Origin: Planctomycetota bacterium | GTDB taxonomy: Bacteria; Planctomycetota; Brocadiia; Brocadiales; Bathyanammoxibiaceae | Reading direction: 5' to 3' | NCBI GenBank assembly: GCA_023261505.1 | Contig: JAHFOV010000004.1 | Span: 1-63,752, forward strand | Length of the DNA stretch: 63,752 nucleotides | Shown: piece after piece, positions 1-63,752 of the stretch | How the letters are laid out: each line of letters begins with the position of its first letter | Numbering within the stretch: position 1 is the first letter of the stretch | Notes under the pieces: generated by a model | The model's database searches: none | What the model was told of the DNA's origin: nothing | What the model saw: the letters and a program-made list of their open reading frames with translations, nothing else | Made by a program: the position numbers and the translations under genes

Positions 1-358
1 TATTGACAACCACTCCCATATAGCCCACAACGTGATAATTGGTGATGACACCATGCTCATCGCCTATGCCAAGATTGCCGGCGGCGCAGTGATTGGCAAA
101 AATGTATTGATTGCTGAGGATGTAGGTATTACAGACCATGCCATTATTGGAGACGGCTGCGTAATTGGAGGGGGTTCAAATGTTTACAAGAGCCTGAAGC
201 CAGGGTCAGTAGTGTGGGGTTCCCCAGCCAAACCTATTATGGAAGAAAAGCGACTTCAATCCCTTCTAAAAAAGCTACCAACAATGCGAGAGACCTTGAA
301 AAAGTTAAGCAGGGTCTTGAAGGAAAAGGGTATATTAGGAGAGGAAGTGGAGAGTTAA
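1..358 (+). CDS. lpxD: LpxD-like hexapeptide-repeat N-acyltransferase, C-terminal part (runs off the 5' edge)
   Basis: Frame is open from base 2: IDNHSHIAHNVIIGDDTMLIAYAKIAG..., with hexapeptide repeats and the GSPAKP motif followed by a C-terminal helix. Confidence 0.85.
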   Translation, partial: IDNHSHIAHNVIIGDDTMLIAYAKIAGGAVIGKNVLIAEDVGITDHAIIGDGCVIGGGSNVYKSLKPGSVVWGSPAKPIMEEKRLQSLLKKLPTMRETLKKLSRVLKEKGILGEEVES

Positions 359-663
359 GCCATTCAATTCAGGCAACTTAAGGATGTGCACCATGGGCGA
401 AATAAGAATGCTATTAATGAAGCCATATAAAATTTACCCCCTTTAGTTTTTTGGGCATATTTAGTACACCCCCATAGCCCAAAATGTCTAAGAGCTAATT
501 GTGGTAATAGCTTCCTACGGCAAAGTATTCTTTAAAGCTACTTCTTTCTGCTCTCATATCTTAGGAAAGTATAGCAGTAAAGAAATGCATTTTAGATTGA
601 AACTAAACTCCAAAATATGTAGTCAATGCTGAGTTTGCTAACGACTTCAAGTCCGTTATTGCT

Positions 664-1797
664 TTATTTTCCCACAGCCACAGCTTCAAGGGCCTTCCTT
701 ACGGAGAAGCGTTTTTCTAGCTTGTTCATTTTCTCCACTATCCCACCGTACTCCAGTTCGTCGTATGGGAGCATGGCGGGGCCGGAGAAGCCTTGCCTTC
801 GTATCTCTGTGGCCTTTTGGGCCACGTTGTTCCTTACCCAATCCCAGTAGGGGTGGTCAAAGAGGTCGGCAGGCTCAGTGAGCTTTCCATTATGTACAGA
901 GAAGGCGGCGCAGGTCACAACCACAGGGCCGTCAAAATAAGATATAGTAGTGTTCAGTTTGCAAGGCATCATAGGACCGTTGTGGCTGCCCCTCATTGTA
1001 CCGGCACAATAATGGCCAATACTATAAGGGGAGAGGACCTCACCAGTGGCAGGAAAATTAGACTGTACCCTCACGAGCATCACAGGGTCATCCTTTCCTA
1101 CGTATCTCCCCGCGATGTTGTGGAGCCTGGTTGTACTAACCGCTGCCGCCTGGTCTCCCGTGGTTCTCGACCAGATAGACTCTACAACAAATCGAGAATT
1201 GTCCCTTAGAAGGGCGGCTATATCATACATTTCCTCAGGGGCGTTGAGTTCTATGACTCTATCCCCCGCTGTGTAGTTTACGTCCATGATGGCAAATTTG
1301 AACCCCTTGGCCAGAGAAGGGGCTAGCATAAGGCCGGGGCAGTGCATCGGGTCAACAAAAGACAGAAAGAGGGGAAGATTATAGGCTCCGGGTTCTGTCT
1401 TATCTGCGGCGAAGAACAGGAACGATTCATTGGGCCTCTCCTCAATCTCCATCTCCGCAGTAGAGGGTCCCAGCCCTTTTACGTTCCCTGAGAAGGCATC
1501 TTTAAGGAGGTCTTGTCCTGCACCATAGAGCCCCTGTTCCTTGGCCACCTGGGTACCTGTCTTGAAGGCATCCCAGGCCATACGATGTATTTCTTCATTT
1601 AGAGTACCCCTGGTATGGGTAGTGAGTATAGCAATATCATCTCCTGTTGAACTAATGTATGAATCAATTATTAGACCCTTCTTTTTTCCATTTGTTTCAA
1701 CGAAATCTTTTACTGACTGTAGTACCCTTGCACTGGGTTTGATATGTCCACCGATAGAGCCAATGTCAGCCTTTATTACGCTTAAAGTTATTTTCAT
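664..1797 (-). CDS. fbp: Bifunctional fructose-1,6-bisphosphate aldolase/phosphatase (class V FBPase)
   Basis: N-terminal SVIKADIGSIGGH, GDDIA, AADKTEPGAYN, Schiff-base region YVGKDDP and C-terminal ELEY. Confidence 0.95.
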   Translation of the reverse strand: MKITLSVIKADIGSIGGHIKPSARVLQSVKDFVETNGKKKGLIIDSYISSTGDDIAILTTHTRGTLNEEIHRMAWDAFKTGTQVAKEQGLYGAGQDLLKDAFSGNVKGLGPSTAEMEIEERPNESFLFFAADKTEPGAYNLPLFLSFVDPMHCPGLMLAPSLAKGFKFAIMDVNYTAGDRVIELNAPEEMYDIAALLRDNSRFVVESIWSRTTGDQAAAVSTTRLHNIAGRYVGKDDPVMLVRVQSNFPATGEVLSPYSIGHYCAGTMRGSHNGPMMPCKLNTTISYFDGPVVVTCAAFSVHNGKLTEPADLFDHPYWDWVRNNVAQKATEIRRQGFSGPAMLPYDELEYGGIVEKMNKLEKRFSVRKALEAVAVGK

Positions 1798-2053
1798 AAG
1801 ACTTCCCCTCTTTAGGCTTTAGTAGTTATTTGAGTTTTAAATTACGCTTTTCATTTTATATATTTCTTATTAAAAATCAAGATATAATTGTTCCAATGTT
1901 TTGTACAAAGAAAAAAATTGACAAAGCGATTTTATCGGTTAATCTACTGACAAGTTCTCTTTTTACTGACTAGACAAGGCAAACAAATTCGCATACCTTT
2001 CTAACAGAGGCAAGGCACAGTACCTAACCTACCTCTTTCCAAGATATACCTGG

Positions 2054-2896
2054 ATGATTAAGAAACAGACTGGCGAGACCAACTTTATAAAATTCCTTGG
2101 TACAGCTGGGGCTCGCTTTGTGGTGTCTACTCAGTTAAGGGCCTCCGGTGGGATATGGTTCTCACTGGACGGTGTTAATATCCTTGGAGACCCAGGGCCA
2201 GGATGTCTTGTCCGCTGTATAGCCAGCAGACCGAAGATGAATCCTGCAAGACTTAATGCTATAATGATAACCCACAGGCATCTGGACCATTGTGCCGATG
2301 TTAACATTATGATAGAGGCCATGACTGAGGGTGGAACAAAGAAGAGGGGTGTGCTCTTTGCACCCAGGCAGGCACTAGAGGAAGACCCAGTGGTCTTTCA
2401 GTATGTAAGGAAATTTCTGTCAAGACTGGAGATACTTAAAGAAGGAGGTACTTATTTCGTCGGGAGTCCGCCTAAGGCGGATGCCACTCAATTGGATGGT
2501 GTATCCTTTTCCACCCCCATAAGGCACCAGCATCCAGTGGAGACCTACGGGGTAAATTTTAAGACCCCCCTGGTGACTATCTCTTGGGTGGTAGATACGG
2601 CTTTCTTTCCCGAACTGTTAAAACTATACAAAGGAGAAGTATTGATACTCCACTCTGTTAGATACAAGGATGAAAATGATAAAGAAAAAGGCATTTATCA
2701 TCTCAATCTAGATGACGTAAAGACTATCGTCAATGAGCTTAGGCCCAAAGTCACCTTCCTTACCCATTTTGGCATGAAGATGCTAAAGGCTAAGCCCCAC
2801 GAACTAGCAAGGGAGCTTTCGGAAGAAACGGGGTGCCGGGTAATTGCTGCAAGTGATGGAATGAAGTTTGATTTAACCAACCTTAGCGAGGCTTAA
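2054..2896 (+). CDS. MBL-fold metallo-hydrolase (PhnP/RNase Z-like)
   Basis: FLGTAG, DPGPG, THRHLDHCAD (HxHxDH) and later H, D and THFG metal ligands. Confidence 0.9.
   Translation: MIKKQTGETNFIKFLGTAGARFVVSTQLRASGGIWFSLDGVNILGDPGPGCLVRCIASRPKMNPARLNAIMITHRHLDHCADVNIMIEAMTEGGTKKRGVLFAPRQALEEDPVVFQYVRKFLSRLEILKEGGTYFVGSPPKADATQLDGVSFSTPIRHQHPVETYGVNFKTPLVTISWVVDTAFFPELLKLYKGEVLILHSVRYKDENDKEKGIYHLNLDDVKTIVNELRPKVTFLTHFGMKMLKAKPHELARELSEETGCRVIAASDGMKFDLTNLSEA
2467..2481. repeat. TCCGCC-N3-GGCGGA micro-palindrome family (this copy in frame in the MBL gene)
   Basis: Further copies at 20367, 22044, 34905, 41013, 56160 and 60483. Confidence 0.8.
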
Positions 2897-2904
2897 AATT
2901 TAAG

Positions 2905-5196
2905 ATGAATATCCTTCATGTCATGCTCAAAGCAGATTCCTTGTGGCTAACATTTTTTGCAGTTGCCGCACCAGGGAAAGGGGGACTCCTTAACCATTTT
3001 TTCCCTCATATCACTATCCCTCCTATTCTGAGACCCTTAATTAGCTTTGCAAAGGCACACCCGGGTTACCTGGTGGCTTTTCTCTTGTTAATGGCCCTGG
3101 GCATCCTTATCGGTATAATCATCGGCGTAAAAAAGGGGAGGGAAAAGAGATTAAGGCATCTGGCCCTCTTTAAGCCTGTGGCTAAAATAGCCGCTTCTGA
3201 CCTGGGTATTAAAAATTATCTGGGCAAAGGGTCATATTTAAGAAGACAAAGCGATGAGGCCCTGACAAATCTTTTAGAGGAAGGGGCATCAGCCGTTCTA
3301 ATTTTAGGAAGGCCCGGTTCGGGAAAGACACGTACTGTTTTTGAGGCGCTAAGGGCAAAGGAAGACCATTACCTGCTGGCCCCAAAACCCAGACTGACTT
3401 CTTTGAAGGAACTCACAGTACCAGGCTTGTCTAAGAAGAAGCTAATCTTATTCCTTGACGACCTTTACAGGTATGTGAATAAGACAGACGTGGTTGGATT
3501 ATTCAGACAACTAGAAGGCAGGGCCAAGGGGTTTGTGTTCATTGCCACTTGCGCACCTGACAAGCTACCCTTCCTGGAAAAAGAGGCGCCTGAATTCCTT
3601 AGGCTCTTCAAGGCAAAAAAACGTATTTTTCTGAGAGACCTTTCACCTGCAGAACAAAAGTTCTTTATAGAGGTCCTGGGCTTTAATGAACAAATTTTTG
3701 CAACTAGCTTAACGCCAGCCTATTTCGCCCTTAATTTGGCCAACATGAAAGAGCGCTATAAGGGCTCTGAAAATATAAGGGCGATTATTCATTCCTTGTT
3801 CCTCCTGCACAAGGCTTTTATATTTCACTGTGAAGAGTCCCTGGTAAAAGAAGCCTGTGAACAGGTCCTTGGAAAGCACTTCTCCCGTTCACAGTGGAGA
3901 GATGCCTTAAGAGATTTAGAAGCAATGAGTCTTACAGTGAAAGTCGACAGTACTCTTGAGTCTTACGAGAGGTATATGGATGAGGCTTTTGTAGATGACT
4001 ATACACCAAGTGAAAGGGATATTGATACCTTACAGGATGCGATTCTCAAATCAAAGGATGGCGAGGCATTGTTTGGATTGGGCACATACCGCATTACTAA
4101 TGGGCAGTGGGAAAAGGCCCTGCCAGTCCTGGAAAGGGCCATTGAAGTAAATCCTCATTCTAGTGAAGCACGTTATTCATTGGGTAAGGCCTATGAGCAT
4201 ATGGGAATGATGGAAAGGGCACTGGAGGCTTATAAACACGTTGTAAAGCTTGACAGCCATAACCCCGCAGCGCACTATGCCCTTGGCACTATCTATAATG
4301 AGATGTATATGGTAAAGGAGGCAGTAGAGGCCTTCAAGCATACTATACTACTAGACCCTTATCACTCTCGTGCCTATTTTCAGTTGGCCATGGCCTATGA
4401 AAAGGCAGGTATGATTGAAGAATGTCTGACAATGCTAAGGCAGGTCACACGGCTTGACCCCGATTTTTCAGAGGCCCGTCGTTATCTGGCGAATCTCTAT
4501 CAGAAGAGGGGACAGTATGGAGAGGCCCTACAGGAGTATAGAGAACTGGTCAGGATAAACCCCGATGATGAGGAGGCCCATCTCGTACTTGCTACGGCCT
4601 TCAATAAAATCGGTAGGGTAAACGAGGCTATGAACGAATTAAAGGAACTCATAAGGATAAACCCGGCCAACCTTAAGGCCCATTCTACCCTGGCCCTGGC
4701 CTATTACAGGAAAGGCATGCTGGAAGAGGCGATCAAGGGATTTAAAGACGTACTCATACTTAATCCTGATGACCTTGCTGCCCGCTCTAATCTGGCACTT
4801 GCCTACTTAAAAAGGAACCTTTTAGACGAGGCCGTGGAGGAATATAGAGAGATTCTCATCCGTAAACCTGAGGATGTGGCAGCCCGTTTCAACATTGCCC
4901 AGGCCTATGAAAAGCAGGATAGAAAGGAGGAGGCCGTGGAAGGGTACAAAGAGGTGCTTAAGCACAACCCTGAACATGCGGAGGCCCACTATCGTTTGGC
5001 CATAATCAATTTAAAGGATGGATTATTGGAGGAGGCCCTAAAGGAACTCAAAGAGGTTGTAAGGCTAAGGCCAACCCATGCAATGGCACATGGTCAGCTT
5101 GCCATGATTTACCAGAAAGCAGGTCTTTTAGCAGAGGCAAGGAAGGAATACAGATCATACGAACGACTCAGGCCCGCTAAGACGAAGGGCTCTTGA
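2905..5196 (+). CDS. Membrane-anchored P-loop (STAND-like) NTPase with 11 C-terminal TPRs
   Basis: N-terminal hydrophobic segment(s), Walker A GRPGSGKT, Walker B LILFLDD, then 11 regular 34-aa TPR units. Confidence 0.8.
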   Translation: MNILHVMLKADSLWLTFFAVAAPGKGGLLNHFFPHITIPPILRPLISFAKAHPGYLVAFLLLMALGILIGIIIGVKKGREKRLRHLALFKPVAKIAASDLGIKNYLGKGSYLRRQSDEALTNLLEEGASAVLILGRPGSGKTRTVFEALRAKEDHYLLAPKPRLTSLKELTVPGLSKKKLILFLDDLYRYVNKTDVVGLFRQLEGRAKGFVFIATCAPDKLPFLEKEAPEFLRLFKAKKRIFLRDLSPAEQKFFIEVLGFNEQIFATSLTPAYFALNLANMKERYKGSENIRAIIHSLFLLHKAFIFHCEESLVKEACEQVLGKHFSRSQWRDALRDLEAMSLTVKVDSTLESYERYMDEAFVDDYTPSERDIDTLQDAILKSKDGEALFGLGTYRITNGQWEKALPVLERAIEVNPHSSEARYSLGKAYEHMGMMERALEAYKHVVKLDSHNPAAHYALGTIYNEMYMVKEAVEAFKHTILLDPYHSRAYFQLAMAYEKAGMIEECLTMLRQVTRLDPDFSEARRYLANLYQKRGQYGEALQEYRELVRINPDDEEAHLVLATAFNKIGRVNEAMNELKELIRINPANLKAHSTLALAYYRKGMLEEAIKGFKDVLILNPDDLAARSNLALAYLKRNLLDEAVEEYREILIRKPEDVAARFNIAQAYEKQDRKEEAVEGYKEVLKHNPEHAEAHYRLAIINLKDGLLEEALKELKEVVRLRPTHAMAHGQLAMIYQKAGLLAEARKEYRSYERLRPAKTKGS

Positions 5197-5262
5197 ATTC
5201 CAAATTAGAAATTTCAAATTTCAAATTAAAAATATATTTGCGATAATTTACTGCTGAACTTC

Positions 5263-5616
5263 ATGTTAAGAGGCATAACGTATATCCTCAGAAAGCTGGA
5301 CGAAGGCTGGGGGAAGCTAAGAAGGTTCTACCTGGTTCACTATAGAGGGGATTACGTCCAGAGGCAGCTGCTGCTAAGGAAAGGCGAGTGCCGGCGGTGC
5401 GGTAGTTGCTGCCGTATCATGTTCAGATGTCCGCATCTTAAGGGGGAAAATCAGTGCGATATATACACCTGCCGATATAAGCAGTGCATCGCCTTTCCTA
5501 TAGACAACCGCGACCTCAAATACCTTCGCCATACCTGTGGTCATTATTTTGTAAGTCCACGAGGTGGCAGGACCACCGCCATCATAGAGGTAGAAAGGAT
5601 TGAAGTTGTGAAATGA
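5263..5616 (+). CDS. YkgJ-like cysteine-cluster (Zn/Fe-S) protein
   Basis: CRRCGSCC...CPHL...CDIY..R...CIAFP...C pattern. Confidence 0.65.
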   Translation: MLRGITYILRKLDEGWGKLRRFYLVHYRGDYVQRQLLLRKGECRRCGSCCRIMFRCPHLKGENQCDIYTCRYKQCIAFPIDNRDLKYLRHTCGHYFVSPRGGRTTAIIEVERIEVVK

Positions 5617-6278
5617 GACTCCCCATTTCCAGATATGGCCTGAGAGAGGTATCCCTTTTCACTTTTATCTTATCCCTGCTATTTTTATTATCTTTCTTTC
5701 TTCTTCCCTCTACATTTCTAAAAATAGTAAGCCCACTGTTCCTCTTAGCCGCTGCCTTTGTCTTTTACTTCTTTCGTGACCCAGAAAGGCCAATCCTAAA
5801 AGATGAAAAGAAACTCCTTTCCCCCGCCGATGGCAGGGTAATGGAAATAGCCTCAGTAGAGGAAAAGGAATTTCTCCACAAAGAAGCCACTAAAATTGGC
5901 ATCTTCATGTCTCTATTTGATGTCCATGTGAACCGCCTGCCCTGCAGCGGCAGGGTGGAGTACCTTAAACACCTGAACGGGCGCTTTCACGATGCCCGCA
6001 CGAAGGAGGCCTCAGCAGAAAACGAATGCAGTTTTATAGGTTTGGTAATGAACGGGGGCAGGCGACTCCTTATAAAACAGGTGGCTGGTATAATTGCCCG
6101 GCGTATTGTTTGTACCTTATCCACCGGTGACTATTTGGAACAGGGACAGCGGTTCGGCATGATAAAATTCGGCTCAAGGGTAGAAGTTTTTATCCCTAAA
6201 GAAATACCATGCAGGGTACTAGTGAAAGAAGGACAAAAGGTGAAGGCCGGGCTAACCATACTGGCAGAGGTAGATTAA
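5613..6278 (+). CDS. psd: Phosphatidylserine decarboxylase proenzyme
   Basis: FFRDPER, SPADG, IFMSLFDVHVNR and the autocleavage motif KFGSRV. Confidence 0.93.
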   Translation: MRLPISRYGLREVSLFTFILSLLFLLSFFLLPSTFLKIVSPLFLLAAAFVFYFFRDPERPILKDEKKLLSPADGRVMEIASVEEKEFLHKEATKIGIFMSLFDVHVNRLPCSGRVEYLKHLNGRFHDARTKEASAENECSFIGLVMNGGRRLLIKQVAGIIARRIVCTLSTGDYLEQGQRFGMIKFGSRVEVFIPKEIPCRVLVKEGQKVKAGLTILAEVD

Positions 6279-6303
6279 AACTTGTAATGAGAGGAGCGAA
6301 TCC

Positions 6304-7065
6304 ATGAGACTGGCTGACAAGGTAGCCCTCATTACAGGAGGTGGGACAGGCATAGGAAGGGCAATAGCCCGAGTTTTTTTTGAACAGGGGGCCAGGGTGG
6401 CTATTACCGGTAGAAGAAAAGAGCCGTTGGAGGAAACCCTCTCTATGCTTAACCCTAAGGGTAAAAAGGCTATCCTCATCCAAGGGGATGTCTCCCAATC
6501 AAAGGATGCCAGTAGGATGATAGAGGAGACAATCAAGACCTTCGGGAGGTTAAACATCCTGGTCAATAATGCAGGTGTAGTGTATAAGGACGGCGGTATT
6601 ATGGAGTGCCAGGAGGAAGGCTGGGATGTTACCATGGACATTAATGTTAAGGGTATTTACCTCATGAGTAAGTTCTCGATGCCGGAACTGTTGAAGTCAG
6701 AAGGTAACATCATAAATATCGCCTCTATCTTTGGGGTGTTAGGCTGTCCCTGGAATATAGCCTACGGTGCCTCCAAGGGGGCAGTGGTCAACCTGACCAG
6801 GAGCATGGCCCTGGATTTGGCCTCAAGAAAGGTAAGGGTAAACTGCATCTGCCCTGGGTTAATAGACACTCCCATGTATCAGGGTGCGGTCAAGAAGATA
6901 GGAGACCCCAAGGAGGTAGAAAGAAAGGTTCTGAAGAACTATACCCTCTCTGGGGTAGGCAGACCTGAGGATATTGCCTACGCCGCCCTTTACCTGGCCT
7001 CTGACGAGGCGCGCTGGGTTACAGGTGTGGTTCTGCCTGTGGACGGAGGATTTACGGCGAGATAA
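6304..7065 (+). CDS. SDR family oxidoreductase
   Basis: TGGGTGIG, NNAG, YGASK and VNCICPG. Confidence 0.93.
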   Translation: MRLADKVALITGGGTGIGRAIARVFFEQGARVAITGRRKEPLEETLSMLNPKGKKAILIQGDVSQSKDASRMIEETIKTFGRLNILVNNAGVVYKDGGIMECQEEGWDVTMDINVKGIYLMSKFSMPELLKSEGNIINIASIFGVLGCPWNIAYGASKGAVVNLTRSMALDLASRKVRVNCICPGLIDTPMYQGAVKKIGDPKEVERKVLKNYTLSGVGRPEDIAYAALYLASDEARWVTGVVLPVDGGFTAR

Positions 7066-7145
7066 AGATAGACCCTAGACCTTAGACTATAGACTGAAAA
7101 ATCCAAAGTCCATAGTCTAAAGTCCATAGTCCAAAGTCTAAAAAG

Positions 7146-7820
7146 ATGTTTACTGGCATAATAGAGCATCTAGGAACAGTCAAGGAACTTAGAAGGGCCG
7201 AGGAGGGGAGCCGACTTGTCCTGGACTTGGGATCTATGGCCAAGGAGGTTAAGCCTGGGGAAAGTATCTCCGTCGAGGGGGTATGCCTTACAGTAACAGA
7301 TATAAAAGGAGAGCAAGCCAGCTTTGACGTCTCCCAGGAGACCCTAAAACGCTCCATGCTCGGAGAGTTAAAGCCTGGACAGAAGGTAAATATAGAAAGG
7401 TCCCTCAGGGTTGGCGACCGCATGGGGGGACATTTTGTGCAGGGACATGTGGACGGTACAGGCATTATCCAGAAAAAGGAGGAACATCCAGGGCAAGTCA
7501 CCATGTGGTTTACAGTACCCAAGGAATTGGCGGAAAATATGATTGAGAAGGGTTCTGTAGCGATAGATGGCATTAGCCTTACAGTAGTGGAGGTGAAGGA
7601 GATGCCAGGCGGTGCTACCGCCTTTTCTGTAGCCCTCATCCCCTTCACCCTGGCCAACACTACCCTGGGACTTAAAAAAGTGGATGACAGGGTTAATATT
7701 GAGACAGATATCCTGGGTAAGTGGGTAAAGAAACTTTATGGCGCTATGCTAAAGGAAAAGGGCGGTCCTGCACAAGGTGAAATAACAATGGAATATCTAA
7801 GGTCTAAAGGGTTTGAATAA
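7146..7820 (+). CDS. ribE: Riboflavin synthase (alpha)
   Basis: MFTGIIE start, GGHFVQGHVDG, KGSVAIDGISLTV and VNIETD. Confidence 0.96.
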   Translation: MFTGIIEHLGTVKELRRAEEGSRLVLDLGSMAKEVKPGESISVEGVCLTVTDIKGEQASFDVSQETLKRSMLGELKPGQKVNIERSLRVGDRMGGHFVQGHVDGTGIIQKKEEHPGQVTMWFTVPKELAENMIEKGSVAIDGISLTVVEVKEMPGGATAFSVALIPFTLANTTLGLKKVDDRVNIETDILGKWVKKLYGAMLKEKGGPAQGEITMEYLRSKGFE

Positions 7821-7904
7821 GTTTTTTGCCATACATGTTTATACTCCAATATTTCTAAAATGAGTAAGGCCATTTTATAACCATGAAAAGATGGAAGAAG
7901 AGAT

Positions 7905-9116
7905 ATGATTACAAAAAGTATCGATCAAATTACTGAAGAAGATTTGCAAGCCTTAATAGATAATTCAGTAGCAGAAGGTAAAAAAATAGAGTACAAGGAA
8001 AAGTTGCCAGAAAATACGGGTGAGGACAAAAAAGAATTTCTGGCCGACATTTCATCTTTTGCAAATGCAAGCGGTGGCGATTTAATATATGGAATTGTTG
8101 AGGATAGGAAAACAGGAACTCCTAAAACATTAGAAGGTTTGCCTATTGAAAATGCAGATAAAACAATTCTTAGGCTTGATAGCATGATAAGAGATGGGAT
8201 TGAGCCAAGAATATTGGGCATAGGCATTCATCCTGTTAAACTTTCAAATTCAAAAGTTGCTTTAATAATCAGAGTGCCCCAAAGCTGGGCGAAACCTCAC
8301 TGTGTAACTTTTCAAGACCATAACAAGTTTTATTCAAGAGGTGCAAAAGGAAAGTATCTAATGGATGTTGCCGAATTGCGGGTCGCTTTTAATTTATCGG
8401 AAACAATAACGGAAAGAATCAGAACATTCAGGGAAGATAGAATATCACAAATATTTTCTAATGAAACCCCAGTACCCTTTGATTATGCAGCCAAGATAGT
8501 CCTTCACTTAATACCACTCATCTCATTTAATCCTGCTCAAAGATATGACATAGATAAAATAGCCTCCGATCCATTGAAAGGACTGTTACCGATATATTCA
8601 AGCTCCCATATGAGTAGATATAACCTTGATGGGTTCCTAACTTATAGCAGTGCTGTAACACCTAGCGACACACAAAGAACATGTTCTTATGTGCAACTTT
8701 TTAGGAATGGCATTATTGAGGCTGTAGAAGGAGACTTACTCGATCCTTCCTATAAGGGTAATAAGTTGGAAATTCCTATTGAGTATGAAAAAGAGTTGAT
8801 TGAATCGTTTGACATGTATCTTAACGTTCTTAAACTGCTAGAGGTTGAGCCGCCGGTCTTAATCTTTTTGGCCTTACTTGGCGTCAAAGGATACATAATG
8901 ACTGTACCTCAACAACATACCGGACATTACGTTTCCCGCAGAGATCCTCGTGCCACACCTATTGACAGAGATGTTTTGTTATTACCTGAGGTTATGATTG
9001 AAAGGTACGATCTGCCGGCTGAGAGTATTTTAAAGCCCTGCTTTGATTCCGTGGCGAATGCGTGCGGGCTCCCCGGTTCGCTCAATTACGACAAGGCAGG
9101 AAAATGGGTGGGTTAG
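7905..9116 (+). CDS. AlbA_2/Schlafen-like domain protein
   Basis: EGKKIEYK...DISSFANASGGDLIYGI...D motif; visibly AT-richer than its neighbours. Confidence 0.85.
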   Translation: MITKSIDQITEEDLQALIDNSVAEGKKIEYKEKLPENTGEDKKEFLADISSFANASGGDLIYGIVEDRKTGTPKTLEGLPIENADKTILRLDSMIRDGIEPRILGIGIHPVKLSNSKVALIIRVPQSWAKPHCVTFQDHNKFYSRGAKGKYLMDVAELRVAFNLSETITERIRTFREDRISQIFSNETPVPFDYAAKIVLHLIPLISFNPAQRYDIDKIASDPLKGLLPIYSSSHMSRYNLDGFLTYSSAVTPSDTQRTCSYVQLFRNGIIEAVEGDLLDPSYKGNKLEIPIEYEKELIESFDMYLNVLKLLEVEPPVLIFLALLGVKGYIMTVPQQHTGHYVSRRDPRATPIDRDVLLLPEVMIERYDLPAESILKPCFDSVANACGLPGSLNYDKAGKWVG

Positions 9117-9226
9117 AGACCTCTGAAAAAATTTCTTTTATGGAGTCCAGCGACATAGTCGCTGGTAAAAAAGCCATTGATATAGTCAATGGACTCCAAA
9201 AATTCGGGTTTTTCAGAGCTCTCTAA
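9113..9226. mobile_element. MITE-like 114-bp element with IS5/IS1182-style terminal inverted repeats and nested internal hairpins
   Basis: TTAGAGACCTCTGAAAAA ... TTTTTCAGAGCTCTCTAA (18 bp, 1 mismatch); internal TGGAGTCCA/TGGACTCCA and two 7-bp stems; no ORF. Confidence 0.6.
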
Positions 9227-9269
9227 TAAAAACTGAAAGTAATAAGTTGACAGGCTTAAAGTCCTTAGA

Positions 9270-10220
9270 ATGACTAAGCTCATAGGAATAACTATGGGAG
9301 ATCCTTGCGGGGTGGGACCTGAGGTGGTACTCAAGTCCGTAACCCTCCTTCCTTCGGGTTATGAGCTCCTAGTGATAGGTTGCGGTGAGATACTTGAACG
9401 TACCGCCGAGGGATTGGGTCTAAAGCCAGATTGGAAGCATGGGGTAAAGGTTTTAGACCTGGTTAATTTTGATGCTAGAAAGATGGCTTTGAGACAACCA
9501 AATCCTGAGGCAGGGAGGGCCTCTTTTGAGTATATTCTTAAAGGGATAGAAATGGCCTTAAAGGGGGAGTTGGGGGCACTGGTTACGGGGCCTATAAGTA
9601 AAGAGGCACTGCACCTTGCAGGCAACCCTTATCCGGGGCATACCGAGATTTTAAGAGAAAAGACGGGTGTTCCTAAAGTGGTTATGATGATGGTGGTGGG
9701 GGATTTCAGGGTATCCTTCGTAACCATCCATGTACCACTAAAGAAAGTGCCGGGACTTCTTTCTCAAGAAAAGATTCTGGAAACTATAAAGCTTACCAAT
9801 AAAGCGCTAACAGAATGGTTCCATATAGAAAAACCTAGGATAGGTGTATGCGCCCTTAACCCCCATGCGGGTGAGGGAGGCTGTTTCGGTTCTGAGGAGG
9901 GAGAGATTATATCACCCGCAATTAGTATAGCCCAGCAAGAAGGTATTAATTGCCATGGCCCCATCCCTGCCGATGTGGCCAGTCATAAGGCACGTGAGGG
10001 AGAGCTTGAGGCGGTGGTGGCCCTTTATCACGACCAGGGTACTATTGCCATAAAGCTCCTGGGTTTCTTTAGCGGCGTTAACCTCACCCTGGGTCTGCCT
10101 TTTATACGTACCTCTCCGACCCATGGTACGGCCTTTGATATTGCAGGGAAAGGCCTTGCCCAGCCTGGCTCAATGCTGGAGGCTATCAGGCTAGCGGCGC
10201 GACTAAGCAGTAGACAGTAG
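9270..10220 (+). CDS. pdxA: 4-hydroxythreonine-4-phosphate dehydrogenase
   Basis: TMGDPCGVGPE, GHTE, ALNPHAGE, YHDQG and RTSPTHGTAFDIAG. Confidence 0.96.
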   Translation: MTKLIGITMGDPCGVGPEVVLKSVTLLPSGYELLVIGCGEILERTAEGLGLKPDWKHGVKVLDLVNFDARKMALRQPNPEAGRASFEYILKGIEMALKGELGALVTGPISKEALHLAGNPYPGHTEILREKTGVPKVVMMMVVGDFRVSFVTIHVPLKKVPGLLSQEKILETIKLTNKALTEWFHIEKPRIGVCALNPHAGEGGCFGSEEGEIISPAISIAQQEGINCHGPIPADVASHKAREGELEAVVALYHDQGTIAIKLLGFFSGVNLTLGLPFIRTSPTHGTAFDIAGKGLAQPGSMLEAIRLAARLSSRQ

Positions 10221-10308
10221 GAAGTAGGGAGTAAGCAGTACATAATGGACAGAGGCACTCCTTCTGCATACTCCTTACTGCTTACTGCGTACTTTTTAGG
10301 GTTCAAAC

Positions 10309-11259
10309 ATGGTTACTACTAGCTTTCCAAACACACCCTCCGCCTTGAAAGCACTGCTGGAGGAGAGGGGGATTAGGCCCAGAAAGCACCTGGGACAGAA
10401 TTTTCTAATTGACCAGAATCTCCTCAGAGTGATAGTTGAAAAGGCTGGCGTGAGTATTAAGGATTTGATTCTGGAGGTAGGCTGTGGTACAGGCCTCCTC
10501 ACTCAACACCTTGCCGAAAAGGCCCATAGAGTGCTAGCTGTAGAGATAGACCCACGGCTGTGCAGCCTCGCCAGGGAGCTACTACAGGGTTATACAAACA
10601 TATATTTTTTAAACAAAGATGTTCTCAAGACAAAGACTGCTATTGAGCCTGAGGTAGAGGCTGTGATTACTCACTGGCTCAAAAGTGAAGAAGGGCTAAG
10701 ATTGAAGGTGGTGTCAAATCTCCCTTACTCCATAAGTACGCCGTTTATAATAGCCATCCTGGTGGGGAAATTGCCTGTTGAACTTATGCTCCTTACCCTT
10801 CAGAGGGATATTGTTGATAGGCTCCTGGCCCGCCCAGGTACCAAAGAATATGGAGTACTATCTGTAGTGGCACAATTATTTTCAAAGGTTGAACTTCTGA
10901 GGAAGTTACCCCCTGATGTGTTCTGGCCGGCGCCAAAGGTAGAGTCCGCCATAGTTAGGATAGTGATTAAGAGGGAAAGAATTCTTGGACGGATTTCCAA
11001 TTTTTCACTATTCAACCGGCTAGTGATGTGCGTGTTTCAAAGCCGGAGAAAGACTTTAATGAACAGCCTCCTTAGGCTGAACTTGCCTTCCCTGAGCAAG
11101 GAGGCTATTGTAGACGTTCTTAAGAGGCTAGGGCTTGAGCTCAATATTAGAGGGGAGGCATTGGAACCCGCAGGTTTCGTGGCCATCTGTAATAAGATTC
11201 ATTTCTTAACAGAGAATGTCATTGCGAGGGATGAGGTCCCGAAGCAATTTAATTACTAA
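10309..11259 (+). CDS. rsmA: 16S rRNA m6,2A dimethyltransferase
   Basis: KHLGQNFL, LEVGCG, SNLPYSIS and FWPAPKVES. Confidence 0.96.
   Translation: MVTTSFPNTPSALKALLEERGIRPRKHLGQNFLIDQNLLRVIVEKAGVSIKDLILEVGCGTGLLTQHLAEKAHRVLAVEIDPRLCSLARELLQGYTNIYFLNKDVLKTKTAIEPEVEAVITHWLKSEEGLRLKVVSNLPYSISTPFIIAILVGKLPVELMLLTLQRDIVDRLLARPGTKEYGVLSVVAQLFSKVELLRKLPPDVFWPAPKVESAIVRIVIKRERILGRISNFSLFNRLVMCVFQSRRKTLMNSLLRLNLPSLSKEAIVDVLKRLGLELNIRGEALEPAGFVAICNKIHFLTENVIARDEVPKQFNY
11218..11249 (+). repeat. GTCATTGCGAG...GAAGCAAT (RPE-like) element fused into the rsmA C-terminus
   Basis: Encodes VIARDEVPKQ after the end of the RsmA fold. Confidence 0.6.
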
Positions 11260-11331
11260 GAATAGGGCAAATTGTTAGCCAAAGGCGAATCTGCCTCAGG
11301 TACTTCGCCTTCGGCACGCAAGGAGGAAAAG

Positions 11332-11826
11332 ATGCTAGAAGTCAAAGAGAGCGACCTACCAGCAATAGGAAAGAAATTCACGATTGAAACGGAGGCAGAA
11401 GAGACTGTTGTGATAGTTTTACGCAACACTGGGGAAAGAGAGATGTATCGCTTTCTCAAAGGTAAGGAAGAGCCCGAGTCTGTTATCACTTTCACCGAGG
11501 AAGAGGCAAGGACAATAGGCAACATTCTGGCAGGTGCCTACTTTGAGCCCGTGCACGAGAAGGCGGTGCAACTGGTAATGAAGGAGTTGTCCATGGAATG
11601 GATAAAGGTGGAGGAAGGTTCCCTTCTGGCTAATAAGACCATCGGCGAGGTAGGTATTAGAAAGAAGACGGGTGTATCAGTTATCTCTATACTCAGAGAG
11701 GGGAAATATATCCCTAGCCCCTTGCCCACGGAAACGATGCTTGCAGGTGATACCTTGATTGTATTGGGCAGTAGTGAGCAGATGAAAATTTTCCTAAGCT
11801 TTATTGGCCAACCAAGAGAAGAATAA
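11332..11826 (+). CDS. khtT: KhtT-like RCK_C regulatory subunit of a K+/H+ antiporter
   Basis: MLEVKESDLPAIGKKF...C-terminal TrkA-C domain; AGGAGG before ATG 11332. Confidence 0.8.
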   Translation: MLEVKESDLPAIGKKFTIETEAEETVVIVLRNTGEREMYRFLKGKEEPESVITFTEEEARTIGNILAGAYFEPVHEKAVQLVMKELSMEWIKVEEGSLLANKTIGEVGIRKKTGVSVISILREGKYIPSPLPTETMLAGDTLIVLGSSEQMKIFLSFIGQPREE

Positions 11827-11827
11827 A

Positions 11828-12985
11828 GTGGAAGTCTCTACAGTACTCTTTGAGATGGGCCTTTCGTGCCTGGTACTCTTTTTTGGCGGTCTCCTGGCTA
11901 AGAAGGCAAACCTATCGCTTATACCCCTATATATCGTTACCGGACTTGTTCTATCTCGGTTCTTCAAGCCCACTATCATCATGGAATTTATGTCCACCTT
12001 GGGGCTGATTCTCCTCCTCTTCCTAATCGGCCTTGAGTTTACCCTGGAGAGCTTCCTCAAAAATCGAAAAAAAATCTTAACAGGGGGGTTATATGACCTT
12101 GCCTTGAATTTCCCGGTGGGCCTTGTAATAGGTCTCCTCCTGGGTTTTGACTGGCTCTGTTCACTGTTCCTGGCAGGAATAGTTTATGTGAGCAGCTCTG
12201 CGATTATCTGTAAGGGAATAATAGAGCTTAAACGTTCCGCCAACCCCGAAACAGAGTGCCTCCTTGGGATCCTTGTATTCGAAGACCTTTTCATTGTCCT
12301 CTATCTGGCTATCCTATCAGGTATAATCAAACATGGCAGTCCCGAGCTCTTTCCCTTAGGAGTAGCCATACTAAAAGCCGTAGGGTTCTGTGCTGTCATA
12401 ATAATCATTGCTAGGGTTTTCAAAAAATATATAGAACGTGTTCTGGACATAGAATCTACGGAACTCTTTGTGTTGTTATTGTTTGGCATTGTAATACTAA
12501 CTGCTACAAGTGCTGAGGCCCTGGGTCTATCAATAGCCATTGGGGCCTTCTTGGCTGGACTTCTCATTTCCGAGACCAATCAGAAATCCAGGGCCGTGGA
12601 AGTCGTTGCCCCATTTCAGTATCTTACTGCGGCCATTTTCTTCGTAAGCTTCGGACTGACCTCACAACTCACTAATGTTAAGGAGACATACCCCTTGGCC
12701 CTTATCCTTGTAGGGGCTTCAATACCCCTTAAGCTCTTAACGGGTTTCCTTGCCAGCCAGGGCTACAATCTTAGCACCAGGGCTAAATTGAGACTTGGAC
12801 TCAGTCTCTTACCAAGGGGTGAATTCTCTGTTGTCCTGGCCACGGTTGCCATGGGTATCGCAAAAATACATCCTGTAGGAGCTATCACTACACTTTATGT
12901 ACTTATAATAGCCATCCTTGGTTCAATAGCCATGAAATACGCCGATGTCTTTGCTAAATGGGTGGAGGGAAAGAAGACGGTGTAG
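11828..12985 (+). CDS. khtU: CPA2 cation:proton antiporter (KhtU-like)
   Basis: LFLIGLE, SSSAII, GILVFEDL, GAFLAG and PRGEFS; about 12 TM helices; directly follows khtT. Confidence 0.82.
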   Translation: MEVSTVLFEMGLSCLVLFFGGLLAKKANLSLIPLYIVTGLVLSRFFKPTIIMEFMSTLGLILLLFLIGLEFTLESFLKNRKKILTGGLYDLALNFPVGLVIGLLLGFDWLCSLFLAGIVYVSSSAIICKGIIELKRSANPETECLLGILVFEDLFIVLYLAILSGIIKHGSPELFPLGVAILKAVGFCAVIIIIARVFKKYIERVLDIESTELFVLLLFGIVILTATSAEALGLSIAIGAFLAGLLISETNQKSRAVEVVAPFQYLTAAIFFVSFGLTSQLTNVKETYPLALILVGASIPLKLLTGFLASQGYNLSTRAKLRLGLSLLPRGEFSVVLATVAMGIAKIHPVGAITTLYVLIIAILGSIAMKYADVFAKWVEGKKTV

Positions 12986-13036
12986 GGGAAATAAAGTGGT
13001 TGCAATAGCATACTTTTCTAAGTATAGATAAAAAGG

Positions 13037-13423
13037 ATGAAAAATGCTGTTAAAAACTGGTTAGATTCTCCACAATATGATTTAGAGACTGCTGAAAACA
13101 TGTTTGCTGCTGGTAGATATATTTACACCGTCTTTATGTGTCATGTTGCCCTTGAGAAAGCGCTCAAGGCAAAGGTTGAAGAAATAACCTTCAAAACACC
13201 ACCTAAAACCCACGACTTAGGATACCTTGTTGAACTTGCTGGATTATTTCCTGATAAAGATATAGAAGAGTTCATTGTGGAAATTAGCAACCTCAGCGTT
13301 GTTACAAGATACCCTAACTATTTTCAAAGGATGCTCACAGATTTTTCAAAGGAAAGGGTTGAGTTTATTTTGATAAAAACCGGGGAGATTTTCCAATGGG
13401 TAAAGAAATCAATGTTGTTATAA
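13037..13423 (+). CDS. HEPN domain protein
   Basis: YDLETA...FMCHVALEKALKA...PPKTHDL...TRYP, the HEPN pattern typical of HEPN-MNT pairs. Confidence 0.85.
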   Translation: MKNAVKNWLDSPQYDLETAENMFAAGRYIYTVFMCHVALEKALKAKVEEITFKTPPKTHDLGYLVELAGLFPDKDIEEFIVEISNLSVVTRYPNYFQRMLTDFSKERVEFILIKTGEIFQWVKKSMLL

Positions 13424-13714
13424 ATGAGTATAAACAGAAACTCGAAGCTATGGGAATAAAGGTTAAAAAGATTATCCTTTTTGGCTCTTACGCCTCTGGG
13501 AAGGCAAGAGAGGATAGCGATATAGATTTGGTAGTAATATCCAATAACTTTAGAGATATGGACCTTTGGGAAAGATTATGTCTGCTAGGGCGCGCTCGAA
13601 TAGGCATAAAAAACCGATTGAAATAATAGGTTTTACTGAAGAAGAATTCGAAGCAGAATCTAGCGGCACATTTATTGGGATGAGGTAAAAACCAAGGGGG
13701 TGGAGGTGATTTGA
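13396..13714 (+). pseudogene. MNT (minimal nucleotidyltransferase), apparently broken by two 1-bp deletions
   Basis: ILFGSYASG...SDIDLVV. The C-terminus PIEIIGFTEEEFE...FIG/DEVKTKGVEVI continues only in shifted frames after A6 (13608-13613) and G3 (13677-13679). Confidence 0.7.
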
Positions 13715-13792
13715 ACAACTTCTTCCCTGTTATATGAACGTAGGGACGGAAATATATTGTTATCTATAATTAGCTGAAAGGGGTTTAGTTTT

Positions 13793-14488
13793 ATGACTTA
13801 CGGTATATTGACTAATAAAGTGTGCCGAAGTGTCTTTGAGGAGATTAACAACCTCCCTTACTGTAAAGCTTGCCGTCGTGCTAGAATAGAATTTGCTGAA
13901 AAGGATAAAAAGCATGATGGTTGTTACAGCAATTTGCTTCCAGGTTTTTCTTCTGAAGATGTGGAAATACCAATAGATGTTCTAATTATTGGCGAGGCAC
14001 ACGGCGGAGGTGGAGAAGAGTGGTTTAGAGAACAACGACGGAAAGTATATGATGAAGTTGATCAACTTGCGCAATATTATCTTGCCAAAGAACTAGAGAA
14101 TTTTCATCAGCGAGAAATGAGATGTTTATTTAAAGCTCTTAACAAAAGTGGAAAAAAATGGGTTTTTACCGACCTTATCAAATGCTTTGTTTCGAACGAC
14201 AAAGTCAACGATAAGTACCAAAAAAATCGCCGTGAAGCAATTAAGCATTGCCGTAGATATCTGAAGAAACAAATTGAAGTCCTTCAGCCTAAAAAGATAT
14301 TAAGTTTAGGCAAAACTGTGGCTAAAAAATATTTTAACCTTGAACTCGGGAAGTGGAAAGATGAACACGGTACCATACATAATTGCAAATTCCCTGTAAT
14401 CGTCTCCATATTTCCAAGTAAGAATACAGCGGATTGGTGGGTAGAAAATAAAGGGTGGAAAAAAGTTTTACAAAACCTTTTCAAATAA
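13793..14488 (+). CDS. Uracil-DNA glycosylase-superfamily protein (divergent)
   Basis: CKAC, LIIGEAHG, FTDLIKC, HCRRYLKKQIEVLQPKKILSLG, and FPS in place of HPS; AT-rich. Confidence 0.7.
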   Translation: MTYGILTNKVCRSVFEEINNLPYCKACRRARIEFAEKDKKHDGCYSNLLPGFSSEDVEIPIDVLIIGEAHGGGGEEWFREQRRKVYDEVDQLAQYYLAKELENFHQREMRCLFKALNKSGKKWVFTDLIKCFVSNDKVNDKYQKNRREAIKHCRRYLKKQIEVLQPKKILSLGKTVAKKYFNLELGKWKDEHGTIHNCKFPVIVSIFPSKNTADWWVENKGWKKVLQNLFK

Positions 14489-14559
14489 AAAAGTCTTTGA
14501 CCGTAGCGCTCCAAATGCTAACCTTGTCTCAAAAGTCTGTTAACCTGATACAAATATAG

Positions 14560-15324
14560 ATGGAATTCTTTTCCTTACTGCTCTCCACCATCCTCCTCCG
14601 CCCCTATGTATTCATACTCCTAGGGCTGCACTTGCTGGCCGGGGGGTTGCAACTTGGGCTAAAGAGGATAGTTCTATTTACATTTCTAGCCTATCTTATT
14701 GCATTCACCTCAGAGTACAGTTCTACCCGTAACGGCATACCTTATGGCTACTACATTTACACTGGAGAGACACATGGGAAAGAGCTATACGTCTCCAATG
14801 TCCCTTTCATGGACTCACTTTCCTATTCCTTTCTGGCCTATTTTAGCTATTCACTGGCCCTGTTACTTGTATCTCCTGTAAAAAGGAATGGTTGGAACTT
14901 TGAACTGATAGACCCTCCCTGGTACTCTAAAGAGGTGCTTTTTCTTGCCGCTACATTGTTTATGCTTCAGGACGTGGTAGTAGACCCAGTAGCCCTAAGG
15001 GGTTCCCAATGGTTCCTGGGCCAGATATTCTACTATCCTGATGGAGGGATATACTTTGGGGTGCCACTATCCAATTTTTTTGGATGGTTTGTTGTAGGGC
15101 TGGCAATAATATACTGCTTTCAGAGGCTTGACCAGCAAATAGGGTGGTCAACTCCCCTGGCTAGGAATGCCCTTTTGGGGCCGGCCTGTTACTTCATCAA
15201 CATGCTCTTTATTTTGGTAGTGACTTTCTACATTGGGGAGTATCTCCTGGGACTGGTGAGCCTAACTATTTTTGCCCCCATTTTTTACCTCACCATGCTA
15301 AAAGTCCAAACTGTTAGGGGCTAG
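14560..15324 (+). CDS. CruF/DUF422 carotenoid-biosynthesis-type membrane protein
   Basis: SEYSS...PYGYY.Y, VP, DVVVDPVA and GVPLSNFFGW; multi-TM. Confidence 0.8.
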   Translation: MEFFSLLLSTILLRPYVFILLGLHLLAGGLQLGLKRIVLFTFLAYLIAFTSEYSSTRNGIPYGYYIYTGETHGKELYVSNVPFMDSLSYSFLAYFSYSLALLLVSPVKRNGWNFELIDPPWYSKEVLFLAATLFMLQDVVVDPVALRGSQWFLGQIFYYPDGGIYFGVPLSNFFGWFVVGLAIIYCFQRLDQQIGWSTPLARNALLGPACYFINMLFILVVTFYIGEYLLGLVSLTIFAPIFYLTMLKVQTVRG

Positions 15325-15401
15325 GGAATAGGTATTAGGGACTAGCAAACAACTAACAACTAACAACTAAACCCTAATCCCTGATCCCTAACCCCTGACT
15401 C

Positions 15402-16394
<993 letters not shown>

Positions 16395-16448
16395 ACGTTA
16401 AATGCAGCAACGGGTTACATTCCTGTTTCTATCAATAACGACTTAATA

Positions 16449-17639
16449 TCAATGCCCTCCTCCATGCACACCGTGTCCACCGCCATGCGTACCGCCACCT
16501 CCATGGTCGCCATGCATCCCCCCCATACCAGCAGAACCCACCGGTTCTTTTAGCCCCTGGGGTATAAAGCGGTATACCCATACATGGGCCTCATCGCTCC
16601 TAAAAACTGGCAGAAAGTAGCTGAGTCCCTGCCCCTGTCCTGTACTTAACGGAAGGAGCTTGAGTATAAGCGCCTCCTTCTTCTCGGGGTTTCCATAATC
16701 CTCAAGATACCAGAGGGTGTAATGCTTTGGAAATATCTGGGCATAGTAGGAAGTAATTCCACTATTCTTTATCCACTGGTTTATGAGTGACATATCACCA
16801 GCAACACCGACTACTGACATAGGCCTGATATTTTTTGATTCTAGTTTCAAATCTGCCTCCGCGAGACGGCTCATAGCATTTATCACGGGGAAGTCTTCGG
16901 CACTCACCAGGATATAAACCGGCCGTTCTCCTGGAGCCAAAATGCCCAAAAGTTCCCTTGCCTCGGCATCCTTAGAGCAGAAGAACCTGGCTATGTCCTT
17001 GGTCTTTTGGCCATCCTCAAGGCCCTCCTTATCCTTAAACCACTTAATTAGGTAATCAAGGGTTGCCTTTTGGTATTTATCACTGGGTACAGAGAGACCT
17101 TTCAGAAGTTCCAGGCTAGGGCTGGAGGTCAAGATGTCCTTTCCTGTAAATAATTTTACCCTCTTTCCATGATGCCACCAGCATAAGATTAGAGAGTCTT
17201 TCTCGGTATTGTTCTTTATAAAATCGTAGGTCTTGAGCCAGGCAGGGGAGGTAAACGATACCATCTTCCCTGAGGAGACTTCTGAATAGTCTATATAGTA
17301 AATAAGGGGTTCGTATGTCTCCCCTCCAGAACGGTACCTGAGTCGATATTCTACAGCTATCAGCGAGTCTTTTGGCAGTGTAATAGTGTGTTCTTCTTTG
17401 ATAATGATGAGGTCTGTAGTTAACCTCTTTTCGTATTTTACCACCTTTTCAATAGGCTCTATTGAAGCGGGCAGTAGGAACTCTGTAAAATTCTCAGGGT
17501 CTGTTTCCTGCACCTTTATGTATTCATAAAGGCTTTGCCCCTGTGCTGCGCCTATTTCAAAGAAAAATAAAATAAAGCTCAAGCAAATGAAAAGAGGCAA
17601 AAGAAATGCACATTTCTGAGAGTATCTATTTTTTGGCAT
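16449..17639 (-). CDS. Secreted protein with an STT3/AglB/PglB C-terminal-like domain and a His/Gly-rich tail
   Basis: Signal-peptide-like N-terminus; W..TYDFIKNNTEKDSLILCWWHHG, DIARFF and YILV; tail GGMHGDHGGGGTHGGGHGVHGGGH. Confidence 0.65.
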   Translation of the reverse strand: MPKNRYSQKCAFLLPLFICLSFILFFFEIGAAQGQSLYEYIKVQETDPENFTEFLLPASIEPIEKVVKYEKRLTTDLIIIKEEHTITLPKDSLIAVEYRLRYRSGGETYEPLIYYIDYSEVSSGKMVSFTSPAWLKTYDFIKNNTEKDSLILCWWHHGKRVKLFTGKDILTSSPSLELLKGLSVPSDKYQKATLDYLIKWFKDKEGLEDGQKTKDIARFFCSKDAEARELLGILAPGERPVYILVSAEDFPVINAMSRLAEADLKLESKNIRPMSVVGVAGDMSLINQWIKNSGITSYYAQIFPKHYTLWYLEDYGNPEKKEALILKLLPLSTGQGQGLSYFLPVFRSDEAHVWVYRFIPQGLKEPVGSAGMGGMHGDHGGGGTHGGGHGVHGGGH

Positions 17640-17782
17640 GGGATTAATAAAAAAATTAAAAAATCCTATTTAAATAATATAAAATTATCTTAGCATTTCT
17701 TTTGTGCCCAAAACAAGTCCTTTTTACCAAGGGCAGGCCCGTGATAGACCAAATCCTGCACCTAAGAAATGAATATTTGCCG

Positions 17783-17812
17783 TTGACAGGAAAACTTTAA
17801 CTAAGTTAGAAT
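17783..17812 (+). promoter_or_regulatory. sigma70-type promoter for tRNA-Pro
   Basis: TTGACA-18-TAGAAT about 80 bp upstream of the tRNA. Confidence 0.5.
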
Positions 17813-17890
17813 AGCCCAGTTATTAAACTTATGTAGCCGTTCATTGAATAATTTACAGTCGGTTGGCTCACCTACTAGCTATCTAAAAGT

Positions 17891-17969
17891 CGGGGTGTGG
17901 CGCAGCTTGGATTAGCGCGCTTGCTTGGGGTGCAAGAGGTCAGCGGTTCAAATCCGCTCACCCCGACCA
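17891..17969 (+). tRNA. tRNA-Pro(GGG)
   Basis: CGGGGTG acceptor stem, CTTGC-TTGGGGT-GCAAG anticodon arm, GGTTCAAATCC T-arm and encoded CCA. Confidence 0.96.
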
Positions 17970-18050
17970 GTTATTCTCTCTCATGAAAGTGTATTGGGTA
18001 TGTATCCATGAGAGCATAAAGGATAAGTGGAGCAATATAGGGCAACCGCA

Positions 18051-18110
18051 GTAGGGGTAGGCTTTGCGCCTGCCCTATCATTTTGGGCAACCGCAAGAGT
18101 TGCCCTTACA
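18051..18110. repeat. GTAG-family REP-like palindrome pair
   Basis: GTAGGGGTAGGC..GCCTGCCC...GGGCAACCGCAAGAGTTGCCCTTAC. Confidence 0.65.
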
Positions 18111-18172
18111 GACATACCAACAATCTCCAAAGGCACCTGGCGCTACGTGTCTTACAGAGGCTTGGACTATTA

Positions 18173-19531
18173 TTAATCTGGTAGATTAAATTTTTTTAAC
18201 TTTTTGTAGAGGGTCTCCCTGTGGATGCCCAGCTTCCTGGCGGCCTCATTTTTGTTGCCGCCGGTCAGTTTTAGGACTCCGCTTATATGTCTGCTTTCTA
18301 CTGTCTCCAGGCGGAGGTCTTCGGAGAGGTGTTCCGTATGGCCTTCCAGTAGCCCGTGTTGGATGGACGGGGGGAGGTCCTGGGGTTTTATCACGCCTTC
18401 TTCACAGAATATCACGGCTCGCTCTACGGCATTGGCTAGTTCTCTGACGTTACCAGGCCAGGGATAAGACAATATGAGCTTCATCGCCTCGTCACTGACG
18501 TCTGGTCTTTTCCTACTCATTTCCCTTGAAAACCTTGCAAGAAAATGGTCCACGAGTAGAGGTATGTCTTCGCTCCTTTCCACAAGAGGCGGCAGATTGA
18601 GAATGACGGTATTTAGGCGGTAAAAGAGGTCGCTTCTGAAGCGTTTCTCTTGTAACATCTTGCTAAGGTTCTGATTGGTGGCAGCAATAAAACGGACATT
18701 GACCTTTATTAGCTCATTACCTCCGAGGCGTTCAAACTCCCCACTTTCCAGTACCCTGAGGAGCTTAGCCTGCATGGAGAAGGGCATATCGCCTATTTCG
18801 TCAAGGAATAGAGTACCCTCGTTAGCTACCTCAAATTTACCTTTTTTTTGTTTATCGGCTCCTGTGAAGGCACCTTTTTCATAGCCAAAGAGCTCGCTTT
18901 CAAGGAGGTTTTCTGGAAATGCAGCGCAGTTGATTTTTACGTAGGGTTTTGAACACCGACGGCTTGAGTAGTGAATAGCATCAGCTACCATTTCTTTGCC
19001 TGTACCACTGGGTCCCATAATGAGGACAGTGGAAGCAGAGAGAGCTACTTTCTTTATAGTGTCTACCACCTTTTGTATCTGCTGGGATTTGCCTATAATA
19101 TGTTCGTAACCATGTTCTAGCTGGAGCGTGTTTTGGAGGAATCTGGCCTCTTCCACACGCGCTTTCATCTGGGCTATATTCTTGAGGTTTATGAGCACTT
19201 CGTCTATATCCAAAGGTTTCTGGATGTAGTCATAGGCACCTAGTTTTATAGATCTTTTGGCTGTTTCTATTGTAGCATAGGCTGTCATAATGATTACCTC
19301 AATGTCAGGCCGTTGGACCTTGATTCGCTCCAGTAGCTCTACACCGTCCATATGTGGCATCCTTATATCCAATAGTGCAATGTCAAATCCATTCTTTTCT
19401 ATAAGACCAAGGGCTGAGGGACCGTCTTTAGCAACCGCCACCTCGTAGCCATTCCTGTTCAGAATGTCGCTCAGTGTCTTTAACAAGTTAATCTCGTCGT
19501 CAACAATGAGAACCTTAGTCTTTTCTGGCAT
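18173..19531 (-). CDS. sigma54-dependent response regulator (REC-AAA+-HTH_8; NtrC/AtoC/ZraR family)
   Basis: LIVDDE, LLDIRMP, GPSGTGKE, ESELFGYEKGAFTGA, WPGNVREL and a Fis-type HTH. Confidence 0.96.
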   Translation of the reverse strand: MPEKTKVLIVDDEINLLKTLSDILNRNGYEVAVAKDGPSALGLIEKNGFDIALLDIRMPHMDGVELLERIKVQRPDIEVIIMTAYATIETAKRSIKLGAYDYIQKPLDIDEVLINLKNIAQMKARVEEARFLQNTLQLEHGYEHIIGKSQQIQKVVDTIKKVALSASTVLIMGPSGTGKEMVADAIHYSSRRCSKPYVKINCAAFPENLLESELFGYEKGAFTGADKQKKGKFEVANEGTLFLDEIGDMPFSMQAKLLRVLESGEFERLGGNELIKVNVRFIAATNQNLSKMLQEKRFRSDLFYRLNTVILNLPPLVERSEDIPLLVDHFLARFSREMSRKRPDVSDEAMKLILSYPWPGNVRELANAVERAVIFCEEGVIKPQDLPPSIQHGLLEGHTEHLSEDLRLETVESRHISGVLKLTGGNKNEAARKLGIHRETLYKKLKKFNLPD

Positions 19532-19544
19532 TCTTGTAAGTCTT

Positions 19545-22500
19545 CTAATCTGCCTGTCTTAAGTCTTTGTCACTAATCCCGTAGTGCTGTTCAGCGGTAT
19601 CCAGAGTGGTCTGATAAGGGAGACTGATAGTAAAAGTGGTACCACAGCCAGGAGCCGAGTCTACTTTTACTGAGCCATTTGCCCTTTTAACAGCAGAATG
19701 AACGGCATAAAGTCCGAGTCCAGTACCCATTCCTGGCTCTTTAGTCGTATAAAATGGTAGAAATATCTTTTTTAGTTCCTTCTTAGGTATGCCATACCCT
19801 GTATCACCGATAACCAACTCCACAGTATCAGGAGAACCTCTTTGAGTAGTGATTTTTAGTGTACCGCCCTTTGGCATAGCATCCTTGGCGTTCAGGATAA
19901 GGTTTAGAAGTACTTGCTTCATGTCATCGGCATTTAGATAAAGCGGCGGAAGGGACTGAAGTACCTTTACTACCTGTATCTTGTTAACTTCCAATTCCTT
20001 ACCTACCAGAGAAAGGGTATCTTCTATAAGCTTATTGAGGTCACATGCCTCTAATACTCTCTTAGCCCTGTGAGAAAAGTCCAGGAGTTGGGTTATAATC
20101 CGCTGACAACGGCGAATCTCCTCCTGGATTATCTTCAGGTGATCCTTTATGTTGCCGTCTTGACCTCCTAATCCATCGCCAGGCGTACCAGAGAGGACTT
20201 CTTTTAGGTAGTATATGGAACTGCCTATAATGTTTAAGGGGTTGCGGATTTCGTGGGCCACTCCGGCGGCAAGCTGTCCTATAGCAGCCATCTTTTCTGA
20301 CTGCAGTAGCTCCATCTGCAACCTCTTAGGTTCAGTAATATCTCTAAAGGCAGCTACGAGGGCCAGTCCGCCTGAGGCGGATTTGTCCTCCTCTCTAATA
20401 AGGGAAGTAAATAAATAAACCGGAAACTCCTCTTCATTCTTCCTCTGAAAGAGCAATTCTCCTTCCCATCCTCCACGGCTAAATGTACTCTTCAATAGTT
20501 CCTTTTTCCACCCCTTTGGGCTGTTTGGCGACACTAAGAGGCTCATATCCTTGCCTAGCACCTCTGCGGTCTCATAGTGGGTAACCTTCTCAAAAGCCTT
20601 ATTGACGAAAGATATTTTGCCTTCCTTATCCGCTATAACAACACACTCGTCGATGCTTCTGATAGTATGGGCGAGGCGGAGGAGTTCTTCCTCGGCCTTT
20701 TTCCTCTCCGTTATATCTCTTACAAAGCTTCTGGCATGTATGAAGCGACCGCTCATAGCATCTCGCAGGCCAGTAGTATCCATCTCCACATACATCCACT
20801 GGCCGGGTTTGGTGAGGAAGACTGCCTCTGCACAGTCGTGTCCCGTTTCTGCCACCCTTGCGAGATGACTTCTGACATGTTTTTTATAATCCTTGGGGAC
20901 TATGTCCTCTAGCCTCAGCTTGAGCATCTCCTGGCAACTGTAGCCCAGGCGCTCAAGCTCGGTCTTGTTCACAGCCAGCAACTTTCCCTGGGCATCTAGC
21001 TGATGTATCATTTCTGGGGCATTTTCTATAAGGTCTCTATATTTTTCTTCCGAGTCACGAATCTTACAGAAGAGATTGGAGTTTTCTATGGCAATAGCCA
21101 GTTGTGGGGCCACTTGCATAAGGAGTTCTGCATGTTCCAGAGAAAAATTGTTTAACCTTTTACTGCCAAAGTTTAATGCTCCTATTACTCTCCCTTTATA
21201 CTGTAGAGGAAAATTTAGACGTGACCTGATTCCATCGGAGTAGAGGATATTATCAGTTGCAAGCTTTCCTTTAGATGTGTCGGGTACGATTATAGGTTTG
21301 CCAGTACCAACTACAATCTCAGTGGCGCTGCCCTCCCTTGGGAAGACTACTCCCTCGCATAGCTGGCTGGGCTCAGAGTTTTTTGTAAAGACTATGTATT
21401 CCAAAACACTTTTCTCCCCTAGAAGGAGGGTTATGCTGGTGCGATCAAAGTCTATTAACTTCCCCAGCTCGAGGCTAACCGCCTTGTATACCTCCTTTAA
21501 TTCAAGACTGGAGGCAAGGATTTTATTAATATTGGTAATTATATCTTTTTCTCTCTCGCGCTTTTTCTTCTCAGTAATATCTCTGATAATGCCTTCGTAG
21601 CCAATGATTTCTCCTTTGTCGTCCACTCTCAGGTCACAGGTCATCAAAGCAGTGAGCCGGGTACCTTCCTTCCTTTTTAGTTCCACCTCAAAATCTTTTA
21701 TAAAACCAGTTCCTTCCATGACACGGAGAAGGGTCTTTACATCTTCGGGATTTGTGCACAGGGTGCTTATAAATTTATGATTCAAAACCTCTTCTTTTGA
21801 AGAATATCCAAGTAGCTCTACACCAGCTTGGTTTATATCCAGGAATCTGTCTTCTGTGTCGCATATAAAGACGGCGTCCTTTGTGGCATCAAATAGGCTC
21901 CTGTAACGCTGTTCTGTGGCCTTCAAAGCCTGGGTTCTCTCCTCTACCATTCTTTCAAGGGTGGATGTATAGCGCTGAAGCTCAGCCTCCATGGCCTTCT
22001 GACGGGTAACGTCTCTGGAAATGGCGACAAAGCCTATGGGCCTTCCACCAGAGGTGGATTCGCTTCTCCTCAAAGTAAGCGTGAGACGTGAAGAAAAGAA
22101 GTCCCCCGTCTTACGCCTCCCCTGAAGGTCTATTTCATACCTGCCAGTCTTTTCTGTAATGGAAAGAGCCTTATCTAGCTTCCCATTCTCCTCTAAGAAG
22201 AGGGAGTGAATGAAGTACTTTCCCACTACTTCTTCCGGTTCATAGCCATACACTTTTCTTGCACCCTCATTGAAGGTCTGTATCTTTCCCTGGGGGTCTA
22301 AGGCAATGATGGAATACTCTGTGGAGCTCAAGAGGATGCTGTTAAGGAAATTGGTTGTTTCCTCTAGTCTCTTGGTCTTATCTCCTATAGCCGCCATCAT
22401 ATGGTTAAAAGAATTGCCTAGCTGTCCGATCTCATCAACCGCATCAATTTCTGCCCTCTGGGTAAGGTCTCCCTGGGCCATCTTCCTGGTGAGTTCTGTG

Positions 22501-23528
22501 AGGCGCAGGATTGGCCTTGATATTTTCTTTCCCAAGTAAAATGCTACTAAGACAATAGACACGCTCAAACTAAAGAGGATCCCGTTCACCGTTGTCTTCA
22601 GTTCATAAGCTACCCCCAGCGCCTCGTCTTTCCCCACCTCAGCGAGTATCCCTAGCCTAAACTCAGGTATCCATTGCCAGAAACCAAAGACTTCTATACC
22701 GGAGTAGCTACGGTAGCCCGTGACATTAAACCCATTTTGGCCTTTGAGGCAATCTTTCACAGCCAAAGTAGGTTGGCCATTTTGTGGGTCAGTAATTATA
22801 CTCCCAATACTTATACTCCCCTTAGGCCTATGTTTCAGCTCTGTAAGGGTAACCCCCTTGCTGTCTATCACGTAGGTCTCGCCACTTGTCCCAAGGTTAA
22901 CACTCTTCATCAAGCTGTTTATTCCCATTAACTCCGTTTGTAATATTAGAACACCTAAAACCTTGTTACCTGAGGTAATAGGGCTGGAAAAGAACATGCA
23001 TGGGATTTCATCTTTCTCATATCTCCACTCTAACTCACCCTGGGCGAGGTCTGTATCTTGCTTGTATTCTTGAGCCCTGGAGAAAATCTTGGAGATAAAG
23101 AACTGCCCGCTCAGGGCCCTTTGAAACGCTTCGGCCTCAAATATGTTGGTACCACAAAGGTATTCTGAGGTGGAGACCCTTACTTGGCCCTTTGCATCAC
23201 TAATTAGAACTTCCTTGTACCCATAAGATTCTTTGATAATATTCAGGAGGGCTGATAAAAGGAGGAACTCCTTTTCACTGGGGGTTAACTGTGTTCCCTG
23301 TATCACCAGAGGGTTTTGGGCAACAACCACGGCGTCCCTTACCCTTTCTCTCATCCAGATGGTGACAATCTCTGCCTGCTTTTTCCCCACGTTTTCCAGG
23401 TTCTTGATGACCTCTGTCCTAAGAGCCTTAAGCGCATGGGGATAGGCCAAAAACCTAAGGACTAGCAATGGCATAAAGGCGAGGAGGAGAAAAAGGACTA
23501 TAAGTCTTGTTTTTACTGATTTAAACAT
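19545..23528 (-). CDS. Multi-sensor histidine kinase (TM-Cache-TM-HAMP-PAS-PAS-GAF-PAS-PAS-HisKA-HATPase)
   Basis: H-box AHEIRNPL, N-box NLILNAKDA, DTGYGI, GTGLGL; repeated RDIT PAS ends. Confidence 0.93.
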   Translation of the reverse strand: MFKSVKTRLIVLFLLLAFMPLLVLRFLAYPHALKALRTEVIKNLENVGKKQAEIVTIWMRERVRDAVVVAQNPLVIQGTQLTPSEKEFLLLSALLNIIKESYGYKEVLISDAKGQVRVSTSEYLCGTNIFEAEAFQRALSGQFFISKIFSRAQEYKQDTDLAQGELEWRYEKDEIPCMFFSSPITSGNKVLGVLILQTELMGINSLMKSVNLGTSGETYVIDSKGVTLTELKHRPKGSISIGSIITDPQNGQPTLAVKDCLKGQNGFNVTGYRSYSGIEVFGFWQWIPEFRLGILAEVGKDEALGVAYELKTTVNGILFSLSVSIVLVAFYLGKKISRPILRLTELTRKMAQGDLTQRAEIDAVDEIGQLGNSFNHMMAAIGDKTKRLEETTNFLNSILLSSTEYSIIALDPQGKIQTFNEGARKVYGYEPEEVVGKYFIHSLFLEENGKLDKALSITEKTGRYEIDLQGRRKTGDFFSSRLTLTLRRSESTSGGRPIGFVAISRDVTRQKAMEAELQRYTSTLERMVEERTQALKATEQRYRSLFDATKDAVFICDTEDRFLDINQAGVELLGYSSKEEVLNHKFISTLCTNPEDVKTLLRVMEGTGFIKDFEVELKRKEGTRLTALMTCDLRVDDKGEIIGYEGIIRDITEKKKREREKDIITNINKILASSLELKEVYKAVSLELGKLIDFDRTSITLLLGEKSVLEYIVFTKNSEPSQLCEGVVFPREGSATEIVVGTGKPIIVPDTSKGKLATDNILYSDGIRSRLNFPLQYKGRVIGALNFGSKRLNNFSLEHAELLMQVAPQLAIAIENSNLFCKIRDSEEKYRDLIENAPEMIHQLDAQGKLLAVNKTELERLGYSCQEMLKLRLEDIVPKDYKKHVRSHLARVAETGHDCAEAVFLTKPGQWMYVEMDTTGLRDAMSGRFIHARSFVRDITERKKAEEELLRLAHTIRSIDECVVIADKEGKISFVNKAFEKVTHYETAEVLGKDMSLLVSPNSPKGWKKELLKSTFSRGGWEGELLFQRKNEEEFPVYLFTSLIREEDKSASGGLALVAAFRDITEPKRLQMELLQSEKMAAIGQLAAGVAHEIRNPLNIIGSSIYYLKEVLSGTPGDGLGGQDGNIKDHLKIIQEEIRRCQRIITQLLDFSHRAKRVLEACDLNKLIEDTLSLVGKELEVNKIQVVKVLQSLPPLYLNADDMKQVLLNLILNAKDAMPKGGTLKITTQRGSPDTVELVIGDTGYGIPKKELKKIFLPFYTTKEPGMGTGLGLYAVHSAVKRANGSVKVDSAPGCGTTFTISLPYQTTLDTAEQHYGISDKDLRQAD

Positions 23529-23646
23529 CGGTCATCGCCACAAGTTAATTACTATCAAATACTAACACGATAAAGGTAAAGCTTCAAGAGGGAAGGCAAT
23601 CTTTTACAGTACGGCGTGTGCAAACAGTTGCACGCTTTATGATGTT

Positions 23647-23877
23647 TTATTCTATAGGTATTTCCTCTTCTTTCGCCCTCGGCCACTCTATTTCCAGAAC
23701 TCCTCCCTTTTTGAGCCTAACCTTGACGTCCTCTTTTTTCACTTCCGGGTCGAGGGTTATCCTGAGGATGTGCGAGCCTTCGGTTTGGGAATATTTAATT
23801 CTACCACTCAACTCCCCATAAAGCCCAAAACCAAAAGGACCGTACTTAAAGAAAATCTCTTCCCAAAAGTTGCTCAT
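23647..23877 (-). CDS. Very small Hsp20/alpha-crystallin-like protein
   Basis: DPEVKKEDVKV...GVLEI..P and a terminal IPI motif; SD GGAG upstream. Confidence 0.55.
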   Translation of the reverse strand: MSNFWEEIFFKYGPFGFGLYGELSGRIKYSQTEGSHILRITLDPEVKKEDVKVRLKKGGVLEIEWPRAKEEEIPIE

Positions 23878-23912
23878 GGCTACTCTCCTTCTGCATTATT
23901 TGTGTATTATTT

Positions 23913-24950
23913 TTACAATTTATTTTTACGCAGCCAATCTGTGGGGTCTGCTTTGAGTCTCCCAATCATTTCTCTAAGGCCCCTTCGAACGGAGTGTCTA
24001 GGTTGCCAACCCAACTCCCTTCTGGCTTTTTCAGTACTGAAAGTGAACCTTAGCTCAGAGAAATACACCATCCAGGGTTTAAAGAAGTAATCTCTGCCCA
24101 AAAAATAGTTGAAATAATTCATAATATAAACACCACCTGCCAAGGCCCAGCATGGTAAGGACACTGGTCTTGTAGCTGCCCCATGAATCTCCTTGAATAT
24201 AAATTTGTAGAGTTCTCCGTAAGGCAGATAGTCTTCCTCAGAAAATATATAAACAGTACTAGAAGGGCTTCTCCCTACTCCCTGCATAATCCTCTCAAAG
24301 CCGTCTAGTGCATCCTCCAGGTGCACGTAGGATATACAACCCCTGCCCCCTTCGGGGAGAAACCTGGAGCTGAGGTCTCGGCGGTATATACTGGCAATCT
24401 GGTGGGCTAGAGGTATGAGCTGACAATAAGGTGAGTATACCCCCGAGAGTCTTACAATGATAATATTTAAGCGGTGTTTGTTGGCCTGTAATATCTCCTC
24501 TGCTTTTAACTTTGAGAGGCCATAATATAATAGTGACCCCGTAGAAGAGCTTTCATTTAGCAGGTTATTACCTCTATGTGTATGGGCCTCCATTACGGCA
24601 GTACTGCTGGTAAAGATAAAGGCCCCAACCTCCATATCCTTCAAGGCCTCCAGAAGGTTCATGGTGCCTTTTTCATTCACCTCTTCATAGAGGTTGTCGG
24701 GTCTGTTGGAAAAGTCATAGTGTGCCGCCAGGTGAAAGACAAAATCTAGCCTGTTCCCTAAACTTGTCTTAATATTCTCCATTACTCCCACGAGTGCCTG
24801 CTTGTCTGAAATATCTACAAGGTAGGCCAGGGAGGCACCCTCAGGGTGAGGCAGAGCTTTATCTATTGCAATTATTTTGTACCTGTCTTGCAAGCGCTGT
24901 ACTAAGGCACTGCCAATGAAACCAGTTGAACCCGTGACGAGGACGTTCAT
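23913..24950 (-). CDS. NAD-dependent epimerase/dehydratase (extended SDR)
   Basis: VTGSTGFIG, HLAA, TSS and YGLSK. Confidence 0.92.
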   Translation of the reverse strand: MNVLVTGSTGFIGSALVQRLQDRYKIIAIDKALPHPEGASLAYLVDISDKQALVGVMENIKTSLGNRLDFVFHLAAHYDFSNRPDNLYEEVNEKGTMNLLEALKDMEVGAFIFTSSTAVMEAHTHRGNNLLNESSSTGSLLYYGLSKLKAEEILQANKHRLNIIIVRLSGVYSPYCQLIPLAHQIASIYRRDLSSRFLPEGGRGCISYVHLEDALDGFERIMQGVGRSPSSTVYIFSEEDYLPYGELYKFIFKEIHGAATRPVSLPCWALAGGVYIMNYFNYFLGRDYFFKPWMVYFSELRFTFSTEKARRELGWQPRHSVRRGLREMIGRLKADPTDWLRKNKL

Positions 24951-25272
24951 TTTGTACCTGCAATGCCTTGCAGCGTTTAAATTGTAGTGTCACTTTGCAA
25001 TAGGCCGCTACTTCGGAAGGTTTAGATGTCTATTACAGCCTTAAAAAAATCTACAAAGTCTTCAATCCTTGGATACTACGTTAACTAATCACATTTTAAG
25101 ACAACATTACACGAAGTCAAACGGTTTCTACAAATTCTGAATACGGATTTCTAAATTTGGAATTAATACTTAAAAATCTGATCCCACATCTCTTAATTCT
25201 AAACTCCTTACTACGCACTCCTAACTTGACTTGCCTCTTCCCTGGGAGTATTCTCCATTAAGAGGTTTTACT

Positions 25273-26742
25273 ATGAAGGCCTTTGAATTAGAGCGACGGG
25301 TAAAGGCATTTATCTCACGTGAGGGAGTACTGGGGCAAGGGGACGGTGCTGTTATAGCAGTATCAGGCGGGCCTGATTCAGTAGCCCTATTGAGGCTCCT
25401 TTATGATTTGAACGAATCTAAGGGCTGGGGTTGGAAACTTCACGTAGCCCATCTTAATCACATGCTCAGGGGGGAAGAGTCTGAGGAAGATGAACGCTTT
25501 GTCCGAGAATTGGCCTCGAGCTTGGGGTTGAGCTTTACCTGTAAGAAGGTAGACGTGAAGCAGGAAGCTGCCAGAGAGAGGTGCGCCATCGAAGAAGCCG
25601 CCAGGCGTGTAAGGTATTCCTTTTTCGAAGAGTTGGCCAGGGAGCTTGGGATAAAGGTGGTGGCAGTAGGTCACACGGCCGATGATAACGTAGAGACAGT
25701 CCTGCACAGGATAATCCGAGGAACCGGCCTAGCCGGGCTTGCAGGGATACCCCTTGTCAGAGAAATCTCCCATGGCTCTGGAATAAGGCTGATCAGACCC
25801 CTCCTTACCACCTGGAGGCAAGAGATATTAGATTATTTACAAGAAAAGGGCTTGAGCTATCGTATTGACTCCTCCAATCTACAAATGAGTCATCTGAGGA
25901 ATCGTATCCGTTTGGAGCTCCTGCCCCTTCTAGGAAAGTATAATCCCAGGGTAAAAGAGGCCCTAGTAAGATTATCAGAGGATGTAGGGAGAGAATATGC
26001 CGTTCTTGAAGAAGAGGCCCGCAGGATTTTAAGCGAGGGCCTCTCACAGGAAGGAATGAATTATATCTTAGACATTTCCCCTCTTAAGGGTCAGCCCTCC
26101 TTCCTCCAGCATCTGGTCTTTAGGGAAGTCTTGAGCCAGATTGGCCTGCCCTTGAAGAAGGTTGATAGTAAACATTACGAAGGGTTGAGCTCCCTGGTAG
26201 AAGGCTGGTCGGGGCCTGTATCATTACCATTAGGATGGGAGGCCGAGGGAAAGGAATGCAAAATAATATTTACTGGCTGGCCAGTGAGAAGGAGGTTTTA
26301 TCCTAAACATAATAATCCTGAGACAGTTTTGATTGCCCCTGGAACCACAAAACTTTCCAATGACTTCGAGATAAAGGCAGAAGTTATCAACGTTCCGGGG
26401 GACGCACCTGTGGGAGACCCATGGCAGAAATTCCTGGAAAATTTTAAGCATACCAAGACCCCAGAAGAAGAGGTATTTGACTTTGATAAGCTTGAATTGC
26501 CGCTCACAGTCCGTACACGAAGACCAGGTGACCGTTTCTGGCCTTTAGGAGCAGATGGAGAGAAAAAATTAAAGGACTTTTTTATAGATGAAAAAATCCC
26601 CAGGCCAAGGCGGGATGACTGGCTGCTGGTGTGCGATGGAAAGCATCCCATTTGGGTGGTGGGGCTGAGGATGGACGATAGGTTGAAGATTACACCCACT
26701 ACACAAAGAGTACTCAAATTATCTGTTTCGAAGAAACAGTAA
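25273..26742 (+). CDS. tilS: tRNA(Ile)-lysidine synthetase
   Basis: AVSGGPDS, HLNHMLR, GHTADD, IRPLL, RNRIR and C-terminal RTRRPGDRF...KKLK. Confidence 0.96.
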   Translation: MKAFELERRVKAFISREGVLGQGDGAVIAVSGGPDSVALLRLLYDLNESKGWGWKLHVAHLNHMLRGEESEEDERFVRELASSLGLSFTCKKVDVKQEAARERCAIEEAARRVRYSFFEELARELGIKVVAVGHTADDNVETVLHRIIRGTGLAGLAGIPLVREISHGSGIRLIRPLLTTWRQEILDYLQEKGLSYRIDSSNLQMSHLRNRIRLELLPLLGKYNPRVKEALVRLSEDVGREYAVLEEEARRILSEGLSQEGMNYILDISPLKGQPSFLQHLVFREVLSQIGLPLKKVDSKHYEGLSSLVEGWSGPVSLPLGWEAEGKECKIIFTGWPVRRRFYPKHNNPETVLIAPGTTKLSNDFEIKAEVINVPGDAPVGDPWQKFLENFKHTKTPEEEVFDFDKLELPLTVRTRRPGDRFWPLGADGEKKLKDFFIDEKIPRPRRDDWLLVCDGKHPIWVVGLRMDDRLKITPTTQRVLKLSVSKKQ

Positions 26743-26754
26743 TAAACATAAAGA

Positions 26755-27468
26755 ATGTATTCAAGGGCTATTACTTTATATAACTTGATTGAGTTTTTAA
26801 ACACTCTTAAGAAAATTCCTAACGTTAATCATGTAATGAAGAGGCACTTATCGAAAAAGATAGAGAGTGGGGCGTATGCGGAGCTTGAGACGGCTTATCT
26901 TGTTAGAAAGGCAGGTTATAAGGTGTCTTTCTCCAGCCCCAAAGCCCCTGCCTCGAACCCTGACCTGATAGCCTGGATAAATGGTCAAAAGATAAACATA
27001 GAAATTATATTTTTGCAAAGGCCCACCGGCGGTCGAATGAAACTTACAGAAGTGGACAGAATCAAAAGGGCCATAGATAACAAATCCAGGCAACTACCCA
27101 GCGTTGAACCTGGTATTATTGTACTTTATAGTCAGCAGATTACGATAAGAGACCTGCAAAGGGCTGTTCACCAGATTCAGGAAAGGCTTTCAAGGTATCC
27201 TTATATCAAGGCCCTGGTAGTCATAAAAGACTTTCCAGGTAGGGACAGGTCTAAAGACCTGTCCACAAATTTGCCCCAGTTTTGGACAGACCTGAAGGTT
27301 TGTCCATACATTGTTTCTCTAAAGGAGACTGATGAGTTCCTACGGGCAAGGACAAGGTTTAATAATTTTACCCGTTATACATTTATTGTGAAGGGCACAG
27401 ATCTAAAGCCTCATCTTTTAGACGGCCTTAAGAAGGTCTTCATGGCCACAAGCGTAACTTCTTTATAG
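26755..27468 (+). CDS. Hypothetical protein with a possible PD-(D/E)xK nuclease fold
   Basis: AELETA...G..V.F...NPDLIA...INIEII; 12 bp after the tilS stop. Confidence 0.5.
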   Translation: MYSRAITLYNLIEFLNTLKKIPNVNHVMKRHLSKKIESGAYAELETAYLVRKAGYKVSFSSPKAPASNPDLIAWINGQKINIEIIFLQRPTGGRMKLTEVDRIKRAIDNKSRQLPSVEPGIIVLYSQQITIRDLQRAVHQIQERLSRYPYIKALVVIKDFPGRDRSKDLSTNLPQFWTDLKVCPYIVSLKETDEFLRARTRFNNFTRYTFIVKGTDLKPHLLDGLKKVFMATSVTSL

Positions 27469-27524
27469 TATGGCCTTTTTATAGGCTTATAGTCCTTTTC
27501 TCCCTAGTCCCTAACCCCTAGCCC

Positions 27525-28235
27525 CTATTCCCTTGTAAGCGGCACAAAGAGCACGGGCGCTACTTCTTCTTTCTTTATCTCTCCAGTAACGTCCTTAATT
27601 ATAAGGGTTAAACTCTGGGTTCGGTAGGGCCGGCCTATAGGGATGACCATTCGGCCTCCGGGCTTGAGCTGGTCTAGCAATGCAGGGGGGATTTGCGGGC
27701 AGGCCGCAGTAACTATAATGGCATCAAAAGGTGCCCTATCCGGCATTCCCAAATAACCATCCCTGGCATAGACAATCACATTGTCGTAGCCAAGTTCTCG
27801 CAGGGTCTCACTAGCCCTTTTTGCCAGTTCTTTGTTTATCTCTATCGTGTAGACCGTTTTGGCTAAAAGGGAGAGTATGGCGGCCTGGTAACCCGAACCT
27901 GTACCTATCTCCAGCACCTTGTCTTCTTCTTTTAGGTCCAAAAGTTCGGTCATTAAGGCCACAATGTAAGGCTGGGAGATGGTCTGCCCTGAGCCTATGG
28001 GTAATGGACCGTCCCCGTAACTTAAAGACCTCAATTCCTTAGGGACAAAGCGGTGCCTCGGCACAGCCTCCATAACCGCAAGTACACGTTTATCCTTTAT
28101 CCCTCTTGCCGCAATCTGCTCCTCCACCATCCTCTTGCGCTCCTTGGCAAAAGATTCTTCCTCATCGGCATTTAGCCATTGGGTCAATAAGAGAATCAAG
28201 AGGAAGGGGAGAGATAATCTGAGCGGCGTTTTCAT
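27525..28235 (-). CDS. pcm: Protein-L-isoaspartate O-methyltransferase (with signal-like N-terminus)
   Basis: VPRHRFV, GQTISQPYIVA, VLEIGTGSGYQAA and PFDAIIVTAA. Confidence 0.95.
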   Translation of the reverse strand: MKTPLRLSLPFLLILLLTQWLNADEEESFAKERKRMVEEQIAARGIKDKRVLAVMEAVPRHRFVPKELRSLSYGDGPLPIGSGQTISQPYIVALMTELLDLKEEDKVLEIGTGSGYQAAILSLLAKTVYTIEINKELAKRASETLRELGYDNVIVYARDGYLGMPDRAPFDAIIVTAACPQIPPALLDQLKPGGRMVIPIGRPYRTQSLTLIIKDVTGEIKKEEVAPVLFVPLTRE

Positions 28236-28326
28236 GTGGATATTAGGGTTTAGAATTTTAAGGGCCCATACACACTTATCAGCCTAAGGTGGGGATAACA
28301 AAGCTACATTTCTTCATAGTTACACC

Positions 28327-29565
28327 CTAAACCGAGTTTGACCTACACCCATTACACAAATTATTATTTTTACCTTCGCCAATAGGACAATCTATTGGTT
28401 CACATTTGAAAACATATCCACATGAAATAAGGACTACTGGGCAAACTTTTTTTTCTAAGAGGTTACGTTCGGTTTGAGGAAATTGCCATTTCCAGCAGAT
28501 TCTTTTTGCCCCCCCGTCACGGAACAAACAGAAACCTTCCATTTTCTTCTCGCACATTCTTGGAGCAAAATCAAAAGAAATGTCAAATTGTTCAGGGTAA
28601 TATCCGTTTTTTTCCTCTATACTTAGCGTCTCAAATATTCTCCGCATCATCTGGGAAGCATTCTTAACAAAGACCTTTCTATTATTAACTTTTTTGTCTT
28701 TGAAAAGAGGTTTAAGGAGGGCGTTAGAGAACCTTATATTCCAAACATCCCCCGGAAATTCCAAAGAGAAAAGACTATCTTGACTTAACAACTGCTGTTG
28801 GTCTTCCCCAAATGATTTAATGAAGGATTCTCTTAAAGGACTTCCGGGTTTGACATAATCCCTTAATGCCGCCCATAATCTTTTCGCCCCGAATCTACCA
28901 GATTTATTCCAATTATCATAGCCAGTGGTTAGGCCATTATTTAATACGCTCTTATATTGGCTCACACCATTCAAAAAACTTTGACGATTATTATTTTCAA
29001 AATTGGGGAAGTCTTTGTTAACATCCTTATATGTAAGTAAGTATAAGAGATAGGCCATCTTACCTAAATTATCATTGCCATTTGACCAAAAGTTCCTTTT
29101 GCTCAACAAGAAATTTATGATGTTCTTCTCGTAATCCAAAAGAACTGTGAGAGTTCTTGCTATTGAATAAAGGTCATCCTGATACCGTGTTGCAAATTTC
29201 TGGAAGTTTGTCTTTTCTCTGGATTTGAACAAGTCAATAATTGCTCCCCTTGTAGGAGCTTCCATGAAACCGTTCAACCTCCCGAATATTTTTTCCATTA
29301 GATCGTTTTCATTTTGGGTCTCATCGCTTGCGTATTTATTGATTACCTCACTAAATATTTGGCCTCCTATTTCCCAAACTGGTTCGAAGGGACGCATTCG
29401 ATCAGTTATATAGCATAACCAGTGGACAAGAATTTTTTGATCGTCAGACAATTGCCTAAACTTATCTATATTAAGCAAACCGGACATCATTATATCTTCG
29501 CTATGCCATCTAGCATGGTCGAGCCAAGCAACCAACCTCAAGATATTCCCAAACTTTTCATTCAT
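28327..29565 (-). CDS. AT-rich hypothetical protein, possibly a distant HhH-GPD/DUF2400-like DNA glycosylase with a Cys-rich tail
   Basis: GAKRLWAALRDY, LEFPGDVWNIR, then about nine C-terminal Cys (CEKK..FCLF..C..CPV..CGY..C..CPI..CNGC). Confidence 0.5.
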   Translation of the reverse strand: MNEKFGNILRLVAWLDHARWHSEDIMMSGLLNIDKFRQLSDDQKILVHWLCYITDRMRPFEPVWEIGGQIFSEVINKYASDETQNENDLMEKIFGRLNGFMEAPTRGAIIDLFKSREKTNFQKFATRYQDDLYSIARTLTVLLDYEKNIINFLLSKRNFWSNGNDNLGKMAYLLYLLTYKDVNKDFPNFENNNRQSFLNGVSQYKSVLNNGLTTGYDNWNKSGRFGAKRLWAALRDYVKPGSPLRESFIKSFGEDQQQLLSQDSLFSLEFPGDVWNIRFSNALLKPLFKDKKVNNRKVFVKNASQMMRRIFETLSIEEKNGYYPEQFDISFDFAPRMCEKKMEGFCLFRDGGAKRICWKWQFPQTERNLLEKKVCPVVLISCGYVFKCEPIDCPIGEGKNNNLCNGCRSNSV

Positions 29566-29668
29566 CTCACTTACCTTTTTTCACTTTTTTACTCCAGTGC
29601 CAATCCTTTTCAATCAAATCCCTTATAAGAGAGGTCTTCGATACGGTTTCGTTTTTTCTTCTTAGGCC

Positions 29669-29699
29669 AGCACGTGCGGTGCGTCAATACGCACCCTAC
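29669..29699. repeat. GTAG-family REP-like palindrome
   Basis: GTGCGGTGCGTCAATACGCACCCTAC. Confidence 0.55.
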
Positions 29700-29718
29700 A
29701 CTTCTTAAATCACCACTT

Positions 29719-29793
29719 TTAAGGTTTCACCACAAGGCTTACCTCCTGCCCCTCCGTAACTTCTCCTACAATAGAGGCCTCTTGGACGTCCCT
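29719..29793 (-). pseudogene. Relic duplicate of the selD 3' end (last 24 codons plus stop)
   Basis: Translates as RDVQEASIVGEVTEGQEVSLVVKP* versus selD RGVKEATIIGEVTEKQDVCLVVKP*; 17/24 identical. Confidence 0.85.
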
Positions 29794-29816
29794 CGGCCAT
29801 AAAGGTTTCTTAGCAG

Positions 29817-29905
29817 GTAGGGTGCATCTTGGCGCACCCCACAATTCTGCATTTTCTGTAGCGTGCGACCTCGTGTCGCACGTGCGAGGCAAGCTCGCAC
29901 GCTAC
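29817..29905. repeat. Two adjacent GTAG-family REP-like palindromes
   Basis: GTAGGGTGCATCTTGGCGCACCCCA and GTAGCGTGCGACC...GCTCGCACGCTAC. Confidence 0.7.
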
Positions 29906-29926
29906 ATGCTTTACGAGCTTTTATAT

Positions 29927-29965
29927 TTAATAAACTTCCTCATGCGTCCCAATCTCTATTAGAAA
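29927..29965 (-). pseudogene. C-terminal fragment of a YafQ/RelE-like toxin
   Basis: FLIEIGTHEEVY*, resembling the conserved ..DIGTHDEVY* end of this toxin family. Confidence 0.55.
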
Positions 29966-30112
29966 GTCCCTGCTGTCAGGTAACTCTTCCCGCAGTGCAG
30001 ACTGCTCACCACTGGGATATTTTCTATCACCAGCAGATACTTGCCTTTGCCATAGGTTCTGGCCACTCGGCGGATACGCACACCCTTTTTTACCGCAAAT
30101 GTCGCACCTCAT
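29959..30112 (-). pseudogene. YgiT-type zinc-finger (MqsA N-terminal-like) pseudogene, frameshifted and truncated
   Basis: MRCDICGK, then after an A6 run GVRIRRVARTYGKGKYLLVIENIPVVSSLHCGKSYLTAGTF*. Confidence 0.7.
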
Positions 30113-30194
30113 CTGACTTCTCCAATCTTTACAGAGCATTACACTTGTCCAAAATAATCTTAGCAAAGACCTCCAATGCCATAATATCCCTTGA

Positions 30195-30248
30195 GTAGCC
30201 GCAGGCTTTAGCCTGCGTATAATAACGCAACCTAAAGGTTGCGGCTAC
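30195..30248. repeat. GTAG-family REP-like palindrome
   Basis: GTAGCCGCAGGCTTTAGCCTGCG...CGCAACCTAAAGGTTGCGGCTAC. Confidence 0.75.
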
Positions 30249-30363
30249 ACAAACAAACCAGAGTTGGAGGTAGACTAAACTCGGTTAGGATAACGCCAAA
30301 ATCCTTGTTCTAATACCTTACTTTGGAACGGAAAAGGGGCATGGCTAGATTATCTTGGACACC

Positions 30364-30390
30364 GGTATTGCTCCATAGAAGTGTTCTCAT
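30364..30390 (-). pseudogene. N-terminal stub of a YafQ/RelE-like toxin
   Basis: TAATG overlap with the antitoxin stop; MRTLLWSNT, then similarity is lost. Confidence 0.45.
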
Positions 30391-30599
30391 TAGGAAAGCT
30401 CACGCATAAGATCATCTACTGTTCCTTTCCTAACCTCGCCCTTTGTATATTCCTCCTTTGCCTCCTTAATGCTCTGGGCAAGTCTGTCCCTTCGTTCCTC
30501 TAGTAACCGCTTTTTAACTATCTCAATAAGTGACTCTCTTTGTTCTTCAGGCAAAGATTCAACAAGTTCAATGACCTTATCAAAAGTAATATCCTTCAT
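30390..30599 (-). CDS. Small type II antitoxin-like protein
   Basis: F..VIELVESLPEEQRESLIEIVKKRL.E.RR..LA..IKEAKEEY..G....GTV.DLM.EL pattern; SD GGAGG. Confidence 0.65.
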   Translation of the reverse strand: MKDITFDKVIELVESLPEEQRESLIEIVKKRLLEERRDRLAQSIKEAKEEYTKGEVRKGTVDDLMRELS

Positions 30600-30637
30600 C
30601 CTTTTAGCCTCCTGACATTATGTTGGAAAATGAGAGA

Positions 30638-30724
30638 TTATGCCACCAGATGCTTGCCTTTTCCATATATTCGGGCAACTCGGCGGATACGGACGCCATT
30701 TTGTCCACAAATGTCACACAACAT
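30638..30724 (-). pseudogene. Second, truncated YgiT-type zinc-finger fragment
   Basis: MLCDICGQNGVRIRRVARIYGKGKHLVA*, paralogous to 29959-30112. Confidence 0.65.
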
Positions 30725-30733
30725 AAGTTAAAA

Positions 30734-31384
30734 TTATACTCCCCTAACTACCACTCTGTCACCACGCATTAATTCCCATTGGCGCTGGTATTCCATGATT
30801 CGTGCGACCTCGCTTACGAATTCTTCATCGTAGCCGTGGCGTTCAAGCAGATAAAAGCCTAGCTCCATGCCACTGCTTATGCCGCCTGCGGTGATTAGCC
30901 GGCCTGTGTCCACCACGCGCGCACGGCTAATTTCGACCTTTGGGGCGTAGTCCTTTAGCCGGTTGAGGGGGGTCATTGCTTCGCTAGGATCCGCCTCTTT
31001 TCGGGACGTCGCCGCCAGTCCATCGAGGAGCCCCATAACCCCATACACCCATGACCCTGTGCAGACTGAACATAGCAACGTCGTCACGGGTAGTTCAAGC
31101 ACAAACTGGCGTAAGCGCTGATTGCGTATCTCTGTACGTGTACCGATGCCACCAGGTATAATAAAGGCGGTTACGTTAGGATGATGGTCAAGGGCATAGC
31201 GTGGCGTCACCATCATGTTACCAGTCGCCACTACCGGCGTTCCCGAATCTCCTATAAGAAAGACATCTATCTCAGGGTCTAGACGTCTCGCCACAGACAT
31301 CACCCCAAAAGGCGCCGCCCAGTCCACTACTTCGGCCCCGTTAAAAATATATATCCCAATACGAGGCTTGATTTTACCATTCAT
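30734..31384 (-). CDS. DJ-1/PfpI family protein
   Basis: YIFNGAEVVDWAAP, IIPGGIG, nucleophile SVCTG and ITAGGISSG. Confidence 0.9.
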   Translation of the reverse strand: MNGKIKPRIGIYIFNGAEVVDWAAPFGVMSVARRLDPEIDVFLIGDSGTPVVATGNMMVTPRYALDHHPNVTAFIIPGGIGTRTEIRNQRLRQFVLELPVTTLLCSVCTGSWVYGVMGLLDGLAATSRKEADPSEAMTPLNRLKDYAPKVEISRARVVDTGRLITAGGISSGMELGFYLLERHGYDEEFVSEVARIMEYQRQWELMRGDRVVVRGV

Positions 31385-31511
31385 TTGTCGGCTCCTTTTC
31401 GATAATGAAATAGAGAATATGGACTTCATAAGGGGGTAATACGTGTTAAATACAACCGTTAACTAGAACTCTTTGCTTAAATAAATGTCTCCTATTATCG
31501 GCAAAGAGCGA

Positions 31512-31537
31512 GTAGGGTACGTTTCAACGCACCCTAC
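31512..31537. repeat. GTAG-family REP-like palindrome just downstream of selD
   Basis: GTAGGGTACGTTTCAACGCACCCTAC. Confidence 0.65.
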
Positions 31538-31559
31538 AGTTACGATTTAACATCGTTTT

Positions 31560-32603
31560 TTACGGTTTCACTACCAGACAGACATCCTGTTTTTCAGTAA
31601 CCTCTCCAATTATAGTAGCCTCCTTGACCCCCCTGCTTTGTAGATCTCTTATCAGAGAGTCGGCCTTTTCCCTGGGCAGAGAGATAAGAAGTCCCCCTGA
31701 GGTCTCTGCGCCATAAAAAACATCCAGGAGGTCGTCAGAGATTTTTCCTTCTAATCTTACCTTGGGGGATACGTAACTTTTATTTTGTACCGATGCCGCC
31801 GGCATCAGTCCCGATGAGGCATGGCGCAATGCTCCTGTCATAAGGGGTATCTTTCCGGCCTGAAAGGACAGGGTTGCATTGCTTGCAAGGGCCATCTCCA
31901 TGCTGTGTCCCATGAGGCCGAAGCCTGTGATGTCAGTGCACGCATTAACTCCTGCCTCTTGCATCGCCTCTGAGGCCACTGCATTCAGGGACTTCATGGT
32001 GGTGACCATGGCCTCGACTTCCTCTTCTGAGGCCTCTTCAGCCTTATAGGCAGAGATTATTAGCCCTCCTCCCAGGGGCTTGGTTAGCACCAGCACATCC
32101 CCAGGTTTGGCCCCGGCATTGGTAATTACCTTTTTGGGATTCACTACCCCGGTAACAGAGAGTCCAAACTTTATCTCAGTGTCCTGTAAAGTATGGCCTC
32201 CGACCACTACCGCCCCTGCCTCGTGCACCTTTTCTGCCGATCCCCTAAGGATTTCCGCAATGACGCTTAGCTCCACTTCCCTCATGGGGAAGGCCAGGAT
32301 ATTCATTACAGTTAGAGGCCTTCCCCCCATGGCATAGACATCGCTCATGGAATTAGCGGCGGCTATCTGCCCGTAGTCATAAGGGTCATCTACAATAGGG
32401 GAAAAGAAGTCAAGGGTTTGGACCAGGGCCACTTCAGGGCTAATCTGATAAACCCCTGCATCGGCAAAGGTCTTTGGCCCTACCAGCAGGTTTTTGTCTG
32501 GGAAATCTGGTAAGTCCTTCAGCACCTCCGCCATGCACTCAATGGAGACCTTACCGGCTCAGCCCCCGCACAGGGCATAATCTGTCAGTCGCTTTTTTTG
32601 CAT
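31560..32603 (-). CDS. selD: Selenide, water dikinase, selenocysteine-containing (UGA codon 15)
   Basis: ATG 32603 gives MQKKRLTDYALCGG-U-AGK..., TGA at 32559-32561 in frame with the ORF-track protein; DAGVY, DFFSPIVDDP, SDVYAMGG, GGHT and TDITGFGL. Confidence 0.93.
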
Positions 32604-32611
32604 AGTTTCTC

Positions 32612-33082
32612 CTACAGGTGTCCAGCGAATTCTGCTATCTTTGGTTTTGCCAGTTTCTCCCAGTCCGAGTACTTCATCCTTATAGTCTCTACATGACTAC
32701 CTGCCTGGAAGATTATTTCCGGGTCCTGTGTTAATGCCTTATCTGCATAGAGTTCCAGGCCATAAAGGTGGACGATTGGAGGCATAGCTCCTACATCGCA
32801 GTCTGGAAAGGCGGTTTTAAACTCCGCTTCAGTGGCCAGCCTGGTCTCTGGGTCATTTAAGAGGGTTTTAATCTTCTCAATGTTGACCTTATGGCTAGCA
32901 GGCAATACAGTCATTACAAGTTTGTCCTTGCTCTTAATCATTACCACTTTTGCCAGATATTGACCTTTTACATGGAGGCTGTGTGCTACTTCTTGCGCGG
33001 TGTATACCTCCTGATGGGTAGAAAGCTTGTAAGGTACCTTACTTTTATCCAGGAACTCTTTTAAGTTCCGTGCCACAGTCAT
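32612..33082 (-). CDS. YbaK/EbsC family aminoacyl-tRNA deacylase
   Basis: H..VYTAQEVA, LAKVV, LATEAEF...F.DC.VGAMPP and AGSH. Confidence 0.9.
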   Translation of the reverse strand: MTVARNLKEFLDKSKVPYKLSTHQEVYTAQEVAHSLHVKGQYLAKVVMIKSKDKLVMTVLPASHKVNIEKIKTLLNDPETRLATEAEFKTAFPDCDVGAMPPIVHLYGLELYADKALTQDPEIIFQAGSHVETIRMKYSDWEKLAKPKIAEFAGHL

Positions 33083-33097
33083 AGTTAACCTCCTTAT

Positions 33098-34825
33098 TTA
33101 TGATTCGACTCCGATGTCTTCAATCTCCAACTCTATTGCCTCATCCTTCCATTTACTAAGCTTTGGCCTAAAAGCGGCTGAAAGGGTTCTAACCTTTTCT
33201 ATTTTTGACAGCAATGTGCCCATACCAAAACCTATGGCCCTAAAGGAGACCTTCCCCTGTCTCAGGAAGAGGCTCAAGTGCTGTCCAGAGCTACCCAATC
33301 TAATAGGCTCTCCTGCCACACTTAGTTCTTCTGCAGTAAAAAGAGGTTCTGGGTTTCCCTCTCCGTGGGGGCAGAGGTGGCCAAATTCCTTTATAAGAGG
33401 AACCGATATTTTGCCAAAAGAAAGTTCCCCATCCGTAATGAGAGTTGGCTTCAAGTATTCCCTTTTCAGGATAGTTGAAGCCGAACGATTTATTTGATCC
33501 CTGAAGCCTTCTATCTCCTCCCGCTTGATTCTAAACCCGGCTGCCAATGCGTGACCTCCGAACTTGAGAAGGCGTCCCTTTGAGGCCTCCAGTGCCTCCA
33601 CCAGATTAAAGTTCGGGATGGAACGCCCGGAGCCATAACCCACTTCCCCTCGCAGTGCTATTATTATCGTTGGTCTATGGTATTCCTCCATCAGTCTTGA
33701 GGCCACAATTCCTATTACCCCGGGGTGCCAACCCTCCCCCGCCAGGACTAAAATCCCCGCACTATCCAGATTCACCTCTTTTTCTATCATTTCCCTTGCT
33801 GACTGCAAAATCTGGGCTTGAATATTCTGTCTTCTCCTGTTTTTTTCCTCGAGTTGGGAGGCTATTTCGGCGGCTCGCTGAGGGCATTGAGTGACAAGAA
33901 GTTCCACGCTTAGCCGTGCATCTTCCAGGCGTCCAGCCGCATTTAGTCTGGGGCCAAGGCGAAACTCCACGTGATTTGAACTGATGGAGAGGCCTTCTAA
34001 GTCTGTCTTTTCAAGGAGTGCCTTTATCCCTGGATGTGTGGACTGCCTGAGTGCAGTTAGGCCGTAGCTGGCAAGGATGCGGTTCTCTCCCACAAGGGGA
34101 ACGGAGTCAGCAATAGTGCCTAGAGCGGCCAGGCCCATGGCGTTCAAAAGAAACTCTTTATACTGCGTAGATACCCTCTTCTTTCCTCCTGCGACCATTC
34201 CTAGGGCCCAGGCCAGCTTAAAAGCTACACCCACGCCAGATAAATCCTTAAAACACGCCTGAGGCGGGCCAGGGAGTTTGGGATTTATGACGGCGTAAGC
34301 CCTGGGTAAGTCTTTAGAGGGTTGATGGTGATCAGTGATAATAAGGTCAAGGCCATTCTTCTTTGCCTCGTCAGCCTCAAGGATAGAGTTAATACCACAA
34401 TCTACGGTCACCAATACCCTTGTGCCCTTCTCTGCCAGGCCTCTTATGGCCTGGATATTGAGCCCGTAGCCTTCCTGAATCCTTTCGGGGATGTAATAGT
34501 GGACATCGGCTCCCAATAGACTGAGGCACTGGAAGAGCAGGGCTGTACCAGTTACACCGTCAACGTCGTAGTCCCCATAGATAACTATCTTTTCCTTTTT
34601 ACTTACAGCGCTAGCTATACGAAGGGCAGCCTTTTCCATCTCTGGCATAAGCATAGGGTCGGAGAGTCCAGAGAGCTTAGGCTGTAGAAAGCTGTGGGCT
34701 GAATGTGGGTCAGTAACACCCCTATTTATAAGTAAGTGAGCCAGGATGGGGGAAATTTTGAGGGCGTTGGAAAGGTGGGCTTGTAGCTTTTCATCTGTTG
34801 ATTTGGTTATCCACCTCTTTTCCAT
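33098..34825 (-). CDS. recJ: ssDNA exonuclease RecJ
   Basis: YGDYDVDG, EGYGL, TVDCG, ITDHH, GTIAD, PRLNAAGR, HPGVIGIVAS, GSGRS and GGHALAAG. Confidence 0.97.
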   Translation of the reverse strand: MEKRWITKSTDEKLQAHLSNALKISPILAHLLINRGVTDPHSAHSFLQPKLSGLSDPMLMPEMEKAALRIASAVSKKEKIVIYGDYDVDGVTGTALLFQCLSLLGADVHYYIPERIQEGYGLNIQAIRGLAEKGTRVLVTVDCGINSILEADEAKKNGLDLIITDHHQPSKDLPRAYAVINPKLPGPPQACFKDLSGVGVAFKLAWALGMVAGGKKRVSTQYKEFLLNAMGLAALGTIADSVPLVGENRILASYGLTALRQSTHPGIKALLEKTDLEGLSISSNHVEFRLGPRLNAAGRLEDARLSVELLVTQCPQRAAEIASQLEEKNRRRQNIQAQILQSAREMIEKEVNLDSAGILVLAGEGWHPGVIGIVASRLMEEYHRPTIIIALRGEVGYGSGRSIPNFNLVEALEASKGRLLKFGGHALAAGFRIKREEIEGFRDQINRSASTILKREYLKPTLITDGELSFGKISVPLIKEFGHLCPHGEGNPEPLFTAEELSVAGEPIRLGSSGQHLSLFLRQGKVSFRAIGFGMGTLLSKIEKVRTLSAAFRPKLSKWKDEAIELEIEDIGVES

Positions 34826-34850
34826 CAGCTCGCCTTTTTGAATTTAGAGG

Positions 34851-35531
34851 CTAAGACTTTGAGATTGGGACTAACGTTTTTCTCACAACCTCTAATCCTT
34901 CCAATCCGCCTAAAGCGGATACAATTGGTTTTAAGAGGGTCACAGTGGCCTCTGGTTCTGGATGATATGGGTCAAAAACTATTACAGGGCAATCCGGTCT
35001 TAAGTAAAGTAATTTTTCTCTGGCTGCGTCAATGTCCGCCTTCGTGTGATTCGGGGTCTTATTTATAACAAATAGGTTTATCCTATCCAGTATTTTCCTG
35101 GCTGACGGTTTTAATTCCAAAGTTCCGGGCGTTGCTATCATGAGGGCAAAGTCTACCCTTCTTATGCTAAGGAAGCTGTTTCCCTCTACAATGAGCCTGC
35201 CTCTGCGGGGAAAAAGTTTTAAGGCCTGACGAACGCCAGTTTCAAGGTCTTTGCGTTGGGTCTGCAACCAAACAACCGTTCTGGCGCCAGCCTCAAGGTA
35301 TTTGGCGGTATCCTTCCCTGGCTTGCTGAGGACGAAGGGGTCTGTAGTTATTTTAAAGGAAATGTTTCCTATGGTAGGACAGCCATCACAGTCTATTTCC
35401 TTTGGGCAAGCTCCCATGTGCTGGACTGTAATTTTTAAAGCATTTAAGTTCTTAAGCGTCCTTATTAGGAAAGAGGCCATGGTGGTCTTTCCTGAACCGC
35501 TTGAGGTACTGGTTATTGAGATTACCCTCAC
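34851..35531 (-). CDS. MobB-like P-loop protein
   Basis: SSGSGKTT, CPKEIDCDGC, KPGKDTAKYLEAGA..VVW and IVEGNS; ATG overlaps the nuoF stop. Confidence 0.6.
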   Translation of the reverse strand: MRVISITSTSSGSGKTTMASFLIRTLKNLNALKITVQHMGACPKEIDCDGCPTIGNISFKITTDPFVLSKPGKDTAKYLEAGARTVVWLQTQRKDLETGVRQALKLFPRRGRLIVEGNSFLSIRRVDFALMIATPGTLELKPSARKILDRINLFVINKTPNHTKADIDAAREKLLYLRPDCPVIVFDPYHPEPEATVTLLKPIVSALGGLEGLEVVRKTLVPISKS

Positions 35532-37249
35532 TAGCCTGCCTCTATGCCTTCTTTCACTTTTTCTTTAGATTCAACGGTCTCTGCTTTGGCGGCTTCTGGA
35601 GTGGGCTTCTTCAGAAGGGTCTCGTACTCATGCCTGAAGTATCTAATGGTGGAAAGTACAGGGTTAGGGGCGGTCTGCCCTAGGCCACATAAAGAAGTCT
35701 CCCTTGTGTTCGCGGCTAATTCTAAGAGGAGGTCAAGGTCACTTTCCTTTCCCTCTCCCTGTAAGAACCTGTTCAAAATCTCTAGCATCCTTCTGGTACC
35801 TATACGGCAGGGTACACATTTACCGCAAGATTCATCCTGGACGAAGTTCATGAAATAGCGGGCTATCTCTACCATGGAGGTCTTATCATCTATAACAATG
35901 AGCCCACCTGAGCCCATAATGGCACCCACTTTCTGGAGGGATTCGTAGTCAATTGGAGTGTCAAGATGTTCTTCGGGGACGCAACCACCAGAGGGTCCAC
36001 CTATTTGAGCCGCCTTAAACTTTCTTCCTTTTGCAATTCCACCCCCGATATCAAAGATTATTTCCCTCAGTGTAGTGCCCATGGGCACCTCTACGAGGCC
36101 GGTGTTCCTGACATTCCCAGCTAGGGCAAAGACTTTGGTACCTTTGCTACCCTGAGTTCCGATACTACTGTACCACTTTGCACCCTTCTCAATAATTATG
36201 GGGATATTGGCAAGGGTTTCTACATTGTTTATACAAGTAGGTTTACCCCAGAGTCCAGAGATAGCTGGATAAGGGGGTCTTATTCGGGGCATACCACGTT
36301 TGCCCTCTATAGAGGCGATAAGGGCAGTTTCTTCCCCACAAACAAAGGCCCCTGCTCCTTTCTTTATCTCAAGGTCAAGGTCTAATCCTCTTCCCAGGAT
36401 ATCCTGTCCGAGTAGCCCTAGTTCCCTGGCTTGGTCAATTGCTTTTTGAACATGTTCTACTGCCATAGGGTATTCAGCCCTGACGTAAAAGTAACCCTTC
36501 CTGCAACCCATAGCATAGGCTCCAACTATCATCCCTTCAAGCACTTGGTGGGGGTTACCTTCCAGGACAGACCTATCCATAAAGGCACCGGGGTCTCCCT
36601 CATCTCCATTGCAGATGATATACTTTATATCACCGGTGGCCTTCCTTACGAATTCCCACTTCTTTCCGGTAGGGAAGCCCGCTCCCCCCCTGCCTCGCAG
36701 GCCAGAGTCCGCCACCTCTTTTATCACCTGCTCAGGGCTCATGTTCTCAAACACCTTTTCCAGAGAGGAGTACCCACCAACCGCAATGTAATCATCTATG
36801 CGGGTGGGGTCTACGATACCATTAAACCGGAGAACCAGGCGCAGCTGCTTCTTGTAGAAAGGGACTTCTGCTTGAATATGAACCGGTTTACCAGTTTGAG
36901 GGTCTGGGCAGAGTAAATTTTCAATAACTTTTCCTTTTAACACCGTTTCGTCAATAATCTTGGAGGCATCTTTTTCTCTTACCTTTTGATAGAAAATATT
37001 GCCAGGCCACAGGTTTACCAGAGGACCTCTTTCACAGAAACCCTGGCAACCTGTTTTTTTTAGAGATACCTTACCTTCCAGGCCTTTATCCTTGATAACA
37101 TTACTCAGCGCCTCATAAATAGCGTGTCCTCCAAAGGTATCGCATCCAGTACCCCCACAAACTACCACCGTGGGTCTCCCGTTTTCTTGTTCTTTTTTGA
37201 GTTTCTCCCTTAGAGTTCTGAGGTCTTGTATAGAGTTTAGTCTTCCCAT
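35531..37249 (-). CDS. nuoF: NuoF/HoxF/HydB-like NADH-binding flavoprotein subunit
   Basis: N-terminal thioredoxin-like [2Fe-2S] domain, SGLRGRGGAGFPTG, CNGDEGDPG, GAFVCGEETAL and ESCGKCVPCR..CGLG. Confidence 0.9.
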   Translation of the reverse strand: MGRLNSIQDLRTLREKLKKEQENGRPTVVVCGGTGCDTFGGHAIYEALSNVIKDKGLEGKVSLKKTGCQGFCERGPLVNLWPGNIFYQKVREKDASKIIDETVLKGKVIENLLCPDPQTGKPVHIQAEVPFYKKQLRLVLRFNGIVDPTRIDDYIAVGGYSSLEKVFENMSPEQVIKEVADSGLRGRGGAGFPTGKKWEFVRKATGDIKYIICNGDEGDPGAFMDRSVLEGNPHQVLEGMIVGAYAMGCRKGYFYVRAEYPMAVEHVQKAIDQARELGLLGQDILGRGLDLDLEIKKGAGAFVCGEETALIASIEGKRGMPRIRPPYPAISGLWGKPTCINNVETLANIPIIIEKGAKWYSSIGTQGSKGTKVFALAGNVRNTGLVEVPMGTTLREIIFDIGGGIAKGRKFKAAQIGGPSGGCVPEEHLDTPIDYESLQKVGAIMGSGGLIVIDDKTSMVEIARYFMNFVQDESCGKCVPCRIGTRRMLEILNRFLQGEGKESDLDLLLELAANTRETSLCGLGQTAPNPVLSTIRYFRHEYETLLKKPTPEAAKAETVESKEKVKEGIEAG

Positions 37250-37255
37250 GATGCT

Positions 37256-37813
37256 TTATTCCTTAGCGTAACGTCCCAGGATTTCCTGAACCTTTTCAGG
37301 AGAGACCTGGCCATAGAATTTATCACCGAGTGCCAGAGTCTGTTTCATTGGACCGCCACAACAACTCTCAGCCTTTTTGCTACTCCCAATAACTACAATT
37401 GGCCCCAGGGCACAGGTACCTAAGCAAGCCACTAACTCCAGGGTGAATCTATAATCCGCTGTGGTTTTTCCATCTTTAATGCCTAGGAGTTCACTTATCC
37501 TTGCCTTTACCTTTTCTGATCCCCTGACGTGACACGCAGTTCCGACGCAGACTTTAATAGTGAATTTTCCCTTAGGGACAAAAGAGAACTGGGTGTAGAA
37601 GCTGGCTACACCAAAAACCCTGCTCATAGGGATGCGGGTCTGCTTGGATATGAGCTCCATGGCCTGCCTGGGCAGGTAACCGAAGCTATCTTGTGTGTAC
37701 TGTAATAAGGGTATGAGGTCGGCGGTACTCAAGTGGTGATTCAGGCCTTTTATGTATTTCTCTAAGCTGTTTAATTCAACATTAGGTTCTAGCTTCAGGG
37801 TCTCTTTCTTCAT
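37256..37813 (-). CDS. nuoE: NuoE/HydC-like [2Fe-2S] subunit
   Basis: VASFYTQF, VCVGTACHVRG and ACLGTC. Confidence 0.9.
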   Translation of the reverse strand: MKKETLKLEPNVELNSLEKYIKGLNHHLSTADLIPLLQYTQDSFGYLPRQAMELISKQTRIPMSRVFGVASFYTQFSFVPKGKFTIKVCVGTACHVRGSEKVKARISELLGIKDGKTTADYRFTLELVACLGTCALGPIVVIGSSKKAESCCGGPMKQTLALGDKFYGQVSPEKVQEILGRYAKE

Positions 37814-37911
37814 AAGTTTTTATGCACCTTATAATTGGAGACTCAATTCTACTTTCTTATCAGATTATTAAGAGGAGGTTTGTTTCACATACCTCACGGC
37901 GTTTTCAAGGT

Positions 37912-38232
37912 CTATTTTAATTTGACCAAAATAGTTAAAATGATAGTCACCCACATGGTAAGCATTATTCCAACCGTCCAGCGAAACTGTATATCCATTC
38001 TCCTGTAGACTTCTTGAAATCTCTCATCTGTAGTTCTTTGGTAGGAGTCAAGTCTTCTAGAGACTTCCTGGTGATAAGAATCTAGTCTCCTTGACATCTC
38101 CTGGAATTTCTCCTCTACAGTCCTTTGCAATATCTGCAAAGCAATTTCTACAGAACCCAGCCTTTTATCTAACTGTCCTGTTGTACCCTCAATGTGGGCC
38201 ACCCTTTCTTCTAATCCTGTTGTCTCGGCCAT
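37912..38232 (-). CDS. Coiled-coil protein with a C-terminal TM anchor (DUF1640/CCDC90-like)
   Basis: LEERVAHIEG, internal repeat SRRLDSY x2 and QFRWTVGIMLTMWVTIILTIL. Confidence 0.65.
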   Translation of the reverse strand: MAETTGLEERVAHIEGTTGQLDKRLGSVEIALQILQRTVEEKFQEMSRRLDSYHQEVSRRLDSYQRTTDERFQEVYRRMDIQFRWTVGIMLTMWVTIILTILVKLK

Positions 38233-38259
38233 TGGTTTTTTCCCTTTCCTTGGGATTAT

Positions 38260-39042
38260 CTAGAGGAGCTTTTTCTTTGCATACCTCACAGCATTCAGGA
38301 ACAACCGCAATCCATCTGGCTCTTTATCTAATCCGTTTCTGGCCCAGCTTGGGTGCTGATAGGGCTCTACGTAACGTTCAGGGTGGGGCATCATACCCAG
38401 TATTCTCCCCGTAGAGTCACAAATTCCTGCAATATCCTCCACAGATCCATTGGGATTGTGGGGGTATCCTGCTCTTTCTCCCTTTTCATCCACATACCTG
38501 AAGACTATCTGGGCAGAGTCCTTTAGCCTTTGGATGGTTGCATCGTCCCGGGGTACAAATTTTCCTTCCCCATGGGCAACCGGCAGATATAGCAACTCCC
38601 CTTCCTCTACATAGACTGACTTACTTGAACACACCCTAATATGCACCCAGCGGTCCTCAAACCTATTAGAGTCATTAAACGTTAGGGTAGCCTTTGGCAG
38701 GTGGTTTTCGTTAGCAGGCAACAGCCTGCTTTTCACAAGAGCCTGAAAACCATTGCATATGCCAATTACCAGCTTCCCTTCCTGAAGGAAATCTTCCAAT
38801 GCCTCAGCAAGGTGAAAGCGGAGGATATTAGCCAATATCTTTCCCGCTGAGATGTCATCTCCATAAGTAAAGCCTCCTGGTAATACTAGGATCTGATAAT
38901 CTTTAAGGAGGCCTCTGTCCCCCAGAAGTTTATGCACGTGGAATCGTTGAGCCTCTGCCCCAGCCTTTTTCAGGGCATATTCTGTCTCCCAATCACAATT
39001 AGTCCCAGCTGTACGGAGGACCAGGGCCTTTACCTTCGCCAT
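38260..39042 (-). CDS. purQ: FGAM synthase glutaminase subunit
   Basis: GTNCD, LPGGFTYGD, GICNGFQ, HGEG, NPNGS and MMPHPER. Confidence 0.97.
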   Translation of the reverse strand: MAKVKALVLRTAGTNCDWETEYALKKAGAEAQRFHVHKLLGDRGLLKDYQILVLPGGFTYGDDISAGKILANILRFHLAEALEDFLQEGKLVIGICNGFQALVKSRLLPANENHLPKATLTFNDSNRFEDRWVHIRVCSSKSVYVEEGELLYLPVAHGEGKFVPRDDATIQRLKDSAQIVFRYVDEKGERAGYPHNPNGSVEDIAGICDSTGRILGMMPHPERYVEPYQHPSWARNGLDKEPDGLRLFLNAVRYAKKKLL

Positions 39043-39164
39043 TAAAGCTCTCTAACTTCTCTCTTACAACCTTACAATAGTACACTATAATAGGTAAAAG
39101 CACGTTTGTAAACATTTTTTAGGCAAAAACCAATAAGTAGTAGCAAGTTTTAAACCTGTCCCTA

Positions 39165-40889
39165 CTAGAAAAGGCCCACTACTTTTCCCGTCGCCAGGTC
39201 TATATCAACCAACTCACCTGCAGGCTTGGAGGGTAGCCCTGGCATCGTTCTCATTGTCCCTAAAAGGGGATAAAGGAATCCTGCGCCCACGGAGGCCCTG
39301 AGATCTCTTACAGGTACTCTGAAGCCCCTGGGCCGTCCTCTCAGGGATGGGTCGTGCGAGAGCGAAAGGTGGGTCTTAGCCATGCATATGGGGACTTTAT
39401 CCACACCCCACTTCGTGTAGCGCTCTATCTTTTCCCTAGCAGCGGGCATGACATCAATTCCATCGGCTCCGTACATCTTGGTAGCGATAATTTCTATCTT
39501 TTCCTCGATGCTTGCCTCTAGGGGATAGAGGAACATGAACCTAGAAGGCTTATTTGCTGCAGCTACCACGGCCTCGGCCAATTCCTCTGCCCCTATTCCT
39601 CCCCTGGCCCAGTGGTTAGATTCTACTGCATCCTCTGCCCCATATTCCACTGCAATTGCCTTTATGGCCTCTATTTCCGCCCTGGTATCCGCTTCAAAGG
39701 CGTTAATAGCCACTACTACGGGGATACCATAAAGCTTCATGTTTTCTATCATCTTTACCAGGTTCTGGCAACCCTTCTCTACTGCTGGGACGTTCTCTCT
39801 CTGAAGTTCATCAGGAAGAGGTTTGCCTGCTACTACGTTACCCACTCCGCCATGCATCTTTAAGGCCCTAACTGTGGCTACTATAACGGCACAATTAGGA
39901 CTTAAGCCTGAGTAACGACATTTTATATTCATGAATTTTTCAGCACCCATGTCGGCACCAAAGCCGCTCTCTGTCACTACATAATCGGCACACTTCAGGG
40001 CTATCTGGTCAGCCACAATAGAGCTATTTCCATGAGCTATATTGCCAAATGGTCCAGCATGTACAAAAGCTGGTGTATTTTCCAACGTCTGCAGGAGGTT
40101 GGGCTTGATGGCATCCCTGAGTAGAACAGTCATAGCACCTGCACACTTCAGGTCTTCCGCTGTAACAGGTTTACCGTCTTTGGTACTTCCAATTATTATT
40201 CTTCCCAGCCTTTTTCTGAGGTCCTGAAGGCTGGTGGCCAGGGCTAGGATGGCCATAACTTCTGAAGCCACAGCGATATCAAAGCCTGTTTCCCTTGGTA
40301 CTCCATTATCTTTTCCTCCAAGGCCGATGACTATGTTCCTTAGCGCCCTATCGCTAATGTCAAGCACCCTTGGCCAGGTGATGCTAAAGGGGTCTATTCC
40401 CATCTTGTTTCCATGTTGAAGCTGGTTGTCAATAAAGGCCGCCATGAGGTTGTGGGCCGCTGAAACAGCATGGGTATCGCCGGTGAGGTGGAGGTTAAAG
40501 TCCTCCATAGGTACTATCTGAGAATAACCTCCGCCGGCTGCACCGCCTTTTATGCCGAAGACTGGCCCCAGAGAGGGCTGCCTGATGGTTATGACGGCTT
40601 TCTTGCCTAACCGACAAAGGCCCATGCCCACGCCTACTGTAGTGGTAGTCTTCCCTTCTCCAAGGGGAGTAGGGGTAATGGCGGTTACTACTATATATTT
40701 CCCATTAGGAACGTTTTTCAGTCTTTCCAGAATACCTAGAGAGACCTTTGCCTTGTATCGACCATACAACTCTAACTCGTCTTCCCTAATACCCAAAGAC
40801 TCTGCAATCTCCTGGATATGTTTCAGTGTTGCTGCCTGTGCTATCTCAATGTCGCTCGGGATTTTCTTTGCTGTTATTACCTGTGCCAT
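39165..40889 (-). CDS. fhs: Formate-tetrahydrofolate ligase
   Basis: [44 protein letters not shown] and TMPGLP. Confidence 0.98.
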
Positions 40890-41009
40890 CTTCTTATCTC
40901 CATCGTTTAATGGTTTACACCGGAACAGGCCAATATTAATCTATAAGCCTATCCCCGGCTTGAAATGCACCTAATCCACTTTACGAAGACTGCATCAAAA
41001 AACCTGAAT

Positions 41010-43913
41010 CTATCCGCCTAAGGCTGATAAAGGGGCCTGCCAGGCTTCCTTCAGGTTGTAGATGTTCTCATGTACTAACGTCCTGTGATACCTATCTTTG
41101 ATAACAAAGGTGGTCTCTTTTTTCACCCTGCCTAGGAGACCGTATGGGATACCTTTTAGAGTCTTTTCAAAGGCACTTGCCATCTGAGGCCTTACCTCTA
41201 CAAGAAAACGGGAGTTAGACTCGGAGAAGAGCAGTACATCATCTCTATTAATCCTTCCATCTGCCGGCACTTTTTCAAGGCTTAACTCCATGCCCAAACC
41301 CCCTGCAAAACTCATTTCAGCTGCGGCCACCGCTAGCCCCCCTTCAGAACAATCGTGGCAGGCCCTTACCAGGCCCTTCCTGGTAGCCCTGGAAAGGGCC
41401 TCCATCGTCTTCTTCGCCCAGTGAGTATCCACTTCCGGGACACTGCTGCCAACGTAGCCGTGAATGAAGTAGTGGTGAGAACCACCAAGTTCCTTCTTGG
41501 TTAGCCCAACAATATATATAAGATCGCCCGGCTCCTTTGCATCCATAGTGACTGCCTTCCTGACATCCTCTATTACCGCCATAGCAGAAATAAGGAGCGT
41601 GGGCGGTATGTTCATAGTGGTATCATCCATGCGAAATTCGTTGTTGAGGCTATCCTTGCCTGATATGAACGGTGTACCAAAATAAAGGGCCATATGATAA
41701 CAAGCCAAGGCCGCTCTGACTAGCCCCCCCAGTTGTTCGGGTATGTTTGTATTTCCCCAGCAAAAGTTATCAAGTAGGGCCACCCTCTCTAGGTCACCTC
41801 CTACAGAGATTATCTGTCTTAGGGCCTCGTCTATTGCTGAGGCTGCCATATGGTAAGGGTCAATATCTCCATACTTTGGGTTCATGCCACAGGAGACTAT
41901 AATACCTTTGTGAGAGCCCAGGACGGGTGTCGCCACGGATGCGTCCCCTGGGCCATCATGGGCTATTCCTTGCAGGGGTTTAAGAACACAACCCCCCTGA
42001 ACCTCGTGGTCATACTGTCTTATGACCCACTCTTTACTGCACACATTCCACGAGGAAAGGATTCTTTTAAGGTCTTCCGTATAGTCCCTCTTTTTGGGAA
42101 GGTCAGGTTCGGGGTAATTGGGTAAGACCCAATTTGCCTTTTTCATTGGGCGGGGGAGACCCTTATGGAGAAAGTTCATATCTAGCTCTCCAACCTCTTG
42201 TCCCTGATACATCAGGCGAAGTCTTTTGTCGTCGGTGAACCTGCCGATTACAGTAGCTTCTACATCCTCAGAATGGAAGAGTTTTATAATTTCTTCTATG
42301 TGCTTTGAAGGTACTGCCAGTACCATCCTCTCTTGAGATTCTGAGAGCCATATCTCCCAGTACGAAAGGCCACTATATTTGAGGGGTACCTTTTCTAGGT
42401 CAACCTCTGCCCCGGTACCCTTTCCCATCTCTCCAACGGCAGAGGATAACCCTCCTGCCCCACAGTCAGTAATAGAATTGTACAGGCCTTTGTCTCTTGC
42501 TACCAAAAGTACGTCAAGAAGTTTTTTTTCTGTGATAGGGTTACCAATCTGGACGGCACCTCCCGAAAGCGCCTTTGAGTCCTCAGTGAGTTGCGAAGAG
42601 GAAAAGGTCGCCCCGTGAAGTCCATCCCGGCCCGTTCTGCCACCCACCAGAAGGATAGCATCTCCAGGCTTTACTCTCTTTTTACACCGATTACTGGGTA
42701 TGAGCCCCACGGTACCACAGAAAACAAGGGGATTGGCCACATAGCGGTCGTCAAAGTATATGGCGCCATTGACTGTAGGGATGCCCATGCGGTTGCCGTA
42801 GTCTGCCACACCATGCACAACTCCCTTAAATATTCTTTTTGGGTGGAGTACTCCTTTAGGCAGGTGGCTATAGGGGAGGTCCGGTCGGGCAAAACAAAAT
42901 ACGTCTGTATTAAGGATGGGTTTGGCCCCGAGCCCGCAGCCCAGTATGTCACGGATAACGCCTCCTACCCCTGTGTTTGCCCCGCCGTAAGGCTCCAGGG
43001 CCGAGGGATGATTGTGGGTCTCTACCTTAAAGCAGAGGTTATTATCCCTGTCAAATTCTACGATGCCAGCATTGTCTGTGAATACACTCACACACCAAGG
43101 CTTTTTAAGCTCCCTGGTAGCCCGCATTATTGTACTCTCAAGAAGGTTATCTATAACTTCTACAACCTCTCCTTTGTCTTCTATATGTCCCTTACGGTAT
43201 TCAATACGGCCCTTAAGTGTCTTGTGCATGCAGTGTTCTGACCAGGTCTGGGCCAAGGTCTCTAGCTCTATATCTGTAGGCTCTCTGTCTATTCGCTGAT
43301 AATAGGATTGGATAGCCTGCATTTCCTCAAGGTTGAGGGCCAACTGCCTCTGGCCACTAATTTCCAGAAGTCTTTCTGGGCTGGCCTCTCTTATAGGGAT
43401 AGAAACCTTATTAAAAGCATAGGAAGAAGCTTTTCTTTCATAAGGAACACTATCTGTTTCGAGGAATACATCTTCAATAGTATTGTTTGCCAGTATCTTG
43501 CTAGCAATAGTCTCCAGTTCTTCCCTAGTGAGTTCACCCTGGATAAGGTACTTCCTGGCCCTCTTTACCCAGTCTACTTTTATGCCCATATCCGCAATCC
43601 CCTCAAGGGTAGTAGCTTCTACAGGATCCATTACCCCTGGCTTCCTAACCACTTCAATGACGTGGCACTGCGTGCCTTTTCTCTGTGGGAGATGTGAATC
43701 ATAAGCATAATCCTGGACTACAGTGTCGGCAAGAAGTTCTGAACATATTTTTTCTAATTGATCTTTGGAGAGAGAGCCTTCCAGGAGATATACTTCCACC
43801 ACCCTAACCTCCCGTACCCCTTTTATGCCCAGAGCTTGTACCTCTGATAGGATGGCCTCTCCCAGGCGGTCGGGAAGGTTTTCTTTCTGGAAGACTTCAA
43901 TCCTTACTGGCAT
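41010..43913 (-). CDS. purL: FGAM synthase PurL (with N-terminal PurS-like repeats)
   Basis: QTWSEHC.HK, ETHNHPSA.EPYGGA, DCGAGG, SESQERM and ISGKDSLNNE; likely start MPVRIEV. Confidence 0.96.
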   Translation of the reverse strand: MPVRIEVFQKENLPDRLGEAILSEVQALGIKGVREVRVVEVYLLEGSLSKDQLEKICSELLADTVVQDYAYDSHLPQRKGTQCHVIEVVRKPGVMDPVEATTLEGIADMGIKVDWVKRARKYLIQGELTREELETIASKILANNTIEDVFLETDSVPYERKASSYAFNKVSIPIREASPERLLEISGQRQLALNLEEMQAIQSYYQRIDREPTDIELETLAQTWSEHCMHKTLKGRIEYRKGHIEDKGEVVEVIDNLLESTIMRATRELKKPWCVSVFTDNAGIVEFDRDNNLCFKVETHNHPSALEPYGGANTGVGGVIRDILGCGLGAKPILNTDVFCFARPDLPYSHLPKGVLHPKRIFKGVVHGVADYGNRMGIPTVNGAIYFDDRYVANPLVFCGTVGLIPSNRCKKRVKPGDAILLVGGRTGRDGLHGATFSSSQLTEDSKALSGGAVQIGNPITEKKLLDVLLVARDKGLYNSITDCGAGGLSSAVGEMGKGTGAEVDLEKVPLKYSGLSYWEIWLSESQERMVLAVPSKHIEEIIKLFHSEDVEATVIGRFTDDKRLRLMYQGQEVGELDMNFLHKGLPRPMKKANWVLPNYPEPDLPKKRDYTEDLKRILSSWNVCSKEWVIRQYDHEVQGGCVLKPLQGIAHDGPGDASVATPVLGSHKGIIVSCGMNPKYGDIDPYHMAASAIDEALRQIISVGGDLERVALLDNFCWGNTNIPEQLGGLVRAALACYHMALYFGTPFISGKDSLNNEFRMDDTTMNIPPTLLISAMAVIEDVRKAVTMDAKEPGDLIYIVGLTKKELGGSHHYFIHGYVGSSVPEVDTHWAKKTMEALSRATRKGLVRACHDCSEGGLAVAAAEMSFAGGLGMELSLEKVPADGRINRDDVLLFSESNSRFLVEVRPQMASAFEKTLKGIPYGLLGRVKKETTFVIKDRYHRTLVHENIYNLKEAWQAPLSALGG

Positions 43914-44820
43914 AGGATTTATTATCAGGTAGACTGTCCCGGATATTCTTGGCCCTCTTAAGTCGTGCAAAAAGCTGTTTAGAGTCTTTTTTGAGGAGTG
44001 CCTTTTTAATCAAATCTATCTCTTCCTGAAAATCTGTAATGGCCTCTAAAAGGGCCTCTCTGTTTTGGAGGTGTATTTCTTGCCAAAGTGTAGGCTCACT
44101 TGAGGCAATCCTTGTAGTGTCTTTGAACCCCCTGGCAGTGAAGTTTTTTTGGCCTGGTCGTAAGACGTTCACGAGAGAAGCCGCTACCAGTTGCGGGAGG
44201 TGACTTATGAAGGCCATTATTAAATCGTGTTCTTCCGGGGAGAGAAACTTGACCTTTGCCCCAAGGGCTTCCCACATACCTTTTATTATGTCCCTGGCCC
44301 GCCGGCTTTCTCTGGAGTTGTTAGCCTGCCCATTCCCTCTGACAGGCGTAAGGATACAAAGTGCCCCTTGAAAAAGGTCTGGCTGAGCGGCCTCTATACC
44401 TCTTTGCTCAGACCCTGCTAAGGGATGGCCTCCAATAAATTTCACATCTTTTTGGCATTGTAGGGGCAATTCATGAATTGCCCCTAGAATTTTCTTTACG
44501 ATATAACTTTTTGTGCTACCCACATCCGTAAGGATAGCAGAGTTTTTCATCCAAGGTATTACCCTCTCGGCCATCGAAGGGATAAGTTCTACTGAGGTAC
44601 ATAAGATTACCACATCTGCCTCCCTTACACCTTCTTTTAGGTCTTTGGTGGCCTGGTCTATAGCACACATCTCTAGAGCTTTCTCCAGGGAAGATTCTCT
44701 GTGCCCTACTCCTATGACCTTCTTCGCTAGGTTATGCCCCTTCAGGCCAAGACCAATAGACCCACCTATAAGACCAGGGCCAATTATAGATACTGTTCCA
44801 AGGCTTCGTATCTTTTGCAT
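43897..44820 (-). CDS. tyrA: Prephenate dehydrogenase
   Basis: GPGLIGGS, TDVGSTK, GGHPLAGSE, EHD...ISHLPQ and GFKDTTRIASS. Confidence 0.93.
   Translation of the reverse strand: MQKIRSLGTVSIIGPGLIGGSIGLGLKGHNLAKKVIGVGHRESSLEKALEMCAIDQATKDLKEGVREADVVILCTSVELIPSMAERVIPWMKNSAILTDVGSTKSYIVKKILGAIHELPLQCQKDVKFIGGHPLAGSEQRGIEAAQPDLFQGALCILTPVRGNGQANNSRESRRARDIIKGMWEALGAKVKFLSPEEHDLIMAFISHLPQLVAASLVNVLRPGQKNFTARGFKDTTRIASSEPTLWQEIHLQNREALLEAITDFQEEIDLIKKALLKKDSKQLFARLKRAKNIRDSLPDNKSYASKD
44461..44486. repeat. Perfect 26-bp REP-like palindrome inside tyrA
   Basis: TAGGGGCAATTCATGAATTGCCCCTA; encodes LGAIHELPLQ in frame. Confidence 0.9.
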
Positions 44821-45006
44821 TTAGAGCTGGGATAATAAGCTCTTATATAGAAAAAGTAATTAGTAACAAGTCCTTACTTATACAATATTTAGGAGGTGTT
44901 GTCAATGGCTGAAAACGAAAACACAAAATGATGATGTATTGAAAAATAACTCCAAAGGAAATATCATGGGACACACCATTTTTAGCGGAAAGGAGTCCAT
45001 CCCAAC

Positions 45007-45930
45007 ATGAACCAAACTTGGCGCTTGTGGCTAGTTATCCTTTTCTTAATACCTGCACTCTCTATATCCAGAGGGAGTTTGGGGGAGGGGAAATATCGGG
45101 TACTCTTCGACGCTGGACATGCCGAGAGCGCAGGTAGACATGCAGATTGGATAATAGACGACGATATTCCAGAACCCATGCCAAAGAACCCAAAGTCCCC
45201 AGAGGAGTGGTCAGGTGGCATTTCCTCCTGGGGTTACGATCTTTATAAAACTGGAAGATGCGAGGTAGAAAGTACTGACAAGCCATTAACCTTTTTAAAC
45301 TCGCACAATCCACAGGACTTGTCTAAATTTGACGTCCTTATCCTCTGTGAACCCAATAAGGACTTTGACCCTTCGGAACGTCAGGCTATCATAGCCTTTG
45401 TCAAAGAAGGTGGAGGGCTTTTTCTCGTAGCCGACCACTTTGGTTCTGACAGAAATAACGACGGGATAGATTCCACAGGAATCTTTGATAAACTTGAGAA
45501 AGAGACTGGAATACACTTTCAAGGAAAGGGGGAGCGCAATGCCTCGCTCAAAGGAGGGCATTCCACCTCTAACTTTTGTTCGTTTACCGATAGAGAAGAC
45601 AATCCCATCTTCCAGGGTCCCTTCGGGGCAGTAAGAAAGGCATACCTAAATGGCTTTGGAACAATAAGGACTTTGAAAAATTTTAATGGTACGGTACAAG
45701 GGCATGTATGGATGAACGGTTCCACCCAGGGGGAACAGGATATTATCTTTGTTACCTCTAGATTAGGCCAAGGGAAAATAGCCGCTCTTTCCGACAGCTC
45801 CCCAGCCGACGATGGCACCACACGTACCCCTGGTAAACAACTTTACAATGGATGGCATGCGGCAGGAGCTCAGAATAATTCCCTAATCCTTAATACAACA
45901 GACTTCCTTGCAAAGCATGGAAAGGAGTAA
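45007..45930 (+). CDS. Secreted class-I GATase-like (DUF4350/GIFT-type) domain protein
   Basis: Signal peptide; VLFDAGH.E.AG.ADW.ID, DVLILCEPN, FV.EGGGLFL.ADH and DSSP.DDG. Confidence 0.6.
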   Translation: MNQTWRLWLVILFLIPALSISRGSLGEGKYRVLFDAGHAESAGRHADWIIDDDIPEPMPKNPKSPEEWSGGISSWGYDLYKTGRCEVESTDKPLTFLNSHNPQDLSKFDVLILCEPNKDFDPSERQAIIAFVKEGGGLFLVADHFGSDRNNDGIDSTGIFDKLEKETGIHFQGKGERNASLKGGHSTSNFCSFTDREDNPIFQGPFGAVRKAYLNGFGTIRTLKNFNGTVQGHVWMNGSTQGEQDIIFVTSRLGQGKIAALSDSSPADDGTTRTPGKQLYNGWHAAGAQNNSLILNTTDFLAKHGKE

Positions 45931-46594
45931 AAAAGTGAAGATAAATATACAAAAGGGCCTGCTTATCCTGGCTATTTTGCTGCTCTCTTTCTCCACGCTC
46001 CTCTCAGCACAAGAGAGGCGACCAGGACGACTCTTTCCTCCTGAAAAGATACAGATTCTTGAAAAGACAAGGGAATGGCAGGATGCGAAGGAGGTGATGG
46101 ATAGATTGAGTATAAGAAAAGGTGATATTGTAGCGGACATTGGGGCAGGAGCGGGCTATTTTACACTACCATTGGCTCAGAGGGTAGGGGCTGAGGGATT
46201 GGTATACGCAGAGGACATACAGCAGGCAATGGTGGACTATCTTTCCAAAAAGGTAGAGACTCTGGAACTAAGAAACATCAAAGTAATGCTGGGAAAAGCC
46301 GATAACCCAAACCTACCTGAAAACTCGTTAAACCTTGCACTCCTGGCGAACACCTATCATGAAGTCGAAAAGCCAATGTTGCTATGGAAAGCCATTGGAA
46401 AAGAATTAAAGGCTGACGGCAGGTTGGCCATAATTGATTGGGACCCAGCGAAAGAATCCCCTATAGGCCCACCTAAGCAGGATAAAGTCCCTGAAGATAC
46501 AGTTATAAAAGAGGTAGAGGAGGCTGGGTTCCTTCTCTCAGGAAAATATGCCTTCATGCCTTACCACTATTTTCTTGTATTCAAAAAGAAATAG
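45908..46594 (+). CDS. Exported class I SAM-dependent methyltransferase
   Basis: Signal-like N-terminus; VADIGAGAGYF, YAEDI, YHE and GRLAIIDW. Confidence 0.88.
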   Translation: MQSMERSKKVKINIQKGLLILAILLLSFSTLLSAQERRPGRLFPPEKIQILEKTREWQDAKEVMDRLSIRKGDIVADIGAGAGYFTLPLAQRVGAEGLVYAEDIQQAMVDYLSKKVETLELRNIKVMLGKADNPNLPENSLNLALLANTYHEVEKPMLLWKAIGKELKADGRLAIIDWDPAKESPIGPPKQDKVPEDTVIKEVEEAGFLLSGKYAFMPYHYFLVFKKK

Positions 46595-46767
46595 GGTACA
46601 AATGCTTACGATAGCACTTTCCCACTAAGACCTCCTTTGCCACCGATTCTTAATTAACTTAGAAAGAAAATCTTAGTAATTTTGTAGAATAGGTATAATA
46701 TCTTTTTCAGGTAGCTATGCACGTCGATATGCTCTCGCATGCAAAAGGACTGCCAGACCTTATTTTT

Positions 46768-46796
46768 TTGACTTCCCCATTGACTTTTCATATAAT
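46768..46796 (+). promoter_or_regulatory. sigma70-type promoter for ftsH
   Basis: TTGACT-17-TATAAT about 70 bp upstream of the ATG. Confidence 0.65.
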
Positions 46797-46867
46797 AGCT
46801 TATGGCAGAAAGAAGTCGGAGATGTTTTCAGTTGTAAGACAAGTATAAGACACAAGTTAGAATTATC

Positions 46868-48769
46868 ATGGAAAAAAAGCCACAAAAAAAACTAAAACCT
46901 AATAAAACCACTTTTTCTATAGGTTACCTCTTCCTTTTTCTTCTGGTTATGTACGCCTTACAGATGTTGGTAACACCAAGGGCGGAAGAAATCACTTATA
47001 CCAAGTTTAAGGAATATCTCAAAAATGGAGATATAGTAGACGTAACGGTCGCTCAAAGTCTTATCAAAGGGCATTATAGAAAACCGTCTGCCGAGGGGGT
47101 AGGCTTTGAAGAGGTTGCCTTTTCTACAGTAGCGGTTCAGGATCCTAAGCTAGTAGACGAGCTTGAGTCAAGGCATATAAACTTCAAAGGAGAAACAGAC
47201 AATAATTTTTTAAAGACATTTCTCATGTGGTGGTTTTTCCCACTTACCATGATGGCCGTAGGGTGGTTCTTCCTTTTCAGGCGTATAGGTGGGGTGGGTG
47301 CACCATTTATGTCCTTTGGGAAGGCTAAGGTAAAACTATATGCCGAAAGCGATTCGGAAAAGGTAACCTTTGCCGATGTAGCTGGTTGTGACGAGGCTAA
47401 AGAGGAACTTAAAGAGATTATAGACTTCCTCAGCAATCCTGATCGGTTTCAAAAATTGGGTGGAAAGATACCCAAAGGGGTACTACTTATAGGTCCCCCT
47501 GGAACAGGCAAGACCCTACTGGCAAAGGCAGTGGCGGGCGAGGCAGGCGTGCCTTTCTTTTCCATCAGTGGTTCAGACTTCGTAGAGATGTTTGTCGGAA
47601 TGGGGGCTGCCAGGGTGCGTGACATGTTTGAACAGGCTAAAGAAAGGGCCCCTTGTATAGTCTTTATAGATGAAATAGATAGCGTAGGAAGGCAAAGGGG
47701 AACTGGCCTTGGCGGCGGGCATGATGAGAGGGAACAGACCCTTAATCAGCTCCTTGCTGAGATGGACGGTTTTTCCTCCAAGAAGGGCGTTATAATCATG
47801 GCGGCTACTAATCGTCCGGATGTTCTTGATGCCGCCCTTCTTAGACCGGGACGGTTTGACCGTCTGGTTACTGTAGATAGGCCCGACCTCCTGGGCAGAG
47901 AGGCTATCCTGAAGGTTCATGTAAAAAATGTTAAACTTGGTCTAGCCGTTGACCTTAAAGTTGTTGCCAAACGTACGCCTGGTTTTTCCGGTGCTGACCT
48001 GGCAAACGTGGTAAATGAGGCGGCCTTACTGGCGGCCAGGCGGGATAAAGAGTCAGTAGAAATGGCAGAATTTGAGGATGCCATTGACAGGGTTATTGCT
48101 GGCCCTGAGAGGAAGAGCCGTGTTATGAGCGAAGAGGAAAAAAGAACGGTGGCAGTCCATGAGTCAGGGCATGCCCTTGTTGCCGCCTTTCTACCTAATG
48201 CGGACCCTGTGCATAAGGTCTCCATCATTCCAAGAGGTACGGCGGCATTGGGCTATACCATGCAACTTCCTACGGAGGATAGGTATCTTACCTCAGAATC
48301 TGAGATACTTGACGCCTTATGTGTACTACTTGCTGGTAGGGCGGCTGAATCTTTAATCTTTGGAGAAATATCCACGGGTGCCCACAACGACCTGGAAAAG
48401 GTTACCAAACTGGCCAGGGATTTTGTCTGCAGATTTGGCATGAGCGAAAAACTAGGACCGCAAACCTTTGGGCGTCAGTCAGGAAACATTTTCTTGGGCC
48501 ACGACCTCTTACAGGAGAAAGAATATAGCGAAAATACCGCTATCCTTATAGATGAGGAGGTTTCCAGAGTCATAAGGGAATCTTACAGTAAGGCATATAA
48601 ACTCCTTTCTGATAATAGAGACAAGCTTGAGCTTCTAGCCCGCAAGCTGGAGGAAAGGGAACTTCTTGATGGTGAAGAAGTGGTGGAACTCTTAGGAGTG
48701 AGAAAGGAAAAAAAGATCCAAAGAAAACAGCCAGCTGGCCTTGCCTTATCTGAAAATCCACAAGCCTAA
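46868..48769 (+). CDS. ftsH: ATP-dependent zinc metalloprotease FtsH
   Basis: Two TM helices, [32 protein letters not shown] and HESGH. Confidence 0.98.
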
Positions 48770-49113
48770 GATTTTTCCTAATACATCTTACTGTTTGCAC
48801 TTACACACTTACTTTCCTTGCAATTCCCAGTTTCTAGCCTTAAAGCATAGGGTATGAAAATATATAAAGTCCCTAAACTGGTAGCAAAGCACCAGTATGT
48901 CGTTTGCTTTAGTTGCCTTAGTGTCTCTTCCCAAACGTACCAATTACTATCCTGAACTAATCTCCGTTTCGTTAAGTACAATTTCCTTGACCTAACTGTC
49001 CACTGCAAATAAAATCATTTTTAGGAATACATGGAATGGCGTTTGGATAGCTGTTCAGCCGAAGTCGGTTACGAGTTTATCACACGCGTCTTAGTGGATT
49101 AACCGAGCCTCTA

Positions 49114-49527
49114 ATGGAATGGAAGACAAGATTTGATAGGGTTTTGGAAACTCTTGACATTTCCACGAAAGAATTTTTAGTCCTATGCATACTCTTTTCC
49201 ACCCTCTTTGCAGGGATTTTAGTAAAGTATTTTTTAGACAACCATATAGGTTTTAAAGATATAGAAATACTCCGTCAAAACCCACAGGAACTACATCTCC
49301 AATTAGACATTAACCATGCGGAATGGTATGAGCTTATGGCCCTACCCCAGATTGGGGAGAAAAGGGCTAGGGCTATTGTGGAATACCGCCAGAACTATGG
49401 GCCCTTTAGTGGTACGGAAGACCTATTAAAGATAAAAGGAATAAACCCTGGAGTTCTGGAAGAAATAAGAAGATACATAAAAGTAGGTGACATTGAAGAG
49501 AAAGAGGCATGGCAGAATTCAAATTAG
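49114..49527 (+). CDS. comEA: ComEA-like helix-hairpin-helix DNA-binding protein
   Basis: N-terminal TM; LDIN.A...L..LP.IGEKRA.AIV.YR...GPF...EDL..IKGI. Confidence 0.82.
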
Positions 49528-51479
49528 TCTCCAGCTTTAGGCCCAGGGGTGACCAGCCCAAGGCCATAAAAACACTTGTGGAGGGGTTCCTCTCTGGAAG
49601 GCAATGTCAGACCCTTCTTGGGGTGACAGGCTCAGGGAAAACTTTTACCATGGCCAACGCCATCGAGGCCCTGGGAAAACCTACTCTAGTTATGTCCCAT
49701 AATAAAACCTTAGCCGCCCAACTTTATAGCGAATTTAAGGAATTCTTCCCTCACAATCCTGTCCGATATTTTGTAAGCTATTATGACTATTATCAGCCAG
49801 AGGCTTACATACCCCAGAGAGACATCTATATAGAAAAGGAGGCCACCGTAAATCCGGAGCTTGACCGCCTTCGCCTGGCTGCTACCAGTTCCCTTATGAG
49901 CCGAAGAGATGTCATAATTGTTGCCAGTGTCTCTTGCATATACGGTCTGGGTTCTCCGGAGGAGTACCAAGAGATGTACATCCCCCTCCGAAAAGGTGAA
50001 GAGATAGAGAGGAATAAACTCCTCAGAAAATTAGTAAATATTCAATATGATAGGAATGACTTTGATTTTGAGCGGGGCACCTTCAGGGTCAGAGGTGATG
50101 TAGTGGAAGTGTACCCCGCCTATGAAGAATGGGGTTACAGGATAGAGTTTTTTGGTGATGAAATAGATAGACTATCTGTGATAGACCCTACTACTGGGGA
50201 AGTGCTGAGCCAGGAGCAGGTACTGGACATCTATCCTGCTAAACATTTCGTTATGCCCGAGGGCAAGATAGAAGGCGTAGTGGCCTCCATTGAAAAAGAG
50301 CTAGTGGAGTGGCTAGGGGTACTCCGCTCCAGGGGAAAACACCTGGAGGCACAGCGTCTTGAGGCCCGCACACGTTACGACATAGAAATGCTTCTAGAAA
50401 CCGGTTACTGCCACGGGATTGAAAATTACTCCCGGCACATCAGCGGTAGGCCAGCGGGAGAACCCCCTTTTACCCTTATAGATTACTTCCCCGAAGATTT
50501 CTTATGTATAGTGGATGAATCCCACGTAACCATTCCCCAAATAGGAGGCATGTATAATGGAGACCGTTCAAGAAAAGAGACCCTAGTAGACTATGGCTTC
50601 CGACTCCCCTCCGCTCTGGATAACCGTCCCTTAAAGTTTGAGGAATGGGAAAATAAAATCCATCAGGTGCTCTTTGTCTCAGCCACTCCTAGCCCTTACG
50701 AGCTGGAAAAATGTGGAGGAGAGGTAGCAGAACAGATTATAAGGCCCACCGGCCTACTCGACCCAATTATTCACGTAAAACCTGCAAGTACACAGGTAAA
50801 AGACCTGATGGAACAAATCCGCCAGAGGGCCAAAAAAGGAGAAAGGGTACTTGTTACCACCCTTACCAAGCGCCTGGCCGAAGACCTGAGCGAATATATA
50901 CGGGAAGAGGGACTTAAAGGGATGTATCTACACTCGGAACTCGATGCCTTTGAAAGGGTGGAAATACTAAGGGACCTAAGACTCGGCAGATTTGACGTGG
51001 TAGTGGGCGTTAACTTATTAAGAGAGGGACTGGACCTCCCCGAGGTATCACTGGTAGCTATCCTGGACGCTGATAAGGAAGGCTTCCTCCGTTCTGAGAC
51101 CTCTCTAATCCAGACCATTGGCCGAACCGCCAGAAATGTCAATGCTGAGGTTATCCTGTATGCAGACCAGGTAACTTCCTCCATGCGACGGGCTATTGAT
51201 GAAACCAACCGCAGGAGAAAACTCCAGACAGAGTATAACAAAAAGCATGGCATTACTCCACAAACCATCAAAAAAGCGATTAGAAAGGGCATAGAAGAGG
51301 AGGTAGCGGCCAAAAGGTATGCGAGGGAGATAGTAGCCGAGACCGAGGAGGAGTACGTCACAGTGGAGTATATAAATGAGCTAAAGGAGAAGATGCGCGA
51401 GGCCGCCGTCAGGCTGGACTTTGAGAAGGCAGCAGCCTTGAGGGATAAGCTGCAAGCTCTGCAAGCAAAAGTAAATTAA
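49509..51479 (+). CDS. uvrB: Excinuclease ABC subunit B
   Basis: [43 protein letters not shown] and a C-terminal UVR domain. Confidence 0.98.
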
Positions 51480-51547
51480 ATGAAAATAGCCATTCTCTTC
51501 GGCTCGCTAGCAAGGGTAAAGATAGACTGAATAAAGATAGATTGAAT

Positions 51548-52423
51548 ATGGAATACGACCTTGATTTCAATGAAATAGACACCCTAATAGACATGGCCAT
51601 AAAGGAGGACATCGGCGGAGGCGATGTTACCACTGACAGCCTTATCCCGGAATGGCAAACGGCCAGGGGGGAGATAATAGCCAAGGAGACTGGGATTATA
51701 GCTGGCCTGCCTGTGGCCCAGAGGGTCTATCAACGAATCAACAAGAAGGTCTCTTTTAACCCCAAAGTAGAAGAGGGTGCCAGGGTGCTGCCTGGGCGAA
51801 GTCTGGCAGAGGTATCTGGCCCAGCACGGGGCATCTTATCTGGAGAACGGGTGGCCCTTAACTTTATCCAGAGGCTCTCAGGTATAGCTACTCTTACCTC
51901 ATTGTTTGTAGAGAAGGTTAAGCATTATCATGCCGAAATCTACGACACCCGTAAGACGCTTCCAGGGTGGAGAAGCCTGGAAAAATACGCCGTAAGGGTG
52001 GGCGGCGGGACGAATCATCGTACGGGGCTTTATGACCAGGTTCTCATAAAAGATAATCACCTTAAGGCCCTGAAGGCTGGGCAGGCCCTGGCTAAAGGTG
52101 TGCGACTTGCCAGGGAGAAGGCTCCTCAGTGGATGTTAATAGAAGTGGAGGTGAAAAACTTTGAAGAACTGGAGGAGGCCATTGCTTCAAACCCTGATAT
52201 TATACTTCTGGATAACATGAATGTTGAAGAGATAGCAAAGGCCGTAAAAATCATCCGCCAGGCCAAGCCCCTCCATCCGCCCATGGTAGAGGCATCTGGA
52301 GGAGTTACCCTGGGAAATGTGGAAGCTATTGCCAAGACAGGGGTAGATAGGATTTCCGTGGGCGCCCTCACCCACTCCTCAAAGGCCCTGGACATAGCAC
52401 TGGAAATAAAGGGGATGGGCTAG
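51548..52423 (+). CDS. nadC: Quinolinate phosphoribosyltransferase
   Basis: EDIGGGDVTT, ERVALN, DTRKT, HR.GLYD, IKDNH, LLDN, EASGG and S.GALTHS. Confidence 0.97.
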   Translation: MEYDLDFNEIDTLIDMAIKEDIGGGDVTTDSLIPEWQTARGEIIAKETGIIAGLPVAQRVYQRINKKVSFNPKVEEGARVLPGRSLAEVSGPARGILSGERVALNFIQRLSGIATLTSLFVEKVKHYHAEIYDTRKTLPGWRSLEKYAVRVGGGTNHRTGLYDQVLIKDNHLKALKAGQALAKGVRLAREKAPQWMLIEVEVKNFEELEEAIASNPDIILLDNMNVEEIAKAVKIIRQAKPLHPPMVEASGGVTLGNVEAIAKTGVDRISVGALTHSSKALDIALEIKGMG

Positions 52424-52431
52424 TACCAAGA

Positions 52432-52505
52432 ACAGAATACAGAATATAGAATACAGGAATCAAAATTCTGAATTTTGCATTCTGAATTCTGAATTTTGAC
52501 TACTG
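52432..52505. repeat. Inverted heptamer array between convergent nadC and gpsA (probable bidirectional terminator-like hairpin)
   Basis: (ACAGAAT)n ... (TTCTGAA)n; related arrays at 5196, 7075, 10215, 15321, 25201, 27501, 53534 and 57500. Confidence 0.75.
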
Positions 52506-52518
52506 CTGTTTTCTTATA

Positions 52519-53532
52519 TTATTCTAGCTCCTCCATCTCTGCCCTAGGGCTGCGCATCATGAGGTCGCTGACGGCCTGACGGGGGTCTTTATCCTCATAA
52601 AGGATTCTGTATATCTCCCTGGAGATAGGCATCTCTACTTTATATTTCTTAGCCAGTAATTTAACAGAACGAGTAGTATAAATACCCTCAGCCACCTGTT
52701 CCATTCTCTTCAATATATTTTTTAGCTTTCGCCCCTTTCCTATTTGTTCCCCTACAAAGCGGTTTCTGCCATATTTACTGACACAGGTGGTGATGAGGTC
52801 TCCTAGCCCCGTTAGGCCTGAGAAGGTGGCACGCTGGGCGCCAATTTTAACCCCTAACCTTGCAATCTCCACCAGCCCCCTTGTAATGAGTGCAGCCTTG
52901 GTATTGTCCCCAAATCCCAGGCCATCACATATACCGGCCGCGATAGCAATTACGTTTTTTACTGCTGCACCCACCTCCACACCAACCACATCGGGGTTGG
53001 TGTAAACTCTGAACTGCTCCGTAGTGAAGACCCTCTGAATCTCTTTAGCCAGGGCTTGTTCCCTGGAAGAAGCTACCACAGTGGTAGGCAGATTCCGGGC
53101 GACTTCTTCGGCATGGCTGGGGCCCAGGAGGAGGGACATAGGACTGTTTTCCAGCACATCTAATATAACCTGGCTGGCCATGAGAAGGGTATCGTTTTCT
53201 ATCCCTTTGGCTCCGCTAAGAAGAGGCACTCCAGAAACATAGTAAGGCTTAAACCTTTCCATGACGGCGCGGAGATAAGGAGTGGGAACGGCCACAACAA
53301 AGAGTTCCCTACCTTTTGAGGCAGCTTCCAGATCTGAGGTAAGAACTAAACCTTTAGGGAGGATTACACCTGGAAGATATTTTACATTTTTCCTCTTTTC
53401 CTTAAGGAACTCTATGTATTCCTTAGAATTTCCCCAGAGGAGTACATCCAATCCCTTTTTGTAAAGGAGGAGGGCAAGGGCGGTACCCCAACCGCCGCTA
53501 CCTAGAACAGCTATCTTTTTAACAGGCTTCAT
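52519..53532 (-). CDS. gpsA: NAD(P)H-dependent glycerol-3-phosphate dehydrogenase
   Basis: LGSGGWGTA, KGIE, GPSHAEE, KNVIAIA, GLGDLITTC and SRN-like GRNR. Confidence 0.96.
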   Translation of the reverse strand: MKPVKKIAVLGSGGWGTALALLLYKKGLDVLLWGNSKEYIEFLKEKRKNVKYLPGVILPKGLVLTSDLEAASKGRELFVVAVPTPYLRAVMERFKPYYVSGVPLLSGAKGIENDTLLMASQVILDVLENSPMSLLLGPSHAEEVARNLPTTVVASSREQALAKEIQRVFTTEQFRVYTNPDVVGVEVGAAVKNVIAIAAGICDGLGFGDNTKAALITRGLVEIARLGVKIGAQRATFSGLTGLGDLITTCVSKYGRNRFVGEQIGKGRKLKNILKRMEQVAEGIYTTRSVKLLAKKYKVEMPISREIYRILYEDKDPRQAVSDLMMRSPRAEMEELE

Positions 53533-53605
53533 ATTAGAGGCTGGGGGTTAGGGGTTGATATTTAGTTTTTCCCTAATCCCTATTCCCTAATCCCTAACCC
53601 CTAGT

Positions 53606-54862
53606 TTAGAGAGGAGCTAAAACTTCTTGTTCATAAATAGGGAAGGCCTCGCAAAGTTCCTGGACTTCTTTTATTACTTTCTTTTTTACCTCTCCATCTT
53701 TTGGGGATGAGAGAATCTGGTCTATGAACTGGGCTATCCGTGCCATCTCTGGTTCTTTCATACCCCTGGTAGTACAGGCAGCCACCCCTAATCTTATTCC
53801 GCTCGCTTCAAAGGGGCTGCGAGTATCAAATGGAATAAGGTTTTTGTTAACGGTAATGAAGGCCTCTTCTAGGTATGCCTCTGCCTCTTTTCCTGAGAGG
53901 CCCTTATTGGTAAGGTCCACAAGGAATAGATGATTATCAGTACCTCCAGTAAGAATAAAGTAGCCTCGCTCTTGAAGTGCCTTGGCCAGGGCTCTGGAGT
54001 TGGCAATAGTCTGTTTCTGCCGTTCCACAAACCCCTCTGTCATGGCCTCCTTAAAGCATACCGCCTTAGCGGCAATAATATGCATTAAGGGGCCTCCCTG
54101 CATCCCAGGGAACACTACCGCATCTAACTTTTTGGCATATTTAGCCTTACAGAGGACAAGTCCCCCCCTTGGGCCTCCAAGGGTCTTGTGGGTAGTGGAT
54201 GTCACAAAGTCAGCATAAGGAACAGGGTCAGGATGTACCTTGCCAGCAACAAGCCCCGCTATATGGGCCATATCTACCATAAGGAGGGCCCCTACTTCGT
54301 CCGCAATTTCTCTGAACTTGCTAAAATCTATAGCCCTAGAGTAGGCGCTTGCCCCCGCAATAATGAGGTCAGGACAAAACTCCTCGGCCTGTTTTCGGAT
54401 AACCTCAAAATCCAGTAATTTTGTATCTCTATTAACGCCGTAGGTTCTCGCCTCATAAAGTTGACCTGAGAAGTTCTTCTTGAACCCATGGGTCAAGTGC
54501 CCACCATGAGTAATATCCATTCCCAAGACCTTGCATTCAGGAGTTATTGCAGTGAAGTAAACAGCCATGTTGGCCTGAGAGCCGGCGTGCGGTTGGACAT
54601 TGGCATGTTCAGCCCCGAAGAGTTCCTTGGCCCTCTCGATGGCCAGCCTCTCTGCCACATCAACGTATTCACAACCTCCGTAGTAGCGCTTACCTGGGTA
54701 GCCCTCAGCATATTTATTTGTGAGGATGGAACCCTGTGCCTGAAGTACCGCCGCGGTGCAATAGTTTTCTGAGGCGATAAGCTCCAGATGGGTCTTTTGC
54801 CTTTCCATTTCTCCTTGAATAGCTTGCCATATTTCAGGGTCGACTTGTTTTAGGGGGTCCAT
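53606..54862 (-). CDS. glyA: Serine hydroxymethyltransferase
   Basis: [25 protein letters not shown] and TTHKTL.GPRGG. Confidence 0.98.
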
Positions 54863-54885
54863 TTTCCTTTCCTTTTTAAGTGGCC

Positions 54886-56041
54886 TTATTTATTTTGCAA
54901 AGTGCGACCCTTAGGACCTCCCAACTTGGATGCGTCGAGAGTTGAGTGTTGTGTCGCACTATTAGCCAACCTGTATCTGAGATAAGCATCCAGGAAGGCA
55001 TCAATGTCGCCATCAAGCACGGCCTGGGCATTACTGGTCTCTTTTCCTGTACGCAGGTCCTTCACCAGTGTATAAGGATGGAGCACATAAGAACGTATTT
55101 GATAGCCCCAGGCAATCTCCCCTTTTTCGTCGTAAAGTTGGGAGAGTTGCTTCTTCCGTTCAGCTTCTTTAAGCTGGTAGAACCTTGCCTTTAGCAAACT
55201 CATAGCAGTCCTGCGATTCTGATGCTGAGAGCGCTCGTTCTGGCACTGTACAATAATGCCTGTAGGGATGTGTATAATTCTGACTGCAGAGGAGGTCTTG
55301 TTGACATGCTGGCCCCCTGCTCCCCTCGCCCGGAAGGTTTCTACTCTTAAGTCTTCCTCCCGTATTTCTATTTCAATATCTTCTTCCATTTCGGGCAGGA
55401 CATCTACGGCGGCGAAAGAGGTGTGTCTCCTCTGATTGGCATCAAAAGGAGAAATTCTTACCAGTCTATGTACTCCTGCCTCTCCACAGAGATGCCCGTA
55501 GGCCCACTCTCCTTTTACATGTAAGACAGCCCTTTTTATCCCTGCCTCTTCACCTGGCTGAAGGTCTACAGTATCCTGTTCATAGCCATTTTTTTCCATC
55601 CACCGGGTGTACATCCTGAGAAGCATGGCAGCCCAGTCGCAGGATTCCGTTCCGCCTGCTCCGGCATGGATGCTGAGGTAGGCATTACAATGGTCATGAG
55701 GCTGGTTAAAAAGTGTCTTGAGTTCAAACTTATCTAACTTCCTCTGAAAGCTCTGGAAGGATTGTTCTAATTCCTCTACAAAACTAGAATCTTCTTCAGC
55801 AAGCTGGTCAAGAAGCACCAATTCCTCCCACGACTTTTCCAGTTCTTTAAAAGGAATCGTTATTTCTTTAAGTGCCTTGAGCTTCTTAAGGGTCTCCTGT
55901 GTCTTATCTTTGTCCTTCCACAGGTTTCCGGAGGCTAGCTTTTTTTCAAGCAAAGCTAGCTCCCTTTGTTTGGACTCCGGGTCAAAGAGAGTCCCTCAGG
56001 CTAATGAGGCGAGTTTTAAAGAGATTAAAGTCTTTTAACAT
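54886..56041 (-). CDS. prfB: Peptide chain release factor 2 with programmed +1 frameshift
   Basis: ATG 56041 [19 protein letters not shown], then AGGGA-CTCT-CTT TGA C at 55981-55987; SPF and GGQ motifs downstream. Confidence 0.96.
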
Positions 56042-56068
56042 AATCCTAAACCTCTGATTTACAAAAAC

Positions 56069-56097
56069 ATTTTATCTAGCTTTTTCTGAAAAGTCAA
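56069..56097 (-). promoter_or_regulatory. sigma70-type promoter for prfB-glyA
   Basis: TTGACT-17-TAAAAT on the minus strand, about 30 bp upstream of the prfB ATG. Confidence 0.55.
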
Positions 56098-56198
56098 ACG
56101 GCTTTTGAGGAGGGGCCTTGGCAGAATTGTAAAATGAAGATTGGAAATTATAAATTTAATCCGCCTCGGGCGGACCGATCTGCAATACAATCTTTCCC

Positions 56199-57068
56199 CT
56201 AGAGATCCAACCCTTTCAGGTACTGACGAAAGTCGTCGCCAAGCTCTGGATTCTTTAACGCCAACTCTACTGTGGCCTTCAGGAAGCCAAGCTTGCTACC
56301 ACCGTCATGTACTTTTCCTTTTATCTCGCAGGCGAAGAGGGCCGTATTATCCAACACTTTTTTCAAGGCATCTGTAAGCTGGATTTCCCCATTGGCACCG
56401 GGGGAAGTTCTTTCCAGTATATCAAATATTTCTGGCGGTAAGATGTATCGCCCGATAATCGCCAGGTTTGAAGGCGCTTTTTCTGGGGATGGCTTTTCTA
56501 TCAGGTCTAAGACTTCGTGTACCCCAGAACTTACTTGGTTGGCCTTTATTATTCCGTATCGAGATACCTCAGACTGCTCCACCCTGCTCACTCCAATCAC
56601 AGGGTCTTTGTAATGTTCATACACATCCATTAGCTGTTTAAGTCCCGGCGTCTCCGAGTCTATTATCATGTCCCCCAGTAGAACTGCAAATGGTTCGTTC
56701 CCAACTGCCTCACTGGCGCAAAGGACTGCGTGGCCTAATCCAAGGGCCTCCTTCTGCCTCACATAACAGAAGCTTACCAGGTTAGAGATCTTTTGGATTT
56801 CCCTGAGGAGCTTTTCCTCCCCCTTCTGTTCCAGGATACGCTCCAGCTCGGAGGAGGTATCAAAGTGGTTTTCTATAGCCTGTTTTCCCCTTCCTGTTAC
56901 CAGAATGACCTGCTCCACACCCGATTCCTTTGCCTCTTCCACTATGTACTGAATCATAGGTTTGTCTACTATGGGGAGCATCTCTTTGGGAGAGGCTTTG
57001 GTGGCGGGCAAGAACCTGGTGCCCAGGCCTGCTACTGGTAATACAGCTTTTCGTACCTTTTGCTTCAA
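56199..57068 (-). CDS. galU: UTP--glucose-1-phosphate uridylyltransferase
   Basis: PVAGLGTRFLPATKA.PKEMLP, GLGHAV, EKP and EIQLTDA. Confidence 0.96.
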   Translation of the reverse strand: MKQKVRKAVLPVAGLGTRFLPATKASPKEMLPIVDKPMIQYIVEEAKESGVEQVILVTGRGKQAIENHFDTSSELERILEQKGEEKLLREIQKISNLVSFCYVRQKEALGLGHAVLCASEAVGNEPFAVLLGDMIIDSETPGLKQLMDVYEHYKDPVIGVSRVEQSEVSRYGIIKANQVSSGVHEVLDLIEKPSPEKAPSNLAIIGRYILPPEIFDILERTSPGANGEIQLTDALKKVLDNTALFACEIKGKVHDGGSKLGFLKATVELALKNPELGDDFRQYLKGLDL

Positions 57069-57128
57069 GCTTTTCCCGGCTGTAGTAGGCTGGTTTCTTT
57101 TTGGGTTTTGTTAACTGTTTACTGCTCG

Positions 57129-57482
57129 TTAGGTTGTGGCCCTGGCGGTCTGGACCAGTTGATCGAAACCTTTAGCATCATTGATGGCCATATCGGCAAG
57201 AAGCTTTCTATTTATTTCAAGTCCAGCCTTTATTAATCCATTCATGAGCTGGCTGTAAGAAAGGCCTCTCTCTCTGGCAGCCGCATTTATGCGTAAAATC
57301 CACAGCTTCCTGAATTCTCGCTTTCTTGCCCTACGGTCACGATAGGCGAATACGCCTGCCCTCAGGAGAGTTTCCTTAGCTTTCCTGTAGAGTTTACTTC
57401 TACCTCCCCAAAAACCCTTGGCTGCCTTAAGAACCTTCTTCCTGGCTCGTCTCCTGGCAGCCCCCTTCATCGCCCTTGTCAT
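57129..57482 (-). CDS. rplT: 50S ribosomal protein L20
   Basis: AKGF.G, AYRDRR.RKR.FR.LWI.RINAA. Confidence 0.97.
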   Translation of the reverse strand: MTRAMKGAARRRARKKVLKAAKGFWGGRSKLYRKAKETLLRAGVFAYRDRRARKREFRKLWILRINAAARERGLSYSQLMNGLIKAGLEINRKLLADMAINDAKGFDQLVQTARATT

Positions 57483-57602
57483 AGTTCACACTCCTCTTGC
57501 AGAATATTGTATAAAGAATTCAGAATACAGAATAAATAAATTTTTGCAAGCTTCATATATATTCTGAATTCTGACTACTGGATTCCGAATTCGGTGGTTT
57601 GG

Positions 57603-57797
57603 TTACTGGCCCAGCAGATGTTTTACTTTTTTGGCCTGGGTTTCATGAACGAGGCACTTTTTGCGCAAGTGACGACGGCGCTTAGCCGATTTCCCTGACA
57701 TCAGATGGCTTTTATAGGCCCTGCTGTGCAGGACCTTCCCCCTGGCAGTAACTTTAACCCTCTTGGCTAGTCCTCTATGAGTTTTTATCTTTGGCAT
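57603..57797 (-). CDS. rpmI: 50S ribosomal protein L35
   Basis: MPKIKTH...KR.K.T..GK...SH. Confidence 0.96.
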   Translation of the reverse strand: MPKIKTHRGLAKRVKVTARGKVLHSRAYKSHLMSGKSAKRRRHLRKKCLVHETQAKKVKHLLGQ

Positions 57798-57809
57798 AAT
57801 TAGTTTCCT

Positions 57810-58307
57810 TTAGGTCTTTGGGGCTAGGAGTAGACCCATCTTTCTACCGTCAAGTGTCACCTCTTTTTCTACCTTGGCTATATCCTCAAGCTCTTGTGCA
57901 AATTTCATGAGCATTTCCTTTCCTAGCGCCGCATGCACCCTTTCCCTTCCCCTAAAAACCATGTTCACCAGTACTTTATCTTTCTTTTCTAAGAACTTTC
58001 TGGCCTGATTAATCTTCGTCTGGAGGTCATGAGGGTCTATCTTTGGCCTTATCCTCAGTTCTTTTAATTGAGAAGCATGATGTTTTTGTGTCTTTTTCCT
58101 CTGGCGGTACTTGAATTTTCCAAAATTCAAGAGGCGGCAAACCGGCGGAACTGCTTGAGGCGCCACCTCCACTAAGTCCAGTTCTGCTTCCCTTGCCTTT
58201 TGCAACGCCTCCTCCCTTGTAAATACCCCCAACTGGGCGCCCTTATCATCTACAAGCCTTATCTGCTTTGCAAAAATCCTTTCGTTTATTCTGTATTCTT
58301 GAGAAAT
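57810..58307 (-). CDS. infC: Translation initiation factor IF-3 (ATT start)
   Basis: AGGAGG-7nt-ATT at 58307 gives (M)SQEYRINERIFAKQIRLVD..., in frame with the ORF-track protein; DLVEV.P...PPVC and FRGRE. Confidence 0.93.
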   Translation of the reverse strand: MSQEYRINERIFAKQIRLVDDKGAQLGVFTREEALQKAREAELDLVEVAPQAVPPVCRLLNFGKFKYRQRKKTQKHHASQLKELRIRPKIDPHDLQTKINQARKFLEKKDKVLVNMVFRGRERVHAALGKEMLMKFAQELEDIAKVEKEVTLDGRKMGLLLAPKT

Positions 58308-58336
58308 AAAAAAACCTCCTTCTTAAAAAGTTAGTT

Positions 58337-60262
58337 TCAAAGTTTTTCCTTGATTTCCCTCTCTAGACGAACCAAAAGGGCGTCTGTTGAGAGGCTACCT
58401 TCGTCCCCCTTCTCTCTGCTTCTAAGGGAGACTGAACCCTGCTCTACCTCTTTGTCACCTATTATCAGGAGGTACGGCACTTTCTCCATCCTCCCCTCCC
58501 GAATCTTATAGCCAATGGTAGTATTTCTTAGGTCACACTGAACCCTGAGACCTTTTTCTTGAAGACTAGCTTTCACACTGTTGGCATAATCAGCGTGAGT
58601 TTCCTTTATCGTAAGTACCTTCACTTGTGTCGGTGCTATCCATAGGGGGAAGGCTCCAGCATAATGCTCTATTAAACATCCCAGGAAGCGCTCCATGGCC
58701 CCCAATACTGTGCGGTGAATCATTACCACCTTGTGCTCTTTTCCGTCTGGACCTACGTAGTTAACATCAAATCTCTCCGGTAGGTTAAAATCTACCTGGA
58801 TAGTGGGACCCTGCCAGCCCCTGCCAAGGGCATCCTTTATCCTTATATCTATGGAAGGGCCATAAAACTTGGCCTCTCCTTCACCTACCACAAATGGGAG
58901 ATGCTTGTACTCGAGGGCCCGTTTAAGGGCTGTTTCTGCTGCCTCCCAATTTTTGTCACTTCCAATATATTTGTCTTTTTCTCCCTTACCCCTGATGGCC
59001 AGTTCCATCTCGTATTCCCTGAACCCAAATGAGGAAAGCATATACTGGGCCAGTTCTAAAACACCTATTACCTCTCCTTCTAGCTGGCTAGGTGTACAGA
59101 AGATATGAGCATCGTCCTGCGTAAAACCCCTTACCCTTAGAAGGCCATGCAGCACTCCAGAGCGCTCATAGCGATAGACTGTTCCCAGTTCAGCAAGCCG
59201 AATTGGAAGGTCCCGGTAGCTTATAGTTTCAGACTTGAAGATAAGTATAGCAAAGGGGCAGTTCATAGGCTTTACCAGATACTGGCTGGTTTCCAGTTCA
59301 AATGGGGCAAACATACTCTGGCGGTAGAAATCCCAGTGTCCGCTGGTATGCCAGAGGCTAGCCTTGGCTATATGAGGGCTGTAAACAATTTCATAACCTC
59401 TTTTATAGTGTTCGTCACACCAGAACCTCTCTATGACGTTCCTTATACGAGCCCCTTTTGGATGCCAAAGAACTAGCCCAGGACCACAGTCCTCTCTGAA
59501 GCTGTACAACTGCAATTCTTTTCCCAGCTTCCTGTGGTCTCGCCTTTTAGCCTCTTCCAAAAGTTGTATGTATCGCTCCAAATCTTCTCTATTAAAGAAG
59601 GCAGTGCCGTAAATGCGCTGGAGCATTGGGTTTGTTTCCTTGCCCCTCCAGTATGCCCCAGCCACGCTGAGAAGTTTAAAGGCCTTTAACCTACCAGTGG
59701 CAAAAATGTGTGGGCCCCGACAAAGATCGAGAAACTCCCCCTGCCTGTAAAGGCTTATAGCCTCCTCCTCCTCCATATCCTTTAGAAGTTCTACCTTAAA
59801 TGGTTGGCGGATTTCTCCCATCTTCTTTATTGCCTCTTCACATCGGAGGAGTTGTCTCTCAAAGGCCAGGTTTTCCTTTATAATTTTACTCATCTCGGCT
59901 TCTATTTTTTCCAGGTCTTCCTGGGTTAACGGCCTATCCAGACGAAAATCGTAATAGAAGCCATTTTCTATAGTAGGCCCAATTCCCAACTCTGCCCCAG
60001 GAAAGAGCCTCTGTACAGCCTGTGCCATTATATGGGCTGCACTATGACGGAGGATATCTAAACCCTCAGGGGTGTCCTCAGTTATAACAGATAGGGAAGT
60101 ATCTTTCGTTAGGGGAAAACTAAGATCTACAAGAGTGCCGTTGGTTTTTCCTGCTACCGCCTTATCGTAGCAGGATTCACCAAGGTCTTTGGCAACCTGT
60201 TCTACTGTAGTATTTTCCCTGTAAGTCTTTTCTATACCGCCAGGTAACTTAACTTTAACCAC
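58337..60262 (-). CDS. thrS: Threonine--tRNA ligase
   Basis: TGS domain, RHSAAH, DLCRGPH, RDHRKLG, KPMNCP, RVRGFTQDDAH and an anticodon-binding domain. Confidence 0.98.
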   Translation of the reverse strand: MVKVKLPGGIEKTYRENTTVEQVAKDLGESCYDKAVAGKTNGTLVDLSFPLTKDTSLSVITEDTPEGLDILRHSAAHIMAQAVQRLFPGAELGIGPTIENGFYYDFRLDRPLTQEDLEKIEAEMSKIIKENLAFERQLLRCEEAIKKMGEIRQPFKVELLKDMEEEEAISLYRQGEFLDLCRGPHIFATGRLKAFKLLSVAGAYWRGKETNPMLQRIYGTAFFNREDLERYIQLLEEAKRRDHRKLGKELQLYSFREDCGPGLVLWHPKGARIRNVIERFWCDEHYKRGYEIVYSPHIAKASLWHTSGHWDFYRQSMFAPFELETSQYLVKPMNCPFAILIFKSETISYRDLPIRLAELGTVYRYERSGVLHGLLRVRGFTQDDAHIFCTPSQLEGEVIGVLELAQYMLSSFGFREYEMELAIRGKGEKDKYIGSDKNWEAAETALKRALEYKHLPFVVGEGEAKFYGPSIDIRIKDALGRGWQGPTIQVDFNLPERFDVNYVGPDGKEHKVVMIHRTVLGAMERFLGCLIEHYAGAFPLWIAPTQVKVLTIKETHADYANSVKASLQEKGLRVQCDLRNTTIGYKIREGRMEKVPYLLIIGDKEVEQGSVSLRSREKGDEGSLSTDALLVRLEREIKEKL

Positions 60263-60310
60263 GCAGCGACCTTAAACACTTGAACCTTTGAACCCTTGAA
60301 CTCTTAACGG

Positions 60311-60387
60311 TGGTGGGCGATAGTGGACTTGAACCACTGACCTCTTGCTTGTCGAGCAAGCGCTCTAGCCAACTGAGCTAATCGCCC
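60311..60387 (-). tRNA. tRNA-Val(GAC)
   Basis: GGGCGAT acceptor stem, CTTGC-TCGACAA-GCAAG anticodon arm, GGTTCAAGTCC and encoded CCA. Confidence 0.95.
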
Positions 60388-60397
60388 TAAGTAAAAA

Positions 60398-60426
60398 ATG
60401 CTAACAAAAAGACTTAAAACTGTCAA
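60398..60426 (-). promoter_or_regulatory. sigma70-type promoter for tRNA-Val/thrS
   Basis: TTGACA-17-TAGCAT ending 11 bp before the tRNA 5' end. Confidence 0.65.
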
Positions 60427-60446
60427 GGAAATTAAACATAACCTTC

Positions 60447-60697
60447 TGTGGAGTATATAGACATGGGTAACACTTTGGATAATCCGCCTGAGGCGGACCG
60501 TAGGGATAGGCGGCTTGCGACTTTTTCCAGGAGGTGCTACCATGCCCAAATATTATTACTTACAGCTCATTCGTAAGAGATTGGCCTGGATACGCATGTA
60601 TGAAAAAGTCAAATCTGCGGTCTTCCTTCTTACAGTTGAGGCGGTAAGGTCTACAGAAGAAATTGGGTGGGTGCGAAAATGGATGAAAACGGCTTGA
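60447..60697 (+). mobile_element. Possible IS481-family remnant (left end plus transposase N-terminal stub)
   Basis: TGTGGAGTATATAGACATGGGTAACACTTT end-like sequence; GGAGG plus ATG 60542 gives ..RKRLAWIRMYEK..RKW, HTH-like; no DDE domain. Confidence 0.45.
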
Positions 60698-60753
60698 TTT
60701 TATATTGTTTGGAGTCAAATAGAGCGGTTTTCTGTAACTTTTTACATAAAAAG

Positions 60754-60827
60754 CGCGCCGGGAAGGATTCGAACCCTCGACCGACGGATTAGAAATCCGT
60801 TGCTCTATCCAACTGAGCTACCGGCGC
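60754..60827 (-). tRNA. tRNA-Arg(TCT)
   Basis: GCGCCGG acceptor stem, ACGGA-TTTCTAA-TCCGT anticodon arm and GGTTCGAATCC; CCA not encoded. Confidence 0.95.
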
Positions 60828-61509
60828 ACCTATCGTCTACGTTTCTCAAAGGAAACCAGTCAATATATTAACAATTTATGAACTTTTACTCAATTCCCAA
60901 ATTGTTTTCCACGCAAGTAGCAAACATTTTGTAGGATTGCCAAGTGTTTGTTATAAGGCATATTACAAACTAGTACCTATTAAGAATTTTTAGACCGAGC
61001 GTAGTTTTAGGTTGGCTATCTGCTGCGAGTGCTGTACTGCATATTTTGTAAGATGTCCAGCTATTGAGGAGATTTTATTTTAAGCGGAATTGTTCGTCTT
61101 AAGAGACAGGGGGCGGTAGGAAAAATTGGCCGAGAGGGACCTGTCGAAAGCTCGCCAGACGCCTTCTCCAGTTCCAAATGCTGCAATCGTAAAGGCTAGT
61201 GCCTTTGGTAGATTGCCTTTTAAGGAATTTCCCCGTATTCTTAATCTTTATTAGTGTTCGAGAATTTGAGATTTAGAGATTTTAAACCATAAAAACTAAA
61301 ATCTCCGTCAACCAAAAATCTCTCCCTTTCTTGACCAATCTACCTAAGGCAAAGAAAGCCCACACCTTACCATTCGCTGACAGTAAATTTCCCTTCTTGT
61401 CAGTGCGCAACTTATAGTAGGAGGAAGACCCCTGAAAACAAAAAACACCATACAAAGATGTTTCGATAATCCGTCAAAACTTCCAGCTAAATGCTGTAAT
61501 GAGGAAATC

Positions 61510-61623
61510 TCAGTATGGATGACTTTCCTTCTCTCTCCTTTTCCGGATAACCATCAAGAAAGAGCCTACTCCAATCAGTATGGCAGCCACAATTGCTACT
61601 GCCACGACTATTATTTTTAACAT
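61510..61623 (-). CDS. 37-aa single-pass membrane microprotein
   Basis: GAAAGGAGG SD plus ATG; MLKIIVVAVAIVAAILIGVGSFLMVIRKRREKESHPY*, a TM helix followed by a basic cluster. Confidence 0.6.
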   Translation of the reverse strand: MLKIIVVAVAIVAAILIGVGSFLMVIRKRREKESHPY

Positions 61624-61818
61624 GTTAGCCTCCTTTCATCGATTTGTACATTGTTACTTTACACCTTGACACTAGTCTACGATATTGTGTAGATTTGTTC
61701 GATACACTTCTTATTTATAACGAATTAACATAAATGTACCATATATTTCTGAACTGTCAAGAATAATTATTCTTGTGAAGAATGTTTTGCATGCATGATT
61801 TACACCTTAGGTAGGGAT

Positions 61819-63243
61819 TTAGCGCTCAGGGGTTTTAGGACTTACTTCGGCGGTACAAAGTGCCTTCTTTCTAAAGGCATACGAGAAATAGACAACAAAA
61901 CCTATGACCAGCCAGATTCCGAACCTTATCCATGCCTCACGTGGAAGACCTATGAGGAGAAAGATGCAAAAGATTACACTAAGGATGGGTACAGCCGGTA
62001 CCCCTGGACACCGGAATGGGCGGTGCAGGTCTGGCCGCTTATATCTAAGGATGAGGACGCTAATACTGACGAGCATAAACGCAAAGATAGTGCCTATATT
62101 AGTAAGGTGTGCAACGGTCTCAATGGGCAGTAGCCCGGAAGCCGTGGCCACTGCTCCACCCACAATGAGGCTAGATATCCAGGGAGTTCTGAAACGGCCG
62201 TGAACGTGAGAAAAAACGCCCGGCAATAGCCCATCCCTTGACATGGCGAAGAATACCCTGGACTGCCCGAGGAGCAATCCCAAGAGCACACTACCCAACC
62301 CCATCACGCAACCTCCAGCCACTATAGGACCCAACCACTTGAGTCCCGTCACCTGACAGGCATGGGCCAGCGGAGCCGTAACGTCTATCTTGTCGTAATA
62401 TACCATCCCTGTCAGCACCAGGGCTACGGCAATGTATATAGCTGTGCATATACCAAGGGAACTGAGGATGCCAATAGGAAGGTTTTTACTGGGGTTTCTG
62501 GTCTCTTCCGCAATAGTGGTAAGGCCATCAAATCCTATGTATGCAAAAAATACTAACGATGCGCCAGTCAATACCCCGTTCCACCCAAAGGGGGCAATAG
62601 GACTCCAATTCTCAGGCTGTACCCAGAGACTGCCAACCCCCACCATCAAAAAGATTACAGATAGTTTTATCCCTACCATTACCATGTTAAAGATGGAGGA
62701 TTCCTTAATACCTAATACCAGGACGCCAGTAATGAGAAGGATAATAAGGACTGCCGGGAGATTGACCACGCCCTCACCCCCTGTTGCGACAGCGGAAGAG
62801 GACCAGGCTGGGAGCTGGATGCCGAAGCCTTGCAAAAAATTATGCAGATATCCAGACCAGCCTATAGCTACAGTACCAGCACCAACACCGTATTCCAGGA
62901 TAAGGTCCCATCCGATAACCCAGGCCATAAGCTCCCCCACGGCAGCATAGGAGTAGGTATATACGCTACCTGAAAGGGGAATAAGGGTAGCAAACTCCGC
63001 ATAGCAGAGGCCCGCCAGGGCACAGGCAATACTTGAAAAGGCAAAGGATATGGTCACTCCGGGTCCTGCATGCTGATGGGCGGCTATACCGCTCAAGACA
63101 AAGATACCTGCCCCAACGGTAGTGCCAACTCCAAAGATAATTAGGTCAGCGACACCAAGGGCCCTCTTCAGGCGGTATTGGTAAGTCTCGCTTTGTTCCA
63201 GGAGTTCTGGGATGGCCTTCTTTCTGAAGAGTCGTGAGGGCAG
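61819..63243 (-). CDS. APC-family amino acid permease (YfnA/YhdG-like), apparent CTG start
   Basis: GAGIFV, HAGP, CYAEFA, FAYIGFD and SRDGLLP; frame extends 49 codons above the ORF-track start to CTG 63243, which follows an in-frame TAA. Confidence 0.9.
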   Translation of the reverse strand: MPSRLFRKKAIPELLEQSETYQYRLKRALGVADLIIFGVGTTVGAGIFVLSGIAAHQHAGPGVTISFAFSSIACALAGLCYAEFATLIPLSGSVYTYSYAAVGELMAWVIGWDLILEYGVGAGTVAIGWSGYLHNFLQGFGIQLPAWSSSAVATGGEGVVNLPAVLIILLITGVLVLGIKESSIFNMVMVGIKLSVIFLMVGVGSLWVQPENWSPIAPFGWNGVLTGASLVFFAYIGFDGLTTIAEETRNPSKNLPIGILSSLGICTAIYIAVALVLTGMVYYDKIDVTAPLAHACQVTGLKWLGPIVAGGCVMGLGSVLLGLLLGQSRVFFAMSRDGLLPGVFSHVHGRFRTPWISSLIVGGAVATASGLLPIETVAHLTNIGTIFAFMLVSISVLILRYKRPDLHRPFRCPGVPAVPILSVIFCIFLLIGLPREAWIRFGIWLVIGFVVYFSYAFRKKALCTAEVSPKTPER

Positions 63244-63246
63244 GAG

Positions 63247-63752
63247 TTATCCTCCGTCGGCCTTTGTAGTATACCCAGGGCGGGCAGAAAGGAACGATTC
63301 CTTTGTCACAGCCCCCTCTATCCAGCCACCACCCAGTACAATGTCCCCCTCATAGAATACGGCAGCCTGCCCAGGAGTAATGGCCCTCTGCGGCTCACTG
63401 AATATCACCCTTACCCTGTCCTCGCCTTCAGTATAAAGGGTGGCTGGCACTGCAGGGTGGGTGTATCTTATCTTTACCTCCACCTGCCTTTCTTCCTCCA
63501 GGCCCTCTATGGCGACCCAATTGGTCCTGCTCACAAAAAATTCTTTCTCTAAAAGTTCTTCTTTAGTACCCACTATCACCGTACCCTCCTCAGGGTTTAT
63601 GGCTACTACGTAATAAGGGATACCCAAAGCCAGCCCTAGCCCTTTACGCTGGCCTATAGTGAAGAACTCAATACCGGGGTGTCTACCTAAAATCCTGTTG
63701 TGGGTATCCTTTATGAGGCCAGCTTTTGTCTCGCCCTTCCTCTCCTTGATAA
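63247..63752 (-). CDS. mnmA: tRNA 2-thiouridylase MnmA, C-terminal part (runs off the 3' edge)
   Basis: LGRHPGIEFFTIGQRKGLG, VKIRY, QRAITPGQAAVFY and LGGG.I. Confidence 0.95.
   Translation of the reverse strand, partial: IKERKGETKAGLIKDTHNRILGRHPGIEFFTIGQRKGLGLALGIPYYVVAINPEEGTVIVGTKEELLEKEFFVSRTNWVAIEGLEEERQVEVKIRYTHPAVPATLYTEGEDRVRVIFSEPQRAITPGQAAVFYEGDIVLGGGWIEGAVTKESFLSARPGYTTKADGG

Follow-up and report, generated by a model that had tools for sequence, protein, structure and literature searches.

Rickettsia palindromic elements are reportedly palindromic repeats inserted in frame in protein genes; they are said to be ~100-150 bp long, to occur in Rickettsia only, and to add 30-50 residues as true insertions. 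The GC clusters and "byp" elements of yeast mitochondria are mobile units of 27-55 nt or longer, some of which are bypassed during translation. HIP1 of cyanobacteria (GCGATCGC) is only 8 bp long, with about one site per kb; selection conserves it, it is linked to methyltransferases, and an origin by point substitution has been proposed for it (PMC5861425, PMC4390886). The SDR1-8 repeats of Nostocaceae are sequence-defined units of 21-27 nt (Elhai et al. 2008, Genome Res 18:1484, via PMC5861425, PMC4390886). SDRs lie in genes, in spacers, and in each other, are strain-specific in their presence at a given site, and have no known mobilising enzyme (PMC5861425, PMC4390886); SDR5 inserts precisely within HIP1 (PMC4390886), and SDRs have been reported from Nostocaceae only (PMC5861425). 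The REP/REPIN-RAYT systems (e.g., the REPINs of Pseudomonas fluorescens, PMC3116915) comprise imperfect palindromes of 20-40 nt with a GTAG-type tag; nearly all of them lie outside genes, they move in doublet form, and they are found clustered near their RAYT.

A 15-nt palindrome in the window and the genome

The window considered here is the whole 63,752-nt stretch analysed, from the small, anammox-related genome of a member of the Brocadiia (G000; G001, G004, G006, etc., are relatives used for comparison). The initial annotation listed seven copies of a palindrome, TCCGCC-N3-GGCGGA. Four are exact (2467, 20367, 56160, and 60483; none expected, based on 100 shuffles), two carry one mismatch (34905 and 41013), and one has three differences from the longer consensus given next (22044). 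The palindrome is genuine and much commoner than chance would allow, but its true consensus is longer than proposed: TCCGCCT-N-AGGCGGA, preceded by R (-1) and followed by Y (+15). Genome-wide, 178 copies were counted (~0 expected), of which 158 match this 15-mer. The 3-nt spacer is the only arm spacing in use, and copies one base off are fewer than exact ones (77 vs. 158). When the codon-shuffled null suggested in the annotation was run, the 83 palindromes in the 1857 long ORFs fell to 0-2. The GCCTNAGGC core occurs 320 times, 158 of them within the full 15-mer, and the inner CCTNAGG, a known type II restriction site, occurs 1553 times, about threefold the composition estimate. The 15-mer is a discrete unit without conserved flanks, with no information beyond ±1-2 nt. 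No description of such an element was found in the literature.

An exact copy (TCCGCCTAAGGCGGA, 2467..2481) lies in an MBL-fold gene (2054-2896, plus strand), where its first base falls on codon position 3 and the resulting peptide is S-PPKAD. At this site G001 carries the 6 nt TGGCCC instead, a net difference of +9 nt in G000, and the whole 11-codon loop is missing from G004 and G006. Another exact copy (20367..20381) lies in a sensor histidine kinase gene (19545-23528, minus strand) with the architecture dCache-HAMP-PAS-GAF-HisKA-HATPase. The minus strand reads TCC GCC TCA GGC GGA, that is, SASGG (aa 1050-1054, in the last PAS domain). The 15-mer stands between AAA and CTG in G000, vs. AAA-AGACCC-CTT in G004 and AAA-GACCCA-CTC in G001, and the G000 kinase is three codons longer than those of three genera. 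Neither of the window's two exact coding copies is present in the orthologues, which are three codons shorter at these points. The annotated frames and peptides were right throughout (SPPKAD, SASGG, STSGG, SALGG, and SALGG*), and so was the idea that a very short hairpin element adds peptide sequence: in the long-ORF set, the exact palindrome encodes 29 of 38 SASGG and 15 of 30 SALGG pentapeptides.

The degenerate copy TCCACCAGAGGTGGA (TCCACC-AGA-GGTGGA, 22044..22058) is in the same kinase gene and encodes STSGG in a loop of variable length (three codons shorter in G006, equal in G004 as SNLGT, and 15 codons longer in G001). Its paired arm change had been read as compensatory, and as a sign that the hairpin is maintained. 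Two CpG transitions explain it, and since these are the commonest class of decay, it is weak evidence for compensation; the arm variant TCCACC-N3-GGTGGA occurs only twice genome-wide. This is probably an old copy that decayed through two CpG transitions and one loop change.

Two further coding copies, each with one mismatch, had been listed among those contributing peptide, and here the annotation needs correction. The first (TCCGCCTAAAGCGGA, 34905..34919) encodes SALGG near the 3' end of a MobB/CbiA-like P-loop gene (34851-35531, minus strand). G001 has V-A-L-E-G (GTGGCCCTGGAGGGA) at equal length, and the G004 and G006 alignments end inside the site, their C-terminal tails being different; with no length gain over the orthologues that align, the case for an insertion appears weak or failed. 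The second (TCCGCCTAAGGCTGA, 41013..41027) forms the last five codons (SALGG) before the stop of purS-purL (41010-43970, minus strand), and it too shows no length gain. The G004 purL ends HILGG* (CACATATTAGGTGGATAA) at equal length and without the palindrome, that of G006 terminates in a different palindrome (ACCGCTAAGGCGGTAA), and in G001 a perfect 15-mer of independent origin lies a few codons beyond. The copy at 41013 may be either an old shared copy or part of a gene-end hot spot. The annotation had itself named palindrome-free orthologues with the same peptides as refuting evidence, and that refutation applies at these two sites.

The remaining copies are intergenic. One (TCCGCCTCGGGCGGA, 56160..56174; exact arms, loop TCG) lies 25 nt past the stop of a minus-strand ORF (56199-57068). 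The other (60483..60497) is exact, with the canonical flanks A-TCCGCCTGAGGCGGA-C, and lies between genes for tRNA-Val (60311-60387, minus strand) and tRNA-Arg (60753-60827, minus strand).

Another reading is that of a functional hairpin selected by the host, which might stabilise RNA or terminate transcription, act as a signal in replication or segregation, or serve in DNA uptake. The 15-mer is 5.6 times denser outside ORFs than inside, occurs at some gene ends (56160, and the purL 3' end in four genera), and is conserved across genera at a few sites. However, about half of the copies are inside ORFs, there is no preferred orientation relative to genes (15 vs. 15 among copies starting at codon position 1), and no T-tract follows the hairpin. 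Known DNA-uptake sequences are far denser. Copies also turn over among genomes of the same genus, and close relatives that share the lifestyle have few copies of the 15-mer or none. We hold host selection of this sort to be very improbable. Nor does the paired change at 22044 show that the hairpin is maintained: in copies shared with the sister genus, decay amounts to 3.7% per specified base (the query copy being required to be exact) vs. 7.1% in the flanks, mostly by transitions. Of the four copies that G000 and G001 have in common, two show no difference despite the genus-level distance, and the flanks of one of these two have diverged; this is a hint of constraint or re-conversion, as opposed to pure neutrality.

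Length change and target sites at gained copies

Where relatives lack the 15-mer, it generally occupies the place of ~6 unrelated bases, for a net gain of 9 nt (three codons). Across genera, +3 codons was found in 34 of 59 comparisons (16 of 28 informative sites) and +5 codons in none. Genomes of the same genus (G001, G008, G010, and G012; 90%-96% nucleotide identity) differ in the presence or absence of the 15-mer at orthologous sites, and an automated count gave +9 nt in eight of 15 comparisons and +15 in none. For example, GGTTG-(15-mer)-TTCAGG corresponds to an empty GGTTG-GGGTGA-TTCAGG; seven more cases are similar at +9, and one is at +12. In the same-genus alignments, gained copies show no target-site duplication and the loss of six target bases, so insertion of the MITE or classical DDE type was rejected. 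The alignments show that copies are gained between close relatives with overwriting of the target. The event is not a plain 15-bp insertion, and the annotation needs correction on this point: about six bases are overwritten, and the net change is +9, never +15. Because ~6 target bases are overwritten, copies in genes usually add three codons.

The sites share a flank bias. The flank pairs G..T and A..C together account for 89 of 178 copies, and Watson-Crick pairs at ±1 are underrepresented, both among all copies (33 vs. 63 expected) and in ORFs (nine vs. 28.5 expected). The pair flanking the stem is thus seldom complementary, and the favoured target is 5'-G/N6/T. Empty alleles mostly show the same flank bases as filled ones.

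The overwritten hexamers do not resemble the 15-mer (P = 0.11). A rival reading makes the 15-mer an iterated palindrome like HIP1, a binding or methylation site built by biased point mutation or selection rather than by insertion. The 15-mer is a perfect palindrome with a free centre, present in genes and spacers alike, retained in some cases across genera, and with an overrepresented CCTNAGG core; moreover, a few sites (seg1, seg10, 34905, and 41013) show no length change, as do ~10%-15% of comparisons, and these could reflect point-mutation origin or old shared copies. Nevertheless, the dominant signature is a gain of 9 nt over unrelated sequence, which a substitution ratchet as proposed for HIP1 (PMC4390886) cannot produce, and gain and loss by substitution without length change was rejected on that ground. 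Fourteen specified bases also far exceed methyltransferase sites, the density is merely one per 14-16 kb, and shared copies decay at the rate given above. We therefore consider a HIP1-like origin very unlikely.

Outside genes, the replaced sequence is often part of another hairpin. Among paralogous REPs of G000 with and without the unit, the tips GCGAAGC, CTATGTCG, and CCTCAG were each replaced by the 15-mer, and at one site a 34-nt REP hairpin in G008 corresponds to the 15-mer in G010. The 15-mer also rewrites the tips of tRNA-gene remnants.

Such alternative alleles, the layout with a single free base between two inverted 7-nt halves, and the resemblance of the net +9 to 9-bp target duplications could together suggest an excision scar. 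The 15-mer would then be the joined termini of a larger IS- or REP-like element, its free central base arising when overlapping ends undergo mismatch repair, in the manner of Tc1/mariner footprints. But a footprint plus target duplication should add at least 15 nt and retain the target bases, and here six are lost and nothing is duplicated. A scar origin is hardly credible on these observations.

Distribution and search for a mobilising gene

Across the 132 members of the class examined, the 15-mer is concentrated in the family of G000 (70-308 copies in nine of 14 genomes) and one sister family (142 copies); the remaining 117 genomes have 0-5 copies. From other phyla, 134 copies were recovered from 120 loci, several with two to four copies within 8 kb, and R..Y flanks are found in 59% (25% expected). 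The 15-mer, flank bias included, is scattered over many bacterial phyla.

The carriers are almost all MAGs, so an assembly or sequencing artefact of metagenome bins has to be weighed. We regard this as extremely improbable, because orthologous copies from independent assemblies differ by point mutations, net length changes in ORFs are nearly always multiples of three, the copies in ORFs show a strong codon-phase bias, and a single-contig chromosome record from Bacteroidales contains 28 copies.

The search for a RAYT or another mobilising gene gave no link to the 15-mer, and the HUH/RAYT association that the annotation proposed to look for did not emerge; only housekeeping genes were found at dense 15-mer loci. 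One candidate is the RAYT-like protein encoded in G000 (C118; 276 aa, HUH and Y motifs, Pfam Y1_Tnp 26.5 bits). If the genome's own RAYT (a Y1 HUH transposase) were responsible, the 15-mer would be an ordinary REP/REPIN-type repeat, shorter than usual. The genome is indeed full of REP families, and the flank preference is one-sided, (A)G / CT; the E. coli RAYT reportedly cuts at CT beside REP hairpins. However, the G000 gene is split by a GTAG-type REP and surrounded by GTAG REPs, the 15-mer has no GTAG tag, and no copy lies near the gene. Y1_Tnp does not follow copy number, being found in motif-poor genomes (G002, G004, and G006) and, in abundance, in families that have no copies at all. In ~1 kb on each side of the RAYT loci of 10 relatives, 11 of 12 had no 15-mer-like sequence, and the G008 locus had one copy with one mismatch and one with two. 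In addition, about half of the 15-mer copies are in long ORFs, and to our knowledge Y1 transposition deletes no target bases. We consider mobilisation by this RAYT unlikely.

Proposed mechanism and comparison with known systems

The reading that we favour, and think rather probable, is that the 15-mer is a miniature, nonautonomous mobile hairpin element that overwrites its target and is moved by a putative trans-acting activity. As single-stranded DNA, it would fold into a 6-bp stem with a 3-nt loop (predicted folding energy, -6.5 kcal/mol). A new copy would replace a short target stretch, most often 6 nt, at 5'-(A)G/N6/T, and in noncoding DNA often an older hairpin's entire tip. Within genes, events that break the reading frame would be lost, so that proteins would gain three codons, mostly as Ser-Ala-Ser/Leu-Gly-Gly in variable loops. 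The sequence- and structure-specific activity would copy or ligate the hairpin into single-stranded or hairpin-forming DNA, and inserted copies would afterward decay without strong constraint.

We are more tentative about the chemistry, for which "hairpin-cap exchange" is a possible but doubtful description. A sequence-specific enzyme would cut single-stranded or hairpin DNA ~6 nt apart (G/N6/T), or across an existing stem, and seal in the 15-nt hairpin, the enzyme-element pair having spread horizontally across many phyla. An identical sequence in distant phyla means either that an enzyme spreads horizontally or that a host activity of such specificity is conserved. We know of no transposition chemistry that yields a fixed 6-bp target loss. 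If correct, a 15-for-6 overwrite would fit none of the known chemistries (DDE with target duplication, HUH "peel and paste", tyrosine and serine recombinases). Under hairpin-cap exchange, the 15-mer would be the smallest known mobile genetic element, and we know of no other that overwrites its target rather than duplicating it. As a sequence-defined unit, it would be the smallest mobile DNA seen in bacteria, remodelling proteins three codons per event. For annotation, copies would account for many small lineage-specific loop insertions; they would also be usable as markers for strain-level phylogeny, and the writing of a hairpin into G/N6/T sites could offer a tagging or editing chemistry.

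Set against the systems described at the outset, the 15-mer resembles Rickettsia palindromic elements in being an in-frame palindrome whose added peptide is tolerated in loops, as the sites longer by three codons than motif-free orthologues attest. It differs in being 15 nt long, in replacing two codons for a net three residues, and in occurring in many phyla; a 15-nt unit without conserved flanks, in a Brocadiia host and in other phyla, was not assigned to that family. The yeast mitochondrial elements are likewise short GC-rich hairpins that invade the coding sequence of a lower-GC genome, but the 15-mer is bacterial and predicted to be translated. HIP1 shares hyperabundance as a perfect palindrome, in coding and noncoding DNA, and lineage-specific gain and loss; unlike HIP1, the origin of the 15-mer involves length change. 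SDRs are comparable in being very small and present or absent at orthologous sites, as seen for the 15-mer among G001, G008, G010, and G012. The 15-mer is shorter, has no fixed target word, overwrites ~6 nt, and is spread across phyla; membership of SDR1-8 was rejected on the basis of host (another phylum than Nostocaceae). REPs and REPINs are likewise short GC-rich palindromes in hundreds of copies, nonautonomous, of lineage-specific abundance, and often nested in or beside one another. Membership was rejected: Y1_Tnp does not track copy number in the relatives compared, 11 of the 12 RAYT loci have no 15-mer-like sequence within ~1 kb on each side, no tag is conserved beyond R at -1 and Y at +15, and the copies are not confined to extragenic DNA (83 of 178 in long ORFs). 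Unlike REPs, the 15-mer is a perfect palindrome of 15 nt that lies in ORFs in about half of its copies, overwrites its target, and occurs in many phyla.

Abundance and coding consequences of the palindrome

The assembly to which the window belongs (G000; 2.5 Mb, 46% GC, 147 contigs, the window being contig C52) was analyzed with ORF-based gene calls. Exact TCCGCC-N3-GGCGGA palindromes occur in the window at 2467, 20367, 56160, and 60483, where none is expected from 100 dinucleotide shuffles, and there are weaker copies at 22044 (TCCACCAGAGGTGGA) and, with one mismatch each, at 34905 and 41013. Genome-wide there are 178 copies, and 3 nt is the sole spacer length. Because the loop reads T-N-A in 158 of the copies, the consensus proper is the perfect palindrome TCCGCCT-N-AGGCGGA (hereafter, the 15-mer), for which a single-stranded DNA fold (ATCCGCCTCAGGCGGAC) gives a 6-bp stem and a 3-nt loop (−6.5 kcal/mol). 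About one-fifth of each half-site (TCCGCC, n=805; GGCGGA, n=839) lies inside the palindrome, full arms are present on 158 of 320 GCCTNAGGC cores, and there is unusually little variation among the copies (exact, 158; one mismatch, 77; two mismatches, 91). Flank logos (±30 nt) are flat apart from R at −1 and Y at +15. Given no conserved flanks beyond these two bases, the 15-mer is not the core of a larger repeat. For the same reason a larger composite element was rejected; compounds with the TTCGCC family are REPs of other kinds into which the 15-mer has moved.

Comparison with a codon-shuffled null, the check suggested in the initial annotation, is decisive: synonymous-codon permutation of the 1857 long ORFs (83% of the genome) yields 0–2 copies per shuffle versus 83 observed. 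Within long ORFs, the exact palindrome encodes 29 of 38 SASGG and 15 of 30 SALGG pentapeptides, and composition-matched permuted pentapeptides occur 0–3 times each. More than half of all copies (53%) lie in the 17% of the genome outside these ORFs, where their density is 5.6-fold higher. In ORFs of 120 aa or more, the motif starts at codon position 1 in 57 copies (read as SA[SL]GG), at position 3 in 26 (xPP[KEQ]A[DE]), and at position 2 in 23 ([IV]RLRR[TM]); for position-1 copies, half of the orientations are barred by stop codons. The excess of the Ser/Ala/Gly reading would fit selection for harmless linker-like peptides.

Two of the window copies are intergenic, one (56160) 25 nt beyond a stop codon and the other (60483) between tRNA-Val and tRNA-Arg. 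The latter region (60263–61818) spans 1.5 kb and lacks long ORFs; it encodes minus-strand tRNA-Val(GAC) and tRNA-Arg(TCT) and has an unannotated AT-rich region upstream. In the window, Rfam finds only three ordinary tRNAs.

Gain of the 15-mer by replacement of target sequence

To place the coding copies against relatives, we took 57 located well within ORFs of 200 aa or more, cut segments of ±60 residues around them, searched 36 of the 57 segments, concatenated, against relatives, and fetched and aligned the matching DNA. In most orthologues from G004, G001, and G006 (three genera, 55%–90% amino acid identity), the palindrome is missing, and the sequence falls 3 codons short of G000 rather than 5. 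Flanks aligned well in 59 comparisons: G000 is 3 codons longer in 34 of these, 4 longer in five, equal in four, and 5 longer in none; counted per site in this cross-genus comparison, the gain is +3 at 16 of 28. Two window copies are demonstrated gains of 9 nt (slashes mark the exchanged segment). At 2467, in an MBL-fold protein, G000 has GGGAG/15-mer/TGCCAC and the sister-genus genome G001 has GGGAG/TGGCCC/TGCCAC. At 20367, in a sensor histidine kinase, AAA/TCCGCCTCAGGCGGA/CTG in G000 corresponds to AAA/AGACCC/CTT in G004 and AAA/GACCCA/CTC in G001.

Clean presence/absence alleles occur among four sister-genus genomes with 90%–96% DNA identity (one of them, G010, is Planctomycetes bacterium RIFCSPHIGHO2_12_FULL_52_36). 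The pairs include GGTTG/15/TTCAGG versus GGTTG/GGGTGA/TTCAGG, CTCTG/15/CTCC versus CTCTG/GTAACC/TCCC, GCCAG/15/CAC versus GCCAG/GGAGCT/CCA, GTAAG/15/GAGG versus GTAAG/CCTCTG/CAGG, CGAG/15/TGCC versus CGAG/CTGACG/TGCC, and GGCA/15/GACC versus GGCA/GAGGCC/AATC. Such clean same-genus events are few (about 15); scored by eye, the gain is 9 nt in eight cases and 12 nt in one, and an automated count gives +9 nt in eight of 15. At one further site, the 15-mer in G010 stands opposite a 34-nt hairpin of another family in G008 (also of the sister genus).

The same replacement is seen, with no frame filter acting, between paralogous REPs with and without the unit inside G000. Here GTCATTGCGA/GCGAAGC/GAAGCAATC becomes GTCATTGCGA/15-mer/GAAGCAATC, CCAGCGA/CTATGTCG/CTGG becomes CCAGCGA/15-mer/CTGG, and ATTCG/CCTCAG/GCGAAC becomes ATTCG/15-mer/GCGAAC; in these alignments, read by eye, the replaced length is most commonly 6 nt and ranges from 3 to 12 nt. 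GCGAAGC is an unusually stable DNA mini-hairpin, and in the REP family GTCATTGCGA-GCGAAGC-GAAGCAATCTC (C103:6919–7033, C76:41115–41224) it is this central part that is exchanged for the 15-mer in a subfamily.

The allele pairs and REP paralogues thus establish the event as a replacement, in which a fixed 15-nt unit overwrites a short piece of the target, in many cases the tip of a hairpin already there. The piece lost is about 6 nt (3–34 nt), lies between G and T, and is not duplicated, and copies turn over between close relatives. The idea that a short element is inserted in frame into proteins therefore holds insofar as gained copies add peptide, but the net addition is three codons by overwriting and never five. 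An excision footprint, the trace of an element that has left, ranks lower, being contradicted by both the loss of target and the lack of duplication. We also considered a half-site or microhomology already present at the target, and rejected it: the overwritten hexamers are no closer to the element than random hexamers (P=0.11).

The remaining window copies had been proposed as insertions as well. In the MobB/CbiA-like gene (34905), there is no length gain relative to G001, which reads VALEG there. At 41013, where the copy forms the SALGG-stop end of purS-purL, insertion is not demonstrable: G004 ends in HILGG-stop without the palindrome, and G006 ends on a different palindrome. In G001, an independent perfect copy lies a few codons further along the purL 3′ end, and the C-terminus is lengthened by this fresh 15-mer (..GPVRLRRTRAVGS-stop). 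Across four genera, the small palindrome in the last codons of purS-purL (window 41010–41030; fetched loci L314, L316, and L318 from G001, G004, and G006) differs from one genus to the next, and this 3′ end looks like a hot spot, or recurrent landing site. Loop length at 22044 is different in every genus compared; in the G001 kinase orthologue (L328), the loop is 15 codons longer (SAFTTVGGAPPSGGTIASEG) than in G000, which has a degenerate STSGG. Judging from these alignments, the loop appears to take repeated insertions, and the most plausible reading of 22044 is an old copy. The G:C to A:T pair change in this copy, initially taken as compensatory, amounts to two CpG transitions, the commonest class of decay, and the arm variant occurs only twice genome-wide.

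Probable target preference, age, and distribution

The bases flanking G000 copies are R and Y and seldom complementary: Watson-Crick flank pairs number 33 versus 63 expected overall, and nine versus 28.5 expected in ORF copies. G..T (n=45) and A..C (n=44), which represent one 17-mer on opposite strands, together make up half of the copies, and this pattern is present in each codon phase. As the flank bases are mostly there beforehand in empty alleles, we read the rule as a probable target preference, 5′-(A)G/N6/T; AG and AA are the commonest dinucleotides before the unit. Flank complementarity at offsets 3–6 is enriched in non-coding copies only, which fits copies sitting atop older REP stems. 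Insertion onto existing stems within genes was rejected, as ORF copies show no flank complementarity at offsets 3–10.

Between genomes of the sister genus, copies held in common differ at 16 of the 434 specified positions (3.7%, mostly C>T and G>A) versus 7.1% in the flanks; because the query copy had to be exact, 3.7% is about one lineage's share of ordinary divergence. Strong purifying selection on the copies is not apparent from these alignments. A neutral-decay formula applied to the ratio of exact to one-off copies in G000 (158:77) dates the copies, on average, to about 3% divergence per site, which is indicative of recent activity. G001 has four of the G000 copies that G004 and G006 lack; two of the four are identical over all 15 bases, one of these two amid diverged flanks, a slight hint that copies may be constrained or re-converted. 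A hairpin maintained by host selection ranks lower as an explanation of the family, contradicted by the turnover of copies and by the finding that neither orientation is favored.

High copy numbers within the class (132 genomes) are confined to nine of the 14 genomes of the G000 family (70–308 copies) and to the one genome representing a sister family (142); the other 117 have 0–5. We also scanned 596 Gb of species-representative genomes, in which single matches are no evidence because about 2000 are expected by chance; the evidence is flank bias and multi-copy loci only. Among the matches listed, 134 copies in 120 fetched loci have R..Y flanks in 59% versus 25% expected, and A..C or G..T in 44 versus 16.8 expected. 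Several loci among the matches listed have two to four copies within 8 kb (Sedimentisphaerales, other Planctomycetota, Ignavibacteria, Chloroflexota, Elusimicrobia, Lentisphaerae, and Balneolaceae). The right flank GGCGGA-TGTATC is common to an uncultured Aquimarina, Psychroflexus sediminis DSM 19803, and a Thermodesulfobacteriota MAG (L208, L231, and L216), the first two of which also have the left flank GAGTG in common; no Rfam family matched at these three loci.

A Bacteroidales chromosome (OY782677.1, a single-contig record) has 28 copies, most of which sit in two arrays of tandemly repeated, partial tRNA-Met and tRNA-Leu genes. There the 15-mer has taken the place of either a segment of the anticodon stem and variable region (ACCCGAAGGT) or the hairpin of the variable arm (TGGCCTTACGGCT), so that one hairpin is again replaced by another. 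The arrays (L356, 2341800–2344000; L357, 4296000–4297500) consist of sixteen 90-bp and seven 169-bp tandem units beside intact tRNA-Met and intact tRNA-Leu(CAG), respectively. Each 90-bp unit holds a truncated tRNA-Met copy (5′ part), each 169-bp unit holds a 3′ part of tRNA-Leu, and each contains the 15-mer; the units look like attachment sites that integrative elements left behind and that have stacked up. A tRNA or other structured RNA as universal template was rejected, as the motif is in no G000 tRNA and Rfam matches nothing at copies in other phyla. That the copies are an assembly or sequencing artefact also ranks lower than replacement: orthologous copies carry point mutations, frame is preserved in ORFs, and copies are present in a single-contig chromosome record.

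Search for a mobilizer and comparison with known systems

G000 has longer REP-like families, with CCCTTT-N3-AAAGGG, CTCCTT-N3-AAGGAG, and, within compound elements, TTCGCC-N3-GGCGAA. Besides the 15-mer, at least three hairpin repeat families are present (e.g., C1:4096–5454, C88:1330–5654, C25:53145). Copy numbers are 44 and 31 for two long hairpins, AATCCCCCTnAGTCCCCCTTT-N3-AAAGGGGGA... and TACCACCCCT..CCCCTCCTT-N3-AAGGAGGGG..., respectively, and 36 for the compound family of TTCGCC-N3-GGCGAA, TCTGCC-N3-GGCAGA, and GATTCGCCAATTTTTGTGGCGAAC hairpins. A literature search on the 15-mer sequence or on anammox repeats returned nothing relevant.

RAYTs are Y1 HUH transposases tied to REP repeats, and that of E. 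coli is reported to cleave at CT. A search for a RAYT or IS200/IS605 transposase associated with the motif had been suggested. With the Pfam Y1_Tnp profile, we found no correlation with copy number across 31 relatives, the domain being found in copy-poor and copy-free relatives alike. No 15-mer lies within the roughly 1 kb fetched per side at 11 of 12 RAYT loci from ten relatives. The RAYT-like gene of G000 (C118:8044–8874, minus strand; L354:1393–2223; 276 aa, HUH motif NHFHG, Y motif NYYEH) is split in frame by a GTAG-type REP, with no 15-mer nearby. Its N-terminus and HUH-to-Tyr stretch are translated GTAG-type REP ("VGADLCVRP"-like), so the presumed mobilizer of that family is itself a target of in-frame invasion. 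A RAYT or IS200 link to the 15-mer was therefore rejected as unsupported. The neighboring ORFs at the densest G000 loci, like those at multi-copy loci in other phyla, have housekeeping or unrelated functions.

We consider it more likely than not that the hairpin is placed by an activity that works in trans and recognizes both sequence and structure. Such an activity would set it into single-stranded or hairpin DNA by cutting twice, either across a loop or over a minimal span of 6 nt, after which the hairpin cap would be sealed in; templated copying from another copy during replication restart would yield an identical product. Placement by a trans-acting activity ranks above two readings modeled on known systems. 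One is a RAYT-mobilized REP, for which no RAYT link was found. The other is a HIP1-like substitution ratchet, in which a palindrome around CCTNAGG, a restriction site, would be built up by point changes; it is contradicted by the change in length.

Follow-up and report, generated by a model that had tools for sequence, protein, structure and literature searches.

The window analyzed is a stretch of 63,752 nucleotides from the planctomycete assembly GCA_023261505.1 (contig JAHFOV010000004.1). The features of interest are listed in Table 1. The central gene is an open reading frame (ORF) that encodes a protein of 396 amino acids and starts with ATG; the coordinates given include the stop codon. 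The gene caller chose an internal TTG start for the same product (P0002, 377 amino acids). The ATG start, which provides a proper basic n-region, is the more plausible of the two.

Table 1. Features of the locus and of the encoded protein
Feature	Coordinates	Strand	Description
Whole gene	16449..17639	-	396 codons plus stop; HaoB-superfamily exported protein resembling the C-terminal domain of oligosaccharyltransferases (OSTs)
Residues 1-35	17535..17639	-	Basic n-region and single hydrophobic helix, end GAAQG|QS; hydropathy scan, AF2 helix 13-33
Residues 36-131	17247..17534	-	Highly conserved all-beta domain (PIEKVVKYEKRL, VEYRLRYR); alignments, AF2
Residues 132-366	16542..17246	-	Alpha/beta core, homolog of the central-core unit in the C-terminal globular domain of STT3/PglB/AglB
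WWHHG, residues 154-158	17166..17180	-	Aligned on OST WWDYG
DIARFFCS, residues 215-222	16974..16997	-	Aligned on D-V-A-[KT]-x-F-T-S of related OSTs, the DK-motif position
Residues 367-396	16452..16541	-	Disordered His/Gly-rich tail; pLDDT below 50
moaA (GTP 3',8-cyclase)	15402..16394	-	54 nt downstream, same strand
Sigma-54-dependent response regulator	18173..19531	-	Upstream, same strand; tRNA-Pro on the other strand in between
Multi-PAS/GAF histidine kinase, 1327 aa	19545..23528	-	Paired with the sigma-54 regulator

Protein architecture and gene neighborhood

The gene product is exported or membrane-tethered and consists of a signal or anchor segment, a beta domain, an OST-like core, and a His/Gly tail. 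A Kyte-Doolittle scan revealed a single hydrophobic segment, at approximately residues 9 to 34, and there is therefore no multi-transmembrane (multi-TM) half. The first 35 residues correspond to either a Sec signal peptide or a signal anchor, and the homologs keep the mature start QSLYEY. The AF2 model of the entire protein had a pLDDT of 88.8 and a pTM of 0.84. When the N-terminal beta domain was modeled alone (pLDDT of 83.9) and compared with the Protein Data Bank (PDB), the best match had an E value of 0.6, and this domain is thus without a PDB relative. It is common to P0017, a stand-alone protein with WWDYG, and aligns with the N terminus of nitrifier HaoB. All motifs quoted in the initial annotation were present, namely, WWHHG, DIARFFCS, YILV (residues 242 to 245), and the His-rich tail. 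The sequence W134-x2-TYDFIKNNTEKDSLILC precedes WWHHG, and the tail, GGMHGDHGGGGTHGGGHGVHGGGH, has 6 His and 15 Gly among the last 30 residues. C153 and C221 are the only cysteines of the mature protein.

The next gene downstream is moaA in each of the 11 loci whose sequence reaches that far, with gaps of 54 to 77 nt where gene calls exist. A scan for sigma-70 promoters and terminators between the gene and moaA revealed no promoter-like or terminator-like site on the minus strand, and the only strong promoter-like site serves the tRNA-Pro gene on the other strand. In this genome, moaA contains an in-frame TAG at positions 16152 to 16154. The sigma-54 regulator immediately precedes the gene in the window and in every locus of a subclade of ~50% identity. 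The gene order (histidine kinase-sigma-54 response regulator)-gene-moaA is fixed in the clade, and the upstream pair is often present. A scan for sigma-54 promoters (GG-N10-GC) upstream of the gene in 11 loci yielded nothing conserved; a good match, with 10 of 11 positions, was limited to L028, and the upstream TTGGGCAC...TGCT of the window has the wrong spacing for such a promoter.

No HAO gene is encoded within the window, all PF13447 matches being on other contigs, and none of the 16 loci examined has an adjoining HAO gene. Likewise, the homologous loci are without a multihaem gene beside the gene. Genes for glycosylation are absent from the conserved neighborhood. In the subclade of ~50% identity, a molybdopterin oxidoreductase gene is among the neighbors. 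A specific co-occurrence with this enzyme was rejected, since it is also present, unlinked, in two families that do not have the gene. The linkage to moaA may reflect an inherited gene order that has no functional significance.

Homology to oligosaccharyltransferases and HaoB

The initial annotation had described an exported homolog of the C-terminal domain of STT3/AglB/PglB that stands alone and lacks the catalytic membrane half. This description is supported by BLASTP, Foldseek, and the single hydrophobic segment. In a BLASTP alignment with P0022, a full-length protein of the STT3 family, the E value was 4e-25 and the identity was 29% across 251 columns; WWHHG was opposite WWDYG, and DIARFFCS was opposite DVATMFTS. 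Using phmmer, the protein matched the C termini of full-length STT3 proteins (PF02516 plus PF21436) with a best E value of 5e-18. The family profile matched 20 PDB sequences at E values of ≤1, all of which were OST catalytic subunits; human STT3A was the best match (6e-12). A Foldseek check had been proposed in the initial annotation; run with the AF2 model against the PDB, it revealed only STT3/PglB/AglB proteins among the top 18 matches (probability of 1.00). Normalized to the target, the TM-score was 0.53 for 3aag, which is the PglB C-terminal domain in isolation, and 0.47 for AfAglB-S2 (3vu0). A PDB search with the single sequence returned no real match, and a local Pfam scan retrieved only a weak match to DUF6798 and none to PF02516, whereas related full-length proteins do match PF02516. 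The resemblance of the protein to OSTs is far beyond chance.

The C-terminal domains of STT3, AglB, and PglB (3AAG, 3VU0, yeast and human STT3) have the same fold, with TM-scores of 0.45 to 0.53 to the isolated domains, and contain the segments W..IK.NT..D.LI..WW..G, D.A..F.S, and the terminal LLP...G.GL..F..V in the same order. These enzymes possess a 13-TM catalytic domain and the Asp of WWD, whereas the protein studied here lacks both, is encoded by a separate gene, has an additional helix of ~24 residues (187 to 205), and has the beta domain where OSTs have the membrane domain. Of the features that characterize GT66, the central-core C-terminal globular domain was detected by Foldseek and BLASTP; the N-terminal domain of ~13 TM segments with acidic catalytic motifs (PF02516) was absent; and WWHHG replaces WWDYG, in which Asp binds the +2 Ser/Thr. 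At the DK/MI helix, D215-I-A-R218 aligned with D-V-A-[KT] of related OSTs in a comparison of sequences alone. Since the membrane domain with all catalytic residues is missing, the protein cannot act as a glycosyltransferase on its own.

Another suggestion of the initial annotation was half of a split OST. A PF02516 search of the genome and of 13 family relatives did not reveal an orphan STT3 membrane domain. The genome contains only two full-length PMT_2-type GT-C proteins, with 24.6 and 16.7 bits, and nothing exceeded 24.8 bits in the 13 relatives, where only PMT_2-type GT-C proteins with their own C termini were found. A split OST is therefore not supported and was rejected as the leading reading.

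Four stand-alone proteins with WWDYG (P0017, P0020, P0021, and P0027; 250 to 360 amino acids) likewise consist of only a single anchor and the OST C-terminal domain. P0017, which shares the N-terminal beta domain, is 33% identical over residues 11 to 358, and both P0017 and P0020 carry PF27869, as does the protein studied here. The four proteins differ in that their WWDYG is intact, they have no His/Gly tail, their gene neighbors are different, and they occur in other organisms.

A precomputed match to PF27869 (HaoB_nitrify) is on record for P0002, which has 100% identity to the protein of the window, and for all 13 homologs. An hhalign comparison with a nitrifier HaoB profile gave a probability of 99.9% and an E value of 1.6e-35 over 271 columns. 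The HaoB equivalog model TIGR04392 has a cutoff of 200 bits, and nitrifier representatives score 210 to 232 bits; the protein obtained 84.5 bits (E value of 1e-23), with a match restricted to model positions 113 to 319, and the haoA adjacency that defines the equivalog was not observed. In a maximum likelihood tree, the clade (support 100/99) was not part of the nitrifier HaoB clade and lay on the same side as the stand-alone WWDYG proteins and full-length OSTs, and the motif table agrees with this placement. The protein is a member of the HaoB superfamily that belongs to a clade of its own and is not an HaoB ortholog. The superfamily membership (PF27869, TIGR04392 below the cutoff) and the anammox host had escaped the initial annotation.

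Since 2005, HaoB (orf2) has figured in the literature as an HAO-associated unknown; in nitrifiers, it is coexpressed with haoA and is described as an [HaoA]3-associated protein of unknown function (PMC3772326). HaoB of ammonia oxidizers and methanotrophs has the same architecture as the protein studied here (anchor or signal, N-terminal region, OST-like core), and the C-terminal signature LLP[FL]...VYxS...Y is kept in both. Differences were observed in the motif, which is [WYF]WD[ND] in nitrifier HaoB and CWW[HSPT]H in the anammox clade; in the D-x-A-[RK]-x-F-C-S helix, which is kept in the anammox clade and lost in nitrifier HaoB; and in the His/Gly tail and the moaA linkage, which are not features of nitrifier HaoB. 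Most of the nitrifier HaoBs examined keep the WWD triad. The gene of a nitrifier HaoB used as a control (P0032) is located 25 nt behind a Multi-haem_cyto gene, whereas the gene studied here is never found beside haoA.

These data show that nitrifier HaoB, numerous stand-alone WWDYG proteins, and the anammox clade all descend from the acceptor-peptide-binding domain of OSTs. No connection between HaoB and OSTs was found in the literature that could be searched. The "function unknown" of HaoB can thus be turned into a testable idea, namely, that of a noncatalytic protein that reads an exposed segment containing Ser/Thr. In the anammox clade, a natural variant, the WWD triad is broken and Cys/His residues have taken its place, and the gene is linked to moaA and a sigma-54 regulator but not to HAO. 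Pipeline labels such as "hydroxylamine oxidation protein HaoB" are over-annotations when applied to these anammox genes and should not be taken as evidence for hydroxylamine metabolism.

Distribution and conservation in one anammox family

Intact ORFs were identified in 12 of 14 genomes of a single deep-branching anammox family, which holds "Ca. Tripitaka"; the two genomes without the ORF are only 72 to 77% complete. The gene was found in none of the 118 genomes from the ten other families of the class, including the two large families of 47 and 28 genomes. Sequence identity within the clade ranges from 46 to 79%, with 87 invariant columns.

Invariant positions include C153, W154, W155, H157, C221, and H352, so the survey of WWxxG conservation that the initial annotation had called for shows both Trp residues and H157 to be retained in the homologs. 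The annotation was to be given up if the model did not superpose on the STT3 C-terminal domain or if homologs did not conserve WWxxG. Since the core matches this domain and the segment is conserved, neither is the case. Position 156, which corresponds to the sequon-binding Asp of OSTs, is variable in the clade (His, Ser, Pro, or Thr), a pattern that would fit either a relaxed constraint on the pocket or a remodeled pocket. C153 and H157 were not observed in the OSTs and nitrifier HaoBs compared, except for three WWHH-type outliers, and C221 is also present in a few relatives outside the clade. The length of the His/Gly tail varies between 24 and ~80 residues in the close clade, and the subclade of ~50% identity has only ...RHFGGH. 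A comparable His/Gly-rich stretch is encoded in just 2 of the 6,679 open frames of 80 amino acids or more in the genome; no tandem repeats were found in the DNA of the tail.

Possible functions

The explanation that we favor, with modest confidence, is that of a noncatalytic exported binding module of the HaoB superfamily, derived from OSTs, that acts outside the cytoplasm. The module would be located in the periplasm or the anammoxosome. Of the elements that form the walls of the Ser/Thr pocket in OSTs, it retains both Trp residues and, by sequence alignment, the D-x-A-[RK] helix; the Asp that hydrogen bonds to the hydroxyl of the +2 Ser/Thr has been lost, and three residues have become fixed, namely, a Cys before WW, a His behind WW, and another Cys in what would be the facing helix. 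Given this combination, the module would be expected to accommodate a stretch of a partner protein in extended conformation, a small ligand, or a metal, with a specificity unlike that for the N-x-S/T sequon. The gene and moaA are probably cotranscribed, and the His/Gly tail probably adds low-affinity binding of divalent metals, in the close clade only. In PglB structures, the OST C-terminal domain alone forms only half of the peptide site. Peptide binding by the isolated domain is therefore an assumption.

Some of the same features are consistent with an exported metal-binding protein (a metallochaperone, a buffer, or a sensor accessory), in which the former Ser/Thr pocket would have turned into a Cys/His site (C153, H157, C221, and perhaps H352) and the tail would capture Ni, Cu, Zn, or Co. 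The four residues are invariant in the clade, the mature protein has no Cys other than the two involved, the tail is nearly unique in the genome, and the gene is linked to a cofactor biosynthesis gene and, in one subclade, to a molybdopterin oxidoreductase. We nevertheless consider this function rather unlikely. Half of the clade is without the long tail, the first His of WWHHG varies within the clade, a disulfide is an equally likely role for two Cys of an exported protein, and the Mo-oxidoreductase is also found in families without the gene. Furthermore, His does not bind molybdate, and the link to moaA therefore does not indicate the obvious metal.

A genuine HaoB function, as an accessory of one of the approximately nine HAO-like octahaem enzymes that is encoded away from its partner, appears distinctly unlikely, despite the homology to nitrifier HaoB, which covers almost all of the mature protein, the many HAO paralogs in the genome, and the association of nitrifier HaoB with haoA and [HaoA]3 described above (PMC3772326). 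The low TIGR04392 score, the separate clade, and the lack of HAO genes in the window and beside the gene, as compared with the control HaoB, argue against it, as does the loss of the Asp that most nitrifier HaoBs examined have kept. The gene is absent from the ten other families surveyed. To our knowledge, HAO-like enzymes are present in every published anammox family, and the gene would therefore not be generally needed for these enzymes.

There is a similarly small chance that the Ser/Thr pocket was rebuilt as a Cys/His metal site (C153, H157, C221, and possibly H352) that is fed by the tail. The protein would then be an OST-derived exported metallochaperone or sensor that works with the sigma-54 two-component system and the cofactor gene, and the HaoB superfamily, including nitrifier HaoB, would be made up of OST-derived readers of exported proteins.

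Even less probable is a trans-acting subunit of a split GT-C glycosyltransferase that, for example together with a PMT_2-type protein, glycosylates exported proteins. OSTs do use their C-terminal domain together with the membrane domain, the gene for the stand-alone WWDYG protein P0020 is flanked by genes for a PMT_2 GT-C protein and a GT2 protein, and two PMT_2 GT-C genes are present in the genome. However, the two PMT_2 proteins are full-length (536 to 545 amino acids) and unlinked to the gene, no STT3-type membrane half was found in the genome or the 13 family relatives, the conserved neighborhood is without glycosylation genes, and the Asp needed for sequon recognition has been lost.

That the gene is a functionless relic of an OST gene, as the missing catalytic half and key Asp and the interrupted moaA next to it in this genome could suggest, is hardly credible in view of ORFs that are intact in 12 genomes at the identities and with the invariant columns given above, a very conserved N-terminal domain, a confident AF2 model, and an architecture common to a large superfamily.

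The OST-derived core of the HaoB-like protein

To establish the kinship of the window protein, we compared its sequence and predicted structure with those of oligosaccharyltransferases (OSTs). All strings quoted in the initial annotation were found in the translation, namely W134..TYDFIKNNTEKDSLILC-WWHHG (154-158), DIARFFCS (215-222), YILV (242-245) and, at the C terminus, GGMHGDHGGGGTHGGGHGVHGGGH. A hydropathy scan revealed a single hydrophobic segment (approximately residues 9-34, preceded by Lys/Arg and followed by GAAQG|QS) and no polytopic membrane domain, in accordance with the multi-TM catalytic half being reported as missing. It follows that the protein is either exported or held by one N-terminal helix, which may be a cleaved signal peptide or a signal anchor. 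The AlphaFold2 model, built from a 43-sequence family alignment, was confident (pLDDT 88.8, pTM 0.84).

Features of the HaoB-like gene, its product and the flanking DNA
Feature	Position	Strand	Remark
HaoB-like gene	16449..17639	minus	ORF of 396 residues
Helix	residues 13-33		AlphaFold2 model
Beta domain	residues 38-128		AlphaFold2 model
Alpha/beta core	residues 132-358		AlphaFold2 model
Disordered tail	residues 370-396		AlphaFold2 model
moaA	15402-16394	minus	Radical_SAM + Mob_synth_C
tRNA-Pro(GGG)	17891-17969	plus	between sigma-54 regulator and HaoB-like gene
Sigma-70-type promoter-like site	17783-17812	plus	11/12 match, just upstream of tRNA-Pro(GGG)

A phmmer search of 1.84 billion representatives returned 58 matches, including proteins of 640-780 amino acids that aligned at their extreme C terminus only and that Pfam identified as real STT3-family enzymes with an STT3/PglB core (PF02516 and PF21436). 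In BLASTP, one full-length STT3 (P0022) matched with an E value of 4e-25 (29% identity, 251 columns), pairing WWHHG with WWDYG, DIARFFCS with DVATMFTS, and LLPLSTGQGQGLSYF with LLPFNTGYGQGLKHF. The 43-sequence family profile retrieved 20 PDB sequences at E <= 1, all of which were OST catalytic subunits (human STT3A, E 6e-12). Foldseek placed STT3, PglB or AglB in the top 18 positions among PDB structures (probability 1.00), with target-normalised TM-scores of 0.53 for the isolated PglB C-terminal domain (3aag) and 0.47 for AfAglB-S2 (3vu0). Taken together, these data identify the core as a homologue of the OST C-terminal domain, as initially annotated. The window protein is an OST-derived domain protein, exported and non-catalytic, and belongs to the HaoB superfamily.

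The HaoB superfamily and the motifs of the anammox clade

Membership of the HaoB superfamily had been missed in the initial annotation. The sole NCBIfam match was TIGR04392, 'hydroxylamine oxidation protein HaoB' (E 1e-23), which scored only 84.5 bits, short of the 200-bit cut-off, and aligned over model positions 113-319 only. Precomputed records of PF27869 (HaoB_nitrify), a Pfam family newer than our local copy, include the window's own protein, all 13 homologue clusters and the C terminus of the STT3 protein P0022, so that the kinship of HaoB and OSTs is implicit in Pfam. Alignment of the anammox clade with a profile of 19 nitrifier-type HaoBs by hhalign gave 99.9% probability (E 1.6e-35, 271 columns) and took in part of the N-terminal region. 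Searched against the PDB, a profile of nitrifier HaoBs alone hit no chains other than STT3 (E 7e-4 to 5e-3), the matching segment being W..A..aI..hT..dAL..sWWD. In published work, HaoB is co-expressed with haoA and figures as an 'unknown [HaoA]3-associated protein' (PMC3772326; PMC12636513), and our literature search found no paper linking it with OSTs. The present analysis adds two points: PF27869 already covers stand-alone WWDYG domains, nitrifier HaoB and the anammox clade as a single superfamily, and the anammox clade is set apart by a motif and a gene context of its own.

In an unrooted ML tree of 45 domains (LG+C20), the anammox clade (support 100/99) and the nitrifier HaoB clade (94/83) were separate, the former lying on the side shared by full-length OSTs and stand-alone WWDYG proteins (84/91). 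The motifs agree with this grouping, and the anammox proteins are a distinct clade and not HaoB orthologues. Two homologues (P0006 and P0009) bear the JGI name 'hydroxylamine oxidation protein HaoB'. These pipeline names are over-annotations by TIGR04392's own criteria, the two anammox-clade proteins tested (the window protein and P0016) being below the cut-off, and could mislead metabolic reconstructions.

Motifs of the three groups
Group	WW motif	DK-position helix	C-terminal signature
OSTs and stand-alone relatives	[ST]WWDYG	D[VIL]A[KTR]xF[TC]S	LLPFNTGxGQGL
Anammox clade	CWW[HSPT]H[GAS]	D[IVLM]A[RMLIK][FM]FCS	LLPLSTG[HQ]GQ
Nitrifier HaoB	[WYF]WD[ND][AGSC]	leading Asp lost	LLPFT.S

Compared with nitrifier HaoB, the anammox proteins retain more of the OST pocket helix, but they lack the Asp kept by OSTs and most HaoBs. 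The favoured reading is accordingly a binding module in which the ancestral Ser/Thr pocket has an altered specificity. Conservation of the WWxxG segment among homologues, on which the initial annotation had staked its reading, was borne out: W154, W155 and H157 are invariant in the clade along with C153, C221 and H352, and position 156 is variable. C153 and C221 are the only Cys residues of the mature protein. A Cys/His metal site combined with a metal-binding tail is rather unlikely. The model predicts the His/Gly tail to be disordered. In proteins of the 69-79%-identity group this tail spans 24 to approximately 80 residues, and it shrinks to ...RHFGGH in the ~50%-identity group; no DNA-level tandem repeat was found in it. 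Such His/Gly stretches occur in 2 of the 6679 frames of the window's genome; the other, a 186-aa open frame ending in (GH/EH) repeats (G000:C1:23105-23662, plus strand), was read by eye as a putative hemerythrin/HHE-like cytoplasmic protein. The most conserved part of the window protein is the N-terminal beta domain (PIEKVVKYEKRL, VEYRLRYR), for which no PDB relative was found when it was modelled alone (pLDDT 83.9).

Three further proteins come from metagenome contigs. P0017, on an unassigned contig, shares the architecture of the anammox clade, including the N-terminal beta domain, but has a canonical WWDYG. P0072 (L036:6001-8331), a 776-aa full-length STT3-family protein encoded next to two GT2 genes, a pyruvyl transferase and a cupredoxin/SlaA-like surface protein, has WWHHG for WWDYG, which suggests that WWHH is possible in an apparently complete OST. 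The stand-alone WWDYG protein P0020 (L035:1-3310) is flanked by a divergent PMT_2-type GT-C gene, a CopD/cytochrome-b5-like membrane protein gene and a GT2 gene; at this locus a stand-alone domain possibly acts with a non-STT3 GT-C enzyme.

Gene neighbourhood and distribution

The gene of a control nitrifier-type HaoB (above the TIGR04392 cut-off) follows a multihaem (HaoA) gene at a distance of 25 nt, whereas no HAO gene was found in the window or beside any homologue examined, and a true HAO accessory role is accordingly improbable. Even less probable is a role as partner of a GT-C membrane protein, since a PF02516 search detected no STT3-type membrane half in the window's genome or those of its anammox family; the split OST, one of the two readings proposed initially, is likewise not supported.

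Wherever a locus reaches far enough (11 of 11), moaA is next on the same strand (gaps of 54-77 nt in loci with gene calls), and a scan found no terminator-like site between the two genes. Directly upstream, the window and every locus of the ~50%-identity clade carry a sigma-54 response regulator, preceded by a large PAS/GAF kinase in the window and two of three loci examined in detail. Three genomes of this clade have a molybdopterin oxidoreductase of cytoplasmic type ahead of the pair; the enzyme also occurs, unlinked, in families without the HaoB-like gene. L042 (G008:C11:158000-177000) lacks the large histidine kinase and has the uninterrupted order molybdopterin oxidoreductase, sigma-54 regulator, HaoB-like gene, moaA. 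A scan of the loci found no conserved sigma-54 promoter upstream of the HaoB-like gene. In the window, tRNA-Pro(GGG) splits the otherwise conserved regulator-gene pair, and the HaoB-like gene therefore needs its own promoter there.

The genome that includes the window as contig C52 measures 2.5 Mb, is 96% complete and encodes hydrazine synthase alpha along with approximately nine HAO-like octahaem proteins; its host is therefore an anammox bacterium. Named homologues came from Ca. Tripitaka californicus and from Brocadiales or Brocadiaceae MAGs. Among 132 genomes of the class, the gene was confined to the window's own family (the window's genome and 11 of 13 relatives, the other two being 72-77% complete). 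None of the 118 genomes from the ten remaining families carries it, and these include the 47 and 28 genomes of the two large families. The gene is under purifying selection, limited to one anammox family and fixed ahead of moaA; that it is a relic is hardly credible. G012 (84% complete, 5% contamination) has two copies (L026 and L033), one per sub-clade, with 74% and 51% identity to the window protein, which are either true paralogues or the product of a mixed bin.

The window's moaA, the only full copy in the genome, is intact except for a single in-frame TAG (16152-16154) at codon 81, a position occupied by Ser or Thr in three homologues. Possible explanations are an error in sequencing or assembly, a nonsense mutation of recent origin, or read-through.

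Follow-up and report, generated by a model that had tools for sequence, protein, structure and literature searches.

Few prokaryotic genes are as mobile as toxin-antitoxin and defence cassettes, and most of their chromosomal copies are found without a recognisable vehicle. At the 3' end of icd in Escherichia coli, lambdoid phage 21 and the element e14 enter carrying a replacement end, and downstream of rhs and cdiA orphan C-terminal modules are found as displaced gene ends together with immunity genes. Homology-facilitated illegitimate recombination has reportedly been observed in laboratory transformation assays with naturally transformable bacteria (de Vries & Wackernagel 2002; Prudhomme et al. 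2002). For the locus presented here, the closest published kind is the 'insertion with long target duplication' (Nobusato et al. 2000, Gene 259:99; Furuta, Abe & Kobayashi 2010, NAR 38:2428, PMC2853133), a pattern known from restriction-modification gene units, where the repeats show 44/46 to 47/47 identity and no proven mechanism is offered (PMC2853133).

The locus lies in a window of 63,752 nt, the whole stretch of DNA that was analysed, from a member of Candidatus Brocadiales (Planctomycetota, anammox-related) recovered as a metagenome bin of 147 contigs. An accessory block here separates selD from its conserved downstream neighbour pcm, which forms the far edge of a hot spot within the family-wide synteny TilS-(237 aa)-Pcm-block-selD-YbaK-RecJ, and a diverged second copy of the selD end is found inside that block (Table 1).

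The displaced selD end and its surroundings

The live selD gene carries its in-frame TGA at 32559-32561 (codon 15), as one in-frame TGA is present in selD of all relatives, and its C-terminus reads ...RGVKEATIIGEVTEKQDVCLVVKP followed by the stop. A search of the genome against itself recovers this single selD, the remaining matches being PurM/ThiL/HypE-type kin. Farther downstream, positions 29719-29793 on the minus strand encode RDVQEASIVGEVTEGQEVSLVVKP and a stop, with 17 of 24 residues identical to the live selD end, the strand shared and the stop at the matching position, just as the original prediction had read them; the longer translation of 29719-29961 (minus) ends in ...PLWPRDVQEASIVGEVTEGQEVSLVVKP and the same stop. 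The match is beyond chance, since among 58,459 stop-terminated open tails of the whole genome the next best end-anchored identity to the selD tail is only 7/24; the per-genome E-value of the relic is 0.0035 with a full-length selD query and 8.5e-5 with a 57-residue tail query. The duplication is thereby upheld, with an extent larger than first described: at the DNA level the repeat covers about 147 nt (146 nt in a gapped local alignment, 68% identity), spans -93/-95 to +55/+52 relative to the stop, and takes in the 26-nt REP hairpin located behind either stop codon. The longest identical run between the copies is 8 nt in the coding part and 12 nt inside the REP.

The best-preserved stretch of the relic is the 24 codons plus TAA at 29719-29793; a 2-nt indel upstream of -75 breaks the frame, and stops upstream block its translation from any gene. 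Because 6 of its 8 private substitutions are non-synonymous, one of them hitting the conserved Gly of RGV, the relic appears to be under relaxed constraint. Debris of a selD paralogue from elsewhere in the genome, the case that the original prediction had named as its own refutation, is rejected since the genome has one selD.

The insert between the two copies measures 1.69 kb and, in agreement with the first reading of the sequence, both open reading frames and repeats resolve it into a DJ-1/PfpI gene, toxin-antitoxin debris and several palindromes. The DJ-1/PfpI gene is 78% identical to, and collinear with, the gene directly after selD-REP in the closest relative, L119, and is also present in a conspecific contig (L208). 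The YgiT-type zinc-finger gene start occurs twice as a direct repeat (30030-30089 and 30643-30702, 83% identity); the counterpart of the frame-shifted copy in the relative G010 matches YgiT_finger (TIGR03831), and this segment is 91% identical to that of lineage L209, with selD only 81% identical. The adjoining toxin remnant is 92% identical to the toxin tail of G010 and 82% identical to the intact toxin of G004, which matches RelE_StbE (TIGR02385). The 69-aa antitoxin, whose profile match is weak and VapB15-like, has lost its RelE partner, the first ~25 nt of which survive at 30365-30392, and the segment 30365-30641 retains 88% nucleotide identity to the G004 antitoxin-toxin pair. At third positions the antitoxin diverges from G004 by 0.24, whereas the core genes on either side diverge by 0.41-0.51 (Fisher p = 3e-4). 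This indicates recent exchange of the antitoxin, and the comparison shows that its cassette has been exchanged horizontally at the selD locus. No tRNA or known RNA was found at the site, Rfam search included.

The 412-aa gene between relic and pcm encodes a protein with no match in Pfam, NCBIfam or PADLOC. Its AlphaFold model, all-alpha and confident (pLDDT 91), resembles no fold in the PDB; the protein matches none of the known recombinase families or folds, and its homologues are found beside a tRNA-Leu gene or within defence islands. On the grounds of the missing family and fold matches and these defence-island contexts, we rejected the gene as a hidden recombinase; a search of the homologues' contexts for the source of the relic found no selD nearby.

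Table 1. Features of the selD-pcm region, in window coordinates.
Feature	Position	Strand	Basis or remark
pcm, protein-L-isoaspartate O-methyltransferase	27525..28235	(-)	Pfam PCMT, E = 2e-65
412-aa cargo gene, between relic and pcm	28327..29565	(-)	G+C 36-39% vs about 50% in flanks
Copy B, relic: dead selD end + stop + 19-nt spacer + REP_B (29674-29699)	29669..29816	(-)	local alignment
Junction REP (REP_j), 26-nt palindrome GTAGGGTGCA..GCGCACCCCAC, abutting 5' edge of relic	29817..29842	(.)	repeat search
Second-type palindrome, 25+25-nt hairpin GTAGCGTGCGA...TCGCACGCTAC, beside REP_j	29857..29906	(.)	inverted-repeat search
RelE/ParE-type toxin, C-terminal remnant ...DFLIEIGTHEEVY and stop	29927..29965	(-)	ORF list; toxin-tail similarity
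YgiT-type zinc-finger (MqsA-like) gene, frame-shifted	29966..30123	(-)	77% identical to G010 gene
Palindrome, 28+28 nt, between antitoxin and zinc-finger pseudogene	30191..30252	(.)	inverted-repeat search
Antitoxin gene, 69 aa, intact	30390..30599	(-)	similarity to G004 pair
Truncated second copy of YgiT zinc-finger gene start, MLCDICGQNGVRIRRVARIYGKGKHLVA and stop	30640..30720	(-)	direct repeat (D2) and nucleotide self-scan
DJ-1/PfpI family gene	30734..31384	(-)	Pfam PF01965, E = 2e-11; likely start ATG at 31384, longest ORF to 31429
Copy A: last ~31 codons of live selD + stop + 22-nt spacer + REP_A (31512-31537)	31507..31655	(-)	local alignment
selD, selenophosphate synthetase, selenocysteine type	31560..32603	(-)	intact; translated with TGA=U

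Alleles, relatives and other gene ends

The 22 nucleotide differences between relic and current end fall 5/2/15 on codon positions 1/2/3 (p = 0.024 against 45%, a statistic resting on 24 codons), and in ten younger cases from across the genome the corresponding count is 22/7/65 (p = 2e-6). Third positions diverge at 15/24 between the two copies versus 11/24 between genera, with positions 1 and 2 together differing at 7/48. The relic is nearest to the selD ends of three other lineages (L209, L211 and L212; 55/72), from which it differs at 7-9 of 24 third positions, versus 15 of 24 from its own neighbour. Because of this third-position bias and the greater closeness of the relic to the selD ends of other lineages, the comparison shows two copies that stem from different selD alleles and not from a decayed local duplication. 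The suggestion that the present C-terminus of SelD may be foreign survives in part: one copy comes from another selD lineage, and either the current end or the relic may be that copy. The flanking genes have no change of nearest relative from one side of the block to the other. Their identities are star-like on both sides (72-82%), so that the nearest-relative comparison gives no signal on the foreign copy; L119 and the conspecific contigs are collinear with the current end, its REP and DJ-1.

In seven other lineages of the family (L042, L044-L048 and L126) a selD-pcm gap of 70-500 bp with a single selD end represents the empty site, and all members of the close clade have an accessory block at this junction, each a different one. 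An order-wide search of 92 genomes with the selD tail as query returned relics only in the genome under study (G000, one) and in the relative G001, where two are stacked; the selD-proximal relic of G001 has no private changes and the distal one has five, and the proximal relic with its downstream cassette reproduces the live arrangement of a further relative, G012. A REP abuts the 5' edge of both G001 relics as well, and its presence at that edge in all three selD relics could point to a REP-specific enzyme and not to general recombination. These empty sites, the clade-wide differing blocks and the G001 relics bear out the original prediction that selD served as a recombination site, and the alignment with relatives that it had proposed did find selD and pcm adjacent in other genera. 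Neither a donor genome nor a conspecific empty-site allele was found, the conspecific contigs carrying the block, and the presumed insertion event may have run in either direction.

Other gene ends of this genome bear the same kind of scar. A displaced copy of the gene's own end follows at least 15 other genes, mostly housekeeping ones (leuS, ppdK, proB, acs, tyrS and others), as counted in a protein-level scan that favours frame-keeping relics, the ten young cases (>=85% nucleotide identity) being detectable regardless. The copies comprise the last 57-206 nt, lie 0.15-3.5 kb downstream and are 86-97% identical in the younger cases; the inserts are mostly confirmed toxin-antitoxin pairs, some as small as 92-650 bp, and one gene end (C34) carries stacked scars with two unrelated cassettes. 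Comparison of 18 cases found no common att-like motif at the repeat boundaries. It should also be noted that in about half of the cases genome-wide the repeat ends exactly at the stop codon, a precision that a homology model does not predict, and that homology alone cannot account for how a cassette first arrives at a gene.

Alternative explanations and a proposed mechanism

An assembly artefact or chimeric contig can be considered effectively excluded as the cause of the selD block. The source is a many-contig bin with genuine scaffolding artefacts, in the form of identical 121-nt repeats around 100 N on contigs C68, C61, C81 and C140, but the selD-end copies share only 68% identity, and the block is no artefact because two independent assemblies from other samples reproduce it, spanning the whole of it gap-free at 99.6% (L208 matches window positions 32700..30685 at 99.55% identity and L213 matches 30671..28065 at 99.58%). 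A third, a 21.6-kb ENA contig, keeps gene order and spacing, and analogous selD relics occur in the unrelated bin G001. We further regard it as very improbable that the relic is retained for a function, be it as an RNA structure, a terminator or a homology arm for excision or exchange of the block, and is not a neutral scar: its frame and stop are unbroken over 24 codons and, with its REPs, it is 182/182 identical between two conspecific assemblies differing by 0.4% elsewhere, yet zero mismatches in 182 nt are unremarkable at such divergence, and the private, mostly non-synonymous changes, the frame-shifting indel, the upstream stops and the lack of a match to any Rfam family all argue against it. 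The integrase-borne element of the original prediction would take the form of a classical integrative element, which would have used its own tyrosine or serine recombinase to enter an attB some 95 nt upstream of the selD stop and would have brought a replacement end along, its integrase and att core having later been lost or eroded. The layout of live end, cargo and displaced end is the typical leftover of such elements; the starts of the three selD relics lie no more than 15 nt apart (-95, about -88 and about -80), as a fixed crossover site would predict, the stacked G001 relics look like tandem accretion, and the closest homologue of the 412-aa gene adjoins a tRNA-Leu gene, a typical island site. 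Against these points, no recombinase gene was found in the selD block, whose ORFs include no integrase, as had already been remarked, or in about a dozen related blocks; a genome-wide search places all three tyrosine recombinases (PF00589) on other contigs (C37, C112 and C145), and the 412-aa protein lacks a recombinase fold. The longest identical run in the coding parts is 8 nt, which erosion with age might explain, and at over 15 unrelated genes scars of this kind enclose inserts of 92-650 bp whose boundaries share no motif. Taken together, these data make an integrase-borne origin unlikely.

The hairpins themselves offer a different candidate. Here the 26-nt REP, made of two inverted arms of 10-11 nt with a centre of 4-6 nt, would be recognised by an enzyme of its own, which could be a RAYT-like Y1 transposase or a tyrosine recombinase working in trans, and REP-by-REP events would have built the block with the selD-end fragment carried along. 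In REP/RAYT (REPIN) systems, a REP family is paired with its own Y1 (RAYT) transposase gene, which has REPs on either side. Three of the 28 REP copies in the genome fall within the 1.9-kb selD block, versus about 0.07 neighbours expected within 2 kb of each REP, and in G000 and G001 alike a REP flanks each copy or junction of the selD end; a Y1_Tnp match on contig C118 also fits and is marginal at 20 bits. The duplicated DNA is, however, target-specific coding sequence, the junctions of the genome's other gene-end duplications have no REP, and REPs elsewhere in the genome are mostly solitary and are not seen as general cassette borders, all of which renders REP-directed recombination hardly probable. 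An in situ long target duplication of the selD end plus REP, with cargo entering between the copies and the downstream copy then drifting, could arise through a staggered break with fill-in, or if the REP edge and a microhomology around selD position -90 crossed over unequally. Tandem copying of end, spacer and REP would give precisely the observed junction of REP edge and selD -95, and such a mechanism is implied by the published name of insertions with long target duplication. Nevertheless, drift in a dead copy should hit the codon positions equally, in contrast to the counts at selD and in the ten younger cases, and should yield neither a third-position divergence in excess of that between genera, with positions 1 and 2 largely spared, nor a relic that resembles its own neighbour less than it does the live ends of other lineages. 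In situ duplication already seems disfavoured by this codon-position pattern, and we judge it quite unlikely.

Our preferred reading, which we consider reasonably probable, is that the relic is the scar of integrase-free recombination, anchored by gene-end homology, that added accessory DNA at the selD-pcm junction. Incoming DNA from a related Brocadiales lineage would have brought accessory genes attached to a selD end of its own, and would have paired with the resident selD via ordinary (RecA-type) homology within the gene. The other side could then have been closed in one of two ways, through a second crossover within a selD-end copy, as in Campbell-type ('ends-in') integration, or through illegitimate joining where a REP hairpin ends. 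Either would keep selD intact with one end and leave the other end downstream as the relic, and the block would later have been reworked by gene decay, further insertions and arrival of the low-GC 412-aa gene. Within this integrase-free scheme, dependence on RecA is presumed, the incoming DNA may have been a linear fragment or a circle, the REP edge would serve as the joint of the insertion, and either of the two selD ends could be the foreign one.

More tentatively, and as a possibility that we would not yet place on an even footing with its opposite, small accessory cassettes (toxin-antitoxin, defence) may spread among related genomes by 'replacement-end homing'. A cassette would travel with the last 50-200 nt of its previous host's housekeeping gene as a homology arm, host recombination would integrate it at the same gene in the next host, and the resident end would become the relic; as such events recur, relics would pile up in order of age, the oldest lying outermost, and the flanking repeats would allow pop-out circles that restart the cycle. 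If true, housekeeping gene ends would act as landing pads, and a recombinase-free mobility mode would stand behind a sizeable share of Brocadiales gene gain. This would account for the gain of accessory genes by small, uncultured genomes whose targeted gene stays undisrupted, and relic stacks ordered by age would provide an easily scored marker to date and trace gene gain in metagenome bins. For annotation it is important to note that such relics are neither paralogues nor pseudogenes of a second gene copy.

Comparison with described systems

Two known systems were considered and do not match. Integron cassettes carry an attC some 57-141 nt long and rely on an IntI integrase and its attI; the hairpins here are 26-nt or 50-nt perfect-type palindromes with no recombinase nearby. 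Diversity-generating retroelements, which were rejected, leave mismatches only at adenines of the downstream copy and have a reverse transcriptase nearby; mismatches here occur in all bases and are not adenine-specific (ten ungapped cases, with the selD pair assessed by eye), and the ORFs of the selD block include no reverse transcriptase.

The block shares with insertions with long target duplication an insert of less than 20 kb without transposase or integrase, a target-derived direct repeat of more than 30 bp (here about 147 nt) that is far longer than a transposon target duplication, an empty site with one repeat copy in related genomes, as seen in the seven lineages above, and an 'addictive' gene pair as cargo. 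In those insertions the repeat often spans the stop codon, and the target gene consequently survives. The selD block differs in that its cargo consists of toxin-antitoxin remnants, DJ-1 and the 412-aa gene with no R or M gene, in that its repeats are 68% identical (86-97% in the younger cases) and not near-identical, in synonymous-biased differences suggestive of copies from different lineages rather than one staggered cut, and in the serial stacking of events.

Phage 21 and e14 in icd resemble the selD locus in their order of live end, cargo and displaced, diverged end, and in a replacement end that differs mostly at silent sites. Unlike the selD block, they encode an integrase next to att and carry an identical core at both junctions, neither of which was found here, and many of this genome's inserts are not large enough to encode one. 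Homology-facilitated illegitimate recombination shares with the proposed mechanism a one-sided homologous anchor, a microhomology joint and the lack of a dedicated recombinase, and would leave the donor-type gene end upstream and the resident end downstream; however, it predicts neither stop-codon precision nor a REP at the joint, and it was reportedly shown in laboratory transformation assays. At rhs and cdiA, too, new 3' modules recombine via conserved upstream homology and push older ends downstream, such that distal means older, although those ends encode different toxins, whereas the selD ends encode the same housekeeping C-terminus with cargo between them. At the selD locus and its 15 or more sister loci, the footprint of live end, cargo and allelic relic points to host recombination via a carried copy of the target gene's end, and not to an integrase.

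The selD gene end, its relic and the accessory block

The gene selD encodes a selenocysteine-type selenophosphate synthetase whose C-terminus reads RGVKEATIIGEVTEKQDVCLVVKP, and on the same strand the segment 29719-29793 (minus) encodes RDVQEASIVGEVTEGQEVSLVVKP, again followed by a stop. The original prediction of a diverged selD-end copy is borne out: 17 of 24 residues are identical, with the same strand and a matching stop position, and because the best competing tail reaches only 7/24 (end-anchored comparison with 58,459 stop-terminated open tails in six frames of the whole genome), the likeness goes beyond chance. In a whole-genome search with full-length selD as query, this dead, displaced copy (hereafter the relic) is recovered at E = 0.0035, and at E = 8.5e-5 with the last 57 selD residues. 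The length of the repeat had been understated: the DNA-level alignment is gapped and extends over 146 nt at 68% identity, starting near -95 and ending at +52/+55 as counted from the stop codon, and the duplicated unit also covers the spacer and a 26-nt palindrome (REP) 3' of each stop codon. Debris of a selD paralogue elsewhere in the genome, the other source that the original prediction had named, is ruled out by the presence of a single selD.

Misassembly of the locus is ruled out by three independent contigs: the conspecific L208, assembled from a different sample, has 99.55% identity across 32700..30685; the conspecific L213, which comes from the Logan assembly of a separate run, has 99.58% identity across 30671..28065 and matches at 182/182 positions through the relic and its REPs; and a 21.6-kb ENA contig preserves gene content and spacing. 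The terminus of L208 inside the YgiT zinc-finger repeat is probably an assembly break. The two YgiT-type gene starts in the block (30030-30107 and 30643-30719) match at 82%, one being frame-shifted and the other truncated.

No recombinase or transposase match was obtained among the ORFs of the block and of the inspected related blocks; in the source genome, PF00589 matches are confined to contigs C37, C112 and C145, and C118 shows no more than a marginal match to a Y1 transposase. Searches across the region for tRNA genes and Rfam families returned none. The 412-aa gene between relic and pcm has a G+C content of 36-39% against ~50% in the flanks, and its product is modelled with confidence (pLDDT 91) as an all-alpha protein that has a conserved Cys cluster at its C-terminal end, no match among PDB folds and no annotated family or domain. 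Its homologues are widespread (Chloroflexi, Planctomycetes, Bathyarchaeota) and occur in defence islands, adjoining DUF1156/DUF499 or AbiE, or beside a tRNA-Leu gene. The protein looks like cargo and not a known mobility enzyme, perhaps a defence-associated protein of a kind not yet described.

Coordinates of features at the selD-pcm locus and elsewhere (C-numbers, contigs of the source genome unless another genome is named; L-numbers, contigs of relatives)
Feature	Sequence	Positions	Strand	Remark
selD	window	31560-32603	-	in-frame TGA at codon 15
Repeat, live end	window	31507-31655		aligned with relic
REP_A	window	31512-31537		22-nt spacer after selD
DJ-1/PfpI gene	window	30734-31384	-	
YgiT zinc-finger gene start	window	30640-30720	-	truncated
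Antitoxin, 69 aa	window	30390-30599	-	intact; of the RelE-type toxin behind it, just the first ~25 nt remain
Palindrome	window	30191-30252		28+28 nt
YgiT zinc-finger gene	window	29966-30123	-	frame-shifted
RelE/ParE toxin	window	29927-29965	-	last 13 codons
Palindrome	window	29857-29906		50 nt
REP_j	window	29817-29842		directly abuts relic
Relic	window	29669-29816	-	contains REP_B, 29674-29699
412-aa gene	window	28327-29565	-	low G+C
pcm	window	27525-28235	-	
237-aa ORF	window	26755-27468	+	tilS-pcm interval
Scar	C25	38139-38896		
Scar	C7	17708-18699		
Scar	C127	19010-19878		
Scar	C88	1075-2432		
Scar	C113	21614-22304		
Scar	C91	7265-8555		
Scar	C86	5156-7661		
Scar	C34	1929-2970		
Scar	C24	54-467		
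Scar	C24	4537-5143		
Scar	C23	369-1330		
Scar	C37	9468-13176		
Scar	C27	50461-50674		
Scar	C124	12419-14515		
Scar	C18	18018-18729		
Scar	C66	9226-10220		
Scaffolding artefact	C68	4161-4502		
Scaffolding artefact	C61	4729-5070		
Scaffolding artefact	C81	2815-3156		
Scaffolding artefact	C140	4753-5094		
DUF5678 + retropepsin-like cassette	C72	3541-4735		
DUF5678 + retropepsin-like cassette	L041	3700-4300		
DUF5678 + retropepsin-like cassette	L043	909-1512		
336-aa gene (G010)	L040	10389-11399		
selD	G057 C12	5201-6235		full-length
selD	G057 C12	15721-16755		full-length

Two selD alleles and the filling of the locus in relatives

The relic and the current end differ at 22 sites, 15 of which are third codon positions (binomial p = 0.024, over 24 codons, against ~45% expected had one copy drifted neutrally). 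Third-position divergence between them (15/24) exceeds that between genera (11/24), and at positions 1 and 2 just 7/48 sites differ; decay of a duplicate formed in situ cannot produce such a bias. Relative to the live selD ends of the related contigs L212, L209 and L211, the relic differs at 7-9 of 24 third positions. Because of this bias and of the closeness to these three ends, relic and current end derive from different selD alleles of one clade. The relic further carries eight private changes (six non-synonymous) and, upstream of -75, a frame-shifting indel, which together indicate a modest period without selection. The current end, REP_A and the DJ-1 gene are collinear with L119 and the conspecific contigs, and when identities were compared for each gene to either side of the block, no switch of nearest relative emerged.

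In these relatives (named Candidatus Brocadiales or Brocadiia, phylum Planctomycetota) the family gene order TilS-(237 aa)-Pcm-gap-SelD-YbaK-RecJ is kept, and the selD-pcm gap of 70-500 bp in seven lineages belonging to other genera represents the empty site. The 237-aa ORF, without Pfam, NCBIfam or PADLOC match, is kept in the related genome G004 and partly in L119. Within the close clade, where selD identity is ~80-82% at the nucleotide level and relationships are star-like, the filling behind selD differs in every genome: REP and DJ-1 in L119; two intact toxin-antitoxin pairs in G004; a zinc-finger gene, a truncated RelE and a HEPN protein in G010; an antitoxin and ParE toxin in L211; and a small unknown gene in L209. 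A 336-aa G010 cargo protein weakly matches Csx1/Csm6-type CARF+HEPN proteins (PADLOC E = 2e-6) and would be another defence-type gene at the selD-pcm hot spot.

The related genome G001 holds two more selD-end relics, the distal one just before pcm; its proximal relic and the DUF5678/retropepsin cassette behind it reproduce the live arrangement of G012. A selD-tail search of 92 genomes of the order found no relics besides these two and the one described here, and neither a donor lineage nor a conspecific empty allele was found. The same DUF5678 and retropepsin-like cassette also occurs at an unrelated site of the source genome, flanked by 127-nt direct repeats, and is therefore one cassette type with different targets. 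In G057 (Brocadiaceae family), two full-length selD copies with equal scores lie 10.5 kb apart on one contig; the pair is either a large tandem duplication or due to misassembly.

The antitoxin and its G004 counterpart differ in 24% of their third positions; for selD, pcm and ybaK the figure is 41-51% (Fisher p = 3e-4). The zinc-finger segment is 91% identical to that of L209, against 81% for selD. Because both pieces are closer than the core genes, accessory pieces have been exchanged among clade lineages after their split, each time behind selD.

Similar scars at other gene ends

To survey the source genome, the last 28 residues of each long ORF were compared with all stop-terminated tails, followed by nucleotide self-comparison. 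At least 15 other genes, in a scan biased at the protein level towards relics with preserved frame, have their last 57-206 nt copied 0.15-3.5 kb downstream on the same strand as a short open frame. Housekeeping genes predominate among the targets (leuS, ppdK, proB, acs, tyrS, cobK-like, nrdJ-like, a radical-SAM gene), and the inserts are for the most part confirmed toxin-antitoxin pairs: a ParE toxin (PF05016) with an upstream 69-aa partner, presumed antitoxin; HicA/HicB; DUF433/DUF5615-PIN; MNT/HEPN; an IrrE-type Peptidase_M78 protein beside a 126-aa ORF, XRE-type HTH as judged by eye; and DUF2283. One insert consists of a 92-bp hairpin element alone.

In ten cases with at least 85% identity, mismatches are distributed 22/7/65 over codon positions 1/2/3 (p = 2e-6), again the two-allele signature seen at selD. 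Diversity-generating (DGR) repeats are ruled out by mismatches lacking adenine specificity. Four identical 121-nt repeat pairs around 100 N were discarded as scaffolding artefacts that mimic gene-end duplications, and such repeats flanking exactly 100 N are to be disregarded in scans of this kind. In about half of the scar cases the repeat end falls inside the stop codon, and no common motif was found at repeat boundaries across the cases. At the C34 gene end three copies enclose two unrelated cassettes, with the distal copy more diverged, a polarity matching that of the G001 selD relics.

Proposed integrase-free acquisition and its relation to known systems

The evidence fits best with the block having been acquired from a related lineage without an integrase, through homology anchored in the gene end. 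Incoming DNA would carry its own selD end joined to cargo, and either the resident end or the incoming one would stay behind as the relic. The far joint could arise by a second crossover in the gene-end copy, as Campbell-type integration of a circle that would have popped out between flanking repeats in the previous host, or it could be illegitimate. Each of the three selD relics has a REP edge directly at its 5' boundary, and three of the 28 REP copies in the source genome lie within the block; this placement and clustering suggest that joining favours the hairpin edge or that some REP-specific activity takes part. That the process depends on RecA, in what form the DNA entered, what part the REP plays and how a cassette first arrives at a new gene are points that we infer; the homology-anchored model does not predict the stop-codon precision of the repeats.

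The closest published description is the 'insertion with long target duplication' of restriction-modification units (Nobusato et al. 2000; Furuta et al. 2010, PMC2853133), where the latter study documents stop-codon-spanning repeats, absent mobility genes and relatives with empty sites. The selD case agrees with that description in its structural criteria but departs from it in its cargo, in the allelic divergence of its repeats and in serial stacking; because of these differences, we treat it as a variant operating in the manner of insertion with long target duplication, outside the set defined by restriction-modification units.
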